Source of the DNA: Amoebophrya sp. A120 | Taxonomy: Eukaryota; Protista; Dinoflagellata | Length of the DNA: 64,000 nt | Direction of reading: 5' to 3' | Assembly (NCBI GenBank): GCA_905178155.1 | Contig: CAJINV010000016.1 | Location: 1-64,000 of the forward strand | Part shown: piece by piece, positions 1 through 64,000 of the stretch | How the letters are laid out: each line of letters starts with the position of its first letter | Position numbering within the stretch: position 1 is the first letter of the stretch | Notes under the pieces: generated by a model | The model's input: the letters and a program-made list of their open reading frames with translations, nothing else | Databases searched by the model: none | Told to the model about the DNA's origin: nothing | Position numbers and translations under genes: made by a program

Positions 1-1812
1 TCCTGATCTTTCCTGCTTCGCTTCCCCTTGTATCCGCCCCTGTAGAATCAGGTCTATACCCCTTTTACTTTTCTTCAGTCGTTTAATTATGTTATGTTGT
101 TTTCTTACTCGCTGTTGCTTACTACTGGACTGCCCGTTCCTTTTACCCCCTCTTGCATGCGTCCCTGTAGGCTTAGATCCCTACCCTTTTATCCTGCTTC
201 TTCCCTCTAAGTCTGTTCGCTTTACTTTTGCAACCTTTGTAGCGCTAGTTGCGGATCCCGCGTACTCGCAGGGGCTTTGTTTTTTCCGCCTTGCCAGCGG
301 GTTTGTCCGGGGGGGCGCGACAGTCTTTGGGGATTCTGGCACTTGACGTTCACCAACGAGTTGCCGGCGGGGCGTTGCACAACTTTTCCTACTACACCCC
401 TGCGGTCCGACGACCAACTTCGTGTTGATTTTCCCCGATTCAGATGGGCGCTTTTTTCTGCTGCTGTCTTTCCGGCGAACACCTCTTGGTGCTCGTCAGT
501 CTGCCAGAGCTTGTTTACATGCGCGCGCTATCTGGTGGCGGTGAAAATGTGCCACGAACGCGGTGCTCGCGACCTCATCTATTCGTTCTTTCTCACTCGG
601 GTTCCGCAGTTGATATGAATGACATTTATATGTTTGTCGGAGGCTGGTTCGTTGTCTGCGGAGTTCCATTATGGCGTCAATCTGTAGATAGTTTTGGGTC
701 AGGTCTGCTAATCCTGGCAAGTAGTTTCATTCGGCGCCGGGGCTCTAAACAACTTACCTGTTCCTCAGCGCTATTGCGCTCGCTACAGCTCTGCTTGGAA
801 AAAATATTTTACAGTTTGGCCTCCGCTTGTGGAAGGTCGACGATTCGCGCCTGCTCTGCTCTGCTAGCCGCGCGGTACTCTTCAAGTTCGTGTGGGCTCC
901 TGGTGCTGCGATCACCGTCGGGAGCTAAACAACATGAGAACATAAGGACGTCGGTGCTTGAGAGCTATTTAGTATTCGACTTCTTACTACGTTTTGATCC
1001 TTTTGCATCCCTCACGCACGACCAGGATCTTTGTGTAGTTCGAAGCCCGCCGAAATTTTGCGAGCGGATTTAGCTTTCTCACCCCCTCGAAAAAAGGGGA
1101 GTCTCCTGACCCTTATGGTCGTCCCTGCCGCCGGTGGTAGCGTGCGCGTCGCCACTCTGATCTGATCTGATCTGATCTATGTAGGTTATCTCTCTCTCTC
1201 TCTCTTTTCTAACTCTTGTTCAGACCACACGATAACTGCACGTCGTGGTCTACGAGTTAGTTTTAGATATTTTTGAACAAGGCGGCTGCTACGCATCTTC
1301 ATCTATGGGTGGAGAAGATTATGACTGGCTGCATGATGTTGAAGCTAAGAAGACCGATGGCGCGTGTTTCTTCCTAAAGCACAGCGTCGCTTGATGTCAT
1401 GGATGAAAAACTACATCCCGGAAAGTGAGCAAGTCTCTTCTCCTTCATCTCCCCCGGCTTTGGAGGCTTTACCAAATTTTGCTGTTGTTCCAGGAGGTCG
1501 CGCCAGCTGTTTATGTTTTTTTGGTTACACCCCCGAAGTCTAGCATCAAGCGCGAACGCAACCTCAAGCTGTTTGCGGTACTAGTTCTCTTCTTTGCACG
1601 ACCGAATTCTATCTTGTTCTTACGGAGACCTTTCGCTTGGTTTCGTCCGTCGTTCGTGAAGATGAAAATGCAAATGGCTGCCGGCTAGTGTTGTTTGCGT
1701 CGTTCGTACAAATGCAAGGCTGTTCTTCACTTTCTGGAACGGTGTTATTTCCAGCATGAGCATCGCCTGCAAAAGATAAACATTTACATTTTTGCGGCGC
1801 GTACAGCGCTGA

Positions 1813-4800
1813 ATGACCGGCGCACCAGAAGATGCAATGGAAAAGATGCTGCCTCAACAACCAGCACCGAGGACGTGGTCCGCCGTGCAAGGACTTGGTG
1901 CTAGTACCAAAAAGCCCAAGAAAAATAATAAAAACCCTCTTTCTGCTCACAACAAGGAAGTACTACGTCAGGCCACGACGACACTGCATGCGGATGCCGC
2001 AACCAGCACGGAAACCCTCTCTGAGACCCTGCCCAGCCTCGCGGTGCAGCGCGAGCAGGCGGAGCAGGAGATGCTGCTGGATTTCCCTTTTGATTTACGG
2101 AGAACGCAGTTAATCGCCAGGTTGTTCGAGCTGGTGCAAGACCACGCGGAAGAGAAGTCCACGGTGGTGCAACAAGATGTCGCGCAACTCTTTCTCTGTA
2201 TTCACAGGAAATAATTTCCCCTGCACGTACAAATGCTATTTCCGCATGACAAAACTTGCCTCCAATCTGAGTCAGCATGACAGGAAGTTGGTTCGGCACA
2301 CTCCAAGTGAAAAATAGCGCAACCTGTCATGCATTTTGCACATGTGCCGCAGGAAATTGGTATGGCATACTCTCCGCCGGGATTCTCGAGGCCAACGTGT
2401 ACTTCTACCAGAGTGAAGAGATTGACCAGGGGTGCGTGATCGGCCCCAGTGTCTCCTTACAGGAAGTCGTGCAGCAGTTTATGAAATGTAAAAATGTCTG
2501 GGTCTGGAAGAATGCACGTTTGTCATGCTTGTCTGGCATGACTCGGGAATCTGTGTTGCATAGGCACGAAAAAGCCTTCTTACCTGTCATGCAAAAACGC
2601 AGTTTGCCATGCGGAATACGTAAGACATGGCAGCCAAAAAATTTGTGATGCATAGCTGTGTATTGCAGTACGTCTATCATTCATTTTTAGCATTACAAGT
2701 TTCCAGACCCAGACATTTTTACATTTGATACAGTTGTTGGTACAGCAGAACGAGAGCAGCAGCTTTCAAGGCCTAGAAAATATCCTGTGCAAAAGTATCG
2801 TATTCGTATAAATGCAAGTCTTGCATTACAAATCTTCTTCTTGAGGCAAATCCGCATTACAAATTTTATTTCTCATGCTGAGGAAATTTGTGATGCATTT
2901 ATACGAGTACGATACTTTTGCAATTCATAGAAAATGGTGGTGGTGAGCAAAATGACCCCCTAGATCACGATCCTTTCGTGTTAGACGACCGCTTATGTAT
3001 CACCCAGGAGCTCTTCGAGTCCTTACTGCAAGAGATGACAAACCTCGAGCTGGCACAATGCGTCGACGCGGTACTGGATCACGCATTGCAAATGGAGACC
3101 AGTTGGGGGATCAGCTGTCCGATCCACAACAGCGGTCATCTTCCAGGTGGTCAACACGGGACCACGACGAGTTCATCGCTGAAGCTAAAAGGTGCAAACG
3201 GGATCGCCCTCTATGAAAACGACCTTTTCCTGGCGGACTCGATGTCGCATGCCATATTTCGCATCAGAAACTGGAGCGGAAATAATAATGGGGGAGCGAG
3301 TTCTTTGGGAAATAACCTGACGAATCGAAATAGCAGTACTGCTGGAGTGACCGGGTTGGCGGGAGGAGGTGGTGTTGGGAACAACAATCTTCCTGGTATT
3401 CTTGCACTTGCTGAATCCACCATCAATGCGGTCCTCATCACGTTGAGAGTTCTTGTTGTAGTCAGAGTCTCTGTACGAGAACGAGTACGACCTGCTGCGC
3501 TTAAAAATCTACTGGTGATGTTGTAGACTGTTGACTACGTCGTACTGCCGCGTTACTTGTTCGTCAAACATAGTTCTTTACTTCATCGATGATCTTTCAG
3601 TAGAAAAATCTCGCCGCTTATGTTTTCCTATTATCCTATCTAAATCAGGCCCCACGTCCTACCAGTTGCACCAGCACGACCACTATCAAGTGTAAAAGTG
3701 TCTGGGTCTGGAAACTTGTAATGCTGGGCGGCGTATCATGAGGAGGCTACAAGTGCTGGCTCAGCATGACAAGTTTCTGAGCTTCTTGGTGTTGCCTATT
3801 CTGCATGACAAACTGCGTTTCTGCATGACAGAAAAATGGGGGTCTTGGGTAATGTGCATGACAAATTTAAGAGTCATGTGAGACAAGCATGACAAACTTG
3901 CATTCTTCCAGACCCAGACATTTTTACAGTTGATAACCACCGGTCGGGCTCTACCACGACCAGCGGGGGCAGCAGCGCGACCGGCAGCATTGTGTATATG
4001 AAATGCAAAAGCATCGTACTAGTAGAAATCGCATGACAAATTCTCTCAGCATGAAAAATGGAATCTGTAATGTGGATTTAGGTAAAGAAGGAAATTTGTA
4101 ATGCATGACAGCGATTACTACGAGTGCGATACTTTTGCACAGCATTGTGTACAACCCGCACCAGCAATACAGCCCGACGAGCGGGGGCGGGGGCGGTTCT
4201 TTCGGCGGGGGCAACAGCACGTCGAACGCGGCGGCCAATAGTTCGTCGTCACCTTCTCGAGGAGGCGGACATCACCAGCAGCACCCTTTTGCCCACCAGA
4301 ATTCTACTACTTCCTCATCCGCAAGCCAGAACCTCGAGCTTTTCGCGGGTAAACTGAAAAACCCGGGTTTCCGGGACGGCCCGAGAGCCCTGGCCCAGTT
4401 CAACGGCCCCTCTGGGCTGTGCATCTGCCGCAGAACCGAGCAGCTTTACGTCGCGGACACGAGGAACGACAGCATCCGCGCGATCGATTTGATCTCCGGC
4501 CTGGTGCAAACCTTGACGGTGCAGTCGGTGGATTTTATTGGCTTGTCCAACCCAGTGGACATTTGCATAGTGTACGGTGACTTCGACTACGAAGACAATG
4601 AGTCCTCCGACAACAACAGTTCTGGAGATGAGGAAAATAACCGGCTGAATGGAAACAACTCCGATGGTGGCAACATACGAGAAGGTACAACCGCTCCCCC
4701 TACTGCTACCGCTCATTTGTCATGCAAAATCCCAATATATGCAGTCGCTCTCGCTGCCTCATAGTCATATCACTACAGTTTGCGTAACAAATTCCGGAAC

Positions 4801-7800
4801 AAGCCGAAACAGTACTACACTGGGCGCACCAAATTTGTCATGCGTAGGCTTTACGCGTGCTGGTGTTTGTATTCGTATTGCTGTACATGCTAAAAAAATG
4901 ATGGGGAGGCGGGGAAGTCCGAGTTGTGCATCTTCATACAAGAATTCTGACGACGAGAACGATAACGCGAACAAACCGAGGCTGGAGCAGATCCAGGAGG
5001 AGGACTCCGCCGAAGTGGAACTGGAAGACGCGTCCGAGCAATTCGCGAACGCTGGGGGGGCTGGCGGGTTATCCGGGTCGATTATGGAAGCGGCTAGCAG
5101 CAGGCGGAGAATGATGTCGGACTTGTACAACATATCAAATGCAAATATGTCTGGATCTGGAAAGGAGGAACTTGTAATGCGTGTCATGCATACCAATACC
5201 TGGAAAATCTGTGTTGCATGAGCAGCAAATGGGCTCCTGCTTCCCTTGTCATGCAAAAACGCAGTTTGTAATGCGTGTTAGGCATTAGTGGCGCTTGCTT
5301 CGGAAGCTTGTCATGCTTCGCTGCCATTGAAAGCGTTGCAATCATGCGCAACTCAGCATGACAGGGTTCCAGACCCAGACATATTTACATTTCGTACAAC
5401 AGGCGGCGGTCCGCGAGGTTCAGCTTAGCGGATGAGTACGGCATTACGCCTATCGTATTTAAAAACGTTCCCAACCCATAGGATAGTCGTAATGCAAATC
5501 TGCATGCTGGAAATGTTTCTCATGCGGAGCCCCATGCGAAGCATTCTCTAGCCACGTTTTGGAATTTGTCATGCTCCAATCAGCATGATATACTAAATCT
5601 GTAATGCTGCTGAGCTAGCTCAAACAGCACGACACTACGACTCCAAATTTGTCATGCGAAACAGCCAAAGCTTGTGGATTTGTCTAGCCGATTCCCCATC
5701 TTGACCATGGGGTGGGGACGTTTTTACGTAGGATAACGCCGAGTGGGAAGTCGTCTGTCCGGACGAGCCGGAGGACCTCCCGGGCGTACACCTCTTATCC
5801 TGTGCAAAAGTATCGTATTCGTAGTAATCCCATTCATGCATTACAAATTTCTTTCTCAAGTTAAATCCGCATTACAAATTTCCTTTCTCATGCTGAGGAA
5901 ATTTGTATTGCAATTCATACTTACTAGTACGATACTTCTCCACAGGATACCTCTGATTCGATGACAACGACGAGAAGAACGTCTCTCAATCTATTAGACC
6001 ACACGAGCGGGAACGTGATCGACAGTCTGCGAGAGTTGTCCGGGGTTATCAAGTGTAAATAGTGTCTGGGTCTGGAAGAGTGCATGTTTGTCATGCTTGT
6101 CTGCCATGACTCTCAAATCTGTCACGCACGTTACCCAAGAGCGCCATTTTTCTGTGATGTAGAAACGCAGTTTGTCATGCAGAATAGGCAACACATAGAA
6201 GAAGCTCAGAAACTTGTCATGCTGAGCGAGCACTTGTGGCCTCCTCACGATACGCCACCCAGCAGCACAAGTTTCCAGACCCAGACGCATTTGCATTTGA
6301 TAGGAGTGGCGAATTCCCAATTCGACAAGCTGCCCGTATGGGATTCTCAATTGTTACATTCTCAACTGTTACAGGAATTTGTCATGCAAAAGCACCATCA
6401 TCATCCTCACGATCAAGCTACTCCGCATGACAAATTTGGCAAGGCCTAAAGCGCGCCTAAATCTGTGCGGAATTCGTAATGCTACAGGTGCAACCTTCCC
6501 CCTTGTACTTTTCCAATTCTTGCATCACAAGTTCATGTAACAGTTCTTGAGAATGTAACAGTTGAGAACGCCATAGCCCGACCTGGCGATTGCTTGCGAC
6601 CACTCGGTTTTTGTGATTAAACGGTCTGGCACTTTGGAAATGTCCTTCGTCGCGGGGAACATTTTATCCAGGAGAAAACACCCATCCCCCCATCCATTGG
6701 TTGCATGACAAACAAAGGAGCTTATTCATGTTTTGCATGACAAATTGGATGGGGATGGGTGTTTTTTTCTGGATGCGTTTCCGAATACGGCTACAAGGAC
6801 GCGGCGAAGGGTTCGGACGCGCGGTTTAGCCAGATCCGGGGAATTTGCTCGATTCGGAATTCTATCAACTGCAACCTTATCGTACTAGTTAATGAATTGC
6901 AATACTTACAAAGTGACTCCGCATTAAGGATATCCGATATTCAAGTTTGTAGTTTGGATTTACCTTAGCAGCGTAGAGTTGAGTTGTAGTGCATAAGTGG
7001 AACTACTACGAGTACGACTACGTCGGTACTTTTGCATTGGATAAGTTCCGTCTTCGTCGCTGACCATTGGAACAACGCGGTCCGGTGTATCTATCCAGTG
7101 AAAATATGTCTGGGTCTGGAAACTTGTGATGCTGGCTTGGGAATGGTGGACACACTGCAATACGCAGCCAAACATGACAAATTCTTAAGCTGCTATGTGT
7201 TCTTGCGAGGTCTGCATGTGCAGGGCAAACTGCGGCTGCGAGTTCTGCATGGCAGACTGGGGTTTTGCACGGGAGGCAAGAGACTCTCATCCTGCTCATG
7301 CATCACAGAGGTAGGAGTCATGAGAGACAAGCATGACAAACTTCTACTCTTCCAGACCCAGCAGATCGATATTTGCAATGCATAGCATCAATTTGAAAAC
7401 CACGGGGGTCGACACGGTCATGGACTTTGAGCCAAACGGGCCGCTTATCTTGAGTAAAAATGTCCTCATACCAGAGTTGTCATGCAAATGCGCAATGAGA
7501 GCAACATTTGTAATGCGCGTCTCCATGAAAGGCACTTCCACTCGTGTTTTGGACTTTGTAATGCTGTAGGCAGGATGGGAGGCTGGATTTCTCATCCGGC
7601 TTCCCTTGCTAACCAGCACTACACTGCAGATGGAAGCTTTTCATGCGCAGCGCCCAAAACTTGGAGATTTGTGTTGCTGATTTACCAACTTGACTATGGG
7701 GTGGGGACGTTTTTACACAGAATACCGCTGAAACTGACAGCCTCCGACTCTGGGTATTTGTACGTTCTGGACTCCGACACAATTCACATGTGCAACATTT

Positions 7801-10800
7801 TGAAAATCTGTTCGGTGCAGCGGGAAAATCTGAGCACGTCCGGAGTTATCCACAGTAAATTTCCCGTACACGTGCAAATGCGGTCTCTGCATGGCAAGAC
7901 TTGGCTTCGATCCTAGTTTAATAGCATGACAAGTTTCACACTCCAAATTGGGGAAATTTGTGATGCATCTTGTACATGTACGGGAATGGGAAATTTGTAT
8001 TGCATAGGAGTGAATGGAAGCTCACTGGGCACCTTGTCGTTCCAGAACTTGCAGAAGCAAACGCTTTCTGGCATCGGAAATCATGCTGCTGGTGCAAGCA
8101 ATACAAGAAGCAGCATCGGTGGAGCTGCCGGTGGTCCTGTGCCGCCGACAACTGGAGCTGTATCTACTGCATCGCCCGCCGTCGGTGGTGGTGTGAGCAA
8201 GGGCACTTTGCTGGGGGGAAAGAGTCCCATTCTCTCCGCTAGGAAGCTTTCCTTCACACCGAACCTGAACACGAAGACCGAGAATAACGAGAACACCTCC
8301 TCCGCCAGCAGCTCTAGCGGCGGTGCAGAGACGACCAGTGCTGACAGCAACCAACTTAACGTCAACAGGAACCAACCCCGGTCCGGGTCCTTCTTAGACG
8401 CGAATTGGCGCACTGTATGATGATTTGCAAATATGTCTGGGTCTGGAAGATCCTAAACTTGTGATGCTGTCTCTGGATTCTAAACAAAATTGTGTAGCAT
8501 GACCAGCAAGATGAGGGCTCCAGTTTGATGTCCTACGCGGAGAGGGCATTTCTCATGCGGTAGAGGCATCGCATAGCCGTCTGAAAATCTGTGATGCTAG
8601 GACATGCATCACAGACATCATGGGTCATGCAAAATGTGCATGTTGACAAACCTGGCAATCTTCCAGACACAGACATATTTGTAGTTGACACACTGCCACG
8701 GATCACAAGAGTTTTCAGGATATGCTGTGCCAAAGTATCGTACTCGTAGTAATCGCAGTCATGCATTACAAATTTTTTTGTCAATGTAACTCCGCATTAC
8801 AAATTTCATTTCTCATGCTGAGGGAATTTGTCATGCATTTATACGAGTACGATACTTTTGCAATTCATACAGGAAGAACGGAAACGAAAGCTGTCCGCGG
8901 CTGCAGTGGAGTTCAATTTTGCCGCGGCGGCCGCGGGCACCATGGTAGCAGGTGGTGGACGAGGAGTTCCTCTTGGTGCGTCAACTTCTTCTACGGGAAA
9001 AATATATGCTGGTACTTCGACTTCCTTTCCCACCCCATGCACAGTGCCCAAAGTCGTCGTATCGGTACTACCCGCAGGATCAGCAGCTGCATCTACTTTC
9101 CATGCCGGAGCGACCGGCGCAGGAGCAGGTTCACAAACTGCGCCCCACGGCGCAGCTGTGGTTGGTTTCTCACTGGACGACGATGATGACGATGATGAAG
9201 AAGACAGCGAGACGGAAAACGATTCGCGTTCGGAATCCGCGGTAAGCTCCAGAACATCCAAGACAACCTCCACTACAAACAAGAACAACCAAGGAATAAA
9301 TGGTAATGGAAATGAAAGCTCGACGTCCACCTCCAAGGTCGTCGTGGATACCGATACCAAGAACAATCCACCGAATGGAGCGGTCGTTTCGATTGTGCAA
9401 GTGCAGGTGCCCGGGTCACCGGTGAAAAGCAAGAGTCATTTATCGGCGTCGGCGGAAGTAGGCTCAGCTGGCTCATCTAGTACGGGCAAAAGCGCCAGCT
9501 GCAATGGTCCTCTACTACAGGACGTCGCAGGAGATCAGCATAGTCCTCGCGATGCATCTTCATCAAAGACTGTTCAAAATAACCTGAACCTCCTTCAACC
9601 TGTCAACTCCTCCGCGTCCAATGCCTCCAGTTCCCGCCGTGGCAGTTTTTCCGATCCTTCGATTCTCAACGCCCCGAACCTCCCCGGTTTCAACCCAAAC
9701 AACTTGACCAATATGAACTGCAAAAGTATCGTACTCGTATAAATGCATTACAAATCTTCTCAGCATGAGAAATAAAATTTGCAATGCGGATTTGACTTAG
9801 CGAAAAGATTTGTAATGCTTGATTGGAATACGAGTACGATACTTTTGCACAGGATAACCAACCACGGGGACCAAAACGCGAATTTGCTCATGATGCCAAA
9901 TCATCAAATGTAAAAATGTCTGGGTCTGGAAGAATGCAACTTGTAATGCGTATTTCAGAACACAGAAAAGTCTCTCATGCATACGTAGCAAAAGCTGCCC
10001 ACTTTCTGTCAGCAAAGTAGGGGACTTGTCATGCGGATTCGGCATTGCGGAAGCTTCTCGAAACCTGTGATGCTAGAGCTTCCATGCCAGACCTTCTGTG
10101 TCATGCAAAAACAGCATGACTCTTCCAGACCCAGACATTTTTACATTTGATACAAATTCGAACAACAGCTCACAACTTTTGGGCGGCGCAAATACCGCCG
10201 GAACGACTTTGCTAAACAACTCAGCGGCGAATTCCAACATCACAAAACGCGGGTCGTCCGCCCCCGTGGTTCCAGTTGCGTTGCGATCACTCGTCCCCGG
10301 CGCCAGTCTCCATCTATGACAGTGCACAACTCGTCCCCCTCCCCCTCATTTGTCATGCAAAATACCCAATCCGCCCTTTGCCTCTTGGCACTGTTTGCAT
10401 GACAAGTTCTGGTAGCCCAAATAGCACTACAATTTGTCATGCAAAAATCGGCACTCTTGCTGATGCTTGTATTGCTGTTCATGCTATACAAATGAGGGGG
10501 AGGGGGAGTTGTGCGCTGTCATAACATCCTGCTTTGTTGCAAATGTCCACGGCCCGAGAACCGGTCAAGGAGGGCTGTATGCATTGCAAAACCAAAAGTA
10601 TCGTACTCGTATAAATGCACTACAAATTTTCTCAGCATGAGAAATAGAATTTGTAATGCAGGTTTATCCTAAGAAAAGGACTTGTAATGCATGACTGCAA
10701 TTACTACGAGTACGATACTTTTGCACAGGATAGGCTTTTCCGGATCGCAATTCCGTGTCTCCGTTGCGTCTTCGGTTTCCGACGGGGACAACGAGGGCGA

Positions 10801-13800
10801 TTCCGTCGCGTACACAAAATCGATCCAGTCGGGCAACTATCCTGTGCAAAACTATCGTATTCGTATTGCAGTCATGCGTTACAGATCTTCTTCTTAAGGT
10901 AAATCCGGGCATTACAAATTTTATTTCTCATCATGCTGAGGAAATTTGTAATGCATTTATACGAGAAGTGCGATATTACTTTTGCAGTTCATAGCAACCA
11001 CGGAAAGCGGAAAATTGTGGGTGGTACTGGGAATAGAGCCTGGCAAAAAGTCCCGTTCGGGCTGTCAGAGGTGTTGAACCCAGATGCGGCTGGGAACGCG
11101 GGGGGTGGACGTGGCGGGTTGGTATCGCAAGGAAAAATCCCCCCTCCCCTTATTGAAGAGGTAGGCTGTCCTCGAAAATTTGTGTTGCTGATTTGAGGTC
11201 ACAAATCACGTTTGTGCTGCAAGAAGACAAGGGCAGCAGCTTCCGTCCCATTATGGAGCCGGTTTGTCATGCTGTTGCGCCAACATTGCGGAAGCTTTTC
11301 ATGCTAAGCGCCTAAGTCAAAGCCTCTCTACTCCGGCTTGATATGGGTCTGCAGTCCTCTCCAGCAAGACAAACGCGATTTGTGTACTCAAATACTGCAT
11401 CACAGATTTCGTTTTCGATATTTATGGGGAGGGGGGATTTTTCCTCTCAATAGTTGGACTCCCGCAGCTTGAGTTCCACGTCCGGCCCTTCTCCCCATCC
11501 GAGTATTTCGGTGCAGCACAGCCGGTCCAGGAATTTCATCTTCACCGGCGGGCCGATTTTGGGTTCCTCTTTCGGCATTTTAGGTGGCAGTGTCGTTGGT
11601 GGTGGTACAGCTGCCCACGCGCAGAGCATCAATCCGCAAGCCGCTTGGGGCCCGAACTCCATGCCGCTGTGTCTGGCGCTGCACGATCTCGCGAGCGAAG
11701 CCGCCCGGATCGACGACCGGAACCCTCGGTTCTGTGCGCAGCCGTTGGTCATGAAAAGAAGTTCGACAGATATTTTGTGCGGCGGTGCTGGTGGTGGTGG
11801 AGGTGGTGGAAGTGGGTACTATGCTGACCACCAACAGGATCCTTTTCTCCACTACCGGAGGAGCTCGAACAAAGACAAAGCGAGTTCGTCTCGTCGCGGC
11901 AGCAGCAGCGCCCGACATTCGATCAACGCCATGGGAGGTGGGGCAGGACCAGGTCAAAACGCGACCTTTGCCGGCGCGGGCGGAAGTGGTGGCGGTGGCA
12001 CCTCCTCATCCAGGGGTGGAGGCACAAGAACTTCTGATGTTGAGCATGGAAATAAAGCCGCGGCAGCGGGGCCGCCACATCAAGATGAAGACTCTGTGAT
12101 TCACAGAGGCCTAGAAGAAGATTTGCAAGCGTTTTTCCCGGGTATAAAGCTCTTCAAGGACAAAGAAAATTATCCTGAGGAAGACGACTTCGACTCACCA
12201 TCCACCGCAGGCCATCTTCATCTCAATGATCTTGATGTTGACAAAAGCAAAAATGCAAGACCTACTCGTACTCCGCAATATGATGGTGATACCAGCAACG
12301 ACGTAAGAACCGCGGGTTTAGCAACGTCCTCTCAGCACCAGCCGAATCAAAAAACAAGACACCCGCTCTCTCGCCAGCAATCCGGGCTGCAGGTGCACAC
12401 GGCCAACTCGAGCCGGAAACCCAGCGTGACGCTCCAGCAGGGCTTGGGATTCCTGTTGCCACAGCGACGCCCGAGCAACGCGTGGCTTTTGAACAAAGCA
12501 ATGATGATGGGAACAATGCATAATGAGGGTCTGCTCGTCGTACAACCTGGTGGTGGATTAGGTCAGCAACCAGGCAGCTCCTCCTTTCTCAGCCTCGGAA
12601 ATTATTATAGCAGTGGCGCCAACGGCAACGCGGCGATGTCCTCTGTCTACAAAGACCTCCCACGCAGCACCTACGGGCCGACGACGAGGCAAGGGCGGAG
12701 CAATGTCTTCAGCGGTTTTGGTCCTTTCAACTCAAGCTGCATGGTATGCATTGCAAAAGTATCGTACTACGCATATATTGCATCACAAATTTTTTCAAGA
12801 GAAAAAATGCAACTTGTAATGCTATTTCACCTAAAAATTGGGATATTTGTCATGCACGATAGCAATTACAACGAGCGCGATACAACTTTTGCAGTGGATA
12901 CATGGCAAGCTCCACCGTCCACCCGTATGCCGCCAGTGGGATCGTGTGTGGACTGAACGTATCCTGTGCAAAAGTATCGCACTCGTAGTAAATAATTGCG
13001 TTTTTGCATTACAAATTTCTTTCTCAAGGCAAATCAGCATTTACAAATTCCATTTGTAATGCTGAGGAATTTTGATGTAATGCGATTTCTACTAGTACGA
13101 TCAACATGCTTTTGCATTTCATAGAACGGCTACGGCTCGGGTAGCTGCACGACAAATTTGCTGTCCGCCTGTAACGGAACAACGTACTATCCACCCGCGG
13201 GCCACTGTCCGGGCGGGGGTGGTCTGTTTGGAGGAAAGAGCAGCAACGGAATGATGAACGACTTCTACACGCTATTGTGAGGAAAAATCCCCCCTCCCCA
13301 TACCAAAAAAGGGCACTACTGAAAATTTGTGATGCTGATTTGTGACCACAAGTCGTCCATGTATTGCAAGAGGGCAAAGACAGAGAATCAGCCGCGTTTG
13401 GCAGGCTCTTTGTAATGCTGTAGTATCGCCTACAGAGGATATGCCTGCCTTGCTAGGCGCCTACAGAAAAACGCCCCTGCTCAGGCCCTGCATCTGCCTG
13501 CAGTCCTCTACTGCTAGACAGATTGGATTTGTGTACACAAATCCCGCATCACAGATTACCGTTTTGATATGTGGAGGGGAAATTTTTCACTTTGATACAC
13601 GCTCCTCAACCTCCCGCGCCTGTCCCTGTTCGTCGGCTTGAGTTACGAAACAAAAAAACTGCGCCAGTGGACTTAGGTTTCTTCGGGTGACAGCATGACA
13701 AATTTGTTCTGCATGACACAGAAGTCCTGTCATGCAGAATTAGTATGGGATGGAAAACACCTGTACAATAGGAGTTCATGGCTGGCTGGCATGACAAGTG

Positions 13801-14988
13801 TAACAGTGTTGCATGCTTTCTTGCATGACAGACTTACACTTTCGCGGTTTTTCTTCTTGCATATGAGTGAGGCTCCGTTCATTCTGAAAATCTGCCCGCC
13901 GAAAAAATGGTACACGGAGAACGACAAACAATTTCCGCGGTTTCACGCCATCGCCGTGGACAGTAGACGGTGTCTCCTCAGTGATGCGTCCTCGCATCAG
14001 GTGTTTGTCATCAACCACGAGCGGCAGACGAAAGACCGGATCGCGGGATGCGGAAAATGCGGATTTCTATGGAGTTCTCAAATGTTATATTCTCAACTGT
14101 TACATGATTTGAATTTGTCATGCAGAGCCACGATTATCATCTGCACGATCAAGCTGCTCAGCATGACAAATTCTGGAAGGGCCAAACAGGCTGACAATCT
14201 GTGCCAAATCTGTCATGCAAGACGCGCAATACCCCCCCTTTCACATTTTCCATTGTTGCATCACAAATCCATGGAACAGTTGAAGAGAATGTAACATTTG
14301 AGAACGCCATAATTTCTGGACGGTCCGTTGGACATCTGCAGGCTGAACCAGCCGCTCGGGCTGGCTTTGGACAGTACCGTATGACAATGCACAACTCCGA
14401 CTCCCCCCCCTCATTTGAATTTGTAGCGCAATTCTAGCAACAGAAACCACCTCAAAAATGCAGTCTCTGCATAACAAATCCACGCACAGAGCATAGTGCA
14501 GTTTGGGCTTCCAGAACTTGTCATGCAAGGACAGCCAAAAGGCTCAGACAGGATTTGACATTTTTGCATTACAAATGAGGGGGAGGGGGAGTTGTGCACT
14601 CTCATATGCCAATGGGTTCATTTACATCGCGGACAGCGGAAACCACAGGATAAGGTGTGTCAACTTGTCCACTGGTTTTTTGACCACCATTGTCGGAAAC
14701 GGGAACCGAGGGTGCGGAAGAAATTCGTTGGACACACCCTACGAAGTGCAGTTCTGCCCGCCTCATTTTTTGCTGATAACCTGTGTAGACAACTCGGTCC
14801 GGATATCCACAAAAAAAAACTACACGCATCCAATTTCATGTCACGCAAAAAATGCATCAGATTCATCAGTTTTTGTCTTTGTCATGCAAAAAATAGATCG
14901 ACATCTTCGGAATGGGTTTCCTTTTTGTGGATAGCGGACGTTTGATTTGAAGTTGAAGTGTCTCAACACGATTCTGATCGGGAGTTGA
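1813..14988 (+). CDS. Large NHL-repeat (beta-propeller) protein with long Ser/Gly low-complexity tracts; 31 non-canonical introners plus 1 GT-AG intron (3396-3648)
   Basis: Manual splicing gives a continuous ORF to TGA 14986-14988. NHL motifs: GFRDGPRALAQFNGPSGLCI..LYVADTRNDSIRAI; GYKDAAKGSDARFSQIRGI..VFVADHWNNAVRCI; GFLDGPLDICRLNQPLGLALD..IYIADSGNHRIRCV. Start uncertain (1813 or 1837). Confidence 0.85.
2199..2369. mobile_element. Introner, family J
   Basis: Direct repeat ctctg/ctctc; TAT..ATA ends; aatttcc/ggaaatt inverted repeat. Confidence 0.75.
2480..2730. mobile_element. Introner, family A (TIR core tgtctgggtctggaa)
   Basis: Direct repeat cagtt/cagtt; about 30-bp TIR. Confidence 0.92.
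2781..2929. mobile_element. Introner, family B (TIR core gcaaaagtatcgtactcgta)
   Basis: Direct repeat gaaaa/gaaaa. Confidence 0.92.
3684..3935. mobile_element. Introner, family A
   Basis: Direct repeat accac/accac. Confidence 0.92.
3997..4146. mobile_element. Introner, family B
   Basis: Direct repeat gtgta/gtgta (identity extends to 12 bp). Confidence 0.88.
4676..4938. mobile_element. Introner, family D (diverged)
   Basis: Direct repeat caaca/caaga; right end gagttgtgcatcttcata. Confidence 0.8.
5133..5396. mobile_element. Introner, family A
   Basis: Direct repeat caaca/caaca. Confidence 0.88.
5451..5735. mobile_element. Introner, family C (TIR core aaaaacgtcccc)
   Basis: Direct repeat acgcc/acgcc. 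Confidence 0.9.
5796..5949. mobile_element. Introner, family B
   Basis: Direct repeat cctct/cctct. Confidence 0.92.
6047..6302. mobile_element. Introner, family A
   Basis: Direct repeat ggggt/ggagt. Confidence 0.9.
6337..6575. mobile_element. Introner, family G (TIR core ttctcaa-tgttacattctcaa)
   Basis: Direct repeat gcccg/gcccg. Confidence 0.9.
6665..6775. mobile_element. Introner, family I (short)
   Basis: Direct repeat cattt/cgttt; inverted repeat aaaacacccatcccc/ggggatgggtgtttt. Confidence 0.85.
6863..7043. mobile_element. Introner, family B (diverged)
   Basis: Direct repeat aattc/agttc. Confidence 0.8.
7092..7384. mobile_element. Introner, family A
   Basis: Direct repeat gtatc/gcatc. 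Confidence 0.88.
7446..7724. mobile_element. Introner, family C
   Basis: Direct repeat ccgct/ccgct. Confidence 0.88.
7847..8006. mobile_element. Introner, family J
   Basis: Direct repeat ggagt/ggagt; aaatttccc/gggaaattt inverted repeat. Confidence 0.85.
8416..8690. mobile_element. Introner, family A
   Basis: Direct repeat cactg/cactg. Confidence 0.88.
8721..8869. mobile_element. Introner, family B
   Basis: Direct repeat cagga/cagga. Confidence 0.9.
9712..9856. mobile_element. Introner, family B (opposite orientation to 2781)
   Basis: Direct repeat accaa/accaa. Confidence 0.92.
9902..10152. mobile_element. Introner, family A
   Basis: Direct repeat caaat/caaat. Confidence 0.9.
10315..10523. 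mobile_element. Introner, family D (TIR core gtgcacaactc-cccctcccc)
   Basis: Direct repeat ccatc/acatc. Confidence 0.9.
10578..10732. mobile_element. Introner, family B
   Basis: Direct repeat ggctg/ggctt. Confidence 0.88.
10838..10993. mobile_element. Introner, family B
   Basis: Direct repeat gcaac/gcaac. Confidence 0.9.
11123..11452. mobile_element. Introner, family E (TIR core ggaaaaatcccccctcccc)
   Basis: Direct repeat gttgg/gttgg. Confidence 0.9.
12745..12900. mobile_element. Introner, family B
   Basis: Direct repeat catgg/catgg. Confidence 0.87.
12960..13123. mobile_element. Introner, family B
   Basis: Direct repeat gaacg/gaacg. Confidence 0.88.
13273..13597. mobile_element. Introner, family E
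   Basis: Direct repeat cacgc/cacgc. Confidence 0.9.
13644..13863. mobile_element. Introner, family H (TIR core aaaaaactgtgtaagtgtaa, diverged)
   Basis: Direct repeat tgagt/tgagt. Confidence 0.82.
14068..14311. mobile_element. Introner, family G
   Basis: Direct repeat atttc/atttc. Confidence 0.9.
14380..14606. mobile_element. Introner, family D
   Basis: Degenerate direct repeat taccg/tgcca; removal restores the NHL repeat. Confidence 0.87.
14804..14933. mobile_element. Introner, family I (short)
   Basis: Direct repeat ccgga/gcgga; inverted repeat tatccacaaaaa/tttttgtggata. Confidence 0.85.
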
Positions 14989-16181
14989 CGTAGGGGATAG
15001 CGACTTTGACAAAAACTCTTCATCGCGTATGTGATACTAGGATTAGGAAATGGAACTAAAACAAAGTAAAACAAGTTTTGTTAAAAAATAAAAAAAATTA
15101 GATTGCCTGAAAAATAAGGGCTACTTACAAGTACAACTGCACGAGAAATATGGTATTTATAGATGGAGCCGATAAAGATGAAGTTTTTAAATTTGAATCC
15201 GTGGCAGTACTTAGCATGATTCTTGCCTGCATTTGCTGCTTGAAAAAAGTAGTCTAGGTGGTTATGCTCGTGCTGCTAGCGCCTGGTAATTTTACGTCGT
15301 CGTGTACATCAAGTAAAAACGATGAAAAGAGTGAGAAGATGTTGAATTCAAGTGAAAGTAGAACTGATAGATGAAGAAAATGAAGTTCTTTTGTCAACAC
15401 CCTCCCTCGTAGTGAACATCAAGCTCAAGGGCGTGGTGCAGACTGAGTGACTTCCATCTCAAGTTGAAGATGCCGCTTAAGTAGTGTGTTCCTCATCTTC
15501 TAGCAACTATGGATCATAGTGATCGCCAAGAAGAACGAATGCGGCTCAACTTCGCCGCCAAGACGCGGACTTTCTTACGTTCGTGTTTGAGACAGATAAC
15601 GCTAAAAAACATACCACTGCCAAAGAATGATCCAAAAAAGTGTTCCGCTTCGGGTCGTCGCAGCATCGCTACAAATATCGCCAAGAACTTCGGTCTACTT
15701 GAATTTCGGTCTCATAGTCGGCGGGGGTAGGGTCGTCGTTCCGGGTTACAACTGTGTTGTGTTGATCAATCGCGGCACACTATAAATAATCCTGCACCTC
15801 CAAAATAAGTACTCGCGCGACTCATGTGGGATAGTAGCTGGGGATACAGTTACAACAGGGACCTACTCGTGATGTTGAAGCATCATCCTCCTGTTTCAGA
15901 AGAACATACAGCTGAGAATTATCTGGCTCTTGCTTTTAGTTCATCTTGTTGTATGTACGTTCGCAGAAGACCACTACAACCGCACTTGTTGCAAAACTAC
16001 CTCTGCTACCATCCTTAGGATTTTTAGATTGTTTGTCGGGAAGATTCAGCAATGTTTGGGTCAATGACCAAAAATGGTAATCCATCTTCAAAGCCAGACC
16101 CTTTGATGTTCGCGTTTTTTTGAACTTGAGACTTGTACGAACAAGCAGTGGGGTAGTAGTAAAAACACCATCCTGACAAGA

Positions 16182-17983
16182 ATGGCCGACGAAAAAAAGA
16201 CGGACGATCGTTTGAAGCCGCCGCGGCCGACGCTCAAGGTCTTCCGCGAATCCGGGGGTGCGGTAGAGCGGGGGTTTCAGGTCCCCGGGGCATTTAATGT
16301 CACGGTGCTCGCGGAAAAGGAGAAACCAGACAGGTCGAAGCCGCACACAGTATCCTATTTGAACAATAAACGTAATAAATCACCTCCGCAACTGGCTCCA
16401 CCGCGACGTCCGCCAACGACCCAGATTTGTTAAACTCTAAAAATATCGGTATCGTGGTGCACCAGCATGATAGACATGGTATTCTGTCAAGACAAAAATA
16501 CTCAACGTCTTAAGTATAACCTGCAACTCATTAGCCTTCTCGTCTCCAAGAGTGCAATAAGTTGTTAGGGGTGCCGCGCGCTCGCACACCGTCAAAAACA
16601 CTAAGCAACAGCGCGCGATCGATAAACTTCTAAAGCGAAAGTGAAGCCTCGATGGAGATGTTGGAGTTGGTAATCGTGGTGATTTAGAAAATTTGCATAG
16701 GATACACGGACCGGATTTTCGAAATGCTGAAGGACATGAACGAGAGGGATAAGTATTTTTTCTCATTTTTTGTCTACATTATTGCTCCTGCTAAGCTCGC
16801 ATGACAAAAGCCACACGTACTATTCCAACGGGGTGCATGACAAACCAAATCCACAACGCAAACAGCTACTTCCTCGGCGAGCCCCGGTCCGCTTTTGTGA
16901 AAACGCGCACCATATGCATCGCAAATGATGTGTCTGGATTTAGAAGAACACTTCATGAACTTGTCATGCTAGGTCCGGATCTACTTCGTCTCGTGCAAAA
17001 TCAAAATCAAAAATCTGTATTGCGCGATTGCCAAAAGGCTGATGATGATGATGATGATGATGATGGTCGTGGTTGCCAGATAAAGTTGCGCACTTTTATT
17101 GGCCAAGTTGTGAGGAAGAGGAAGTGGCTTCATGCTAAATTGGCATGAGAGATAGAAGAAGAGATATGGCAGTAGAATCTGTCATGCTAGGTCCTCCTGC
17201 ATGTTGCCAGAGGACCTCATGAGCCGCGGTCATGGAAAATCATCTGCATGGTAACAAGTCTTACGATCTTCCAGACCCAGACATATTTAAAGTGAATACA
17301 CCGACTACGACCCAGCAAGGACCCATCTGACCGAGCAAATGCCCGTCTTGGAAAAGCATCGAGCAATCGTTGCAGAGGAGGGGGAGGCGCATAAGACGTG
17401 CCAAAATCCGGTCCTGAATACCATGGACAAGGCAAGAGCGGAACAGATGGTACTGTGTGTTTCTTGTTTTTGTGGTTCTCCTTCGTGATGCTTACTGATG
17501 TCCACCGCGCATGACAAATTGCATTTCTCTTGTATTTTCTGCAATACAACAATCAAAAGCAAAAGCCCGGCTGATCATGCTGATGCAAATTATACAATCA
17601 GACCCTGAACACGCTTTCCACCTTCGAGCTGTCTCCGACGAGTTATGAAAGTGCACAACAAGTCCGCGTCCGCCCCCTCCCCCTCATTGTCATTGATTTG
17701 TATTGCATGAACAGCAACACAAGCGTCAGGGTCGGCAAGAATACAGGTTTTGCATGACAAATTTGGACAGGTAGAGTGTAGTGCTATTTGGGCTGCCAGA
17801 ACTTGTCACGCAAGCAGGGCCAAGAGCCAGGGCGTAATAAATTAGGTATTTTGTAATGACAAACGAGGGGTAGCAGGGGAGGTTGTGCACCCTCATACGA
17901 GTAAGAGCAAGGCGAAAAGGGAGGCGCAGATACCGAAAGTACCGCTGACGAGACTGTTTCCGGCCACAGGGAAAATTATCTGA
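16182..17983 (+). CDS. Hypothetical protein, about 175 aa; 3 introners and 2 GT-AG introns (16753-16865, 17450-17601)
   Basis: Spliced exons total 528 nt and are open from MADEKKTDD to PATGKII-stop. Confidence 0.7.
16351..16704. mobile_element. Introner, orphan family M
   Basis: Direct repeat cacag/cacgg; inverted repeat tatcctat/ataggata. Confidence 0.75.
16913..17298. mobile_element. Introner, family A (expanded, internal (gat)n)
   Basis: Direct repeat cacca/caccg. Confidence 0.8.
17644..17897. mobile_element. Introner, family D
   Basis: Direct repeat cgagt/cgagt. Confidence 0.88.
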
Positions 17984-19654
17984 GGAGCTGTGACGGTGAG
18001 GATCTCCTGACGTCGTTTGCTCATATTTGGATTTTAAGTGGCCCCGCGGAAGTCCAGATGAATGTAATTGTTCGTTGTACAACCCAAGTACTACGTCAGA
18101 AACAATGCTACCTACAGTTGTCCTAGCTGGAGCAACTGAGTTTCTTTTTCCGTAATGAGGCGCAACTGTTGATAAAGTTGATATAGAGGTCTTTTTCTGT
18201 AAAAAAAAACTACACACTCTCGCCGGCGGGCTGAAGGTGCTGTTGTGTCAAAGCCTGACGTCCTGACATCGTTTCTGCTTGTACAAGGCCATTATAGGTG
18301 TCTCGCGAAGATGGCTCTGGATAATTTCCAGCACGATTTCCAGTTGTACGATAGAGTTAGAGATACTCTCTTCTGGTGGTAGGTAGTTCATGATAGGAAC
18401 GAAAGTTGTACTAAAATCAACACGTCGCTTGTTAAATCTTAATGGGGCTACTTCATCTTTGACGCCATGGATGAGAACCGAAGCCCGGAGTTCTTTTCTC
18501 CTTCATCTACTTCCGTGGCTTTGGGAGAAATACCAAATGTACTACATGTAGCCGTTGTTCCACGAGATCTTCGTGCTTCCTGTTCTTTATGTTCTCCTGC
18601 ATCCCAGAAACAAATACCAAATCCATGTCGGAAGATTCCTTTTTCATCCTCGGCGTGCAAATATGCGAGCAGGAAGAGTGAAAGTGTTGAGCATGATGTT
18701 GTCGAGGGTTTTGCGCAGCTATATTTTAACTATGGGTACGACAGTCGTGAAGATCCGAAGTACAGAATTCTATGGACAAGTACTCTTTCTTCGAAGGGTA
18801 CTGGTGCTTAACTGATTCTTTCTGCGTCCTTCGAGGAAATGGAATTACATTCAACCAATAATCATATGGATGGAAAAAGTGGAGGACATCAGCACAACTA
18901 CGGTTCTTTCTCCTGCCAATTTTCCTGTGTTTTCCTCTTCTGTGCATCGTACAATGGATCTTTTATTGCGCCAAAAATCGGTTTGCGCATTCAGTCAAAC
19001 TTTTTGCCGAAACAGATCCGATCGGTTCTTCCATATCCTTGTTGCACTTAATCCGCCTCAGAGGTTGAAATATGAAATGAGGATCTTAATTAGCTCGATT
19101 CGCCCGAAGATGTGCATAGTGCGTCGGTTTAATCCAGGACCAGGATCCTCAGCCCCAAACTTGTGCTTTCCAGTATAAACCAAGCAAGAAGTAGAAGTCG
19201 GCTTGAAAAGATAAGAAGTTCTCCACACAGCGGCCCCGTGCCCGTGCAAGGATCCATCTCGAAAATGAATTCGATCGCCGATAGATCTGCGCGAGTATAT
19301 TCAAAGGCTTTGTCATACGTCGATCAAGCAAGTACGCCAAAGCATCGGTATAGAACAAACAGAATTTTTCATCTCCATCAGGAACGAGTTTCACATTGAC
19401 GAAATCCATTCATCATCTGCTTATCCTGCTCGAGTTGTAAAACCCTCATGTCCTCCTCTTTATTTTGGTGCATTTTTGAAGCGAATCTGATCTGAGTCTA
19501 ACGCAAAAAGTAAGTACTAAAGGTTTTCTGGCGAAATCATTTTCATTTGTAAAAAAAAAAGTAGCACTACGGAAAATACTAACTCAAAAAAACTCTGTTG
19601 AAGCCACCGAAGATAGCACTATTTGCCTTTCCAGTTCCAGTGGAAAAAAATCGA

Positions 19655-21646
19655 ATGTTGGCTACCACGAAAGAGAAGGCGCCTCGCGGGGTCATGCTCT
19701 CGGCTCTGGCCGTGTTGGGGGCCGCGTACTTTGCGCCCGGCCTTGTGCACGGCGTCGGTTTGCGTGCGGGGGCCGGCTCGGCGGCTAATTCAGAAGATCC
19801 GCAGGTGATCCGCGAAGAATGTCGCCCGAGGCTGGTTTTCGTGGAGACGGCACGGACGGAGCTGAATCAGCTGGCTCCCGTTAAGGACGCGCTGCGTAAC
19901 TTTTATGGGTACAACGACGCAGCGGAGGTCCCCCAGCAAAATTTCGATAATACCGACACGCTGAACGGGCTCGGTCTGCCGGCGGGGTCGCCAGACATGG
20001 CAATGGCGACGGAGGCGAGGACCCTTCAGGACAGAACTCCCTTGCGTGCAGCGGACGGCGCAACGCCTCTCGGAGAGGTGGTCGCTGGTTGCATAGAGGG
20101 ATTCCAGCGCGTGTTGTGGAAGTTCTTTTCCGCCTTCCGCGACCGAGTCCCGGAGGAAAAGGAGCGACGCCGGATCGCGCAGCGGCTGCTCGCCGCCTGG
20201 GGCGTGCCGTTGCGAAAGGGAAAGAGTCCGCTGGAGGAACGACGCCCCATCCATATCGTGGTGGACTTCCTCTACCCGGGGGCCGCTTTTCTTGGTCTCC
20301 TAGCCGAGTTTCTGGAGGACCCCCGCGTCTTCCCGGCGGGCGGCAAGCTGTTTGCGTGGGTGGGCACTCCGATTCTCGCGGTGGGGGCGTTGTCCTGGAC
20401 GGGCTCGACTGCAGCGGCCGACGCAGCTGCCGTCGCCGACATGCACAAGTTAAATTTCGTCGCGCCGACCGGTCCCTATCTCCCGGGAGGGGGGGACGCC
20501 GCCGCCGTCGTCCGGCTCCTGCTCCGTCTGCCCGGAGGCCCGAGCGAGGGGGAAGAGGTTTCGCGCCCCTTCCCGGACTGGTTTCCGGTCGATCGGATCT
20601 GCGCCGCGCTGCCCTGGTTTCCGCGCGACAACGTGGCGCTGGCGGAAGGTGGGTACGAAAGACTCGTCGCAGGAGGGACAGCCGGCGAGCCGGTGCACTC
20701 GATCTTCGCCGGGGACGATCAGGCGTTTGCGAAGCGGGTGTTCTGGCTGAACACCGGTGCTCCGCCTGCCGGAGCACCGGAAGCTGTAACCGACGTGGCG
20801 CCCGAAGTCGCGGAGCTCGAAGCGCTGGCACTTGCCGGCGCAGGAGCCGGGCCCACCACCTCGGGCGCCGGCGCGGCGGGTGCTCCTGGGCAACAAGTAG
20901 TGCTGGCGAAACCTCCGAAAACCCTGGTGTTCGTGGCTCTCGGCACGACCGGTGGGGTTCCGCTGGTCGGGGGTGGAAACAAGGGAGAACGCCGCCTCCC
21001 GTACAAGGAGATGCTGGAGGACCTGTTGAGTCTCGGCGAGGAGTACGTCGTCGCGGTGCGCGTGGCCTATCCGGGGGGCCAGGCCGAGCAAGAAAAGGTC
21101 CAAACGCCGGCGGACATTTTGGCCGCGCTGACGGAAAATGGAACCGGCCAAGCCACGGTGAAGCTGTACGAGGGGCATTTCCCGCAGAAGGCACTGCTCG
21201 GCGCACGGTCGGCGCGGGAGAATCGCCTCATCTTCGTGTCACACGGAGGCATTAGCAGCCTCTCCGAGGCGCTCCGCGCGCGCGTCCCCACGGTGTTGAT
21301 GCCCCAATCGGAGGAGCAACTGGCGAACGACAAGCTGATGGTGGCGCACGGGCTCGGGGTGGACGCCTCGCAGGCCGGGGCGAACTACGAAGTGTACGGC
21401 GCCGAGCGGAAGGCTTTCCCGCAGAAGTGGGCCTTGCCGGCACAGTACGCGACAGATGACGCATCTACATCTTCCCAGACTGCCGGCTTCGCAAAGCTGT
21501 CGGAAGCCGTCGCGGCGGTCGCAGCACGAAAGAAGGTGCTGCGGGAGAATATCGACGCATTTGCGACCGAAATGAAGAAAAAAGCACTTGCTGTCGAAGA
21601 ATTAGCAAAAATGCTCGCGACACCTGGAAACGCGCCGCAACTTTAG
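19655..21646 (+). CDS. Intronless UDP-glycosyltransferase (GT1, GT-B fold) with N-terminal hydrophobic signal-like segment
   Basis: UDP-sugar-binding signature FPQKALL...FVSHGGISSLSEALRARVPTVLMPQSEEQLAND; VFVALGT motif; GC-rich. Confidence 0.8.
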   Translation: MLATTKEKAPRGVMLSALAVLGAAYFAPGLVHGVGLRAGAGSAANSEDPQVIREECRPRLVFVETARTELNQLAPVKDALRNFYGYNDAAEVPQQNFDNTDTLNGLGLPAGSPDMAMATEARTLQDRTPLRAADGATPLGEVVAGCIEGFQRVLWKFFSAFRDRVPEEKERRRIAQRLLAAWGVPLRKGKSPLEERRPIHIVVDFLYPGAAFLGLLAEFLEDPRVFPAGGKLFAWVGTPILAVGALSWTGSTAAADAAAVADMHKLNFVAPTGPYLPGGGDAAAVVRLLLRLPGGPSEGEEVSRPFPDWFPVDRICAALPWFPRDNVALAEGGYERLVAGGTAGEPVHSIFAGDDQAFAKRVFWLNTGAPPAGAPEAVTDVAPEVAELEALALAGAGAGPTTSGAGAAGAPGQQVVLAKPPKTLVFVALGTTGGVPLVGGGNKGERRLPYKEMLEDLLSLGEEYVVAVRVAYPGGQAEQEKVQTPADILAALTENGTGQATVKLYEGHFPQKALLGARSARENRLIFVSHGGISSLSEALRARVPTVLMPQSEEQLANDKLMVAHGLGVDASQAGANYEVYGAERKAFPQKWALPAQYATDDASTSSQTAGFAKLSEAVAAVAARKKVLRENIDAFATEMKKKALAVEELAKMLATPGNAPQL

Positions 21647-23136
21647 TGGTCGAAGGCAGCTGAGTAGGTCTTACGTCCAAAACCACTTTTGCATGCCTTC
21701 AACGCCGCGCCCGAGCCGAAGCCGTCCGAGAGCAATGCGTGCTCGCAGCAGTAGTTCGGTCGGGCGAAATATAAAAGTCTCAATCTCACACTGCGAAATT
21801 AGATCTGAAAATAGCAGGCTATTGATTTTTATTGATTTGTTTTGGAAGTAACTATTTTGGAAAAGTTTTCTCTCGCTGGCAGTACAGGTTTTGGAAATAA
21901 ACATTTTGGAAATAAACATTTCGTCTGCTCCGGTTTTGATGTTGTATTGTCTGCTCCGGTTTTCAACAGAAAAAATTGTTTCACTTGTATCACTTGTTTC
22001 ACTTGTAGTATCACTAGGGTAGCAGGGCAGGCCTTTCCTGCCGCGCGTCGGAGGAGGGAGTTGCGCCGCGCCCAGCTCGAACTAATCATCGCCATCACCT
22101 CCCCAAAGATTTCTACATAAAGTGAAAACTTGATGAGCGGAGGACGTCTGCCGAGATAATTATTATCCACGGCTAGCACTAATTCCTGTTGAGACCACAC
22201 GGTAAATTGCACGTGGTCTACCAATTATTAGATATGCTGGAACAAGGCGGCTACTACGCATGTTCAACTTCGGAGAAGATTCTGACTACCTGTATGATGT
22301 TGAAGCTAAGAAGACCACTTGCGCGTGGTTCTTCCTACTACTTCTACTTGATCCTCATCTGGTAATCAGCCAAGCGTCCTTGCGCTCGCGCTCGTCCGAA
22401 TCGCAAATGAAAAAAACTAAATCGCCCACTCGAAGAATAAATTTGACTGACCCCTTATCGCTTCACGTCACCAGGACTCCTCCGCCCCGAGGCCCCGGCG
22501 TCGTGTTGTGGGATTACGTATGCCAGCACTTTTGAAAAGAAAACCGCAAAAATATACATAGGCAGATGAAGAAACTTCCCCTAAATCAATGTCGCCGTAG
22601 TTGTTCCACGAGATCTCGATAGCTGTTTTTTGGTTCCTTCTCCTGCTCAGAAATACAAAATCCATGTCGGATTCTTTTTTTCGGTGATGTGCGATAAATT
22701 TGCGATCAGCAAGTAGAGAGTGCAGCTTTTGAGGGTTCAGTCCCCTACTACAACGATATCGATACATAGAAGTCGTAAAGGTGATGTCGTGGATTGCAGT
22801 CAGGATGGAATAATTCTTGGATGAGTCTTTTCTTATATTACAGCAGTAAATTATAGTAGAGTACAACCCGGACCTAAGATATTAGGTATTTCTTTCTGAG
22901 CATGTAGGCTATTAGAATGTTCTTCATTTCTGTTGCGCCTGTACTAGTACGTCAACGGGCTCTAAATCCTATGCCTATCCCCCTGACCCTGTTACGACCT
23001 CTCGACTTCATCGTTGCTAGTTGTCTCTTCTCGTCCCCTTCTATTCACAGCTAGAGACTTGATCTTAGTCAATCCCGTTAGAAATTTGCGTGTACTACTT
23101 TCTCATCTTGGCCCTAGTTACTACAAAATCAAAAAA

Positions 23137-24700
23137 ATGTCCGACGCCGACTACGTGCAGGATTGCCGGTTATTGGAATCGGGCATCCGCAACGTGCAGA
23201 ATTCTGCCTACAACATCCACAAGGAACTCACCATCGCCGACAGCTCCTCCCTCCTCCAAACCCGGTCTTTAATCGACGCCTCGATCGCCCAGATTGCGGA
23301 GTTGCAGACCGTGTTGAAATATCAAATACAAGTATGATGTCTGGGTCTGGAAAGAACTTGTAATGCTGAATGGCCACGATTGACTGTGACTCAAACGCTC
23401 TGTCATGCGCAGGACGCATTAGATTACAAACTGCGTTTTTGCATGACGAAAGTGTGGCGCTTTATTTGCTGCTTATGCAATACAGATTTTTTGGGAGTGC
23501 CAAACACGCAAGACTACAGGTTCAGCTTTTTCTTATTTTGATTTTCCAGACCCAGGCATATTATATTTGCAATGCATATGAAACGACTCCGGGCCTACAC
23601 ACAGAACGCGAACGACGTGACGGAGAAGGCGTCGAGAAAACAGATGTACCAGCAGCTCTCCATGAAGCTCCAAGCTGCGGCCAAGGACTTGGAAAACGAG
23701 ATCCAGCAGTACATCAACGCCTGCAACGTGCAGAGAAGTACCAGTCCGTCAACCTCCACAGGAGGGATTGGAGCTGGAAATAGCAATAGGCAACAGGCTG
23801 GATCGAGTACAACAACTTCACACGAACTTATCGACATGTCTTCAGGCGGGGGAGCAGGTGGTCGCGCGGGCGGTGGTTCATCTTCAAGTTCCTCCGGCGC
23901 CGGCGGGTTGAACCTGCAGAACAACTACAACCAGGACCCGCTAATCCCGACGACGTCTTCAAATAACGCATATAATACAACTACCGGGAGCTCTACTTCC
24001 TCCAGCACGGCAAGTAGTAGCTCGAGGTCGAACAATGTTAATAATCTTCCGTATGGAACAATAATAAACCAACCTCAACTTTCCCAGTTCCAGCAGCAGG
24101 CCCAGAAATCCTTCCTAGGCCAGGAGATCACCGATGCGGATTTGGAGCAGGGCAGGTACGAGCGGATGGTTTCTGTTCAAACGCGGATGGAAGACTTGCA
24201 GAACCTCTACACCGATCTCTCCGACCACGTCAGCCGCGCGAGCGAGCATATCGTATTTAAAAACGTCCCCAGACCCAGAGTCGTAATCATGCAAAGCTGC
24301 ATGCTCAGAATGTTTCTCATGCGGAGCCCCATGAGCAGCATTTTCTAGTCGTGTTTTGCAATTTGTCAAGCTCCAATCTGCATGATAAACTAGATCTGTG
24401 ATACTGCTGAGCTAGCTCAAACAGCACTACGCTACGAGTCCAAATTTGTCATGCACGAGAGCCAAAACTTGTGGACTTGTCTAGCCGATTCCCCATCTTG
24501 ACTATGGGGTGGGGACGTTTTTACATAGGATAGAGCAGTTCGCGTCCATAGAAGCGCACGTGCTGCGCACCGCGGAAATGACGCACGACGCGGTGAACGA
24601 AATCAAGATAACGGCAAACCGCGACTTCCGACAACTGTTCAGGAGGATGATGATGGGCATTGTCGTGTTCCTGTTCTTCCTGTGGAACTTCTTCTTCTGA
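23137..24700 (+). CDS. Syntaxin-family (Qa) SNARE; 2 introners
   Basis: Helical N-terminus, SNARE motif RYERMVSVQTRMEDLQNLYTDLSDHVSRASEQFASIEAHV, C-terminal transmembrane segment MMMGIVVFLFFLWNFFF-stop. Confidence 0.85.
23320..23578. mobile_element. Introner, family A
   Basis: Direct repeat tgaaa/tgaaa. Confidence 0.87.
24249..24532. mobile_element. Introner, family C
   Basis: Direct repeat gagca/gagca; splits the SNARE motif. Confidence 0.92.
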
Positions 24701-25786
24701 GGAACGACAAGGAATTTCAGGATGTTTTATTTGTTGACTGCTGTTTAACATGTTCATCTGCACCTCAAAAAAGTAAAGGGCGGGCAAACCTCAAACTGAA
24801 CTTGGTGTTCATCGGTGTCGAGAATACAGATCAGAATACTTTTAGTAAGTACGTACTTTCGAAATTTAGCGACAACGACAGACAATAAAGCAACGCGATG
24901 AAAAAAAAGCTGTAATGCGGCAAACCCGACGAGAAGCGTATTGCTTTTCATGCTGGTTGGTGCTTGAGAACGAAGAGGAAGACTCACTTGTGTTCTTTTA
25001 TTTACCGATGAAATTCAATATGTTGCACAGTGGATGATCATTTGAAACAAGAAAATCAAAATTGAACATGACAATCCGACAGCAAACCGCCGTAAATGTA
25101 AAGAAACTGCACAGAGCTCGTTGCAACTGCTCGACTGCCACCGACAACTCCAAGATCATTCACATGCTCCGCGAAACCAAAAAAAAAAACAAAAATCTTC
25201 GAAGCAAATAGAATTAGAATACTAAAAACAATATAAGGGGTATTTCCCCGCCCCTCCTCAATCGTCGATCGTCTCAGACCTTCTGGATGTGAATTTGGGT
25301 CGAGAAGTTGAGTTTTTGTTTTCATTTCAAAGCAAGAAAAATAGCTGATCATCTTATGGCTTTTTGGGATCAGTACGTACTACCACTAGAACCATTGAGC
25401 AACTTTTTCGCAGCGGTACCCAAACCCACAAACAGAAACCGATAAGTAGGAGACAGCGCATCTCTTCACTCGCTCAACAAAGCGCATATTATCGGACGAC
25501 CTTCCCTCTCTATTGTTTACCTAGTCGTGTTAGTCCGGCCGTATTTCTGAAAGGTTTTTTTTTCCGTTTTAGATACAAAAGACGCTGATTGAGCTCGCTA
25601 CTAGTTGCACTACAACCAAAAAATGAACCGACAACACATGTCCAAGGCGGGCTTCGCCCAGTCCAAAGCAAGTATTGAGTTGTTGTTTCCTGCGTTGTTC
25701 TCCAACATCCCCTGCTTGCCATCGCGCATTACAGCGGACTTTTCTTGCATACCGCATCTGTTTATTTTACAACCTTCTCAGTGATT

Positions 25787-27637
25787 ATGGGGTAAGTAAT
25801 GTTGCTAGACAACTTCGATCTACTTTGCAGTACAACTACACTGAACTCTTTTTTTACCAGGTTCTTTCGCCAGTTTCGTTTCCGGCCAGCGACCCCTGAA
25901 CACCGCCGCGGGCATGCAACCCCAGGCCCCCCAAGGACCCTACGCGACCCAGGCGTTTCCCGGCGGCCCAACCATGTACAGTGGCCAGCCTATCCTATTT
26001 AAAAACGTCCCCACCCCATAGTTGTAATGCAAATCTACATGCTGAATATGTTTCTCATGCGGAGCCCCATGAGAAGCAGTTTCTAGTCGTGTTTTGAAAT
26101 TTGTCATGCTCCATTCGGCATGGTGCGCTAGGTCTGTGATGCTGCTGAGCTAGCTCAAACAGCACTACACTACGAGTCCAAATTTGTGATGCAAAACAGC
26201 CAAAACTTGTGGATTTGTCTAGCCGATTCCCCATCTTGACTATGGTGCGTGTGGGGACATTTTTACTCAGGATACAGCCACCCAGGGGTACCTACCACCC
26301 ACCGCCGCAGCATATGACAGCCTCAGAATGGAAATCCTCAAAGTGGAAATAATTTGTGATGCAAAAAGACGGCTCCAGTCGAAGCACCATTTCTAGTCGG
26401 CGCATGACAAATTTCCCGGGCACTCAAAACGTGTCTGTCATGCTAGTTAGGCAAACGGGTGCCCGTCTCTCGTGCTAATCAGCAGCCCAATTCTGAACCC
26501 GTAGAAGCACAATAGTCGGCCTCCATTGCGTTCTCTGCAATGCAGTCTTTTTGGTGTTGCATTTCATGCATCACAAATCATTTCCATTTTGAGGATTTTT
26601 TCCATTCTGAGGCTTCCATACAGCAGCGGGCGCCGGTGCAGAAGCGACCCTGCGCCAACCCCCAGTGCACACCGGACAACTGGGAGGTATAGTTTAGCAT
26701 TTTAGGCTGCGTTTTTTTCATTTTCTTTCCCAAGGCTATTCACCAGTGGTGATGGATATGATTATATATGCGTGCCAGAGTGTCGCTTTTGTCATGCGTG
26801 AATTGCATCCTGTTCCTGATCCACCTGAAAACGATGAACGGTAACTACAAGTTGTTATATGCACTCCAAGTACAAAATCAAAAACCGCAATTATGAATAC
26901 AGGTTCCGAACTACGCGTGCGACCTGGACCGGGGAGTGAACTACTGCTACGTGTGCTGGGACGCCATTATGGATTGCAAAAATGACTGTGTCTGGAAGAT
27001 TGCAACTTGTCATGCTAAATCCGAATCATGCAAAAATCTGTGTTGCATGAGTGCCAGCAAAAGCTGTCCACTTTCGACCAAATTGGGAGGGAGTTTCTCA
27101 CGCAGGATAGGCATGAACGAGACCTCACAGACTCTGTCATGCTAGGCCCCGCATTCCAGACCTCAAGGATCATGGAAAACCTGCATGACAAGCTCACACT
27201 CTTCCAGACGACCCAGACACTTTTGCATTTCATAGCCATTAAGGACAAGCGATTTGGCCTGGCTTTGTCCCTGGAAGAATTGTCCCAATATGGATTGCAA
27301 AAATGTCTGGGTCTGGAAGATTGCATGTTTGAGTTTGTCATGCTTGTCTGGCATGACTCTTAAATCTGTCATGCACGTTACCCAAGGGCTCCATTTTTCT
27401 GTGATGCAGAAACGCAGTTCGTCATGCAGAATAGGCAACACGACCTGGAAGCTCAGAAACTTGCCATGCTGCGCCAGCACTTGTAATGCCTCATCATGAG
27501 ACGCCACCCAGCATCACAAGTTTCCAGACTCAGACATTTTTGCATTTGATACCCAAATCGGCGTTACCAGTGTCGGCTTGGTACCGCTGCCGATGAAAAA
27601 GAAGACGGAAGAGGATGTGAAAATGGAAACCGTTTGA
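25787..27637 (+). CDS. Small Pro/Gln-rich protein with a Cys cluster (CANPQC...C...CYVC); 4 introners and 2 GT-AG introns
   Basis: Spliced ORF MGFVSGQRPLNT...KMETV-stop; canonical introns 25792-25873 and 26687-26902. Confidence 0.65.
25991..26274. mobile_element. Introner, family C
   Basis: Direct repeat cagcc/cagcc. Confidence 0.9.
26313..26620. mobile_element. Introner, family K (TIR agcctcagaatggaaa-tcctcaaaa)
   Basis: Direct repeat cagca/cagca. Confidence 0.88.
26968..27234. mobile_element. Introner, family A
   Basis: Direct repeat gccat/gccat. Confidence 0.88.
27289..27551. mobile_element. Introner, family A
   Basis: Direct repeat cccaa/cccaa. Confidence 0.9.
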
Positions 27638-27645
27638 GGCAGGAA

Positions 27646-27864
27646 TATCGCAAGAAAAAAGTGTTACAGTTACACATTGTGTTGCAGGCCAAGCAAGACA
27701 GACAAGCTCTGTCATGCAGGATATGCATAGGAGCCTGCCTCCTCTCATAGGTGTTTTCCCTATAGGATTTCTGCATTGCAAGTTTTCTCTCTCATGCCGA
27801 GAAATTCGTGTTGCTGAATATACTACAAATGTGTAACTGTATGTAACACTTTTTTCGTGGGATA
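27646..27864. mobile_element. Introner, family H-like, in presumed 3' UTR
   Basis: Direct repeat aggaa/aggaa; inverted repeat gaaaaaagtgttaca/tgtaacacttttttc. Confidence 0.85.
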
Positions 27865-29254
27865 AGGAAGCAGTAAACTTACTGAAGAATTTCTGGAGAA
27901 AACAAGAGCAAAATGTATCAAGCGAACCTCTGGAACTTCTCGCAGTGTCCTCACAGCAGCTTGATGCACAAGGAACATCTTCCAGCACATTCGAAAACAA
28001 GAAAAAAAAATACCAACCTGTTCGACGACGACATCTTCCTGATTTATTTCACACCTTCCAGTTCCACACCAAGACACCAACCGACGCAGTGCAGTGAGCG
28101 GTTTTATTGCGACACCTTCCAAGCAGTAGCAGTAATAATTTCACCATCTTACAACGAACAAGAACAACAGAGAGAACCTATAATTTCGAAAAGCAGGAGT
28201 AGGGGTTTCTTTCTGATTCGGACCTCCCGAGGACCAAGACCAAGGCGAAAAACATCAACAGGAGCATCAGGGGGCAGTACTAGTAGATCCAGCGAGTTTA
28301 TATCTCGTCCGGATTTTGCTCTTCAACCGAATCGGAAAAAATCGCAACGCCAGCAGTACAATGGGAAACACGAACAAAGCTAGATTTCATCCAAGATTTT
28401 TTGCAGCAGTGCAGCGAGAATACAACAAGTCCGTGCAGCAGCGAGCTAGTGGGAGAAGGTTCTTTGATCGTTTTGTGAAAGTAGTAGACTGAGAAGTGCG
28501 AAGCCGAAGGCGGGGCAGATGATGATGAAGAGAATATTAATTCGCTGCAAGTTGTTTAAACTTGTTAAAGCTTTGATCATTCTGACCTTCCGCTAGTACC
28601 CTAACAACGAAACTGTACATAAATGGTTGGATCAAGAAGAACTACTATCGAGATGATGTTGGAGACTACTTTTGGGCACAGAATCTTCAAAATCATACGC
28701 AAAACACACCGATGAACGACCTGGCTTTGCTTTTCCACTCTGGACACACGCACACAAATATTTTCGGATGAAACTTTTGTATTCACTCGCTGCTTGTTGA
28801 AAATGTAAAAATCGTCGCATCAGCACCAGCTGCATAACTGCTCTTTCAGGAACAGGAGCACGCGTTGATTCACAGGAGGTGATCGGGTTCGGCTTCGTTT
28901 TGGGACCGACAGTGTGCCCTCGCTTTTCTGTTTGTCGTTTATTTTTGCACGTCGGCTTCGTGACGTCAAATCTCTGCTCAATGGCAATAAAGGGAAATCA
29001 AAAAGTAGAATTGCCAGTGCAACTGCAGCTCGTGCAGGTCCGTTTCACAAGGGCTATCTTGACGAGTATCCGCTACTTGAAGATCCTGATTTGCAATGAT
29101 CGACCAAAACCTTCGTCGTGCCGCTGAGTAGTTGAGAGAGCATCCATAAAAGAAGTTTTGAAGATTTATTTTGTGAGCATAGTCGTGTTCGTATCTAACT
29201 CTTTTCTTTGGAGTTAACAGTTTCTGTTTCAGAACATCAAACCAAATAAAAATC

Positions 29255-32200
29255 ATGACCTCCTCGTCCATGTCGTCCTCTTCATCTTCTGCTTCCCCCT
29301 CCCCACCAAGACCGCCCAATGGTCGTGGTGCAGTTGCTGGTGGCGCATCACAAATTTCATCCGGCTCGCCTCCGAACGGGAGTACTACAGCTGGAGCAAA
29401 AAATCTTGATGTTGATGTTTCACGACCCTCCGGTCTTGTCCCGCCAACCGACCTACAAACCGGAACGTCGTCGAGCTCCACCGCGCCGCAAACTCTACTA
29501 GAAGTACAAAAAACCGTAACCGTCGATCGGGAAGATCTAGCTGATTTGTTGAAATTCCCCCACTATGACACGGGCACGCCTGTTTGGATTCCCGACGACG
29601 CACACGGCTATATTCCGGGGAAAGCAGTCGAGCCGACAAACCAGCAGACAGGTATGCTATTGGTAAAGCCAGTAGAGATAGACAAGGATACAGGCCGGGA
29701 AGTTGTGGGTGTGGCGGGTAAAGATGACGGCTCTTGCGCGGTGGAGAACAAGCTGTATCACGCAAGAGACCAGGTGCGGGCCAGACCAGATCCATTTGTC
29801 AGCAAAGAGGACTGCACGTCGCTTACGCACTTGGACGATGCAAATATCTTGGAAAACTTGCGAAGGAGGTGTAGATAGAAAGAATCTTTTACCTAACAAG
29901 ATGCTCAAGATGATGTGCACTCTAAGTTTTTCATGCATGGCGATTTATTCTACTTGCACTACCAGTTGCCAAAATGCAGCAAGGACCTACTTACTTAAAC
30001 GTAAACACGAGGTCATCAACATCTTCACACAACAGGTATTTCGCCGGCGATATCTACACATTCACGTCGTCCGTCCTTCTGGCTGTGATATGCATCGCAA
30101 AAGTACAACTATCGTGCCTACTAGTATAAGTCGCATGAGGACAATACCATTCGTTGCACAGCTCCTTAAGAATAGGACTTGTAGTGCAGCAGGCCTACGA
30201 CGATCACTACGTCTACGAATATGATACTTTTGCAATGCATATGTGAATCCCTACCGCGACGTTTCTCATCTGTACACCACGGAGCTGAAGCGAAAGTACG
30301 TCAACATTGGTTCGGCGCACACGCTCCCCCCGCATCCCTACTCGCTTGCGGACATGGCCTATCGGCAGCTGCAAATCTCGGGCAATCAAGCCATGGTGAT
30401 CTCTGGGGAATCTGGGGCCGGAAAGACCGAAACGGCCAAAATCGTCATGAGCTGCTTAGCCGACAGAAGTAGAACCGGGGAAGCCCAGGCGAGTGACATT
30501 CAGAACAAGATTCTGAATGGGGCAAATCCGATACTGGGTAGAAAAATGATTTTGATTGCAGTAGAAGTAGTCATGTCTTAATTTTGGAAGCAAGAAAGTC
30601 ATACGGTGTCTTACAAGTTCATCTCAGAGTCAGAATCGACGCTGCAAGGTCACTATGCAGGAGGTGGAGCATTTTTTACTCAACGTAAAACGTTCAAAAA
30701 TCAGAGTCGATCGGCAACGCCACGACGGTGCGCAACGGGAACAGCTCCCGCTTTGGCAAATACAACGCGCTCTGCTTCAACGCCGTCGGCAACTTGGTCG
30801 GCGCCGAGGTGCGAACCTACCTGCTCGAATCTTCGCGGGTGGTCGCCTTCGGCCAGGGCGAGCGCACCTACCATGTTTTCTACGAGCTGCTCTTTGGGTG
30901 TGACGCGGGCATGCGCGAGAAGTTGGAGCTGGATGCGGAAACGCCCTACCGCCTGCTGTACGGGAACGGACACACGGAACTCGGGAATCTACCGCAATTT
31001 CGAGATGATACGGGGAACATGAAAGTCTTGGACGACGGTTTGGAGGGGATAGGGTAAAATAAAACATCCACCTGTTCATGCTCTTGATTTGGAAACAACG
31101 CGGCCAACAGACGTACGCAAGAGTAAGAGACGGGCCACCTCCGGGTTCTTGTAAAAGTTGAAATTTCGTGTACGAGGAACATCAAAACGAAAACTGATAT
31201 TTGTAAGAAGAACACACCTTTGCAAGATGCCAGCACATGAACACCAAAAGGAAAATGAAAATCAAAAAACAACAGCTTCACCCCTGAGGAGCGTCTGCAG
31301 ATTTACCAGTCGATCGCCGGCATTGTGCACTTGGGCGAGGTGGAATTCAAAACGGTCCAAGATGACAAGGACCAAGACGTCTCCCAGTGCATATCCCAAG
31401 TAAAAACGTCCCCACACCACAGTAAGTTGTCATGCAGATTTTTTATTGCAGTTACAAAAATGAAAAAAAAATCAATGTAATACGCAGCCGCATGAGAGGC
31501 ATTTCCAATCGCGTTGCGGACTTTGTAATGCTGTAAACAGGATGATGAGATGGATTTCTTGTGCTGCGGCTGTACTTGCTAAGCTGCACTACAATACAGA
31601 CACGAACTTGTCATGCTTGACTCTCAAAACTTCGCCATTTGTGTTGCGAGATCCCCATCTCGACTCCGGGGTGGAGGGGACGTTTTCGATTAGGATAGTG
31701 CACGGACCTGAAACACTTAAAGATCGGCGCGAAGCTGTGCGGCTTCGACAGCGAAGCGCTGGAGGAAGTTTTTCTCACGAGGAAAATGATGATTGAAAAG
31801 AAGGAGCTGGGGGTTTTCAAGAAGGAGATTTTCACCGTGCCGAGGAGTGCGCAACAGGCCGTCGCCACCCAGCAATCGCTGCTGAAGATGCTGTATAAGA
31901 GAATCTTCCACTTAATCTGCGATCAGATCAATAAATCCGTGCACGGGGGCGATCGGCAGAAAAACACGAAGCAGTGCGGAATTCTGGACATCTACGGCTT
32001 CGAGTGCTTGCAGGTAAACAGCTTCGAGCAGGTCTGTATCAACTTGGCAAACGAGCGGCTGCAGCAGTTTTTCGTGCAGAACGTGCTCACTGCGGAGCAA
32101 GCGCTATACAAAAAAGAAGGGCTGAAGTGGGAGGATGTGGTGCTGCCCGACGCAGATCCGGTGATAAACTGCATTTCGAGTATCAAATGTAAAAATGTCT

Positions 32201-35200
32201 GGGTCTGGAAGAATGCAACTTGTGATGCTGCATTTGGATTCCAGAGAAATCTGTATTGCATGAGTACCAAAAGGAGTGTAATTTTTGCTACGTGGAGAGG
32301 GCATTTGTCATGCGGAATAGGCATCAAGAAGCTCTCAAAAAATCTGTGATGCTAGGGCACGCATCACAGACATCAGGGCTCATGCCAAACGTGCATGACA
32401 AGTGTCAGAATCTTCCAGACCCAGACACTTTTACAGTTGATATCGAGCATCTTTATGCGACTGGACGACCACAACATGCAGGCGGCTAAAAACAGGCCGA
32501 CCATATGGAAATGTCAGGATCGAAATCAACAAAATCGAAATGATTTGTGATGCATAAAATCTATACCAGTTGGAGCCTCAGTTTCTAAGTGGCGCATGAC
32601 AAATTTCGGGAGCAACAAAATTCAGTCTGTCATGCTGTTTGAGCAAAAAGACTGCTCCTGTCATGCTACTCTAGCAGCATATCGTCTTCCCCTAAACGGG
32701 CTTGTAATCGGTCTTATTTGCCTGCTCCCCAACACAGGTAATGCGTGCCCTACATTTTATGCATTACAAATTTTTCGATTTTGTCGATTTCGATCCTGAC
32801 ATTCCCATAGACCACGGACCAGAAGTAGTAGAAGTAGCTTTTTTATTGCCCACAGATGAAGATGCGACTTGTTCATTGCCAGCACTCGTCCCTCTCGTCG
32901 TTCTAATCTCCGCTTTTGCACAACGAACCGAACGTAAGAAAAGTTGTGTGCAGACATAAAGTTAAAGGAATAAGAAAGTTTATACCTGTCTTCAGGTTTA
33001 CCGAAGAATGCCACCGTGTGCTGGGTCTAGGCGGCATTTTCCGGGAACCAAAACGGGGCAAAAACGTGTCGAAAGAGAACCAGCTGCGAATGGAGCACGG
33101 GTAGATTGATGATGAGCATTATTTTGTCATGCACACCACAAAACATTCGAGGACGAGGACCCCTTTGACTTTGTCATGCAGAGCCCACTTCTATAAATAG
33201 GATACGAAAGAACTAGAAGTTTTAATTGTCGACCACAAAAACGACTCACTGCCACCACATATCAGCTTCGTAATCCAGCACTACGCCGGCGAGGTGACGT
33301 ACCAAACCCAGGATTTCCTGGAAAAAAACAACGCCAAACTCGTTGGGGACGCCGAGTGCCTGATTCGTGACGCAGCCAACCCGACGGTAGCGAAGTGCGC
33401 AGATTTGTCCGCTTGCCAGGTCGGACAGTCCCATTTCAACTCCGTTGCGAGGAAGTATTTAAGGGATCTGGAAGCGTTGATGGACACACTGAAGTCTTGC
33501 TCCTTGCACTACATCCGGTGCTTTAAGCCGAACGTGAAGCAAAAGCCCACGGACTGGAACGGCAATGTCATGCTGGACCAGATGCGGCAATCGGGCACGA
33601 TTGAGCTGGTGCAAATCATGCACGACGGCTACCCGCACCGGTGCCCGTTTCAAGATTTATTATGAGAGTGCACAACAAGAACTTCCCCATCTCCTCCGCC
33701 CCCATTTGCACTAGCGCATGAACGGCAACACAAGCTCGGACACAGATGCGGCTTTTGCATGAAAATTGGCGACCGATTGTTCTAATGTTGTAGTTGTTCG
33801 GCTTCATGTGGATCCTGTTACGCATGCAGTGCCAGCAAGAGGTAAAGGAAAAAGTGAGTTGCTATTTCGCATGACAAATGAGGGGGACGACGAGAGGGGG
33901 GTTGTGCACTCTCATACTTAGCCGACCGCTTCCAGAAGGACATGCCGGAGGACTTTCGGCAGCTGGATTCCCGTATGCATTGCAAAAGGAAGATCATACT
34001 AGTAGAGATTGCATTACAAGTTTGCTGTAGCACGAAAATGAATGGAGTTTGTAATGCTGATTTTCAGCGTAGAAGTTTACAGACGGGTAGAAGTAGATCT
34101 GTCATGCGGTATTGCAATTCTTACCACTATGCTACGATGCTTTTCCACTGCATACCCCGCGCGTTTGTTGACGTGCTGATGCAGGCGTTTTCGGAACAAT
34201 TAAGGTGGAAAGACTGGACCATTGGCACGACGAGACTGTTTCTGAAGGCGGGGAAATTAGCAGTGCTGGAATCCTTGTCGGCAGAGGGCATTGGGCCGGA
34301 AATCGCGGACAAGCTGAGGAGACATGTATCTATTCTGCATATTGTCGATCCATAATCGTATAATCTTGATGTGTTGTGCTAGTCCTGTCGTGTTCATCGA
34401 CGTTAGCATGCCAGCTGGTGTGAATTGGAAATACAGTAGCTTTTGCCACTTTTGTGATGGTGCATAAGCGTGCTACTTCTTTTCAACGTATTGAAACACA
34501 TCAGATGCGTAAAAAGCGGCTGAAGAAAGTGCTGTGGACCGTCCGTGCGTGCGTGTACATGAAGCGACTCATGAAGCGCACCCGGTCCGACGGGCTGCGC
34601 TACGCCTTAGTGAAGTGCTGCCGGGTGTATGTGAAGTTGATGCGGTGGTATAAAAAGATCCGGGTGCGGCGGAGCAAAGATAAAATCTCCCTCATGTTAA
34701 ACCACATCGTGCCGATGTTCGTGCAGCTGATAAAGCTGAAAAACAAGGCGAAGAAGATGATAAAGATGAAAAATTTTTACAACTTGAAACTCTCCCGTAT
34801 GGAAGGACTCTCAAGCGTTACACTCTCAAACTGTTACATGAATTTGTCATGCAAAACTACCGTCATCATCCACACGAACAAGCTGTCTCGCATGGCAAAT
34901 CTGCGAAGGGCTAAACAGCACCTAAATGATCTGTGCGGAATTTGTAATGCTACAGGCGCAACCTTCTCCCTTTAAGTTTTGCCAGTTTTGCATTAACAGT
35001 TGAGAATGGAACGTTTGAGAACGCCATATCCCGGTCCGTCCTCCTGATGTGGCAGGACCTCGCCTCAGAGGAGAGGTTGAAACGAGAGGAAGAAGAGCGG
35101 CTAGCGGAGGAACAACGGAAACAGGACGAAGAATTGGAACGAGCGTATGCAGAAATGCTGGCGAGACGGAACAAAGGCACAGGAGGAACTACAACGGCGC

Positions 35201-38200
35201 AAATAAATAATAAACCGTCAACTACGACGAGTACGATTCCGGTGCCGAACGACACACCCACAACAACTTCCTCCTCTTCTACGCACCCGACACCGCACGT
35301 TCACGGGACGTCGGAAGCAAATCCAAACTCGCTTTCAGACAGCAAGATCACCATCGGGACGCCAACAGATAGTACTTCTCTCCAGGACAACGACCTCAAC
35401 CTCGACAAGATTTCCGGCTCAACGCTTGCGCCCGCGACACACAACAAGGTCGCCCCCTCTCCGTCGGAAATGTCGGTCTCTTCCGTTCCGACAGACGCGG
35501 GCTCCGAAGCAAACAAGGCACTCTATGGCGTTCTCAAACGTTGCATTCTTAGCTGTTGCATGAATTTGTGATGCAAAATTATAATAAGCCTCCACAAAAT
35601 GAAGGTGCTTCGCATGACAAATTCCCGAAGGGCTAAACAGCACCTACATCGGTGCGCCGGAACTTGTAATGCTAGAAGTGTAACTGCCCCCCTTTGACTT
35701 TTATATTCTTGCATTGCAAATTTATCTGACGGTTGAGCATGCAACAGTTGAGAGTCCCATACACTCCGGGCGGAAATGGAGGAATTTGAGCGGAAGAAAG
35801 CGGAATATGAGCGGAAAAAGCAACAGGATATGGAAGTGTCAAGATCGAAATCGACAAAATCGAAAAATTTGTAATGCAAGGAATGTTGTAGGGCACGCAT
35901 GGCCTGTGTAGGGGAGCACGCAAATGAGACCGATTGCAAGCCTGCTTAGGGAAAGACGATGTGCTGCCGGAGCAGCATGACAGGAGCAGTATTCTTTGCC
36001 CAAAAAGCATGACAGACTGGATTTTGGTGCTCCCGAAATTTGTCATGCGCCACTTGGAAACTGAGGCGCCATCTGGTATGATTTTATGCATCACAAATAG
36101 TTTCGATTTTGTTGATTTCGATCCTCACGCCTCCATACAGGATATGGAGGAACTAGAAAAGATGAAACGGGAAAAGGAGGAAATGGAAAAGTGGAAACGG
36201 GAAATGGAGGAAATGGAAAAGTGGAAGCGGGTATCAAATGCAAATATGTCTGGGTCTGGACGGGTCCCAGGTCGAAACTGTATTGCGTGTCTCGCATTCC
36301 TAAAAGATCTGTATTGCAAAAGCAGCAAACAAAGCGCCGCACTTTCGTCATGCAAAAACGCAGTTCGTATTGCGTCCTGCGCATGACAAAGCGTTTGAAA
36401 AATTTGTCATGCTGCGCTGCAGTTAAAGGCACAGTCAATCATGACCATTCAGCATTACAAGTTTCCAGACCCAGACACATTTGCAATCCATAGCGGGAAA
36501 GAGAGGAAATGGAGAAGTGGAAACAAGAAACGGAACAATTGAAGCGCGAAAACGCGAAGCTGAAAGAAGAAAGGAGATACAGCGACGCGACCAATAACAA
36601 CAGCAAGAGCAGCAGCTCAAATTCGAACAGCGCAATAAATGGAGGGTCGTCGGCCCTGCAGACGCCGCGAGATAATCTTTCCACCAGCACCACAGCCTCA
36701 ACTACAACTGCCCGTCGCCACACGATGGGGTTGGGTCTGCCGAAGTTGGATTTCTCGAAACTAGCGAGCAGAAATGGGGCGGGGACGACGTCGAATAATA
36801 ACTCGACCAGCAGAGCTGCAATGAGTGGGCTGAGTCTACCGAACGGAAATTCTACTTCTTCCGCCCTCTCTGCGAGTCTCGGCGGGTCGACGTCATCAAG
36901 TAGAGCAGGAGGGGATAGTACAACGGGTACTAGAGGCGGCACAGGTGGACAAGAAGATTGCAGTAATTCGACAAGAGGAGGACAAAATGGCTCGACGTCA
37001 GCAGGAGCAGGAGGTGCGCCAGCAGCGATGAATAGCACACAACAAAATGGAGCAACTTCCTCGTCTTCATCCTCCTCAACAGGGAACACATCTTCCGCTG
37101 CCGACCAGCCTCTGCTCGCTCCCCGCGAACGGCGCAACAACACGGAAAATCTGATGAAGAGCTTCTACGGCAAGAAGGACCAAGTGCTGAAAAAAAGAAA
37201 CTTCTACGCCTTTCAGCGATCGTTGCTGGAAGAACAAGCGTGCGGGGCGGAAGAAGATTTCAGTATGCCGATGACAGCCAGGGGAGGACGGACAGGAGGT
37301 AGTGAAATAAGGAGTTGTGGACTGATTGATGTGGAGGTTCATTTCGGTGTATACAACGTCGACGAGTAATGCTAATGTTCTTGCTGTGCTCCTTTGAGTT
37401 GTTCTTGTGATCTAATACTTTGGTTCTTGTTCGTTGATTTTCTCCTCGGATCACGTGGCCCCCTAGCAGCAGATGCCAGTATTGCTACTGTGCGACTAAA
37501 GTAGCGATCATGGCTTTCTGCGCAGTACTAGAGAAAGCCATACATCACTGATTCTAGTTCTACTTCTTCGTCTTCAAAACCCACATGAATAAGGAGTAAC
37601 CTTATCAGGTCCCCTCGCCTCCGACCTTCTGCAAACCGGCGGCCCAGGATCTCGCTGCCCCACTCCGTATTACAAGCAAAAGTGTTAACGTTAACGGTTT
37701 TCACAGATTACAGTCATGCATCACAAATGTAGCCCAATATGCATGCTACGCATTACAAATTTTGGCATGTTTTGTGATGCCCTGCTGCATCACAAATTCC
37801 GTTAACACTTTTTGGTGTGATACTCCGCGGCAGCACAGCATCCACCGAAAAGAAAACCGGTACGATACGCCGTCGAAGCAGAGGATTGATTCCGAGTCTT
37901 TTTATGCATTGCAAATATGTCTGGGTCTGGAAACTTGTGATGCAAATCTACGAATTGTGGGCGCACTGCAATATCCAGCCCAGCATGACAAGTTTTTGCG
38001 CTGCTGTGTGTTTCGTTTTGCGCGTGACAATCTGCGTTTTTGCATGATAGGCAATCGGCCCGCCTTTTCCTGCTCATGCATCACGACAGATCTAAAAGTC
38101 ATGCCAGACAGGCATGACAAACTTGCATTCTTCCAGACCCAGACATTTTTGCACTTGATACTTTTCTCAACACACCGATGATGTCCGCGAGGGGCGGGAG

Positions 38201-38234
38201 GAGGAACAGTTTGACCACAAGAAACCCGAGGTAG
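29255..38234 (+). CDS. Myosin heavy chain (N-terminal SH3-like region, motor domain, charged tail); 12 introners and 7 GT-AG introns
   Basis: ISGESGAGKTE P-loop, NGNSSRFGKY switch I, GILDIYGFE switch II, NSFEQVCINLANERLQQFF, HYAGEVTY, HYIRCFKPN. 3' end tentative. Confidence 0.93.
30089..30241. mobile_element. Introner, family B (diverged)
   Basis: Direct repeat tgtga/tgtga; removal restores myosin LAVNPY. Confidence 0.9.
31392..31697. mobile_element. Introner, family C
   Basis: Direct repeat gtgca/gtgca. Confidence 0.88.
32181..32442. mobile_element. Introner, family A
   Basis: Direct repeat tcgag/tcgag. Confidence 0.92.
32504..32809. mobile_element. Introner, family F (TIR core tgtcaggatcgaaatc-acaaaatcgaaa)
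   Basis: Direct repeat gacca/gacca. Confidence 0.92.
33661..33916. mobile_element. Introner, family D
   Basis: TIR tatgagagtgcacaac/gttgtgcactctcata; degenerate direct repeat tttat/cttag. Confidence 0.88.
33974..34154. mobile_element. Introner, family B (diverged)
   Basis: Direct repeat tcccg/ccccg. Confidence 0.82.
34798..35028. mobile_element. Introner, family G
   Basis: Direct repeat tcccg/tcccg. Confidence 0.9.
35524..35761. mobile_element. Introner, family G (ends reversed relative to 6337)
   Basis: Direct repeat cactc/cactc. Confidence 0.88.
35829..36137. mobile_element. Introner, family F (opposite orientation to 32504)
   Basis: Direct repeat cagga/cagga. Confidence 0.92.
36232..36492. 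mobile_element. Introner, family A
   Basis: Direct repeat gcggg/gcggg. Confidence 0.9.
37668..37822. mobile_element. Introner, family L (TIR aaaagtgttaacg/cgttaacactttt)
   Basis: Direct repeat ctccg/ctccg. Confidence 0.85.
37903..38160. mobile_element. Introner, family A
   Basis: Direct repeat ctttt/ctttt. Confidence 0.9.
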
Positions 38235-40934
38235 CGGGTCGTGCCGACCGCAGTTCGCGGTATCTCGACGGTTGTAGTTTAAACTACAGGGTGAGACTGG
38301 AATAGGAAATGGTCGAACAAACGATTTTTGGAACACTTTTTCAATTCTGATCTGATTCAGCGGCAAGGCGCGCACTCGAGATTATGAATTCAAAGCGTCT
38401 TCTACTACACTTCTTTATCCTCTGGGTGGTATTGAGTTGATCTAAAGTTGCTGTACGCACAGACAGTTTTACGTTGCAATTTCAATTTTGCTTGGAGTAG
38501 AAAGTTTACACATTTTCGACGGTGAACTCAGGATCTATCCATTTCTTCAAATTTCCATGTGGAAACGTACAAAATGCATGCACATCACATGAAAGCTAGA
38601 GGGGAGCTCACTCAAATTCATTGGGGCTACGCGCAGTTTTGGTGCGACTTTCTTTCATCGTGGTTTTCATACAATCAATATCAACGAAAAGATTTTCAAC
38701 GAAAAGATTTTCAACGAAAAGACATAGTTGCAGTTCTTTTCTGCACAACATCAAAGTCAATTACTTGTTGACGTCAAAAATATGAAGCCGCAGAAGCTGA
38801 TCCAGAAGGAATGGTAAATTGTTTGCGGATGAACGTCTAGGTCTATCCGGTCCGAGCAGCCGGTGCTCCTCGTTGTGTGTTTTCTTCTAATGTCGTAGTG
38901 CTGTCCTGTTTGGACGAGGTGGAGGAGAACGAGGAGACGCAGTTTCGACGTATTTCTTCTCTGGGTCCATATATTTGAGTGCCGTCTACTCTGAGTGCCC
39001 AGCTGAGAGCGTGGCAAATGTTTTGAATTGGTTCAGGTCTAGCAGTTTCGACGCCGCACCAGGGCGCCGCACCTGCTCCAGCATGCGCGGCCCTCGGACG
39101 TTGTCGCTTCCGGGAGAGTTCCGAATCAATCCGGGGCCTAAAGCGGCAGCAGGGACCGCATCAGAAGGAGTGTGCCCCCGCGATAAGACAAACAACGAGC
39201 CGGAGCCCGAAGCAGAACCCGAGCCCATCGGTAAGCGCCCGGAGGTGGGCTGCTCCCTCGGGGTTCGGCAGCTCCTTGGTTTTAGTTTTCCGTCCAGGCC
39301 GCGCGTTGCCGTTGTATTGGCCTCCTGCCCGGCTGATTTTGGGCGCCTCCCTTAGTTCGTGCGCGCCCGTGGGCCGCCCCGAAGACGCCGACGGAGGGGC
39401 CGCCGCCCAAGCCCGGGGAGGCATGCCGGGAATGCAGGGAGGCCGGCGGGCCTGGTCCGGCAGGCTGGCAGGGGGCTGAGGGCCGGCTTTTGGGCCTACC
39501 GACCTTGCTGGGCTTCGTTCTGGGCTTTTAGGCTGGGGCGGGCCGCCCCGTCTTTTGCTTCCGCGCGCCGCATGGAAGCCGGGAAAGGCGGAGAAGGCCG
39601 CCCAGGCGGCGGCTGCTGCTGCCCCTGCGAAGGCTGGTAAAAAAGCGACCGCGGCCGACCGCGCATGCTCCTCGGCAAACTTTTCGCCGGCGAGTCTCAA
39701 CGCGGCGCCTGGGCGGCCGCATCAGATCCATCGGCCTGCGCTCTCAGCAGTCAGTCACATCATGGTGGAGCGGGCGCGCGACAAAGACCAGAGGGCGCCG
39801 AAAGTGCGGGCGTGCGATTCGAGAGCGACTCTGGCACACGAAGAGCCCCAAGGCTTCGCCGCCCGGAAATGTGGCGCCGCGCGCGGCCGGGGCCGGTCTC
39901 AGTCAGTAGTCTCGCGCCGGCCCGCCCGCCCGACGCCCGGCTGGATCGGTCGGTGGCCCAGCGTGTCACATTCCTTGCCAGCCCCCGGCCGTGGCCCCCG
40001 ATATTGTTTGGCTGGGCGGCTCGTAGATAGGCGAGATCGGCTCCGGATCTTGTCCTTCGTCGCACGCGCGCCGCGCGCAAAGCCGGCGCGCAGCCCGGGC
40101 TCGTTTTGATGTGTTGCCGCGCGCGTTCGGGTTTGCACGCCGCGCCGAGGATTTGGGTCTGGGCCGTTCGGTGTCTCTCTGCAAGTGTTGCCTGGCAGAA
40201 GATGTGAAAGCGCATACTAGCCACTACCATATTTGCGGCAATCGACACAAATAATATATAAATCTGAAAGTGTGTTGAGGTTGTAAAGCCCGAAAGCAGG
40301 AGTTGAGTCGACTCGAAATCAAAGCAGTTCCTAACTTCATACAAGGAGAACGAGACTTCAGACCGTGCTAGTAGTATTCGACAAGACTGTCCGGCTACGT
40401 GATGATCTTCCTCCATCTTCAACCTTCTAGTAGTATTTTGAGCTGCAGCTCCACCTCTACTTGTTCATATAGGATTACCAAACAAGAGATATGATAGCGA
40501 TACTAGAAGGTCAAGATGAAACTAAGGATCAACAGATTGAATTCTTTGTGCTCTGGCTCCTGCATAGTGCTCCTCTTGGTCCAGAAAAAAACTAACCCCT
40601 CCAAGAACTACCCATGGCTCGCCCTCAGATTGCCACTGAATTCGAATCTTCCGCCGGATCGTTGCCCTTAATAGTAGTTGTAGTTCGAGCTTGTTACAAA
40701 TGGAAATGTGAAAATGACTTTTTATTCCGTGCGCTCATTGTCTTTGTCACCCTCACCTCCAGTAATTAGAATATCATGATGTACTAGAGTACATATTAGT
40801 TACCACCTTTATTGCCCAACTCTAATTTTTCCCAGCACGGAATTTCTAGAAGTTGTCACCTTGTCAGCTACAACAAACCTCGTCCCCTGAACCACATCAA
40901 GTATATTATCGATCCTTTTCTGAAAAGCACAAAA

Positions 40935-43900
40935 ATGTCCGGCCTCACGGACGACGTGGAGATGGGAACGGCAGAGGAGCAAGCGGAGGAGGTTGTCATG
41001 CAAGACAGCAACTACAACAGTCCAGACTCCGACATGACCCACCTTTTAGACGACCCGGAAGATCAACATGAACAACAAGAAGTCGACGACATCGCAGCAG
41101 ACGCGTTAATGAGGGACGACGACGCGGGCCGCCCTGAGCAGGCATCGTCCTCCTCGTCATCGGGGAAGAGAGTTGATGGAAAGGGACCGACACCAATGTC
41201 AACATTATCAACAGGTGCAGCCGACGAGGACGAGTCCAAAGACCTCGACATGCAGTTGCTTCTGGAGGGAATGAGGAAGAAGGGTCAACAGCAGGGCAAG
41301 CAAGACCTGTTCGATCTGAAAGGCACAACTGGTAAAGGAACAAGTAAGAGTAAAGCAGACGCGATACTAGCAAAGGGAAAGAAGATGATGCTGCTCGACA
41401 AAATGAAAGGCGGCAAGGGAAACAAACGACCGGCACAACCACCATCGCCAGATGAGCTTCTTGATACACACGACAGTAATATTCGTGGTCCTGTAATAGA
41501 TGCGCTAAAGTCTTCGCCGGATCTGCAACCACCGGTGGACGGGAATGTGAAGGAAGGGCAACACGACATGCCACCACCAAAGAACAAAACGCAAAGTAAG
41601 AGCGAAGATTATAGCCAAAGCAAGAAGGCAAAAGTCAGTCCCTCAAACAACAACATATCCGCGTCGTCCAAAAATAAGAAGGGCCCTACAAGTACAACCC
41701 CGGCGGTTTTAGATTTGTTTCAGGACCTGCAAGACCTGAAGGGGAACAACAAGAATTCCAAGGACAATCCTCAGGACAGCGGGGACGATATGAAATGCAA
41801 AAGCATCGTACTAGTATAAATTGCAATACAAATTGGCTCAGCATTACAAATTGAATTTGTAATGCGGATTTGCCTTCACAAAAAAATCTGTGATGCATAA
41901 AAGCAATTAGTACGAGTACGATACTTTTGCACAGGATAGACGAAATTCCTCCGGAGCTGTTGCCGAAATTGGAGAAGTATGAACTGCAAAAGCATCGTAC
42001 TCGTATAGATGCATTACAAACTTCCTCAGCATGAGAAATAAAATCTGTAATGCTGATTTGCCTTGGAAGCAAGATTTGTGATGCAAGACTTGCATTTATA
42101 CGAGTGCGATACTTTTGCACAGGATAGGAAGAGGTACGGGGTTCCGGGCAAGAAGATTGTCTCCATGGTGGAGGGGGACGACAAAAACGAGAAATTGGTC
42201 ATGTTCAACGACTTTAGCCTGGGCGACGTAATATCAAATGCAAAAATGTCTGGGTCTGGAAGAATGCAAGTTTGTCATGCTTGTCTCACATGACTCGCGA
42301 AACTGTCATGCACATTACCCAAGCGCCCCGTTTTTCTGTCATGCAGAAACGCAGTTTGTCTTGCAGAATAGGGAACACCTAGAAGCTCAGAAACTTGTCA
42401 TGCTGAGCCAGCACTTGCGGCCTCCTCATGATACGCCACCCAGCATCACAAGTTTCCAGACACAGACACTTTTACACTTGATACGTAATCGACTTCGACG
42501 ATTTGGACGGCACGAAGCCAAAGAAATTGACGCTGTCGGAACTCCTGCTTGCGGAGGTGAAGCAACGATACGTGCAGAACGCCCTGCGGGTCATCAACGA
42601 CGAGGAGTTTGACGCGATCGTATGAAAGTGCACAACTCCACCTGCTGCTCCCCCTCACTTGTATTGCATGAACAGCATTACAAGCGCCAGCCAGAATACC
42701 GGTTTCGCATGACAAATTGGGACAGGAGAATAGCGCTATTTTTTGGGCTGCCAGAACTTGTCATGCAAACAGTGCCAAGAGCCAAGGCGTAAGCTAGGCA
42801 ATTTGCATGACAAACAAGGTCCACGCGTGGGGACAGGGTCCCCACGCTGGGGCCTTGTGCTCGTCCCTAGTGGCGCTAGTGGGGGAAGGGTGTTCGGCAT
42901 CGGGGCGGACAGCGTCCGCCCCTCGCCTCACACCAGGCGCGCGCGTAGTGGCTTAGTGCGCGAAACGCTAGTGGGGGAAGGGTGTTCGGCATCGGGGCGG
43001 ACAGCGTCCGCCCCTCGCCTCACACCAGGCGCGCGCGTATTGGCTCAGTGCACGAAGCGCTAGTCGTGGAAAAAGGGCGAATTAGGCGCCCTGCATTTTG
43101 CAAGAAAAAACAAAAATAGAAGCAGAGTAGATATCTCTGTGTGGCTGCTGCAAAAAAGTTCTCTAACATTGAAGCGCAACGCCTTCCGATTCCACAGAGC
43201 AAAGTAAGCAGCTGTCTCCTGGCCGTGCATTGCAGAGATAGCCGCTTTTTTATTTTTGCATGGCAACGCAAAGACTTCTTTGTTTATGGAGGCAGGTTGT
43301 GTTGCAGCTTTAATCTTTTTCATTTTGTGCGTCGCATTTTTTTTTGGCGCTTTTAATTTATTTTTCATTTTCCCGTCGGCATTTGGCGTGGAAAATAAAT
43401 AAATATTTGCGTCCAGGCGCTGGTCTCGCCTTTGCTTTATCCTCTCGCCCCGCCTGTCGCGGCCACCTGTCCGGGTCACCTGTCAAGGTCACCTGTCAAG
43501 GTCACCTGTCAAGGTCACCTGTCAGGGTCGCCTGTCAAGGTCACCTGTCAAGGTCACCTGTCAAGGTCACCTGTCAAGGTCACCTGTCAAGGTCACCTGT
43601 CAGGGTCGCCTGTCAAGGTCACCTGTCAAGGTCACCTGTCGAGGTCACCTGTCGAGGTCACCTGTCGAGGTCACCTGTCATGGTCACCTGTCACGGTCAC
43701 CTGTCAAGGTCACCTGTCGCCGGGGGGTAGGCGGGACCAGATCCCGGAAGTCAAGCAATGTAAATATTAATGAGGGAGCAGGGCGAGTTGTGCACTTTCA
43801 TAGATCGATGCTGACAACCAGAACCTGCGCATTCTCTTCGTGGGCAGCGGCAACATGGGGTGGGAAGCGGACCTGTCGCTCAAAGTCGCGCACTTTCACT

Positions 43901-46900
43901 ACGAATTCGCGGACCAATTGAAGAAGTTGACCCAGGTGCCGGATTTGCTTAGCGAGACAGCGAAGGAAAAATTGCTGAGCAACTTCGACAAAAACGGCAA
44001 GGCGAAAAACGAACTGAACAACATCAGCCTGGTATGCAAAAGAAAAACTGTGTAAGTGTAAATTTGTGTTGCAGAACATGCAACAGAGTTGCGCCTGTCA
44101 TGTCAGACAGCCATGAACAAGTCCTCTTTTCATGTGTGTTTTCCCTTACAAGCCACGCGTAACAGGTTTTCTCTGTCATGTAGAGCAAATTTGTGATGCT
44201 GTTTCTCAAAGAAACAAGGCACACTTACACACTTTTTCTCCTGGATACCTGCACTGCATCGACGTGACCGTGCTGGAGCCGAGTTTCCGCGGCAACGGGT
44301 CCGAGGACTTATGGGAGTGTCAGGATCGAAATTGACAAAATCGAAAAATTTGTAATGCATAAAATGTAGGGTACATATGGCCTGTATTGGGGAGCAGGCA
44401 AATGAGACCGATTGCAAGCCTGTTTAGGGAAGGCGATGCGCTGCCGGAGTAGCATGACAGGAGCAGTCTTCTTTTCCGAAACAGCATGACAGGCTGGATT
44501 TTGTTGCTCCCGAAATTTGTCATGCACCACTTGGAAACTAGGCTCCAACTGGTATCCATTTTATGCATCACAAATTATTTCGATTTTGTTGATTTCGATC
44601 CTGACACATCCATAGGACTTTGAGGTGAAGTACCAGGGCGAGGACGGGGTGCTCTGGAAGTCGATTATCGAGGCGTGCGGGCAGTTATCCTGTGCAAAAG
44701 TATCGTATTCGTATTGCAATCATGCATTACAAATCTTTTATAAGTAATCAAATCCGCATTACAAATTTTATTTCTCATGCTGAGGGAATAATTTGTAATG
44801 CATTTAAATACGAGTGCGATACTTTTGCAATGCATAGCAGTGCGTCCGGTTCACGGTGGACGCGGAATTTCTGACCGGGTCCCTCCACTTGGCCCGGGAG
44901 CGCGGCTCCGGGGGGACGGCAAAGAGGAGAACGCTGTTTGAGCAATTCGCCACGCGTTTTCGCATATCAAGTGTAAAAATGTCTGGGTCTGGAAGAATGC
45001 GCGACTTGTCATGCAGCTTTTCCATGACCCATGAGGTCTGGAATGCAGGGCCTAGCGTGACAGATTCTGTGCGATCTTTCTGATGCCTATCCTGCATGAG
45101 AAACTGCCTCCCGACTTGGTCAAAACTGGACGACTTTTGGTAAGCATGCAACACAGATTTTTGGATGCTTCAGATTTAGCATGACAAGTTGCATTCTTCC
45201 AGACCCAGAGGACACTTTTACACTTGATACCGCAGGGAGGACTATGATTTGGATGCGGATGAGAGCAGCCCGATGGAGACCGACGGGCAAGAGGGGAACG
45301 AAGACGAGGACAGTGGTATCAAAAGGAAAAATCCCCCCTCCCCATATCAATAACGTATCCGTCTGAAAATTTGTGATGCAGATTTGTGGCCACAAATCCT
45401 GCCTGTCTTGCAGGAAGGCAAATTGAGAGAGGGCGCCGCGCCATGCAGGCGGTTTCTCATGCTGTAAGGCCTACAGGGCAGACGTCTGCCATGCTAAACG
45501 CCTACACGACCAGAAGGCCCCCGTCTAGGTTTGCGATCTGCGTGCAGTCCTCTACTGCAAGACAGATCTGATTTGTGTATACAAATCCCGCATCGCAGAT
45601 TTCCGTTTTGATATGGGGAGGGGGAATTTATTTTCCGTTCGATAAGCGTGGACGCAGACGAAAGAGAGGAGAAGCGGCGGGAAGAAATCGAAAAAGAAAA
45701 GCGGAAAGTGTTTCATTCCATGATGAACCTCCCGGAAGAGGCACAGAACATCTATGACTACGTGATTTGGAATAATCCTTTCCCGACCATCACGAGGGAC
45801 GACGTGAAGAAGGCCAAAGATATGAACAATTCCGCGACGAAGTGGCTGTTCGCTTTGTATCCTGAGTAAAAACGTCCTCACCCCATAGTCAAGATGGTAA
45901 ATCTGCAAGGCAAATCTACAAGCTTAGGCCGTTGCGCATGACAAGTTCGGCCTCGTACTGTGCTCCTGTTTAGGTAGTTCGTCAGCATCACAGATCTAGC
46001 ATAGCATGATGATTCTAGCATAACAAATTCCAAAACACGAAGAGAAATTGTTTCTCATAGGACTCCGCATGAGAAACATTTTGAGCATGCGTCTTTGCAT
46101 GACAACTCTGGAGTGGGGACGTTTTTACAAATGATAAGCTGCTGCCCAAGTTCATCGCGTCGACCAAGAACGTGCTGAAGGCCACCGGAAAATGCTGCAT
46201 CACGGTGACCCCGTCGCAAGCTTTGGGCAAGATGCCGGAGAAGGACGCCAACGGGCGAATCGTGAAATGGACCTCAACCTGGAGCCTGAAGCAAGCCGCT
46301 GCGGAGAATTCCTTTCCGAACAGTGAAGAGCTAGGCTTCGACACCCGGCATGGCATGCATTTCTACAAAGCGTCGTATGGGGATTTTCGCTCTCTCAGCC
46401 AAATTGTGTCGGAAAAGGTACTATGTATGATATTTGAATCCCGGTCCCATTCTAAAAATATAGATAATTTATGTAAGTCGCTAGTCTGCTAAACAACAGA
46501 AGTTGAGCTACCTAATCAGATGAGCGATGAACAAGTAGAGGATGTATCATCTTCATGGTTCTTGCTTTTCTTTCGCTTTCCCACAACGTCACAACATCGG
46601 AAAGACAATAAATCCCCGACCCAAAAAATTGCACAGGACAAACAAGTAAAGGCCGGCGCCTCGTACATTGAGACCGCCGAAGGGCACTCCCGCGTGATCA
46701 GCTACATGTTCTTCAACGCGATGAAGAACAAGAAAGCTCAGAAGGACGCGACGCTGCGAAAGAATATGCCAAAGTGGCGAGGTTTCGATGAGGCGACCCA
46801 GCTGCAACTGCCGGAAAACTACAGGAATAGCATTTCGAAAATAAAACTACCCTCATCCACGACCGCCACCGACAGTGCTTCATCTCCTACAGCTGCTGCT

Positions 46901-47200
46901 GCTACTATCGCAGAGGAGAACGACCTCAGTTACGCAGAGGCCTTCCGGTCCATCCTGCTCATCTTCGCCAAGCGCGTGGTGCCGCGCCAACACAAGGAGG
47001 ACGGGGGACCCCCGTTGTTTTCCGCTGCGAACGGGTTTATCACCGATGTGTTCCCGAAACTGCTGCAGAGGCACCTGCAGCCCGGGGCCCGCAGAACTTT
47101 CGTGGACACTTGGAAGAGAAAGTACAAATGCGACGAAAACGGGGACGCGGCTGGGACGAACATTGCGAAGATGACAGGCGGGTCGAAGATAAACATATGA
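40935..47200 (+). CDS. BMT5/DUF2431-like rRNA uridine-N3 methyltransferase-domain protein; 10 introners in the CDS and 1 GT-AG intron
   Basis: After splicing: LRILFVGSGNMGW, VRFTVDAEFL, YDYVIWNNPFP, LLPKFIASTKNVLKATGKCCITV, TWSLKQAA. Order and spacing match the recalled DUF2431 motifs. Confidence 0.65.
41789..41938. mobile_element. Introner, family B
   Basis: Direct repeat gacga/gacga. Confidence 0.92.
41978..42126. mobile_element. Introner, family B
   Basis: Direct repeat agaag/ggaag. Confidence 0.9.
42232..42483. mobile_element. Introner, family A
   Basis: Direct repeat cgtaa/cgtaa. Confidence 0.92.
42815..43770 (-). mobile_element. Nested non-autonomous Helitron/Helentron-like element
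   Basis: Interrupts the family D consensus gcatgacaaa|tgaggg; terminal GC hairpin ending CTTG-TT on the minus strand; internal duplication and minisatellite; no clear TSD. Confidence 0.5.
43461..43718. repeat. 13-bp minisatellite (ggtcacctgtcaa), about 20 copies
   Basis: Head-to-tail copies with no spacers. Confidence 0.95.
44033..44247. mobile_element. Introner, family H
   Basis: Direct repeat cctgg/cctgc. Confidence 0.88.
44310..44614. mobile_element. Introner, family F
   Basis: Direct repeat ggact/ggact. Confidence 0.92.
44686..44836. mobile_element. Introner, family B
   Basis: Direct repeat gcagt/gcagt. Confidence 0.92.
44965..45229. mobile_element. Introner, family A
   Basis: Direct repeat tcgca/ccgca. 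Confidence 0.9.
45317..45644. mobile_element. Introner, family E
   Basis: Degenerate direct repeat agtgg/agcgt. Confidence 0.87.
45858..46136. mobile_element. Introner, family C
   Basis: TIR clear; direct repeat eroded (ctttg/agctg), but the same 5-nt register restores the frame. Confidence 0.85.
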
Positions 47201-47205
47201 TAGAT

Positions 47206-47414
47206 TATCCAAGAACAAAACGTTATTAGTGTAAATTTGTGATGCGCAACATGCAAAGTGATTGCGTCTGTCATGCTTGGCATGCATCGTAGGGTCCATT
47301 ACAGGGCGTTTTCACGTACTAGCTGCGCATTACAGGTTTCTGCTGTCATGCAAAACAAATCTGTGATGCTGTTCCTCCAAAAAAGTTACACTTACACAGT
47401 TTTTTTCTTGGATG
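47206..47414. mobile_element. Introner, family H, in presumed 3' UTR
   Basis: Direct repeat tagat/tagat directly after the TGA stop. Confidence 0.85.
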
Positions 47415-47793
47415 TAGATAGACTTGCGCTCAATACATAGTGCGGGGGCTCCATGCGCGTCCACAAGTGCTGCAACTTGATCACTCAGTGATCTACGTAA
47501 AAAGCTATGCTGTAAGATTTTTGATGTCAAACTATCACGACCTGCGCGACATCTTCTTGTTTGACGGTCTACTGCAGAAGTTGTATCGCTGTGATGAAGG
47601 GCAAGGGGACCAAATACACGCCTAGCTGACCACCACAAACTCGCCTGGTGACTACGTGCGATCCAGTTTTATATCGTCTCAAAATTCATAAGAAACATAA
47701 ACAGTAACACGTATTGAAAGAATGCTACTAACTAAGATTAAAGCAGTTTTGGTGCTGGTTGTGCGGCATCAACGCGTGATACGATGAAATATG

Positions 47794-49661
47794 GAAGCAG
47801 TCGTGAGTTGTTCGAGGACGTCCTGGTCTCCATTTGAAGTTATGGTTTGTGTGACAAGGAGGCGACACGGGCCTAGCGAAGCGGCCCGGGTAGCCAAGGC
47901 AGGAACACAAAGCGGATTTTTATAAAGAGATGCCTCTCTTCCATCCGGTCGAATGTTGTTTTGGTCCCGGGAAGACCTTAAACTCGACCCAAAGCAAATC
48001 GGTTCAAGTTTCAAGTAAAAATTTTTTTTTTGGCCTGATGCCACTAGTCCGAAGAAATCAAGTCGATTGCCGTCATCTTAAATAAAGTTTTTCTCTGCAG
48101 AAACGCCCTGCGGCTCAGTACAGTCACAGTTTCCACTCTCCCCGCCTGCGCGGTCAAAGTGTGCCAAAAAGTTCATCAGTCAAAATGCAAACAGGCCCCG
48201 CGGCACAAAACCGCCTCACATACCCCCACTACATACCTCGAAGTAAAATGATATAAAAAGAAAAACGCGATCACTCGCCTGGCGAGGTCGCTGCCTGCCC
48301 CGTGGCGGTCATAAAAAACTTATCAAAATCGTTGCCCAAAATGAGTTCCCCGATTCCCAGTGGAGGCTCCTCTCACATCAGAGTTTGTCAGTTGTGAGTT
48401 GTTCGAAGACGTCCTGGTCTCCATTTGAAAGCGCTTTCTTTCCTGTCCTTGCGTAACCTCTGGTGAAAAAGCCGCAATGTAGACGGCCGAAGAGATGGGA
48501 AGCATCGTTTGGTCGGGTTCGGGTTGCGAATGCTGGGCGTGTTTAGGCATGCTTGCCAGGCTTTTCGGGGTAGTTGCGCTGTGCTGCCGGTATCAGGCTG
48601 GTCTACCTGATTATAGTTAGCTTCCTGCTGGGGCACGGGATTGCTTTTATGTCCCAGGCCGAGGGGGCGGTGCCAGAGCCATTGTTGTGCTCGTGATGGA
48701 AGTAGGCGATTATCTGGTTGCATTTGGCAGACTTTGGTGCGCGTTTTCACTGTGCTCAGGGGGAGCGTCTTTCCTGGCCACTTGTGGGGTGAGGGTTGCT
48801 GGCCCCACTTGCTCATCTATCGTACGGGATGGGGCCGGCAGGACCGGAGTTGTGTTGCCACCCATAACAGTTCACATATGGCGTGTGCTTAGGTTAGTAC
48901 AGTTGCAAGGGCATCGGCTTTCGGGGCTGCTGGTTATGGGGTGTTACTCTCTGAGGCTTCTGGCCCCGCTGGTGGTTCACTGTGCGCTGCGTGTCGGGGT
49001 AGCGGGGTTCAGATTCAAGGCAGGTCCGGGGCGCGTGTATAGCGCTACTAGCCCGAATGTAACAAACTGTGCCCACGCTCGGGCCGGGTCAGGATGGTGC
49101 TGGGCGGTTTGTGAGTCCTTTATGGTTGCGCGGGTCGTTTCTTTCGTGAGTGAAGTAGCTGGGGTTGCCTGATGGGGTCTCGTTTTCGTTTCCCATACTC
49201 GCTGGGGGTGCTCCAGGCCTCGGACTGTTTGGCCTTGCGACAAACTTTCGGTGGTGGATAGCGCTTGGGAAGCTTGAATGTGTGCTGCACTACTACGCGG
49301 TAAGATATGAGAAAAGGCCCGGGAAAGTTTCCAGTGTTGTCTACATATTGTTCGGCACGCCGCTGCTGGTCGTGTGGAGCTGGTCGAGGGCTCTTGGGTC
49401 CCTCAGCCCTGTTGCCCGAATTCATCATGTCAGCATGCTTCCCTGGGTTCTTCGGGCCGCCGGCGCTGCGGCGTGTGGAGGGGGCGTAGAGGCACCCTGT
49501 CTGGCTGTCTCTACGGTGAGGGACCTTTCGGCCCTCGCTCTCTTCCCCATCACGCCAAAGGGCGTGACGGGTGTGTGGCTATGGATAGCACGGTAGGAAC
49601 GTCTCGAAAATTGAAGCAGTCGTGAGTTGTTCGAGGACGTCCTGGTCTCCATTTGAAAGCG
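47794..49661. repeat. Three dispersed direct copies of a roughly 45-bp sequence (47794-47838, 48389-48433, 49613-49661)
   Basis: cagtcgtgagttgttcgaggacgtcctggtctccatttgaa seen three times with 0-2 mismatches. Confidence 0.9.
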
Positions 49662-50723
49662 TAAAGGAAAAGTCGCGTCGAGGAGTTTTGGTTAGCGTTG
49701 TAGCGCTGTTGAAAGATAATATTCGAAAGATCTTCGCATCAACTTCGTCCTGTCAGATAGATGAACTGGAACAAGTGCGGCTACCTGAGAGACAGATGAA
49801 CTAGAAGTGCGGCTACTAACTATTCATCAAAGTCGGCGCTACTTCCTCCTGAAAAAAGGAAAAACCAAAATCCTCCTCGATGTTAATAAGTCGATCGGTT
49901 CTTTCCTGATCCTGAAGCTGTTGATGATGAAGATCCAAATTGGTATGTGAATAAACCAGTGGAAAATAAGAACCTGACGACAAGATTTCCAAAGGATCAT
50001 CGCTCTGCCTCTGGCCTGCTGAAATGAAAGACGAAGATCAAAATGATCCACAGTTTGGCCTCGCCCGATGAAATGGAAGAGACAACGATCCCTTTGGTCG
50101 GTTTCGGTCGTAAACGAATCGAACTCATTGCGGAGGGGAACAGCAACAAGTCAAGCCTTCAGGAGCTGCGACTTGCTTTTGTCTGGGAGGGTAGCATCAA
50201 AAAATAAAAGCATCCAGCGCAAGCACCTTCCACGTCGAGCTTGCTCAGTCGTATGTTGTTGAAAATCTAAATCGCAAACTGGACCGATTTTCAGATTTGT
50301 TTCTGGGTGTATAAATCGCAAACTGTACCTACAAGATTGACGAGAATTGATTGAGCTTCTAACTCAGCAGGCTAGAAGCGAGTGCGCTTGTACGCTATAT
50401 ACAACTATTTCCAGCATTCTTCGACCTAAAAATAAAAAAGTCATTCTTCTTCAAAGTAGATTCTGCCTCTGTATTTTGATTCTTTCAACAAGGATAAAAT
50501 CTCGCGAGTGTGCGTTTTCGACAATCAAGACAAATCATTTACATTTTGATCTAGTGTGAGCCTCCAAGTAGTTCTGTACGAAATTTGAATTGCCTGTACC
50601 TCAGGAGCAAAGCCAAAAAAAATTTACACAGCAGTAGTATTTCTGGTTGTAGCTGAACAGGCTGATAAAAAGTACGTCTGCATATATTAATCTTTGCCAG
50701 CACGACAAGAACCACCAGCAAAA

Positions 50724-51932
50724 ATGATGCGTAGCTCGTCCTGCGAAAAACCCCACATCATGAAGAAAAAAAAGTCGGCGCTCCTACTCGGGTCGTGTAG
50801 TCTGACTGGAGGTTACGTCGCGGCATTCTTAGTCGGTTTACTTTCGATTGATGTTGCTGCCGCTGCGGGGCCTACATCTGGGTCTGTGGGGGCCTCATCC
50901 CGCTCTACTTCGTCGTCGTCTTCTCGTAAAGCTCGTCCCTCGTCCCGCCGTCCAAGTCCATCCCGCGTGCGCTCGACTGGTACCACGGGGACGAGACAAG
51001 CCGCACTGGGAGAACGCGGAGAAGGGCCACAACCCGATCTTGTCTCGCGTCTCGCGACAAGCTTTCTCGGTCACCTGAAAAAAAGTACAGAGAATTTTGC
51101 GCAGTGGGTGAAAGGACCCGGGATTCTTCACGCCGATCACGGCAAAGCATTTGATTCTTTGGCCCGAGTTACCGACCAATTTCACGATCAAGAATGGGAC
51201 CTCGGCTTGCTGATGCCTCTGTATGACCACATTGTGAAGATGAGCCACGATCATGGCCCGTTTCGGGCCCTGGAAGTTTCCTACGCTCACGATCAGGAGC
51301 GCCTGCCATTCCAAACGCCGGCCGCGTCGGGGCTGTGGAGGTGGGTCCGCAACACGTGGGAACGGGCGTCCCAGGAAGGGGGGCGCATAACGGAGGTACC
51401 GCTTTTCACGGCTGAGCAGGGTCATCAACTGAAGAAAGGTAGCCTGGAGGTCGTGCGGACCACTCACAAACTGCAAGCAGACCCCCGATTGCTCGACGCC
51501 GCACCTAACACTAGAACGATCCTTCTCGACAACGCAAACCAGTCTGCATGGGAGAAGTTTGCAACCTCAAAGGAGTCTACGTTTGATCTGGTCTACCTAC
51601 GCAACATAGGTTGTTCCTGCCTGTCAGATGGCTTCGGTGCCTGTAAAGGTTCGGGGAAATGCTCATACATGTGCGGTTTTGCTCCCGCAAACATTGACTT
51701 CTGCCGCCATGTGCCGCAACTCGCGGACCAAGATTCGGAATGCTTCCGAAAAATGTTGGAAGCTGTGATGAAGCTGCTCAAGCCCGGGGGCCACCTCGTC
51801 CTGGCTCAAGCTCACAAGGGGGCCATGGATGCGCTGAATGATCTGCGGGAGGGTATGTCTTGGAGTCACCAGAAAGAGTCTTTGGAAAAACAGCAAACGG
51901 AGAAACTCCAAATGGAAAATGAGCAGGTATAA
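50724..51932 (+). CDS. Intronless, putatively secreted protein with class I SAM-methyltransferase-like C-terminus
   Basis: Hydrophobic N-terminal segment; TFDLVYLRN and LEAVMKLLKPGGHLVL motifs. Confidence 0.55.
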   Translation: MMRSSSCEKPHIMKKKKSALLLGSCSLTGGYVAAFLVGLLSIDVAAAAGPTSGSVGASSRSTSSSSSRKARPSSRRPSPSRVRSTGTTGTRQAALGERGEGPQPDLVSRLATSFLGHLKKSTENFAQWVKGPGILHADHGKAFDSLARVTDQFHDQEWDLGLLMPLYDHIVKMSHDHGPFRALEVSYAHDQERLPFQTPAASGLWRWVRNTWERASQEGGRITEVPLFTAEQGHQLKKGSLEVVRTTHKLQADPRLLDAAPNTRTILLDNANQSAWEKFATSKESTFDLVYLRNIGCSCLSDGFGACKGSGKCSYMCGFAPANIDFCRHVPQLADQDSECFRKMLEAVMKLLKPGGHLVLAQAHKGAMDALNDLREGMSWSHQKESLEKQQTEKLQMENEQV

Positions 51933-54449
51933 TCCACTTTCATTTGGCTGCAGTTCCAGTTTGTAATGTATGTCTTTTCTGAAGTTCCCAGTCGGTAGAT
52001 GAGAAAAAATATAGATTTTTGGCAGCTTTGCCTTTTCTTGCGAGCATCGCTATATGACGTCCGGCGTGTAAGAACGGGCCCCTAAAACTATTCTTGTTCT
52101 TCAACATCTATAGTAAATTTTGGATTTGGAACAAGAATTTTCTCGTCCCGAATCCAAAATTTAACAACGCAATCAAGCATTCCCATCTACTCCGTCAACT
52201 ACTGCAGGCTTTGCGGCCCTTCCGCGAACTGGTTGCGCGCCAAAGCGCAGCGATCCGGGAAATCGTGAAGCCGCATGTCGACAAGGGTGTTTATATTCGG
52301 GGGAGTATCACGACCGGCGTTTCCAACCTGCGTAAAGATAAACTTAGTCCCGGGGAGCTGCTTCCGCAAGTGCTCATCGCGCAAAAGAAAACTGACCCGA
52401 CGCTGCAGTCCTCGCCAGCGGTTGCGGAAGGAGCGTGGCAGGAGCGGATTGTTTCAAACAGTATTTTTCAGGGGGAGTTAACAGTATTTTCGGCATGAGG
52501 TGGGAGTTATTTATCGCAGCTGAAATAACCCAAACCACGTGCACGACCAACATCACCGTAACTCTAGCGCAGCCCACTTGTTCCGCAGGAGAGCTACTGT
52601 GCCATTCTGAAGGAGAACTAGTGGCTTAACACGTGGCCTGACACCTAGTACTTCTTCTTGCTTCTCTGATTTATTCTGACAACTAGTATGCTGATTATAG
52701 AGCCGGTGATTTATTCTGACAAGTAGTACTTCTTGCTTTATTTATCTCGCGGACGAGGAACGAAGACGCGGCTCAGCGGCTCCGAGCTGTATTTTTCTTC
52801 TCGCCAGAGTAGGGGCAAGGTAACCAAAGCTATTGGATGACTTTAATTTGGATGGAAATGTAGTATAAATTTTTATTTACTTTTAGTAGTTATGCAACTA
52901 CAAAGGTGTGTTGCAGCTGTAAGTTTGGAAGAACAGGTGCGAAAAGAAGATGAGGAAGAGGACAACAACTATTGGAGGCTGTCCTCCCTGTATTTCGCCG
53001 GATAGAATTAAAAAGCAGAAAGAACTTCATCTAAACGTAAACTACACGCACACCTTTCTCTCGGCTACAATTTTTGAGGGTTTTTTTTTTCGCCAACATT
53101 CCTCTATTTTGTTGTAAAGAGGTTTTGCTTTTTGGAACTCGAACCCGGACCCAAGCCATGGCACGCCCCTGCCCCAGCAATGCAGTTTGATGATAACCAC
53201 GATGATGAAGATGATGCGCTCTGTACAACTGCAAGCGCAAGACCAAGTCCAAGACCAAGAATGGCTGCAATGTGAATGAGAATGGCCTGCACCACGAGGG
53301 ATGCGGCTGGGAACAACATTGCGAAGATGAAAGGCGGGTCGAGCCTGGTGGTGCCCTCCCTTTAACTTCAAAAACAAAGAAATATGTTTGCTTTTTCTGG
53401 TGTGTTTTTTCCTCGGCGAAGATGAAGAGTGTGTTTTTTCCTCGGCGAAGATGAAGAGGAAAAAACGAGTTTTGAATTATCTGAACCGAAACAAAGCATG
53501 ACTCTCTGGACCTTTCGACAGGCTTTTGGGAAAACATCCGGCGCGAATCTTTCTGCTAGCCGCACTGCAGGTCCTTGCTGTTCCAAATATCCAACCACGC
53601 GATCCAGTGTTATACGATCCTTTCCATGTTCATAAGTTATTGAAAGAACGCGTACTTATAAAAGCAATCTTCGCACTGGTGCTGCAACATCACACACGAT
53701 GAAATATTGTATTCCGTTTGATGAAAGTACAATGCATGATAGACAAAAGAACGGTATCTATAAAGGAACGAGGCCGTGTCGTCCTCCTCGATTGATTAAG
53801 TCAATTGGTTTCTTGATCATGAAGCTGAAGATCCAAGTTTGTATGTGAACACGGTGGAAAACCTGCTGACGACAAGAATTTTTCAAAAGGATCGCTCTGG
53901 CCTGCTGGAATGAGAGATGAACATGAAGATCAAGATCCACAGTTTGGCATTGCACGCAGTGGAATTGATGACCAAGATAATTTCGGGCTCTTCGGAAGGT
54001 TTCGGATTCGGTCGTAAATAAAAATAAATCGAATTCAAGTTCTTGTCCACCTTAGTACAGCAAGAAAACAATAGACAAAGACATTAAAGCTGCGCAAAGC
54101 ATTTTCATCAGTGGTGCATAGTCATAGACAAGAAAAAAGCGCTGCTCCGAAGCGCATGATATTGCAGCACCACCTGATTTTCATGTAGAACATAAATTGA
54201 TTTCATCTGCTCATGACTTTCTTGCATTCTATTTGTAAGCATGCACAAACCCTAATTTTGATTACGTACACGTCTGCACCACCTGAATCATTTTAATTTT
54301 CGCGTTTCATTTTTTATTTTTTGCAACTTCTTGTTCCTGTCCTCCGACGACGTGCCGATATTTTTATCTGATAATATCGTCGAGGAGCGGAGCCATTACT
54401 TAACACTTCCATTACTAGGAGAGGAAGGTCAGGAACACCAATACGAAGA

Positions 54450-57400
54450 ATGGCGTCTTTCGCTTCGACGAATTGCTTGGCCGCGCGCCGGGGGCAGAGC
54501 AAGAAGAATATCAGAATGTCGCTGCTCTCTTTTCTCCTCGCTGCTTGTGCCGGTCCTCGTGTTTTCTTCGAATTTGAGTGCAGCTTTGTTACAGCCGTAC
54601 ATTTGCAGATTTCCGCGCCTGCTTCGAGTTCGAGATCATCGGCTCGTGGTCCACAGATGAAAAAGAAACTGGATGGCACTACCACGGTGGATAGTACAAG
54701 AACGTATGTGGAGTGTTTGTGGCGAGCAGGGCAGGTGCAGGTTGAGTGCCATCGCAGTGGCACCTCGTTGGACGCGATGGTTAGAAACAGTGGTATGGTC
54801 AAAAAGGAAGAATCTCCGGCTGGGGCGGCCGCCGTAAACAAGCGCTCCGGTTCTCGGGGAAGGAAAGGCAGACCGCAGAACAAAGGTCGTACCGGCGGGA
54901 ACAACTCTCCCGCGGCCGGCGAAGGTTCACGTTCAGCTGGTGGTGCATATGATCAACGACAGGACCCGGAACCGCACCAGCAGCCTCCCGCACTACAAGG
55001 TGGAAAGGATTCCGTGCGCTGGAAGGCAAGGGAGATCAAGGCCAGTTGCGATCGCCTCCCGGAGAATGTTTTTGACAAGGAAGGGGCTTTTTCTAACGAT
55101 GCAACCACAACCATGAAAAAAGTCGCACTCGACAAGTTCAATCTGACGGCACGGCCGTCATCGATCTCCGCCTACCACGGCTTTGCGGTGCTGTGGCGGG
55201 AGCTCGGGCGCGAGTCCGAGTACCACGTCGTGAAGTCCGCGGCGCGCTGTCTCGCCGCCCGGCAGGCGTTCGAGAAGGGAAAGTGTGCGGCGGTGTTGTA
55301 CCCCAACAGCCAGAATCCGCTGCACGCGTTTGCCGACAAACAATGGAGAGATACTGGGTTAATAGAGAAGGTGAGGGACGCCAAAGAGAAGGTGATCGCC
55401 CCGGTCGAAGATCACTTTCGCGGACTCGTCCAAGCGTCTCGCTTCGAGGAGCTCGCGGAGAGGGCCGCTGGCAGCGTGGAGGCTGCAGATGCACCGAGCG
55501 TAGCGGGGGGCTGTGTCACCGAGGACGACTACGAGGAAGATGCAGGTGTGGACCGGGACGCGACGGCAACCGAAATCCGGGAGGCGGCGAAGCAGGTGGA
55601 GGCCGAGAAGAGACGCGCGAAAGCAGGGCAGGCCGCCGCGAGTACGAAACAGCAGCACGAGCAGGAGGAGAAGGATATGGCCGAAGTGGAACGTTTACTG
55701 CATGATCATGAACAGGTCGAAGAGAAGAGAATCCGTCTGATATCGCGAGGAAAAATTATCCCCTCACCTCCCCACGTGCTGCAAAAGGATGTAACTAGGA
55801 CGAGACTTCTCAAGCAAGATTTGTGAGTACTACAAACTGGCTCTCGATATTGCTACAACGAGGTGGCAAAGGAGAAAGGCACACTTGCGGCCTGGTTGTA
55901 CCGGCAATTTCTTGTCAATGTGCATGTGGGCCACCACCAGTGTCTCTTGTTTACTGACATGTCACCAGCTTGCTTTCTGTATTCAAAGTCAAACCCAGCA
56001 ACAGAGGCAGATGAAGTTGCTATTGCTTATTGAGAATCTCTTAAATGGTGGGGGAGATAATTTTTCATTTCGATATCAAATTGAGGAGAAGGTGGCCCAA
56101 TACGCAAGACAGGAAGAGGAGCAAAAAGAGCGGGGTCACAGAGAGAGAATGAAATACTTGTTGGAGTACAAAAGGCGGAGCGCGAAAGCAATAGAGAACA
56201 TTGATCCAATCCTCGCCCTAAAAAGCGCGCGCACAAAGGAAAAAAGGAACAAGATCATTTACGAAGATTTGCCACAGCAGGCGGTGCTGCAAGGTCGCTC
56301 CCGGGAAAGCGTCGAGATGGAGAAGAGGGTAAGGCAGCATAAAAAGGCCAATGTGGAAGAGCTGAAGATCTATCTCGAGCGACTCTGTGGCACGAAAGCC
56401 ACGAAAGATCTACTTCTACGAGGCACTGAGACCACTTGCGATCCGGTCTTGCGCAAGGAGCACATGCAGACGCGGCTCGCCACGCTTGGTTGCGCGCGGT
56501 TTTTCCGCGACGACGAAGCCGCCTTCCTCAATTTTACGACTCCGAACTTGGAGGATCTGTTAGAGGACCGCCCGGAGGACCTCCGTGCGGCTGCTGCTGC
56601 GGCAAATGATAAAGCCGAGCTTTCCGGGGGTCGTGACGAGGCACAGCAGGAAGACGAATCCAAAGTGTTGTGCTTTTTCTACGCATACAAGGGCTTGCGG
56701 GCGGCGTATCGTGGGAGCGAAAAGTGGTTTGGGGCTCGGGTGTTTGGTGCTATGGAGCAGCGCAGAAACAAGGACAAAGAATATGCAACCAACCCGAACT
56801 TCCAGCACTTACCAGCCCCGAACCTTGTCGAGACGATGGAAAAAGACCCGGCCCAAAAACTCGCGATGGGTATTCTGAAAGATTGGAAAAGAAAATTGGT
56901 GGAGTTGGACGTCGGCTTCACCAAGTGGATGGAATCGAGTGCCACCGGCGCTGCTATTGTATTCAGGAACGATAGTGGTCTCTTCACCGTCCGAGAAGAA
57001 CAAGAAGAAAAGAGACACGAAGCAGAGGAAGAGGTGGGCAGCCTGAAGCTGCGGCGGCGTGTTGATAATGTAACCCAGGCTCTGAAATACGAGTCGGAGG
57101 GCCGCGCGGGCCTCTACCATGCTTGGGACACAAATCTGGCCTACACCGAGCAGGCGGAGACCGAGGATGTACGGAGGCGGTTGGAAGACGCAGTCGAAAA
57201 TAAGTTGGCCATGCTTCCTCATCAGCTCCTGGAGAGCGCACGCGGCGGCGCATTCGCGCTGCGGACATTACGGCTGGAACCTGATGCAAAGGATAAAATC
57301 GAAGCAAAAAAGCGATATTTGCGCGATGCCGCGTCAGTGTTCGTCGGTGCAAGTGTCTTGGGGTGGAAGCTTGCCGCGTGGAACGGAGCTGACTTCGAGG

Positions 57401-57645
57401 AAGGAGAGACTTCGGAGTTGCGGGAATGGAAGGAGCAAGCAAAACGCCCCGCAAACAAAAACGAGGAAGATAGGCACAACGAGCGGGACTTCTTCTTGCA
57501 CAATTTTCAGTTGCATCGCAAAATGGCGCAGTCGATACTCGGCGGCCCCAGTCTGGGATCGCTTGATGTGCACCTGGCGCTTCGAAGAGAAGCAGCGGCG
57601 TACGAAGCGAAGCTCCACCGAGCAGAGCAACGCGAGGACCCTTGA
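54450..57645 (+). CDS. Large hypothetical protein (signal-like N-terminus, charged helical regions); 1 introner
   Basis: ORFs 54450-55826 and 55885-57645 join in frame when element 55741-56075 plus one repeat copy is removed. Confidence 0.7.
55741..56075. mobile_element. Introner, family E (diverged)
   Basis: Inverted repeat gaaaaattatcccc/ggggagataatttttc; direct repeat tctga/tcaaa. Confidence 0.82.
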
Positions 57646-60267
57646 CGTGCTGGTTGCAACAAGACAAGCTCCAGGCCCAGCTCGCCCACGCCCGCCGTGG
57701 GCTGCTCCGACACAATCAAAAACCTAAGCCCCCTCCACTGCTTGATGATAGAGATTCGTATCGATATCCTGGGAGTTGTACAAAAAACGCGTGGCACTGC
57801 CTCATGTCGGGCCGCCACAAACAAGTGAGGAACAAATTGTTTCAGATTTTCACTAGCCAAACCAAAGCTGTAAAATATCTTCGATGAACTCCTTGTCCCT
57901 CATATGTTTTATGGGTTGATGTCGACGAGAAGCGCGTGATCCATGCGTAAATCGTAATAGATCCCACTTACAAGTAGAATCACGATCGGCAATTCAAATT
58001 CTAGGTCTGAAAGAAGTCTGTTGCGCCAGGCGTTGCGATTTCATTTCATTTTGATGTGTTTTTTTCCATTGCGGAATGGCGAATCACGCGCACGCTGTTT
58101 TGCGTAATGATTTTGCTCTGCGCAATTGTGATTGAAGAAGCAAAGAGACAATAGAAACAGTGGCACACCACAAAGATTTTTTGTAAAAAAATGGCGCGGC
58201 CTCGAAGCCGGCGATGAATGATGTAGTTGTCGTGTCAAACACACGACAAATCGCCTCAGTTGCTCTCCTGTGTAGTTGAAATTGTAGATGACACAGGAAA
58301 ACGAGCAGAGAATTATTATCATCTGCGTTATTTCATCCTCGAATTATTCTTGGATTCTCATGTGAGTTTTTCGTTTCTCATCTTTTGATCCATATGCCAT
58401 ATTCCATCCATAATCCCGAAAATCATCAGAATCTTGAGAATTCCAGGTTTCAATTCTTTGTTTCCAAAAATCATGATAATTTTCTGTTGATCAATTTTAC
58501 GCTCTGGCGCATCCGATGAGGGAATTTGGGTGGAATTTCGTGGAATTTCTCGGAGAAAAAAATTTCTCAGCGCCAGACCCGGAGCGTAGCAAACAGCCGT
58601 GCGGTCGCTGTGTGAAAGATTTTTCCGCAGGGACAGCAGCCGGCGTGTTCTCTTGCGCAGGTTATCGGGGTAGACTACCCGCGTCTCGTTCTGTCCAAAT
58701 ATGGGGGGCACATAATAGCAAGCGTGGGGAAACAGACAGCAGCGTCGTGCTCTTGAGGGTAGTCGAATCCCGATAACATGAAGCCTATATCTTGCGCCAA
58801 TTATTCGCAGCCCTGGACCCGAACTGCCCACGCAGGGCAAAGCTGTAGCTTTTTCGCCTGTTGCCCCTATTTTGGCGCCCGGTAGTGCAATGTGCCGCTT
58901 GGGTGTAGTGCCATATGTATCGGATATTTGTGCCCCGGACTTTGGAAGAGTTGTGTTGTCTTGTGGTTGATTCCGGGTGGGTCGCGACCTAGGTCGCGAC
59001 CTAGGTCGGAGGTCGTGTTAGTCCTCTGGATCCTCATGTTTGATATTTGCCAGAAATTTGTTTTCTTTTTGTTTTCCTTGTGTAGGAAATTTGTCTGGAA
59101 TTCATTTGGAATTTATCTGGAATTTGCCAGCCACGACGCTATGACGAAATTCCCGAATTCTCTTAGCGAAATTCCAAAAAAATTCCAGACAAAATCCAAA
59201 AAAAGTGCTTCGAATTCCAAAAAAAAACCAGCAAACTCCAAGGAAAAAGCCAGCAAATTCCAAGCAAATTCCAAAGAGTTGCATTTGGAAGGCAGGGGGT
59301 CCCGCGAACGTAGCCAGGGGCCTCGCCAAGGAAGGAATCCGAAAGGGCAAAAAGAAAACTTCTGTGTGGTCCTTCTGGCGTATTCGCCGGCCATTGGCGC
59401 AGAATTTGTGGCCCTTGTCGGACCCCACGCATATGGTAATATTGGAGGAGAGGCGCTGCATGGCTTCCGACTGTTATTGCCCTCATGCGGAGACACCCCG
59501 GGCGGATTTTGCTTCTAAAAGCTCGCTAAAATTTCCGGGATTTCAAAAATTCCGGGCGCCCTCTCCGTCTTGCCGCGGTGATTCTCGTTCCATCAGTCGG
59601 AGGGCCCCGGGGCCATTTTGGGCGCTAAAAAATTGCTAAATTTTGCGCGATTTTGAAAAAGTCCGGAGGCCGGCGCGTGATTAAGGGCGTCGCCTTTTCC
59701 AGGCCGGCCCGCCCCGTTTTGGCATTGGTGGTGGTGGGTTGCCTGCTCCGCCCCGGCAGCTGTGCGCAGTGGGCCCGCGTAATATTTCGCGCTCTCTCGG
59801 GCCGCCTCCCCTCCACCATTGAGACGCTTCGCGCGGGGCCGCGTTGGTTTTCGGGCTTCGCTGATTTTCCGCAGCCGCGAAGCCCTTGCGTTGCCCGTTT
59901 TCCTTTGTGGGCCACCGGGGCGCCCGGGCTTGGCAAGCACCACGCCGGCGGGCGGCCTAGCGAGCGCGGCCCCTCGTGTCTTTCCCGGCTCGGGTCCGAT
60001 GGGTTCCCGATGTCGGTAGGAGGCTGCTCTGACCTGGGTATTTGTTGGGTCCGGGCGCCGGGGATGTTTCGGCCCTTTGGTTAGCAGAAGGCGCGCGACC
60101 AGAGTCGTGCAAAAGGTCCGGGCACAACCATTGTCGCATCCTTCGCGAATTGCTAAAATGCCCGCTAAATCCGGACCGCAGGCGTTTTGGGAAGGATTTT
60201 GCGTTTTCGGCAGTTTTGGAGAAGGTTCCGGGCCCTTCACGGACCGCGCAGCCGCCCTTTTCCAGCA

Positions 60268-60431
60268 GGAATTTAGCAGGGTTTTTAGCAGGCATTTTTA
60301 GCACCCAAATTTGGCAGGATTTTTAGCAGGGATTTTTAGCACCCAAATTTAGCAGGTTTCTTAGCAGGATATTTAGCACCCCCAAAATAGCAGCCTATTT
60401 AGCAGCAAAAATAGCAGGAATTTTAGCAGGT
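60268..60431. repeat. Degenerate (tttagcagg)n repeat
   Basis: More than 10 tagca-containing units. Confidence 0.8.
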
Positions 60432-60786
60432 TCTAAAATTTGCCGCATATTCGGGACCTCGCGGTCGTGTTGTCTGCAGTGATCGAAAGATTGCCGGCTG
60501 AGGTTTTGCATCGGGGGCGTGGCTCCTTAATGAAAAAGGGGTGAGCCGGCTCCTTTGATTTTGGGGCCGCGGCAGTGGGTTATCTGGCTCGGGCCGCGGG
60601 GTGTGTCGTTCCTTGTGTTGCGCACCCAATACCGAAACCCGGCGCCCCGCCACGCCCCCGCCGGGCCGCCTCTGTTGCCGCCCTAGCGTCGTTCCTTTGG
60701 GAGGTTTCTGGCTTGGCACTTTGGAAAAATAAGAAAAAAAATAGCGCGAATTTAGCAGGCCCAACCGCCCCGGGCCCTCCGGCTGA

Positions 60787-60979
60787 GTTCCAGACGAGTG
60801 GCAGGGCGCCCCGTCGCGCCCTGCCCAAGATCCCCGGGCTATTTTGCTTCGGAGGCCGGGCGGTTGGTCGGTGTTTCCTTGCNGTTCCAGACGAGTGGCA
60901 GGGCGCCCCGTCGCGCCCTGCCCAAGATCCCCGGGCTATTTTGCTTCGGAGGCCGGGCGGTTGGTCGGTGTTTCCTTGC
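60787..60979. repeat. Exact tandem duplication of about 97 bp joined by a single N
   Basis: Two identical copies either side of n at 60884; possible assembly artefact. Confidence 0.75.
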
Positions 60980-61489
60980 GCCCCGGCGCTCTGCGATGTG
61001 ATTTAAAATTTAAAAATTTGGGCTGGTTTCCGCTTCAAAGGGCTTCACCAGGTTGAAAAGTATCTTGTTTGTTATTTCGTGGATTGGCGTAGCTTTGGGG
61101 TTGCATAGGTGGCAAGGCGCTTGGGTCATAGATGGGGAAGCAGCCTGCACCACACAGATGCGAAGCGGCACGTGTTCCGCGCACGCCGCCTCCTCGCATC
61201 CCGAAGAAAGAAGTGTTTGTTTGTCGCTGAGCGGAAGATGATGTTCTCGTTTTCGAACATGAACATCATTTCCATCTCACAAACAAATGTCTTGAGTGTG
61301 TGGTCTTTCATGTTCTTCCCGTGAGCCGGAACCGGAAGAATCTTCCGGTTCGGCTTCCGGTTTTGGTGTCCCGGATTCTTCTATTCCATCTTCTAAAATC
61401 GCCAAACAGGCGATTTTCAATGGGATTTCGCCTACCCGGCCACTTTAGAGGACTTTTAGAAGTCCGAAAATGGTCGGGCGGGCGAAAGA

Positions 61490-61712
61490 ATTAGAGGAAT
61501 TTTAGAGGACAGATTAGAGGCGCACTTTAGAGGGAAAATTAGAGGGGATTCTAGAAGGCTCTTTAAAAGGGCAAATTAGAGACGCGTTTTAGAGACGCGT
61601 TTTAGAGGCGCGTTTTAGAGACGCATTTTAGAGGAGTGTTTTAGAGACGCATTTTAGAGGCCACTTTTAGAGGACAATTTTAGAGGCCAGGATTAAAGGA
61701 TAGATTTTAGAA
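61490..61712. repeat. Degenerate (ttttagag...)n repeat, unit about 13 bp
   Basis: Repeated ttagag cores. Confidence 0.85.
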
Positions 61713-62337
61713 GGTCGCTCCGCGCGACCGCGAAGTAGCGCCACCTCCATGGTCGCATCGGAATGTCGCGGAAAATGTTTGCAACATTCCGATGCGAGTT
61801 CCATCGTGGTGTTGCCTCGTTCTGCCCCATCCTCTCCTCCACCGCCTACCTTTCTTGGGCTTGCCTTGTCCTCTATGGGTGCTGCTCCCTTTGCGTCGTC
61901 TCTTTCGCTTTCAGCTTGGGTTGCTTCTCCGACTCCATCCTTCCGCTTGATCCTTGCGTGGGCAAATCGGGTTGAGGCTTTTTCGATAAAACCGGAAAAA
62001 TTAGAGGGCTTTTAGAAGTGGAAACCGCCCGGGCGTTTTCCGCATGATTGCCCTGAGAGCCCGCGAAGCTTTATCTTGGTGCGAGTTGGCGCTTACGCGC
62101 TCCCCCCGGGTATCGTTTCTGGCCCATGACACAAAATCGGCGCACCTGGAAAAAAGGGCACGCCGAGAATAAAAAATACACAAAGAACGGCTGGGAGCCC
62201 GGGCGAGAAAACATCGCGCAGGTCTACCCAATGGACCAATGTTGCCAGGGCGAGGGACGTAGCGCCCTGCTGCCAATTTTCGAGACGCAAAATTCCACGA
62301 AATTCCGCTTTTAGTTATCTCATCGGAACGCGTCGCA

Positions 62338-62437
62338 NNNNNNNNNNNNNNNNNNNNNNNNNNNNNNNNNNNNNNNNNNNNNNNNNNNNNNNNNNNNNNN
62401 NNNNNNNNNNNNNNNNNNNNNNNNNNNNNNNNNNNNN
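62338..62437. other. Assembly gap (100 N)
   Basis: Run of n. Confidence 1.
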
Positions 62438-64000
62438 GGAGGTAGGCCCAGGACGCTTTACCCAGCCCCAACGGCGCGGTCCAACGGGCCGCTCGGGTTT
62501 AGGGATACCACATGGAAGGAACGAAACGAAAGACATATCTACCTCGGTAGATCCTTTTCGTGTAGTAACTGGGATTTGGGGTCCCCCGTTCGCACTATAT
62601 CGGCTGGCAGATCCGTAGAAGCTATTGCACGTTTGCGATCTCCTCCCCTAGAGTGGGGAGGAGCGATGTAGAGTCATCGATATGTGCGTCTGGGGGACGT
62701 AGGTTTAGGTGAATTCTTGCCCCACCCCCCCACCCGAGTGGCCGTATACGTCGTGCCGGTTCGTCCGGACAGACGTTTGGTGGTGAGGCGTGCTGGGCCT
62801 CGGTTTTGGGAGGTAGGCCCAGGACGCTTTACCCAGCCCCAACGGCGCGGTCCAACGGGCCGCTCGGGTTTAGGGATACCACATGGAAGGAACGAAACGA
62901 AATGATTCTTCGATATTCATCTCTGTGGATCATGATCATGGATTTCTCTATTCACATCTGATTCTTGGATATCTTGATATAATATATCAATCATATTCGA
63001 ATATATTCCAGATATGTGCTCTGTTTGTTTGTTTATGTTCATGTGTCAATGTGGGAATGTGTTTATTCACCTTTTTCTCTAGTGTTATTTCAATAAAAAT
63101 CCATTGTTGTTCTCGATTTCCAATGTTGATTTTCCAATGATTTTCAGAATTCGAGAAGATGAAAAATTCCATCAAAATAACAAAATAAAAAATCAAGAAA
63201 ATTCATAATCCTGATGAGATTCTGACACCATGAAAATTTTTCAAGAAAAATTGAAAAATCGGTTGCTTCTTCATTCCATTACATAAAAAAAAAAAAAGGA
63301 AAAATGGAAAAATTTGCGTCACATTTTTGAAAATGATCAATATTCATTCTAATCGGATATCTTCCAAAGAACATCCCGACTATTATCCACAAAAAAATCC
63401 AAACTGATCTAACCTCAACATTTTTTCATGAAAAATCATCGATCCAAAGAACTGAATTTTTCTTTTATAGAAATATTCATCATCTTTCTTTCTTTCTTTC
63501 CATGTCCGGGCATGGCTTCAAATGTTCAAGGCCCTAATTCATCATCTCCATCATCTTGATAACATAGAGAGGGATCATTAGGGGTTATTATGATTTATTT
63601 CAATTAACGATGATCATGATGATATTCAATTTATGATGAAGATGGTTCTATGAGATGAGAAAGAATCGAATCCATATCATCCATCATGGATTGTCATCAT
63701 AGAATTTTGCGAATGATTTTTCTTGGATATGTATTATACAACTTCATATTGAAATAGAATAGAGAAGCGAGATCGATGAATATTTTCAATCGTTTTTCTT
63801 GAGAGGCAGGACATATCACGCAGCGTATTGATCATGTATGCAATCAACTCAATTGCAATGGTATTTCATCGGTTGAGATTGTCTGTCTTTGACTTTGATT
63901 GTCGTAGAACACACAGCAGTAAATTGTGCTTGTCCAGCGCCAGCCCAAAAATCAGATGAGCATGTAATTGTAGGCGGTTCTCAATCTCCCATATAAAAAA

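What the first reader, a model, noticed from the sequence alone, without database searches (positions are those of the whole stretch)
2199..56075. Non-GT-AG intron system: 65 transposon-like elements in about 13 families that share one excision grammar
Seen: each element is [5-bp direct repeat] TAT-TIR...TIR-ATA [5-bp direct repeat], with a few single-base variants at the ends. In all 63 coding cases, deleting the element plus exactly one repeat copy restores the frame and conserved motifs (myosin LAVNPY, SNARE heptads, NHL repeats). The boundaries are generally not GT-AG, yet ordinary GT-AG introns coexist in the same genes. Known: inverted-repeat/direct-repeat introner elements have been reported in Amoebophrya, and as far as I recall their excision mechanism and mobilising enzyme are unresolved. 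Inference: one dedicated machinery both spreads and precisely removes these unrelated-looking families.
Basis: partly seen in the sequence, partly recalled or inferred. Interest (0 to 1): 0.92.

Follow-up and report, generated by a model that had tools for sequence, protein, structure and literature searches.

The report
Amoebophrya A120 introners, cut site narrowed
The 65 short transposon-like inserts in the genes of the marine parasite Amoebophrya A120 are an already published kind of intron, removed from the RNA together with one 5-base repeat and without GT-AG signals, and the data here suggest the cut likely falls one base before their UAU start, where a relaxed ordinary spliceosome would cut.

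Summary
Observation confirmed: 65 elements, 63 coding, 5-bp direct repeat (45 exact), TAT..ATA ends, no GT-AG in any register. The window is Amoebophrya sp. A120, and these are the introner elements of Farhat et al. 2021, so the system is known. RNA-like contigs drop exactly element+5 nt (summed over 10 elements), a DNA contig keeps them, and deposited gene models agree at 19 more. The idea that one machinery both spreads and removes them is unsupported: spread looks like DNA transposition, removal is in RNA, and no transposase was found. Not found in print: (1) imperfect repeat pairs bracket the cut, which the paper left unknown, best at four bases of the left repeat kept, so the intron starts nUAU like the host's GUA donors (the lower bound rests on one RNA contig); (2) repeat identity is not needed for removal; (3) an internal octamer TGT[ACG]ATGC lies in 61 of 65 elements, 16 of 20 families and some GT-AG introns; (4) no element is intergenic. 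The scan noted similar hairpin introns in other dinoflagellate genomes, not this family.

The parts
2199..2369 (.). element, family F9, repeat mismatch at position 5
2480..2730 (.). element F1
2781..2929 (.). element F2
3684..3935 (.). element F1, reverse orientation
3997..4146 (.). element F2, reverse; ends ATT
4676..4938 (.). element, single; starts TAC; right end seen unspliced in run X6
5133..5396 (.). element F1; ends GTA
5451..5735 (.). element F3
5796..5949 (.). element F2
6047..6302 (.). element F1, repeat mismatch
6337..6575 (.). element F4
6665..6775 (.). element, single here (copies in other loci), repeat mismatch
6863..7043 (.). element, single, repeat mismatch
7092..7384 (.). element F1, reverse, repeat mismatch
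7446..7724 (.). element F3
7847..8006 (.). element F9
8416..8690 (.). element F1; ends ACA
8721..8869 (.). element F2
9712..9856 (.). element F2, reverse; RNA-like contig piece ends at 9706 as predicted
9902..10152 (.). element F1; starts CAT
10315..10523 (.). element F5, repeat mismatch
10578..10732 (.). element F2, reverse, repeat mismatch
10838..10993 (.). element F2
11123..11452 (.). element F7; RNA-like contig piece starts at 11453 as predicted
12745..12900 (.). element F2, reverse; removed in RNA-like contig (sum of four)
12960..13123 (.). element F2; removed in RNA-like contig (sum of four)
13273..13597 (.). element F7; removed in RNA-like contig (sum of four)
13644..13863 (.). element F6; starts TAC; removed in X3, also retained in an X6 contig at depth 8.1
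14068..14311 (.). element F4; removed in RNA-like contig (sum of three)
14380..14606 (.). element F5, reverse, two repeat mismatches; removed in RNA-like contig
14804..14933 (.). element, single; RNA takes repeat position 1 from the left copy
16351..16704 (.). element, single; RNA takes repeat position 4 from the left copy
16913..17298 (.). element, single, repeat mismatch; removed in RNA-like contig
17644..17897 (.). element F5, reverse; removed in RNA-like contig
23320..23578 (.). element F1, reverse
24249..24532 (.). element F3
25991..26274 (.). element F3
26313..26620 (.). element, single here (copies in other loci)
26968..27234 (.). element F1
27289..27551 (.). element F1
27646..27864 (.). 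element F6, reverse, just after a stop codon (non-coding)
30089..30241 (.). element, single, inside myosin LAVNPY
31392..31697 (.). element F3 in myosin
32181..32442 (.). element F1 in myosin
32504..32809 (.). element F8 in myosin
33661..33916 (.). element, single; deposited model and A25 orthologue take position 5 from the right copy
33974..34154 (.). element F2, reverse; deposited model takes position 1 from the left copy, the orthologue matches the right copy
34798..35028 (.). element F4 in myosin
35524..35761 (.). element F4 in myosin
35829..36137 (.). element F8, reverse, in myosin
36232..36492 (.). element F1 in myosin tail
37668..37822 (.). element, single here, in myosin tail
37903..38160 (.). 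element F1, reverse, in myosin tail
41789..41938 (.). element F2, reverse
41978..42126 (.). element F2, reverse; deposited model takes position 1 from the left copy
42232..42483 (.). element F1
42621..43802 (.). element F5, reverse, carrying an unrelated non-coding insert of about 950 nt (about 42820-43773); removed whole in the deposited model
44033..44247 (.). element F6, reverse; deposited model takes position 5 from the right copy
44310..44614 (.). element F8, reverse
44686..44836 (.). element F2
44965..45229 (.). element F1, reverse, repeat mismatch (silent)
45317..45644 (.). element F7; deposited model takes position 5 from the right copy
45858..46136 (.). element F3, reverse, three repeat mismatches; position 1 from the left copy
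47206..47414 (.). element F6, reverse, just after a stop codon (non-coding)
55741..56075 (.). element, single, two repeat mismatches
1813..14988 (+). host gene: NHL-repeat protein, 31 elements, one probable GT-AG intron ending at 3647 (its 5' end not fixed)
16182..17975 (+). host gene of about 175 aa (end approximate), 3 elements, GT-AG introns 16753-16865 and 17450-17601
23137..24700 (+). host gene, syntaxin-like by eye (no Pfam hit on separate exons), 2 elements
25623..27639 (+). host gene of 155 aa, 4 elements, GT-AG introns 25672-25860 and 26687-26902
29255..38235 (+). host gene: myosin, 1540 aa, 12 elements, 7 GT-AG introns; identical to the deposited A120 protein P0002 over residues 1-1178
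40935..47200 (+). host gene: BMT5-like protein, 906 aa, 10 elements, GT-AG intron 46418-46636; identical to CAD7969155.1 (GSA120T00025995001)
54450..57645 (+). host gene of 951 aa, no Pfam hit, 1 element

Best explanation
These are the published introner elements of Amoebophrya A120, non-coding inverted-repeat inserts flanked by a 5-base duplication, likely spread by a DNA transposase encoded elsewhere and removed from RNA as element plus 5 bases, likely by the host spliceosome cutting one base before UAU and four bases after AUA. Step 1 (structure shown, enzyme inferred): a DDE-type transposase reads the shared 14-nt end TAT[GC]-6 nt-AAAA, cuts the target with a 5-bp stagger and no sequence preference, and inserts either way round. 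Step 2 (shown): the element stays in DNA and is transcribed. Step 3 (predicted): its ends pair into a stem, so either orientation presents UAU at the 5' end and AUA at the 3' end. Step 4 (length shown, register inferred): the exon keeps four bases of the left repeat and the last base of the right one; the intron reads nUAU...AUA-nnnn. Step 5 (inferred): the 5' end matches the host's GUA donors except at G+1, so a U2-type spliceosome that tolerates any +1 base is the simplest cutter; the 3' cut is set by distance from the stem, not by AG and not by matching the repeats. The octamer TGT[ACG]ATGC is likely a binding site for one protein common to all families; whether it serves transposition or intron marking is open.
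For: Host: exon 40935-41786 is 100% identical to A120 protein CAD7969155.1. Farhat 2021 section 11: A120 repeats start TAT, seven looser bases, then three or more A, with 3-5-nt direct repeats; same logo here. Replication: 421 elements in 145 loci of a second contig set, found without using the repeat: 319 with exact 5-bp repeat, 2 with 4, 0 with 6, flat target logo. Removal length: X3 contigs leave 239, 256 and 273 letters between pieces, equal to prediction for 4, 3 and 3 elements, the last with two GT-AG introns. Deposited models equal my reconstruction at 10 of 10 elements of one gene and the first 9 of 12 of myosin. A25 orthologue prefers +5 over steps of 3 or 6 at 8 of 12 myosin junctions, 4 being unalignable. 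RNA, not DNA: one DNA contig runs unbroken over 14581-17725 at depth 41.9 across three elements. Register: deposited models, built from BLAT transcript alignments, take position 1 from the left copy at 3 of 3 and position 5 from the right copy at 3 of 3 informative sites. RNA piece ends give position 1 left (14804) and position 4 left (16351), and six control piece ends follow the same placement rule. In the second set, keeping 0 bases gives a stop at one site and keeping 1 gives a stop at another; a PDB homologue fits 1-4 at a third. Donor parallel: 12 of 13 GT-AG introns start GTA; elements at this register start nTA in 64 of 65. On 282 oriented elements the first T varies once at 5' ends and 8 times at 3' ends (p 0.038), the third base 10 versus 3 times (p 0.089), uncorrected. 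Ends predicted to pair with probability about 0.8, dipping at positions 4-7. The paper reports a near-complete spliceosome with U1 snRNA undetected.
Against: The lower bound of four bases rests on one contig of one run at one silent mismatch (16351); without it the bracket is 2-4. No per-junction read table was obtained, and X3 and X6 are one sample whose RNA status is the tool's guess and which may underlie the annotation. At 33974 the A25 orthologue has Pro, the residue of the right copy, while the model uses the left. Mismatched pairs are left A/T, right G/C in 41 cases and the reverse in 24 (31 versus 14 at positions 1-3); if free copies drift to A/T this points the other way, and I cannot explain it. 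Farhat's figure legend calls splice sites variable relative to the hairpin. The xT..Ax excess in Table S4 and in the Gozashti counts fits this register and its mirror equally and is probably aligner sliding, so it is not counted. Nothing here shows lariats or spliceosome dependence, and a spliceosome needing neither G+1 nor AG is demanding. No transposase was found.
Confidence: 0.55

Rival explanations
1. A non-spliceosomal endonuclease and ligase reads the RNA stem and cuts at fixed distances from it, as proposed for euglenid nonconventional introns.
For: No terminal dinucleotide is conserved; both orientations work; an element carrying a 950-nt insert is still removed in the deposited model; ends are predicted to pair. 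The review describes euglenid introns with inverted repeats, target duplications and circular products.
Against: The cut register coincides with the host's GUA donor; slight 5' versus 3' asymmetry follows donor rules; positions 4-7 of the two ends are often not complementary, 25-42 of 65, which suits separate reading of each end.
Confidence: 0.22
2. The spliceosome removes them but the register differs between elements or lies at 2-3 bases kept.
For: The deposited models allow 1-4; Farhat calls the sites variable; mismatch-direction bias and the Pro at 33974.
Against: 16351 needs at least four; all six informative model sites and both stop-codon sites fit one register.
Confidence: 0.14
3. One dedicated machinery both spreads and removes the elements, for example by reverse splicing of the excised RNA or a transposase acting on RNA.
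For: 63 of 65 elements are in coding sequence, 2 just after stops, none intergenic or inside GT-AG introns (p about 3e-20), which an mRNA-based route would explain; all families share ends and an internal motif.
Against: Both orientations of F1 (10 and 5) and F2 (6 and 7) sit in same-strand genes, which reverse splicing would not give; a constant 5-bp duplication with random target is a staggered DNA cut; no enzyme was found.
Confidence: 0.06
4. The elements are cut out of DNA in some nuclei or stages, like ciliate internal eliminated sequences, and the RNA comes from the cleaned copy.
For: Precise loss of one repeat copy resembles such excision (recalled, not from a call).
Against: DNA contig unbroken over three elements at single-copy depth; unspliced forms present in RNA-like run X6. 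Contigs drop rare variants and one DNA sample was laid.
Confidence: 0.03

Closest known systems
Introner elements (IEs) of Amoebophrya sp. A120 (Farhat et al. 2021, PMC7789003)
   Same: Same strain and deposited gene models; TAT start, A-run at positions 11-14, short direct repeats, non-canonical borders, mixed with GT-AG introns, no transposase.
   Different: Nothing in kind. The paper gives repeats of 3-5 nt and unknown borders; here the repeat is a constant 5 bp measured from TAT/ATA, the cut is bracketed, and an internal octamer and exon-only placement are described that I did not find in the sections read.
A120 introner families of Gozashti et al. 2025 (PMC12130899, Dataset S2)
   Same: 58 families; of the 22 rows seen most are classed 'TIR DNA, Unknown', many with element lengths of about 150-340 bp.
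   Different: Automated TSD lengths there range 2-5; family sequences were not in the file searched, so families could not be matched one to one.
Introner-like elements of Polarella and Symbiodinium (Roy et al., bioRxiv 10.1101/2020.10.14.339549)
   Same: TIR transposon origin, TSD partly removed by splicing, both orientations.
   Different: Those recruit GT/GC/GA and AG from the TSD or element; these need neither.
Non-canonical introns of Fritillaria borealis (bioRxiv 10.1101/2025.08.15.670264; review PMC11282704)
   Same: MITE-derived introns with non-GT/AG ends removed by a modified major spliceosome: the working model here.
   Different: Fritillaria ends have fixed motifs (AG-AC, AG-AT); here the end bases come from a random target repeat.
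Euglenid nonconventional introns (review PMC11282704)
   Same: Terminal stem, TSD-like repeats, probable MITE origin, unknown machinery.
   Different: Different end motifs and lineage; circular products are untested here.
IS3EU/GingerRoot and Ginger2/TDD DNA transposons (PMC10045372)
   Same: IS3EU has TA..TA termini; Ginger2 makes 4-5-bp duplications. Candidate enzyme class for the spread.
   Different: IS3EU duplications are 6 bp, not 5; Ginger2 ends are TG..CA (recalled); no transposase is linked.

Membership tests
Amoebophrya A120 introner elements | Lies in the A120 genome | tested here: met
   Two exons 100% identical to A120 proteins
Amoebophrya A120 introner elements | Terminal inverted repeat starting TAT, seven looser bases, three or more A | tested here: met
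   Logo of 130 ends against section 11 of the paper
Amoebophrya A120 introner elements | Direct repeat of 3-5 nt at the borders | tested here: met
   5 bp, 45 of 65 exact; 319 of 421 in a second set
Amoebophrya A120 introner elements | Repeated families | tested here: met
   9 multi-copy families in the window; copies in other loci
Amoebophrya A120 introner elements | Removed from RNA at non-GT-AG borders | tested here: met
   10 elements by summed length in RNA-like contigs; 0 of 65 GT-AG
Non-autonomous TIR DNA transposon (MITE) | TIR, constant TSD, no coding capacity, either orientation | tested here: met
Non-autonomous TIR DNA transposon (MITE) | Cognate autonomous element with transposase | tested here: inconclusive
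   No transposase family among 12 window frames and 100 frames of 260 aa or more in the loci; 7 long copies are nested inserts; the whole genome was not searched
IS3EU/GingerRoot | TA..TA termini | tested here: met
IS3EU/GingerRoot | 6-bp TSD | tested here: not met
   0 of 65 and 0 of 421; 6 bp per PMC10045372
Canonical-site introners (Aureococcus, Polarella type) | GT/GC/GA and AG supplied by element or TSD | tested here: not met
   0 of 65 GT-AG; 29 of 318 on either strand in the second set, near my hand estimate of chance, about 25
U2-type spliceosomal intron | Lariat, branch point, dependence on U2/U6 | not testable with these tools
   Only the donor-register parallel
Euglenid-type nonconventional intron | Excised as full-length circle, spliceosome-independent | not testable with these tools
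   Predicted terminal stem only
Ciliate-type DNA excision | Joined form present in DNA | tested here: not met
   Unbroken DNA contig over three elements in one run; rare forms would be missed

The most novel reading that the evidence does not exclude
Amoebophrya A120 has a spliceosome that needs neither G+1 nor AG: it cuts at n|UAU, measures the 3' cut four bases past the transposon stem, and finds introns through one protein bound to TGT[ACG]ATGC, which marks introners and some GT-AG introns in place of the missing U1 snRNA, making any exon position a safe landing site for a whole transposon superfamily.
Probability: 0.25. Interest if true: 0.82.

Novelty: already known. Interest (0 to 1): 0.42.

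Why it matters
The system is published, so the finding itself is not new. What remains open in print is where these introns are cut and by what. Imperfect repeat pairs, 20 of 65 elements here, act as natural markers that read the cut position from existing RNA-seq, which makes that question testable genome-wide without new experiments. If the register is nUAU, the most deviant nuclear introns described become a relaxed form of ordinary splicing and show how far the spliceosome can drop its terminal rules. The shared octamer gives a bait for the protein that handles all families.

Tried and rejected
Frame restoration as proof of +5: rejected, since +2 and +8 work too. A splice signal hidden in the target repeat: target logo flat in 318 sites and on the sense strand in 217; a C/G excess at position 1 in the window did not replicate. 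Phase bias: 27, 21, 13 over 61 elements, p 0.09. Table S4 and Dataset S2 dinucleotide counts as register evidence: rejected as probable aligner sliding. The joint table was swamped by repeat chimeras from the DNA run; only piece coordinates were usable. Raw RNA run X9 laid 12 reads and is uninformative; no holder was on record as RNA. Deposited protein for the NHL gene, which has ten imperfect pairs: not found. Ab initio GT-AG intron prediction in the second contig set: 141 calls without a CAG signal, too noisy, discarded with its motif density. A at -5 of GT-AG introns, 9 of 13, matching the element's last A: p 0.047 against the local background, kept as a hint only. Transposase search: none. 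An F2 end pattern in viral contigs: 0. Rfam on the window: 0. Myosin exon against PDB: 0. Four element end motifs in one Gozashti supplement: 0, but that file holds no family sequences. Print searches: searches found no later mechanistic paper; 'TGTCATGC' with 'Amoebophrya' found 0 papers. The figures of Farhat 2021, the Current Biology 2023 version of Roy et al. and bioRxiv supplements were not seen and may hold the motif or the register.

Full report
Verdict. The session adds a bracket on the cut position and three anatomical points that I did not find in print.

Catalogue. A strict scan gave 45 candidates, 37 above the terminal-repeat threshold, against 0 in each of 5 shuffles. A relaxed scan gave 58. 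Five were dropped as chance-level or mispaired, one was restored and 11 were paired by hand, giving 65 (one start corrected). The direct repeat is 5 bp: 45 exact, 15 with one mismatch, 4 with two, 1 with three, and no other length fits. Pooled ends read TAT, G or C, six looser bases, then AAAA. Nine families have several copies and 11 are single at 50% cover. F1 and F2 occur both ways round in same-strand genes. No element has GT-AG in any of six registers.

Host and prior description. An exon is 100% identical to Amoebophrya sp. A120 protein CAD7969155.1 and another to an A120 myosin. In Farhat et al. 2021 (PMC7789003) I read the abstract, sections 10, 11, 12, 16 and 25 whole, other passages, supplementary figure legends and Tables S4-S6, but no figures. 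It describes A120 introner repeats starting TAT and ending in an A-run, 3-5-nt direct repeats, 29,850 repeated introns, no A120 transposase, U1 snRNA undetected, and intron borders that remain unknown. From Gozashti 2025 (PMC12130899) I saw passages and 22 of 58 A120 family rows, mostly 'TIR DNA, Unknown'. Of PMC11282704, PMC12005148, PMC10045372, PMC11453091 and bioRxiv 2020.10.14.339549 and 2025.08.15.670264 I saw passages only; PMC12166617 had no hit for my terms.

Replication. An F1 end pattern found 145 loci, 809 kb with overlaps, all from one public contig set whose organism I did not determine. A detector blind to the repeat found 421 elements: 319 with exact 5-bp repeats, 2 with 4, none with 6, and no target preference.

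Removal length and level. Frame restoration fixes length only modulo 3. One lay of reads on 1700-18300 gave usable piece coordinates. Contigs of RNA-like run X3 leave 239, 256 and 273 letters between pieces, exactly the prediction for 4, 3 and 3 elements removed with 5 extra bases, the last with two GT-AG introns. These are sums, not single junctions, and X3 and X6 are one sample. My reconstruction equals the deposited 906-aa protein over 10 of 10 elements, including the 1182-nt one with a nested insert. It equals the deposited myosin over residues 1-1178, 9 of 12 elements, after which the deposited model diverges while the A25 orthologue follows my longer one. The orthologue prefers +5 at 8 of 12 junctions and is silent at 4. 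A DNA contig spans three elements unbroken at single-copy depth, so removal is in RNA.

Cut position. When the two repeat copies differ, the message shows which copy each base came from. Deposited models, which rest on BLAT transcript alignments, take position 1 from the left at 41978, 45858 and 33974 and position 5 from the right at 44033, 45317 and 33661. RNA piece ends give position 1 left at 14804 and position 4 left at 16351; six other piece ends confirm the aligner's placement rule. Among 30 imperfect pairs in long frames of the second set, one excludes keeping 0 bases and one excludes keeping 1, by stop codons; a PDB homologue fits 1-4 at another. A single register consistent with all is four bases kept: n|UAU...AUA-nnnn|. 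Pairs with up to three mismatches are removed, so repeat identity is not the guide.

Against that reading. The lower bound of four rests on 16351 alone. The A25 orthologue has the right-copy residue at 33974. Mismatches run left A/T, right G/C 41 times and the reverse 24 times, which I cannot explain. The published xT..Ax excess fits this register and its mirror and is probably aligner behaviour, so I do not count it.

Mechanism. Twelve of 13 GT-AG introns placed here start GTA, and elements at this register start nTA in 64 of 65; their first two bases are AT 21, GT 19, TT 14, CT 10, TC 1, with no preferred last two. On 282 oriented elements the first T is more constant at 5' than at 3' ends (1 versus 8 variants, p 0.038) and the third base less so (10 versus 3, p 0.089), uncorrected over 14 positions. 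The ends are predicted to pair. I therefore favour a U2-type spliceosome with relaxed G+1 and a stem-measured 3' cut (0.55), over a non-spliceosomal endonuclease-ligase (0.22), a variable register (0.14), one machinery for both jobs (0.06) and DNA excision (0.03). Spliceosome involvement is inferred, not shown. Spread is inferred to be by a DDE transposase acting in trans; TA..TA ends recall IS3EU but its 6-bp duplication is not met. No transposase family was hit in 12 window frames or 100 of the 103 long frames listed from the loci (three were left out as overlaps), and seven long copies are short elements with non-coding inserts. The whole genome was not searched.

Internal motif. TGT[ACG]ATGC or its complement occurs 185 times in 61 of 65 elements and 16 of 20 families, against a shuffle mean of 4, and 11 times in the other 47.8 kb. 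Seven of those 11 lie in 5 of 14 GT-AG introns (2.5 per kb; shuffle mean 0.4, none of 500 reaching 7), against 0.14 per kb in exons and 0.04 between genes. Same-direction copies 31-33 bases apart occur in nine families, and 401 of 421 elements of the second set carry it. Both orientations occur on the sense strand, 443 and 348, which suits a DNA-binding protein or internal RNA pairing. A search for the motif with the genus name found no paper.

Placement. 63 of 65 elements are in coding sequence, two follow stop codons, and none lies between genes or in GT-AG introns. The cause is unexplained; targeting to gene bodies is the simplest inference.

Score. Already known as a system; interest 0.42 for making the published unknown, the border position and cutter, testable from existing data. 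Earlier notes of this scan mention hairpin-bounded introns in other dinoflagellate genomes, unchecked here; none cover this genome or family.

Noticed in passing
window 13614-13893 and 4851-5055: Run X6 holds unspliced contigs over two elements that start TAC rather than TAT (depth 8.1 and 2.4; intergenic depth 0-0.8), hinting at poorer removal; the table shows only the longest pieces, so this may be a selection effect.
   Followed up: partly
window 42820-43773: A non-coding insert with a 106-nt duplication and a 13-nt tandem array sits inside element 42621; it has no match in the loci.
   Followed up: partly
L063 10001-10972, L041 3862-4492, L017 505-1608, L070 11772-12919, L012, L022: Long elements are short ones with nested inserts; L063 has an A-tailed insert with a duplication of about 16 nt at the octamer, inside an RNA polymerase Rpb1 gene; L017 and L070 share one insert family.
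   Followed up: partly
window 19655-21646: Intron-free, GC-rich UDP-glycosyltransferase-like gene (Pfam UDPGT, E 2e-5) with no elements; 50724-52460 also lacks elements, while the NHL gene has 31.
   Followed up: no
window 35829-38235: The deposited myosin model ends at 1213 aa after a repetitive stretch; the A25 orthologue supports a 1540-aa protein.
   Followed up: partly
window 1220-1400 and 22190-22330; 47790-47840, 48390-48430, 49610-49660: Short dispersed repeats between genes, unrelated to the elements, seen by eye in the sequence; 22009-22097 also matches L022.
   Followed up: no
window 58000-64000: Gene-poor region with short tandem repeats, duplicated blocks and an assembly gap at about 62340-62437.
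   Followed up: no
L014 2635-6090: Two adjacent long frames with C-5 cytosine DNA methylase domains.
   Followed up: no
window 2254-2807 and other F1 sites: Summed DNA depth over F1 sites is thousands of times single-copy depth (about 42), consistent with very many genomic copies, though not a copy number.
   Followed up: no

Follow-up and report, generated by a model that had tools for sequence, protein, structure and literature searches.

The introners of the marine parasite Amoebophrya sp. A120 have been described by Farhat et al. (2021; PMC7789003) as introns of about 240 nt with non-canonical boundaries, terminal inverted repeats and direct repeats, for which a hairpin model was put forward. 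In the passages of that paper devoted to them, the inverted repeat begins with TAT, seven variable bases and an A-run, the direct repeats measure 3–5 nt, and U1 snRNA is given as not detectable in A120. A shared internal motif or spacing is not described in the main passages, sections 11–12 or supplement text of the same work (figures apart), nor was the motif found described in the literature searched. Other introns of this kind are the euglenid nonconventional introns and the MITE-derived introners of Micromonas and Aureococcus, which are closed by terminal inverted repeats (TIRs) and flanked by target-site duplications (TSDs) (PMC11282704, PMC9860276); linker-biased insertion is reported for the algal introners (PMC9860276), and the passages of these two papers on such introns mention no helically phased internal motif shared across families. 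IS3EU/GingerRoot elements have TA..TA termini and a TSD usually of 6 bp (PMC10045372). For one TIR introner family of A120, integrase-like ORFs have been reported (Gozashti et al.), an observation to be set beside the absence of an A120 transposase in the account of Farhat et al.

With regard to internal repeats, the closest precedents are found among transposons. Lemi1 proteins bind the subterminal repeats of the Emigrant MITE cooperatively (PMC1636448), and TNPA binds those of Spm/En, where it is reported to block RNA polymerase (PMC2613891). In these parts of the CACTA and Emigrant literature, a short motif that is repeated internally to the TIRs, in direct as well as inverted orientation, is read by protein as double-stranded DNA, is family-specific and is bound by element-encoded proteins.

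The window analyzed here is a stretch of 64,000 nucleotides of A120 (contig CAJINV010000016.1, assembly GCA_905178155.1), and its elements agree with the published A120 introners in organism, inverted repeat start, direct repeats, boundaries and length. They share TIR closure and flanking TSDs with the euglenid and algal introns, and TA..TA termini with IS3EU/GingerRoot, but their TSD is of 5 bp instead of 6 bp. As to the integrase-like DDE transposase of a cognate autonomous IS3EU/GingerRoot element, the four TIR-bounded elements above 420 bp have stop-free stretches of at most 140 aa. As in CACTA-type repeat arrays, motif copies are found in both orientations inside the TIRs. In contrast to CACTA and Emigrant, one motif is common to nine TIR classes, fills the whole element with a three-turn spacing, and occurs in TIR-less introns too. 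The ends are TAT..ATA with a 5-bp duplication, not CACTA termini with a 3-bp TSD; by analogy, the A120 array may work like CACTA subterminal repeats in elements that are not members of CACTA.

The introners of the window

The element set comprised 414 introners in 41 clusters, of which 13 had at least three copies, and spacing and ends were analyzed in 40 family representatives (80 ends) that unmasked BLAST joins into 31 groups. All 80 ends begin TAT-(C/G), the TAT being partly imposed by the TIR detector, and A reaches 0.71–0.90 in positions 11–15, so that a TATS-N6-AAAA core is shared by the TIRs of all representatives and the inner TIR alone is family-specific. The initial annotation, which had spoken of families with unrelated TIRs, was right about this inner part and missed the common end core. 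Its families are the known introners of A120, as judged by host, TAT plus seven variable bases plus at least three A, direct repeat at the boundary, repeated families and removal from mRNA. The two copies of the 5-bp TSD agree fully in 340 of the 400 elements detected (the detector allows at most one mismatch), and the intron is removed as the element plus 5 nt. For 60 of 61 window elements, a reading frame remains open once the element is taken out, although this test is weak. Neighboring elements cluster 30–89 nt apart (94 of 252 gaps, 31.5 expected).

Evidence on intron boundaries comes from the host myosin gene (29255–36594, plus strand; Pfam Myosin_head), whose public A120 protein model P0001 is 100% identical over 160 aa and fixes the intron lengths independently of the detector. 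All seven single-element introns of this model equal the element plus 5 nt: 30089–30241 (class B ends, no strict octamer; 158 = 153 + 5), 31392–31697 (family 4; 311 = 306 + 5), 32181–32442 (family 0; 267 = 262 + 5), 33661–33916 (class D ends; 261 = 256 + 5), 33974–34154 (class B ends; 186 = 181 + 5), 34798–35028 (family 7; 236 = 231 + 5) and 35524–35761 (family 7; 243 = 238 + 5). In addition, one joint was found in a putative RNA contig, from a sequencing run whose nature was guessed, which joins 14799 to 14935 and thereby skips the singleton 14804–14933 with 5 further nt.

The introners are given without strand. Class A ends are found in family 0, with further copies at 8416–8690, 9902–10152, 26968–27234 and 44965–45229, and in family 1, at 2480–2730 (TSD CAGTT; sites 2521+, 2552+, 2585+, 2644+ and 2690−), 3684–3935 (opposite orientation), 5133–5396, 6047–6302, 7092–7384, 27289–27551, 36232–36492, 37903–38160 and 42232–42483 (sites 42273+, 42304+ and 42337+). 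Family 2 (class B) occupies 2781–2929 (sites 2823−, 2854− and 2889+), 3997–4146, 5796–5949, 7847–8006, 8721–8869, 9712–9856, 10578–10732, 10838–10993, 12745–12900, 12960–13123, 41789–41938, 41978–42126 and 44686–44836. Family 3 (class H) lies at 13644–13863, 27646–27864, 44033–44247 and 47206–47414; family 4 (class C) also at 5451–5735 (sites 5567+, 5600+ and 5650+), 7446–7724, 24249–24532, 25991–26274 and 45858–46136; family 5 (class D) at 10315–10523, 14380–14606 and 17644–17897; and family 6 (class E) at 11123–11452 (a contig piece starts at 11453), 13273–13597 and 45317–45644. Family 7 (class G) is also present at 6337–6575 and 14068–14311, family 8 (class F) at 26313–26620, 32504–32809 (sites 32628+ and 32659+), 35829–36137 and 44310–44614, and family 9 (class I) at 6665–6775, an element of 111 bp with same-orientation sites at 6703 and 6735, 32 bp apart. 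The remaining elements are singletons with class A ends (16913–17298) or class A-like ends (23320–23578), a member of a two-copy family with class H ends (37668–37822), one with class D ends into which roughly 900 bp of repeat DNA have been inserted (42621–43802), a degenerate one with class D ends, read by eye, whose limits are approximate (4676–4938), and an old one with class E ends (55741–56075). The stretch 2199–2369 was considered as a canonical GT-AG intron and rejected, as it is a full element of a B-type family that aligns end to end with the element at 6021 of L075.

Occurrence of the motif

The octamer TGTNATGC has 198 copies on both strands of the window, while 8.92 are expected from 100 dinucleotide shuffles (largest shuffle 15). 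A longer motif of 13 bp, AAAYYTGTVWTGC, has the octamer as its core; this motif includes an A/T tract, and six of its positions are 84–99% fixed. The N of the octamer is better written as V (C 104, A 51, G 41, T 2). With sequence classes drawn by us from ORFs and one protein model, 187 of the 198 copies fall in elements (15,640 nt; 12.0/kb), seven in 13 GT-AG introns (2,589 nt; 2.7/kb), several of these introns having been found via motif matches, one in 22,110 nt of intergenic/UTR DNA and three in 23,661 nt of exon or unassigned DNA. The abundance in elements and scarcity elsewhere noticed in the initial annotation are thereby confirmed; eight of its nine octamer coordinates are exact, and at the ninth, 2552, the variant TGTGTTGC is found.

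At least one strict octamer is present in 60 of the 62 scored window elements, a tally that leaves out 4676–4938, and at least one motif site is retained in 412 of the 414 elements of the set. The motif is a feature of the elements with two qualifications: GT-AG introns are enriched as well, and one element lacks it. The latter, 55741–56075, has TIRs and restores the frame on removal with no site above threshold, which speaks against identity by the octamer alone.

Spacing and helical phasing

Among the representatives, 35 pairs of same-orientation copies lie 30–33 bp apart, compared with 5.7 expected, and none of 2000 randomizations reaches 35. This direct spacing is present in eight of nine TIR classes with visibly unlike spacers, and inside the window elements 29 of 129 same-orientation pairs lie 31–33 bp apart. 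Spacings of 10–12, 20–22 and 62–66 bp are depleted. The length of paired spacings changes almost as frequently (19.4%) as that of control windows (24.1%), which speaks against a strict constraint on the pair. The first site stands at fixed distances from the element end, that is, 33–37 bp in 8, 41–48 bp in 17 and 56 bp in 1 of 26 ends.

The best period is 10.25–10.5 for both same and opposite orientations, the opposite ones being in antiphase. When 32-bp pairs are held rigid, cos(10.4) over 121 pairs is 0.214 against −0.008 ± 0.062 (p 0.003 at 10.4, rising to 0.022 when the period scan is allowed for), and it amounts to 0.40 over 65 pairs of the 13 multi-copy families. For adjacent spacings beyond the 31–33 peak the phasing has p 0.049, with a center offset chosen post hoc, and element lengths show no 10-bp quantization. 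The test for a 10–11 bp period had been set beforehand and the claim of helical phasing survived it, with the amendment that the signal is mainly a single preferred spacing of 31–33 bp and that phasing outside this peak is modest.

Conservation and strand-blindness

The motif core differs by 0.067 per base, whereas the spacers differ by 0.258, and this roughly four-fold excess conservation over neighboring bases, the lack of which was to refute the initial proposal, is found in 10 of 10 families. The core is equally conserved in both transcribed orientations: mismatches number 386 in 5888 when the RNA reads UGU… and 365 in 5463 when it reads GCA…, with direction taken from a codon model (right for 47 of 60 window elements), so that a strand effect would be blurred. 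The constraint persists among the closest pairs and among private substitutions (core 0.031–0.038, spacers 0.071–0.084), which are not necessarily post-insertion because few copies were sampled per family. The classes are not separated by copies with a TSD mismatch. The TIRs are conserved too (0.113 differences per base) and their end core is shared across families; the proposal that the octamer, rather than the TIR, is the identity signal is thus not upheld.

The motif in GT-AG introns without TIRs

The motif and its 32-bp pair are also present in TIR-less GT-AG introns, which is a new observation. In 122 GT-AG introns predicted without recourse to the motif, by a predictor with many false positives as judged on the window, 20 sites were found versus 7.3 expected (largest of 150 shuffles 14), and the six introns fixed by the myosin model alone hold 2 versus 0.38 expected (p 0.065). 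When predicted and window introns are taken together, three of eight same-orientation pairs lie 32 bp apart (0.36 expected, p 0.005). The motif is absent from 108 of the 122 predicted and 8 of the 13 window introns, and most motif-bearing ones have same-orientation sites only. In the window, all on the plus strand, these are 16753–16865 (octamers 16799 and 16835, 36 bp apart) and 17450–17601 (two sites 32 bp apart), both inferred from the reading frame, the myosin model intron 33101–33265 (33125 and 33172, 47 bp apart), and 25672–25860 and 26687–26902, with one octamer each (25726 and 26790). Such introns could be relics of unsampled introner families; the motif-masked relic test missed the full element 2199–2369.

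Possible readers of the motif

The equal conservation in both transcribed orientations, together with the lack of overall covariation for RNA pairing, points to a signal in double-stranded DNA. The common trans-acting factor suggested at the outset, a putative binding protein, is in line with conservation, strand-blindness and spacing. Our preferred reading, held at slightly under even confidence, is that the motif is bound by a single protein common to the families, probably encoded by the host, which recognizes double-stranded DNA, still acts after insertion and may help the cell to handle introners. Such a protein would coat the element as double-stranded DNA, and a cooperative or dimeric form could span three helical turns with its sites on one helix face. 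At the chromatin level the array might then label the intron, and RNA polymerase would be slowed or equipped there during folding and cutting of the TIR stem. The exact position of the cut would still be set by the TIR pair, so that the motif would assist in identifying the intron without being the only signal to do so. A further role of the array may be to bring the element ends together for transposition. A bolder version, which we consider doubtful, is that a protein reads the helically phased array on double-stranded DNA and thereby designates introners, together with some ordinary introns, for co-transcriptional removal; hundreds of transposon families would then have spread by means of an orientation-free "splice me" code.

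The strongest competitor, a reasonable possibility though one we lean against, is that the sites serve transposition only. A transposase or TnpA-like helper would bind the TATS-N6-AAAA core and the phased array, loop the 110–330 bp element and pair its ends, the sites being passengers after insertion. The fixed end distances, the end core shared between families and the Lemi1/Emigrant and TNPA/Spm precedents agree with it, and it accounts for spacing and strand-blindness as well as the shared host protein does. Against it are the sites and 32-bp pairs that stand intact in GT-AG introns without TIRs, since an intact pair decaying neutrally to 30–40% divergence has a survival probability of 0.0008–0.007, and the constraint among private changes and closest pairs. 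CACTA repeats, as far as the cited passages go, differ between families, whereas here one motif serves nine TIR classes. Moreover, none of the 23 window ORFs scanned contains a transposase domain, and in the passages of Farhat et al. (PMC7789003) putative transposases number two for A25 and none for A120, although the integrase-like ORFs described by Gozashti et al. stand on the other side.

An RNA-level signal, in which plus and minus copies pair in the pre-mRNA or an RNA-binding factor or snRNA reads either orientation, is unlikely. In its favor, the interiors of 61 elements have better folds than their shuffles (median z −2.2), a pairing partner among the other sites is predicted for 56% of 104 site-by-orientation cases, and covariation is found in one column of the 30 tested (family 3, 31/33 versus 21.7). 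However, predicted partners have complementary bases at the V position in 194 of 491 copies, with 189 expected, and sites predicted unpaired are as conserved as paired ones (0.062 and 0.065). The dominant arrangement is a direct repeat and thus cannot pair in RNA, and sites of opposite orientation are absent from family 9 and from most motif-bearing GT-AG introns. The period of 10.4–10.5 also matches the helical period of B-DNA (10.4–10.5 bp).

That the motif has no specific reader, and is an array of bendable DNA steps by which the element is covered with positioned nucleosomes or DVNP-type chromatin, is very unlikely. The 10.4-bp phasing in both orientations, the A/T tract, the pile-up of elements at 30–89 nt gaps and the linker preference of introners elsewhere (PMC9860276) would fit. 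Nevertheless, one-, two- and six-turn spacings are depleted and element lengths lack 10-bp steps. Nucleosome positioning signals are much less sequence-specific than a motif with six positions 84–99% fixed. Finally, neutral descent from one ancestral element with a functionless internal 32-bp repeat, to which the relatedness of some representatives (40 in 31 groups) and the shared end core would lend themselves, is highly improbable, being largely refuted by the four-fold excess conservation in all ten families, and with the motif masked the 40 representatives show no similarity in a low-power test.

Implications for introner biology

Among the questions left open in the passages of Farhat et al. 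(PMC7789003) are how introns in the tens of thousands are removed when splice sites are not fixed and U1 is not detected, and which agent mobilizes them. In this sense, the conserved phased motif offers a defined probe for pull-downs, and its relation to splicing efficiency and to copy number can be tested. Should it serve transposition only, it names the cis-code of a machinery for transposition that many families have in common; should it be active after insertion, it would be an intron signal at the DNA level.

Introners, Host Genes and Sample

The repeats of the window are the A120 introners described in the available text of Farhat et al. (PMC7789003), and they contain an internal motif code which is real and previously unnoted. 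These elements measure ~110-390 bp, run from TAT to ATA, are located within coding sequence and are flanked by 5-bp duplications. TA..TA ends are shared with IS3EU/GingerRoot, but the TSD given in the accessible passages on that group is 6 bp (PMC10045372); because of this mismatch, the elements are not placed there. A detector based on TIR and TSD, which works without the internal octamer, found 46 elements in the window and 0 in two shuffles, and a local search or inspection by eye completed a further 17, for a total of 63. A candidate canonical intron at 2227-2352 was rejected as part of a full element and excluded from the final counts.

All statistics refer to the window and about 440 kb of unique sequence, comprising 173 loci of a related assembly that were obtained by a pattern scan of metagenome contigs and carry the same families. 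The combined set holds 414 elements in 41 clusters. Since the loci were picked by the class A TIR pattern, families 0 and 1 are over-represented, and counting was therefore done per family. The same pattern had no matches in viral contigs, nor did an Rfam search of the window return any.

In the public protein model of the myosin gene (29255-36594), the intron equals element plus 5 nt in all seven single-element introns, while two other gaps hold more than one feature; the exon at 31699-32178 (160 aa) is 100% identical to a myosin assigned by its sources to Amoebophrya sp. A120. A putative RNA contig, the sole usable joint from four sequencing runs, joins 14799 to 14935, that is, a 130-bp element plus 5 nt. 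In run X9, some 110 raw RNA reads match the family 0 element at 9903-10152 solely at its start and have other flanks, so a copy elsewhere was transcribed unspliced in that sample. The myosin gene has six GT-AG introns (29869-34504), four of which measure 165-168 nt.

Several additional features were observed. A long gene of low complexity at 2894-14931, which includes NHL repeats, holds ~30 introners; a GC-rich, intronless 687-aa frame at 19583-21646, weakly matching a UDP-glycosyltransferase (E 2e-5), is introner-free unlike its neighbours. At 42621-43802, a class D introner with intact TIRs and TSD has grown to 1182 bp through two additions: a duplication of 92 bp (42874-43071) and, at 43453-43718, a tandem array with 20.5 copies of a 13-bp unit. 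Short tandem arrays (units of 11-13, 22, 38, 43, and 97 bp) and GC-rich repeat DNA form a cluster at 58980-61711, devoid of introners and octamers. By eye, a ~40-bp word occurs three times in the intergenic DNA at 47795-49640 (near 47795, 48390, and 49615), and similar non-coding blocks lie near 1200-1400 and 22190-22330. In the window and 75 of the loci (L001-L075), gaps between neighbouring elements concentrate at 30-89 nt (94 of 252 vs. 31.5 expected, at most 49 in any of 2000 draws) and few are shorter than 30 nt (2 vs. 13.6 expected), under a null that takes gene and intergenic DNA as alike. Near neighbours are mostly of different families (8 of 101 of the same family vs. 11.9 expected), and thus the pile-up is not local hopping.

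The Internal Motif

The octamer, which recurs in both orientations, is found 198 times in the window against 8.9 expected. The initial annotation had described it as borne by the elements and scarce in exons and intergenic DNA, and this holds: 187 occurrences lie in elements, seven in the 13 GT-AG introns, one in the intergenic sequence (22 kb) and three in the rest. Eight of nine positions quoted for it were exact, the ninth (2552) being a variant. Counting each family once, the commonest 8-mer is GCATGACA (28 of 41), and the full 13-nucleotide motif is AAAYYTGTVWTGC. The TIRs, previously regarded as unrelated, all share TAT(C/G)-N6-AAAA and diverge further in. A branch-point role (UNAY in both orientations) was considered and is not favoured because GCAUAACA is the excluded variant.

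No published description of the motif and its spacing was found, although the supplementary figures of PMC7789003 and the 2016 and 2023 introner papers could bear on it; neither appears in text passages of PMC12130899, PMC11282704, PMC12005148, PMC9860276, and PMC6482013. Literal GCATGACA has no occurrences in the Amoebophrya and introner papers listed by the search except one primer in an Amoebophrya paper.

Spacing and Helical Phase

Among 40 representatives, one element per family (155 sites; 31 groups by unmasked BLAST, hence not fully independent), 35 same-orientation pairs lie 30-33 bp apart against 5.7 expected, a number reached in 0 of 2000 randomisations. Representative 19, likely a false element, was left out of the spacing tests. 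Three other distance classes (10-12, 20-22, and 62-66 bp) are under-represented, and convergent pairs peak at 45-50 bp (12 vs. 3.7). The 31-33 bp pair is present in eight of nine TIR classes, with unlike spacers. In 13 multi-copy families, the first site is 33-37 or 41-48 bp from the element end at 25 of 26 ends.

The helical periodicity of 10-11 bp anticipated in the initial annotation is detectable: the scan has its maximum at 10.25-10.5 bp, with same-orientation pairs in phase and opposite-orientation pairs in antiphase. This pattern fits a single helical face if distances run from the 13-mer centre, an offset selected after data inspection. Excluding the 31-33 bp class, adjacent spacings give p 0.049 (78 spacings); keeping those pairs rigid gives p 0.003 at 10.4, or 0.022 after the scan (121 pairs). 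Opposite sites do not form a significant alternating lattice of 16 bp (7 vs. 4.1; 5 vs. 4.1). Counting against the spacing signal are the element lengths, which show no quantisation at ~10 bp, and indels, which affect paired spacings nearly as often as control windows (19.4% vs. 24.1%).

Conservation and the Level of Recognition

Mismatch to consensus, measured in ten families (373 copies), is 0.067 per base at the six core positions, compared with 0.113 in the TIRs and 0.258 in the spacers. The excess persists in the closest pairs and in private changes, and neutral ancestry, by which the sites would simply be inherited, is highly improbable.

Recognition in RNA could be suggested by the interiors of the elements, which fold better than shuffles, more than half of the sites being predicted to pair with another site. 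However, sites predicted to be unpaired are equally conserved, and complementarity of variable bases between predicted partners is at chance (194 of 491 vs. 189), with one covarying column in 30. Elements occur in both gene orientations, 176 copies one way and 168 the other, and core mismatch has equal values for either transcribed strand (0.066 and 0.067), with transcription direction inferred from a codon model at 114 of 139 loci. An RNA-level reading is unlikely. From these results together we infer that the motif is probably recognised as double-stranded DNA, and DNA-level explanations taken together, an intrinsic-chromatin reading included, are very probable.

GT-AG Introns and the Proposed Mechanism

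A close rival among these explanations, quite possible in itself, is that the motif is used in transposition only, as for TNPA on Spm/En (PMC2613891) and Lemi1 on Emigrant (PMC1636448) in the accessible portions of those reports. A scan of 23 ORFs of the window found neither a transposase nor a DNA-binding domain. The motif is also present in five of the 13 GT-AG introns of the window, whose seven strict octamers compare with 0.5 expected, the introns having been partly found via the motif. A noisy predictor that makes no use of the motif gave 122 GT-AG introns once six resembling element families had been removed, and these contain 20 sites against 7.3 expected, within 14 sequences. For the octamer count, the myosin introns fixed by the protein model, six in number, give p 0.065 when taken by themselves. 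Three of eight same-orientation pairs in GT-AG introns are at 32 bp (p 0.005). The motif-bearing introns may be relics of unsampled families; neutral decay would rarely spare intact pairs.

The motif is not required for all splicing, since it is absent from most GT-AG introns and from one old element. This element (55741-56075) has a diverged TSD and no site above threshold; removal of 340 nt unites two long reading frames.

The reading tentatively preferred here, somewhat short of an even chance, is that one shared, probably host-encoded protein binds the sites cooperatively and still matters in the inserted intron. Such a protein would occupy its sites across three helical turns and would likely mark the intron on chromatin, the cut itself being determined by the TIR stem.

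Follow-up and report, generated by a model that had tools for sequence, protein, structure and literature searches.

Introner Elements of Amoebophrya sp. A120 Are Missing from Probable RNA in Both Orientations, Likely Because Their Inverted Ends Read Alike Either Way and Mark the Cut

Genes and Inserted Elements

The window analyzed in this report is a stretch of 64,000 nucleotides (contig CAJINV010000016.1, positions 1 to 64,000, of assembly GCA_905178155.1). The source is Amoebophrya sp. A120; exons in the window match the published A120 proteins P0001 and P0092 at 100%. The genes on the + strand are interrupted by 64 elements with TAT...ATA inverted ends and a 5-base flanking repeat (Table 1). 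The list of elements was curated by eye and then refined with a score that favors TAT/ATA ends and repeat matches, and thus the perfect 5-base repeats (45 of 64) and perfect ends (56 of 64) are partly selected for.

A protein search with the NHL-repeat gene returned 150 other NHL proteins, its own protein not being among them. The 336-aa frame at 23138 may be SNARE-like, judging from a reading of its sequence; a Pfam search with one of its exons gave no hit. For the gene around position 55741, the strand was judged from one exon in a + frame, which has a match to a paralog, and the protein search returned this paralog at 42% only and not the gene's own protein. The original prediction placed every host gene on the + strand. 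This was demonstrated for five of the seven element-bearing genes, and not for the gene at 16182 (elements 16913 and 17644) or the one at 55741, where the + exon is the sole indication.

The elements were compared by BLAST after removal of 25 terminal bases from each element end, with a family cut-off of 55 bits. Nine families take in 50 of the 64 elements, and seven of the nine contain both orientations, these signs being relative and valid within one family only. No orientation conflicts were found among the 115 pairwise matches. The same family had been predicted to lie in both orientations, and each of the pairs named was recovered as a minus-strand match, with every element starting where it had been placed: 2781/9712 (88% over 82 nt, E = 5e-26), 3684/6047 (89% over 205 nt, E = 1e-75), 32504/35829 (88% over 260 nt, E = 9e-91), and 32504/44310 (89% over 257 nt, E = 5e-94).

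The base counts of the left and right element ends agree, and TAT/ATA is nearly invariant. The terminal pattern consists of TAT, seven freer bases, and an A run, and its mirror image forms the 3' end; the flanking repeat has little base bias. The constant target duplication and the inverted ends fit a non-autonomous TIR transposon (MITE). The elements are the published introner elements of Amoebophrya A120 (Farhat et al. 2021, PMC7789003).

Table 1. Host genes, element families, and individual elements in the window (families are given by element start; orientations are relative within a family)
Feature	Position	Strand or orientation	Remarks
NHL-repeat protein gene, ~2080 aa	1813..14988	+	31 elements and one unresolved GT-AG intron
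336-aa frame, start approximate	23138..24700	+	2 elements
155-aa gene model	25623..27637	+	4 elements, 2 GT-AG introns; model only
Myosin gene, 1540 aa	29255..38234	+	12 elements, 7 GT-AG introns; Pfam, P0001
906-aa gene	40935..47200	+	10 elements, one GT-AG intron; equals published P0092
All 64 elements	2199..56075	not fixed	curated list
Family A	2480, 5133, 6047, 27289, 36232, 42232	reference	opposite: 3684, 7092, 23320, 37903
Family A2	8416, 9902, 26968, 32181	reference	opposite: 44965
Family B	2781, 5796, 8721, 10838, 12960, 44686	reference	opposite: 3997, 9712, 10578, 41789, 41978
Element joining family B at 45 bits	12745		below the 55-bit cut-off
Family C	5451, 7446, 24249, 25991, 31392	reference	opposite: 45858
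Family D	10315	reference	opposite: 14380, 17644, 42621
Family E	6337, 14068, 34798, 35524	single
Family F	26313, 32504	reference	opposite: 35829, 44310
Family G	11123, 13273, 45317	single
Family H	13644	reference	opposite: 44033, 47206
Outside all families	2199, 4676, 6665, 6863, 7847, 14804, 16913, 27646, 30089, 33661, 33974, 37668, 55741
Family B element	2781..2929	+	retention shrinks frame from 2082 to 188 aa
Family A element	3684..3935	- (opposite to 6047)	stops in all three frames
Family A element	6047..6302	+	retention truncates frame
Family B element	9712..9856	-	X3 record 3 ends at 9706, just ahead of the repeat, with 410 letters left
Family B element, removed in probable RNA	10578..10732	-	joint 10572>10733 in X3, X5, X6
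Family B element, removed in probable RNA	10838..10993	+	joint 10832>10994 in X5, X6
Family H element, TAC left end	13644..13863	+	spliced and retained forms both in X6
Family D element, 3-of-5 repeat	14380..14606	-	joint 14376>14609, 2 ambiguous letters, 4/4 runs
Element past modeled stop codon (27635)	27646..27864	.	X3 and X6 pieces start at 27865, mid-record
Family F element in myosin motor domain	32504..32809	+	contig distance 177 = model
Family F element, same myosin transcript	35829..36137	-	contig distance 152 = model in X3, X6
Family D element, enlarged by nested ~0.95 kb insert	42621..43802	-	still removed
Family F element	44310..44614	-	missing from P0092, a published protein identical to the model
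Family C element, 2/5 repeat bases matching	45858..46136	-	still removed at length + 5

Removal of the Elements and Position of the Cut

The runs X3–X6 represent one sample whose contigs carry no strand information; their RNA status was guessed, none of the runs recorded as RNA having been found to contain this sequence, and they are referred to here as probable RNA. X1 is the sole probable-DNA run compared, its life stage not being stated. X9, raw RNA under the same species label, matches only look-alikes of the elements, mostly at 90–95%, and is thus from another strain and silent on these junctions.

Removal of an element together with one repeat copy was supported, in agreement with the original prediction, for both orientations of all seven two-way families, using probable-RNA contigs or published proteins (P0001 and P0092 may derive from the same reads as X3–X6). 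Among the joints listed (15 of 23), all 15 were found in probable-RNA contigs to skip exactly the element length + 5. Four contig distances (177, 512, 152, and 132) equal those of the model, and one contig lacks every element that it crosses, over four intervals. P0001 and its A25 ortholog P0002 align ungapped over the site of element 32504. For elements 2781, 3684, and 6047, which have no joint among the 15 of 23 listed, removal was judged from the reading frame; the exon bins 1700–2150, 3053–3503, and 3955–4405 have no contig cover. The frame test for 3684 is weakened by a nearby upstream GT-AG intron whose position is not settled. Of 55 tests in which a single element was retained, 52 gave a shorter frame. 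Long frames are also kept when 2 or 8 extra bases are removed, and thus the frame determines the removed length only up to multiples of 3; the extra length of 5 is fixed by the contigs.

A single register fits all 12 informative junctions, with the cut after repeat base 2–4, which is 1–3 bases ahead of UAU and 2–4 bases past AUA. The joint at element 14380 restricts the cut to the positions that follow repeat bases 2, 3, and 4, and the model reproduces P0092 when the cut is set after any of bases 1–4 and departs from it for 0 and 5. The register could not be pinned further because the proteins of the NHL and 55741 genes themselves were not found. Elements 4676, 6047, 45317, 45858, and 55741 have repeat copies that are unlike at base 3 or 4 and would be informative in this respect. 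Repeats with only 2–3 of 5 matches are still removed exactly. The element at 13644 was observed in X6 as a spliced joint with a depth of 21.5 and in a retained record (record 21, 13614–13893) with a depth of 8.1. Element 27646 is apparently skipped despite lying 3' of the modeled stop.

A GT-AG pair was found in none of the 64 elements in six registers, although this depletion relative to chance is not significant (2.4 expected, P = 0.075). A G[TCA]-AG pair is possible in some register for 7 of the 64. Neither cut shows a fixed dinucleotide across the elements. Seven of the eight listed GT-AG donors of the window start with GTA; a cut after base 4 would start every element with N-U-A and would resemble these donors. 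A motif scan of the 64 elements returned no branch-like motif at a steady position. For the internal motif GCAT[GTC]ACA[AG], 19 of the 64 elements have no sense-strand copy, and in the remainder it lies 31–145 bases from the end, except for one case at 993.

Terminal Stem and Possible Mechanisms of Removal

A stem joining the two ends was predicted for 59 of 63 elements folded in the sense direction and for 56 of 63 in the antisense direction, with no difference between the two. The end mismatches show no RNA-strand bias (83 G-U versus 88 A-C, p = 0.76). The left and right ends of the same element match better than within-family shuffles at bases 8–14 (310 versus 299 ± 3.6, p = 0.001), and at bases 4–7 they match no better than the shuffles (106 versus 108). 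Such matching of the ends would be equally expected from the needs of a transposase or from subfamily structure. The original prediction that recognition relies on a symmetric feature is supported in that the stem is predicted on either strand, but the support does not extend to the exclusion of strand-specific signals. An element with inverted ends, whichever way it lies, contributes the same 5' and 3' termini to the transcript, and introners that use ordinary splice sites in either orientation are described for Polarella and Aureococcus.

We propose that the elements are removed from the pre-mRNA, that the inverted ends set the cuts, and that an altered spliceosome is the most likely catalyst. 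We assign this explanation as a whole a probability of about 0.5. That removal is directed by the ends and takes place at the RNA level is considered highly probable, and a little over half of that confidence extends to the spliceosome as the catalyst. In the proposed sequence of events, insertion in either orientation left the 5-base target repeat around the TAT...ATA ends, and the transcript presents the same terminal sequence either way (UAU, seven freer bases, and an A run, mirrored at the 3' end). The ends are predicted to pair from about base 8 inward, with bases 4–7 often unpaired and UAU/AUA closing the foot of the stem. Exactly the element + 5 is lost, with the exons joined after repeat base 2, 3, or 4, as found in the probable-RNA contigs and published proteins. 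The cuts would be measured from the ends, rather than read off splice dinucleotides or the identity of the repeat. In the least certain step, a spliceosome of U2, U4, U5, and U6 would catalyze the reaction, and a stem-binding factor would replace U1. Most spliceosomal proteins and U2, U4, U5, and U6 are kept in A120, and U1 was undetected (PMC7789003). These retained parts were counted for the spliceosome, as were the GTA donors set beside the N-U-A start and the MITE-derived noncanonical introns of Fritillaria, which are described as spliceosomal (PMC11282704). Counted against the main explanation were the stem without strand bias, the absence of a fixed dinucleotide and of a steady branch motif, and a register that is not pinned to base 4.

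Removal from RNA could also proceed independently of the spliceosome, as has been proposed for euglenids. In such a second pathway in A120, a nuclease would bind the terminal stem, measure from the UAU/AUA foot, and make its cuts at fixed offsets within both copies of the 5-base repeat, after which the exons would be joined by a ligase. We regard this as a tentative alternative with less than even odds. It would account for the symmetry of the ends, the unconstrained dinucleotides at the two cuts, the lack of a steady branch motif, cuts staggered about the foot of the predicted stem, and the undetected U1. According to PMC11282704 and PMC12501133, euglenid introns with paired inverted ends exit as circles and not as lariats, and other machinery is argued for. 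No such enzyme is named in the literature cited, however, and A120 has a spliceosome that is already altered; the stem also lacks strand bias. It is improbable that a spliceosome reads the terminal sequence alone (UAU.../...AUA with the A and U runs) and that the stem is a transposon by-product. TAT/ATA is nearly invariant while bases 4–7 do not covary, G-U mismatches equal A-C, and the sole retained form (13644, one case) has a TAC end. Bases 8–20 nevertheless covary, and the bases at the 3' cut, 2–4 past AUA, are arbitrary, a position that a stem would define simply.

Paramecium-type IESs are transposon-derived exon inserts that binucleate cells remove precisely from their somatic DNA, leaving one copy of the flanking repeat, a TA. 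The A120 elements share the transposon-derived insertion in exons, the precise removal, and the one repeat copy that is kept, but they stay in probable DNA and are also seen in probable RNA, and the sequence that they leave behind is a 5-mer that varies. An IES-like excision had been left open by the original prediction, with the elements cut from the chromosome in the transcribing stage and one repeat copy left behind. The double-stranded symmetry typical of transposons and the absence of RNA-strand bias would suit it, microhomology repair combined with trimming of the ends would be compatible with the kept repeat bases as well, and rare empty sites could hide in the single run X1, where the joints are dominated by other copies (15 of 1780 listed). 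Contigs of X1, however, carry 30089, 31392, 33661, 33974, and 35524 whole, without differences and at a depth of 44–50, like unique DNA. X6, with zero depth on the intergenic bins 39162–40349, holds the retained form of 13644 beside the spliced one. Amoebophrya is not known to have a separate germline nucleus, and excision from DNA would therefore purge the elements in one cycle. We consider excision from DNA very unlikely. Hardly more credible is that the introns are false, produced by a reverse transcriptase that skips hairpins between direct repeats, with the elements staying in the mRNA or being bypassed in translation. A hairpin with a short direct repeat is a known recipe for this artifact (PMC8240250 and PMC4176328), and cDNA is the source of all of the RNA evidence. 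The frame truncation on retention includes the conserved myosin motor, however; where a joint shares only two letters, the skip is still exactly length + 5, as found in 4 of 4 runs; and one contig lacks every element crossed over its four intervals. A cryptic GT-AG pair private to each orientation has a negligible probability. G[TCA]-AG could be read in one register or another from 7 of the 64, but GT-AG from none, and the 15 listed joints (of 23) leave no room for internal sites, which refutes it there.

Relation to Known Introns and Significance

The introner elements and a hairpin model of A120 were published by Farhat et al. 2021 (PMC7789003), who reported about 30,000 such introns and found no transposase-coding element in A120. 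The elements described here agree with that work in the inverted repeat that starts from TAT and continues with seven freer bases and an A run, and in direct repeats across the exon/intron borders, noncanonical ends, repeated families, and co-oriented genes. They differ in that every repeat measures 5 nt and the 12 informative junctions agree with a single register, whereas repeats of 3–5 nt and variable splice positions were described previously. In the main text of PMC7789003 the word "orientation" occurs four times, always for gene order, and "strand" never; the text of the supplement is alike (figures not covered).

According to bioRxiv 2020.10.14.339549, Polarella glacialis and Aureococcus anophagefferens have introners that are DNA transposons with target duplications and that form introns in either orientation, as in A120. 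Those introners carry one ordinary splice site and obtain the other from the duplication, whereas the A120 elements have no GT-AG register. Because the A120 elements and both-orientation introners of other algae have already been published, the main observation is not new. The nonconventional introns of euglenids (PMC11282704 and PMC12501133) resemble the A120 elements in their MITE-like origin, in borders that are free, in the direct repeats that flank the junctions, and in inverted ends, which pair in euglenids and are predicted to pair in A120; in Euglena the paired ends are required for intron removal. The euglenid end motif is CAG/CTG rather than TAT/ATA, the lineages are unrelated, and the excised euglenid RNA was shown to be circular, whereas the A120 elements are known from contigs and proteins alone. 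The introns of Fritillaria are likewise MITE-derived and noncanonical with an adapted host machinery, but they keep the preferred borders AG-AC and AG-AT, and the A120 elements have none (PMC11282704).

A literature search that covered few subscription journals, and neither figures nor bioRxiv supplements, returned nothing on the orientation or branch points of Amoebophrya introners. An orientation count for A120, the constant 5-base repeat, the cut after base 2–4, and removal with a 2/5 repeat match were not found in print.

Elements in both directions are missing from probable RNA, likely because their inverted ends read alike either way and mark the cut. The question that remains is how A120, with U1 snRNA undetected, removes about 30,000 introns without splice dinucleotides (PMC7789003). 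This question has now been narrowed: the orientation is irrelevant, the identity of the repeat hardly matters, and the cuts lie at short distances outside UAU and AUA. If the second pathway were true, tens of thousands of A120 introns would be removed without a spliceosome, convergent with euglenids, and any TAT...ATA transposon insertion would immediately be silent, whatever its orientation or site.

Elements, Families, and Host Genes

Short repeats are dense over the window's first 47.6 kb, and the elements make up about a third of that stretch. The curated set contains 64 elements, all of 111–386 bases apart from a single one of 1182. Their inverted ends are of the form TAT...ATA, and a direct repeat of 5 bases flanks them. 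The flanking repeats are perfect in 45 elements and both ends are intact in 56, counts that are partly selected because the curation score favored TAT/ATA ends and repeat matches. Two exons are 100% identical to the published Amoebophrya sp. A120 proteins P0001 (myosin) and P0092 (from the 906-aa gene at 40935–47200). In the available text of Farhat et al. 2021 (PMC7789003), 29,850 introner elements are reported for A120, with an inverted repeat starting TAT, seven freer bases, and then an A run. Direct repeats span their borders, a hairpin model was proposed, and U1 snRNA was undetected. The 64 elements are these published introners, and the system as such is already known.

The original prediction placed all host genes on the + strand and members of one family in both orientations. 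The second observation was confirmed, and the first holds for the five modeled genes of the seven that carry elements. With the terminal 25 bases removed, opposite-strand matches were obtained between elements (numbered by start position) 2781 and 9712 (E 5e-26), 3684 and 6047 (1e-75), 32504 and 35829 (9e-91), and 32504 and 44310 (5e-94). Nine families were formed from 50 of the 64 elements; seven occur in both orientations, with no orientation conflict in 115 matches. The modeled frames are all on the + strand. Removal of each element with one repeat copy, and of 7 GT-AG introns, gave a 1540-aa myosin model, and three exons of this gene match Pfam Myosin_head. The same removal rule for elements gave an NHL-repeat frame of ~2080 aa, a 906-aa protein identical to P0092, and two further frames of 336 and 155 aa. 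In 52 of 55 tests (10/12, 2/2, 30/31, and 10/10), a shorter frame resulted when a single element was left in place.

P0001 (1213 aa) parts from the myosin model at residue 1178, where it changes frame and terminates early (35829–36492). The 1540-aa reading is favored by the lengths of the probable-RNA contigs X3 and X6 and by C-terminal matches of P0002, the ortholog from strain A25, and the early end probably reflects an annotation error where the exon is repetitive. Elsewhere, a + strand gene at 16182–17950 carries elements 16913 and 17644 and probably another, decayed, near 16700–16900. A GC-rich 661-aa frame at 19661–21646, with a weak UDP-glycosyltransferase match, is free of elements and has element-laden neighbors. 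The tail at 58000–64000 is repeat-rich, with 13-base tandem arrays near 61549–61691 and an assembly gap (Ns) at ~62338–62437.

Removal in Both Orientations

Contigs X3–X6 come from one sample, are unstranded, and were classed as RNA by a tool's guess. Intergenic depth was zero in X3 and X6 versus 52–57 in X1, which fits RNA for the former and DNA for the latter. At the joints, where a contig skips window sequence, the skip was exactly the element length + 5 in all 15 listed of 23. These joints include family B elements of one orientation (10838, 12960) and of the reverse orientation (10578, 12745), and the opposed 10578 and 10838 were both skipped in X5 and in X6. Element 27646, downstream of a modeled stop codon, was apparently also skipped. 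On the myosin gene, the piece distances in X3 record 11 (177, 512, 152, and 132) and in X6 (152 and 132) equal those of the model, and the matching intervals include F 32504 and, in reverse orientation, F 35829. None of the 10 elements in the corresponding gene is present in P0092; the reversed F 44310 is among those missing, and so is the 1182-base 42621, which is thus removed as well. The annotation behind the published proteins is, in the source text available, transcript-based, and P0001 and P0092 may derive from the same reads as X3–X6.

With all evidence pooled, each of the seven two-way families has evidence of removal in both orientations. The predicted orientation-independent removal is supported at the family level; for the cited elements 2781, 3684, and 6047 it is supported by the reading frame, with no joint among the 15 listed of 23. 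Removal of 9712 is supported by a contig piece that ends just before its repeat.

Three elements show individual features. Nested within element 42621–43802 (family D) is an insert of ~0.95 kb, in which a 13-base tandem array occupies 43401–43777; the element is still removed in P0092. Element 13644–13863, the sole fully retained one among the probable-RNA rows listed, has TAC, not TAT, at its left end. X3 record 3 runs 164 letters beyond the 10572 joint, with no 10832 joint among those listed for X3, and by length arithmetic it may continue into unspliced 10838 (10838–10993).

Cut Position and Terminal Stem

A GT-AG pair for each orientation, the case that the original prediction set against itself, was sought in all 64 elements at each of six registers (positions of the cut within the repeat). 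No element offers one, versus 2.4 expected by chance, a shortfall that is not significant (P 0.075). G[TCA]-AG is possible in 7 of the 64. Nineteen repeats are imperfect; 12 are informative on the cut, and the other seven were not seen or silent.

Repeat copy kept at the 12 informative elements
Element start	Copies differ at	Copy kept	Basis
6665	base 1 or 2	left	contigs
6863	base 1 or 2	left	contigs
10315	base 1 or 2	left	contigs
10578	base 5	right	
14380	base 1 or 2; base 5	left; right	contigs (left)
14804	base 1 or 2	left	contigs
33661	base 1 or 2; base 5	left; right	contigs (left)
33974	base 1 or 2	left	P0001 and P0092
41978	base 1 or 2	left	P0001 and P0092
44033	base 5	right	
45317	base 5	right	
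45858	base 1 or 2	left	P0001 and P0092

The left copy was kept in 9/9 cases and the right copy in 5/5. A single register, after repeat base 2, 3, or 4, fits all 12, so the cut is not at the inverted-repeat tips. This pattern alone equally fits RNA cutting, microhomology repair, or template switching; the latter two trim mismatched ends likewise. Element 14380, whose repeat matches at 3/5 positions and whose joint has two ambiguous letters, was removed at exactly length + 5 in 4/4 runs. Element 45858, with 2/5 matching, was likewise removed at exactly length + 5, and the two cases suggest a ruler set by the element ends. At 33969–33973 the change in the left copy reaches the protein, with Ser in P0001 versus Pro in the A25 ortholog.

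Over 20 positions, base counts of left ends equal those of reverse-complemented right ends within a few copies, and the transcript thus carries the same terminal sequence in either orientation. Folding predicted end-to-end pairing at bases 8–20 in 59/63 sense and 56/63 antisense cases, and weaker pairing at bases 4–7. For 51 elements, own ends matched better than within-family shuffles at bases 8–14 (p 0.001) and 8–20 (p 0.004) and no better at 4–7 (p 0.69), 4–10 (p 0.24), or 15–25 (p 0.14). Subfamily structure or transposase needs could explain this signal. Mismatches between ends gave no sign of RNA-strand selection on the stem (83 G-U vs 88 A-C).

An internal motif occurs 181 times in elements versus 10 outside and lies on both strands in 40 of the 64. 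It is a poor branch-point candidate because its distance to the 3' end is not fixed and 19 of the 64 sense strands are without it. The GT-AG intron at 33101–33265 holds two copies, and others lie at 25726, 26797, and 17509. Decay of elements may have given rise to some of the ordinary introns. In X9, raw RNA reads from another strain, 249 reads of a look-alike of 26313–26620 carry adapter-like sequence just before position 26504, presumably a template-switch adapter, and 377 exit through the right end. Either the 5' end of an RNA or a stop of reverse transcriptase would then lie ~115 bases inside an element; this is a single locus, and the reads could be PCR copies.

Mechanism of Removal

We put the probability that the elements are removed from RNA under the direction of their inverted ends at about 0.9. 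Excision from DNA in the manner of ciliate IESs, the alternative left open originally, is very improbable. X1 contains 30089, 31392, 33661, 33974, and 35524 whole, with no differences and at depth 44–50, and extends 44 bases into the reversed F 35829. The assembly may itself have been built from X1, whose life stage is unspecified, and rare forms are lost in contigs (15 of 1780 X1 joints are listed). A 280-base X6 contig holds 13644 with both flanks at depth 8.1 (its spliced joint, 21.5), so this element is present in the probable RNA of the locus. The junction retains a variable 5-mer rather than TA, and Amoebophrya is not known to have a germline nucleus of its own.

The proposed reliance on a symmetric feature is partly supported: both orientations are removed and the ends are symmetric, but orientation independence is no bar to a spliceosome. 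In the available text of bioRxiv 2020.10.14.339549, introner classes of Polarella glacialis yield introns in either orientation with ordinary splice sites, and either-orientation introners are also reported for Aureococcus; such splicing is therefore compatible with a spliceosome. An introner survey pipeline provides for opposite-orientation insertions (PMC9860276, accessible portion). The accessible part of PMC12130899 places A120 introners in several transposon classes and does not mention their orientation, and a term search of PMC13326754 returned nothing relevant. The Amoebophrya orientation result, the constant 5-base repeat, and the cut register were not found in print in a search that covered the text of mainly open-access papers.

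The closest working analogue is the nonconventional introns of euglenids, which, in the portions available of PMC11282704 and PMC12501133, have paired inverted ends and free borders and are excised as circles, not lariats. This likeness fits a separate nuclease and ligase acting without a spliceosome, a tentative reading that we rank lower. We prefer, at roughly even odds, a putative altered spliceosome that would be guided by the terminal stem in removing the elements of A120.
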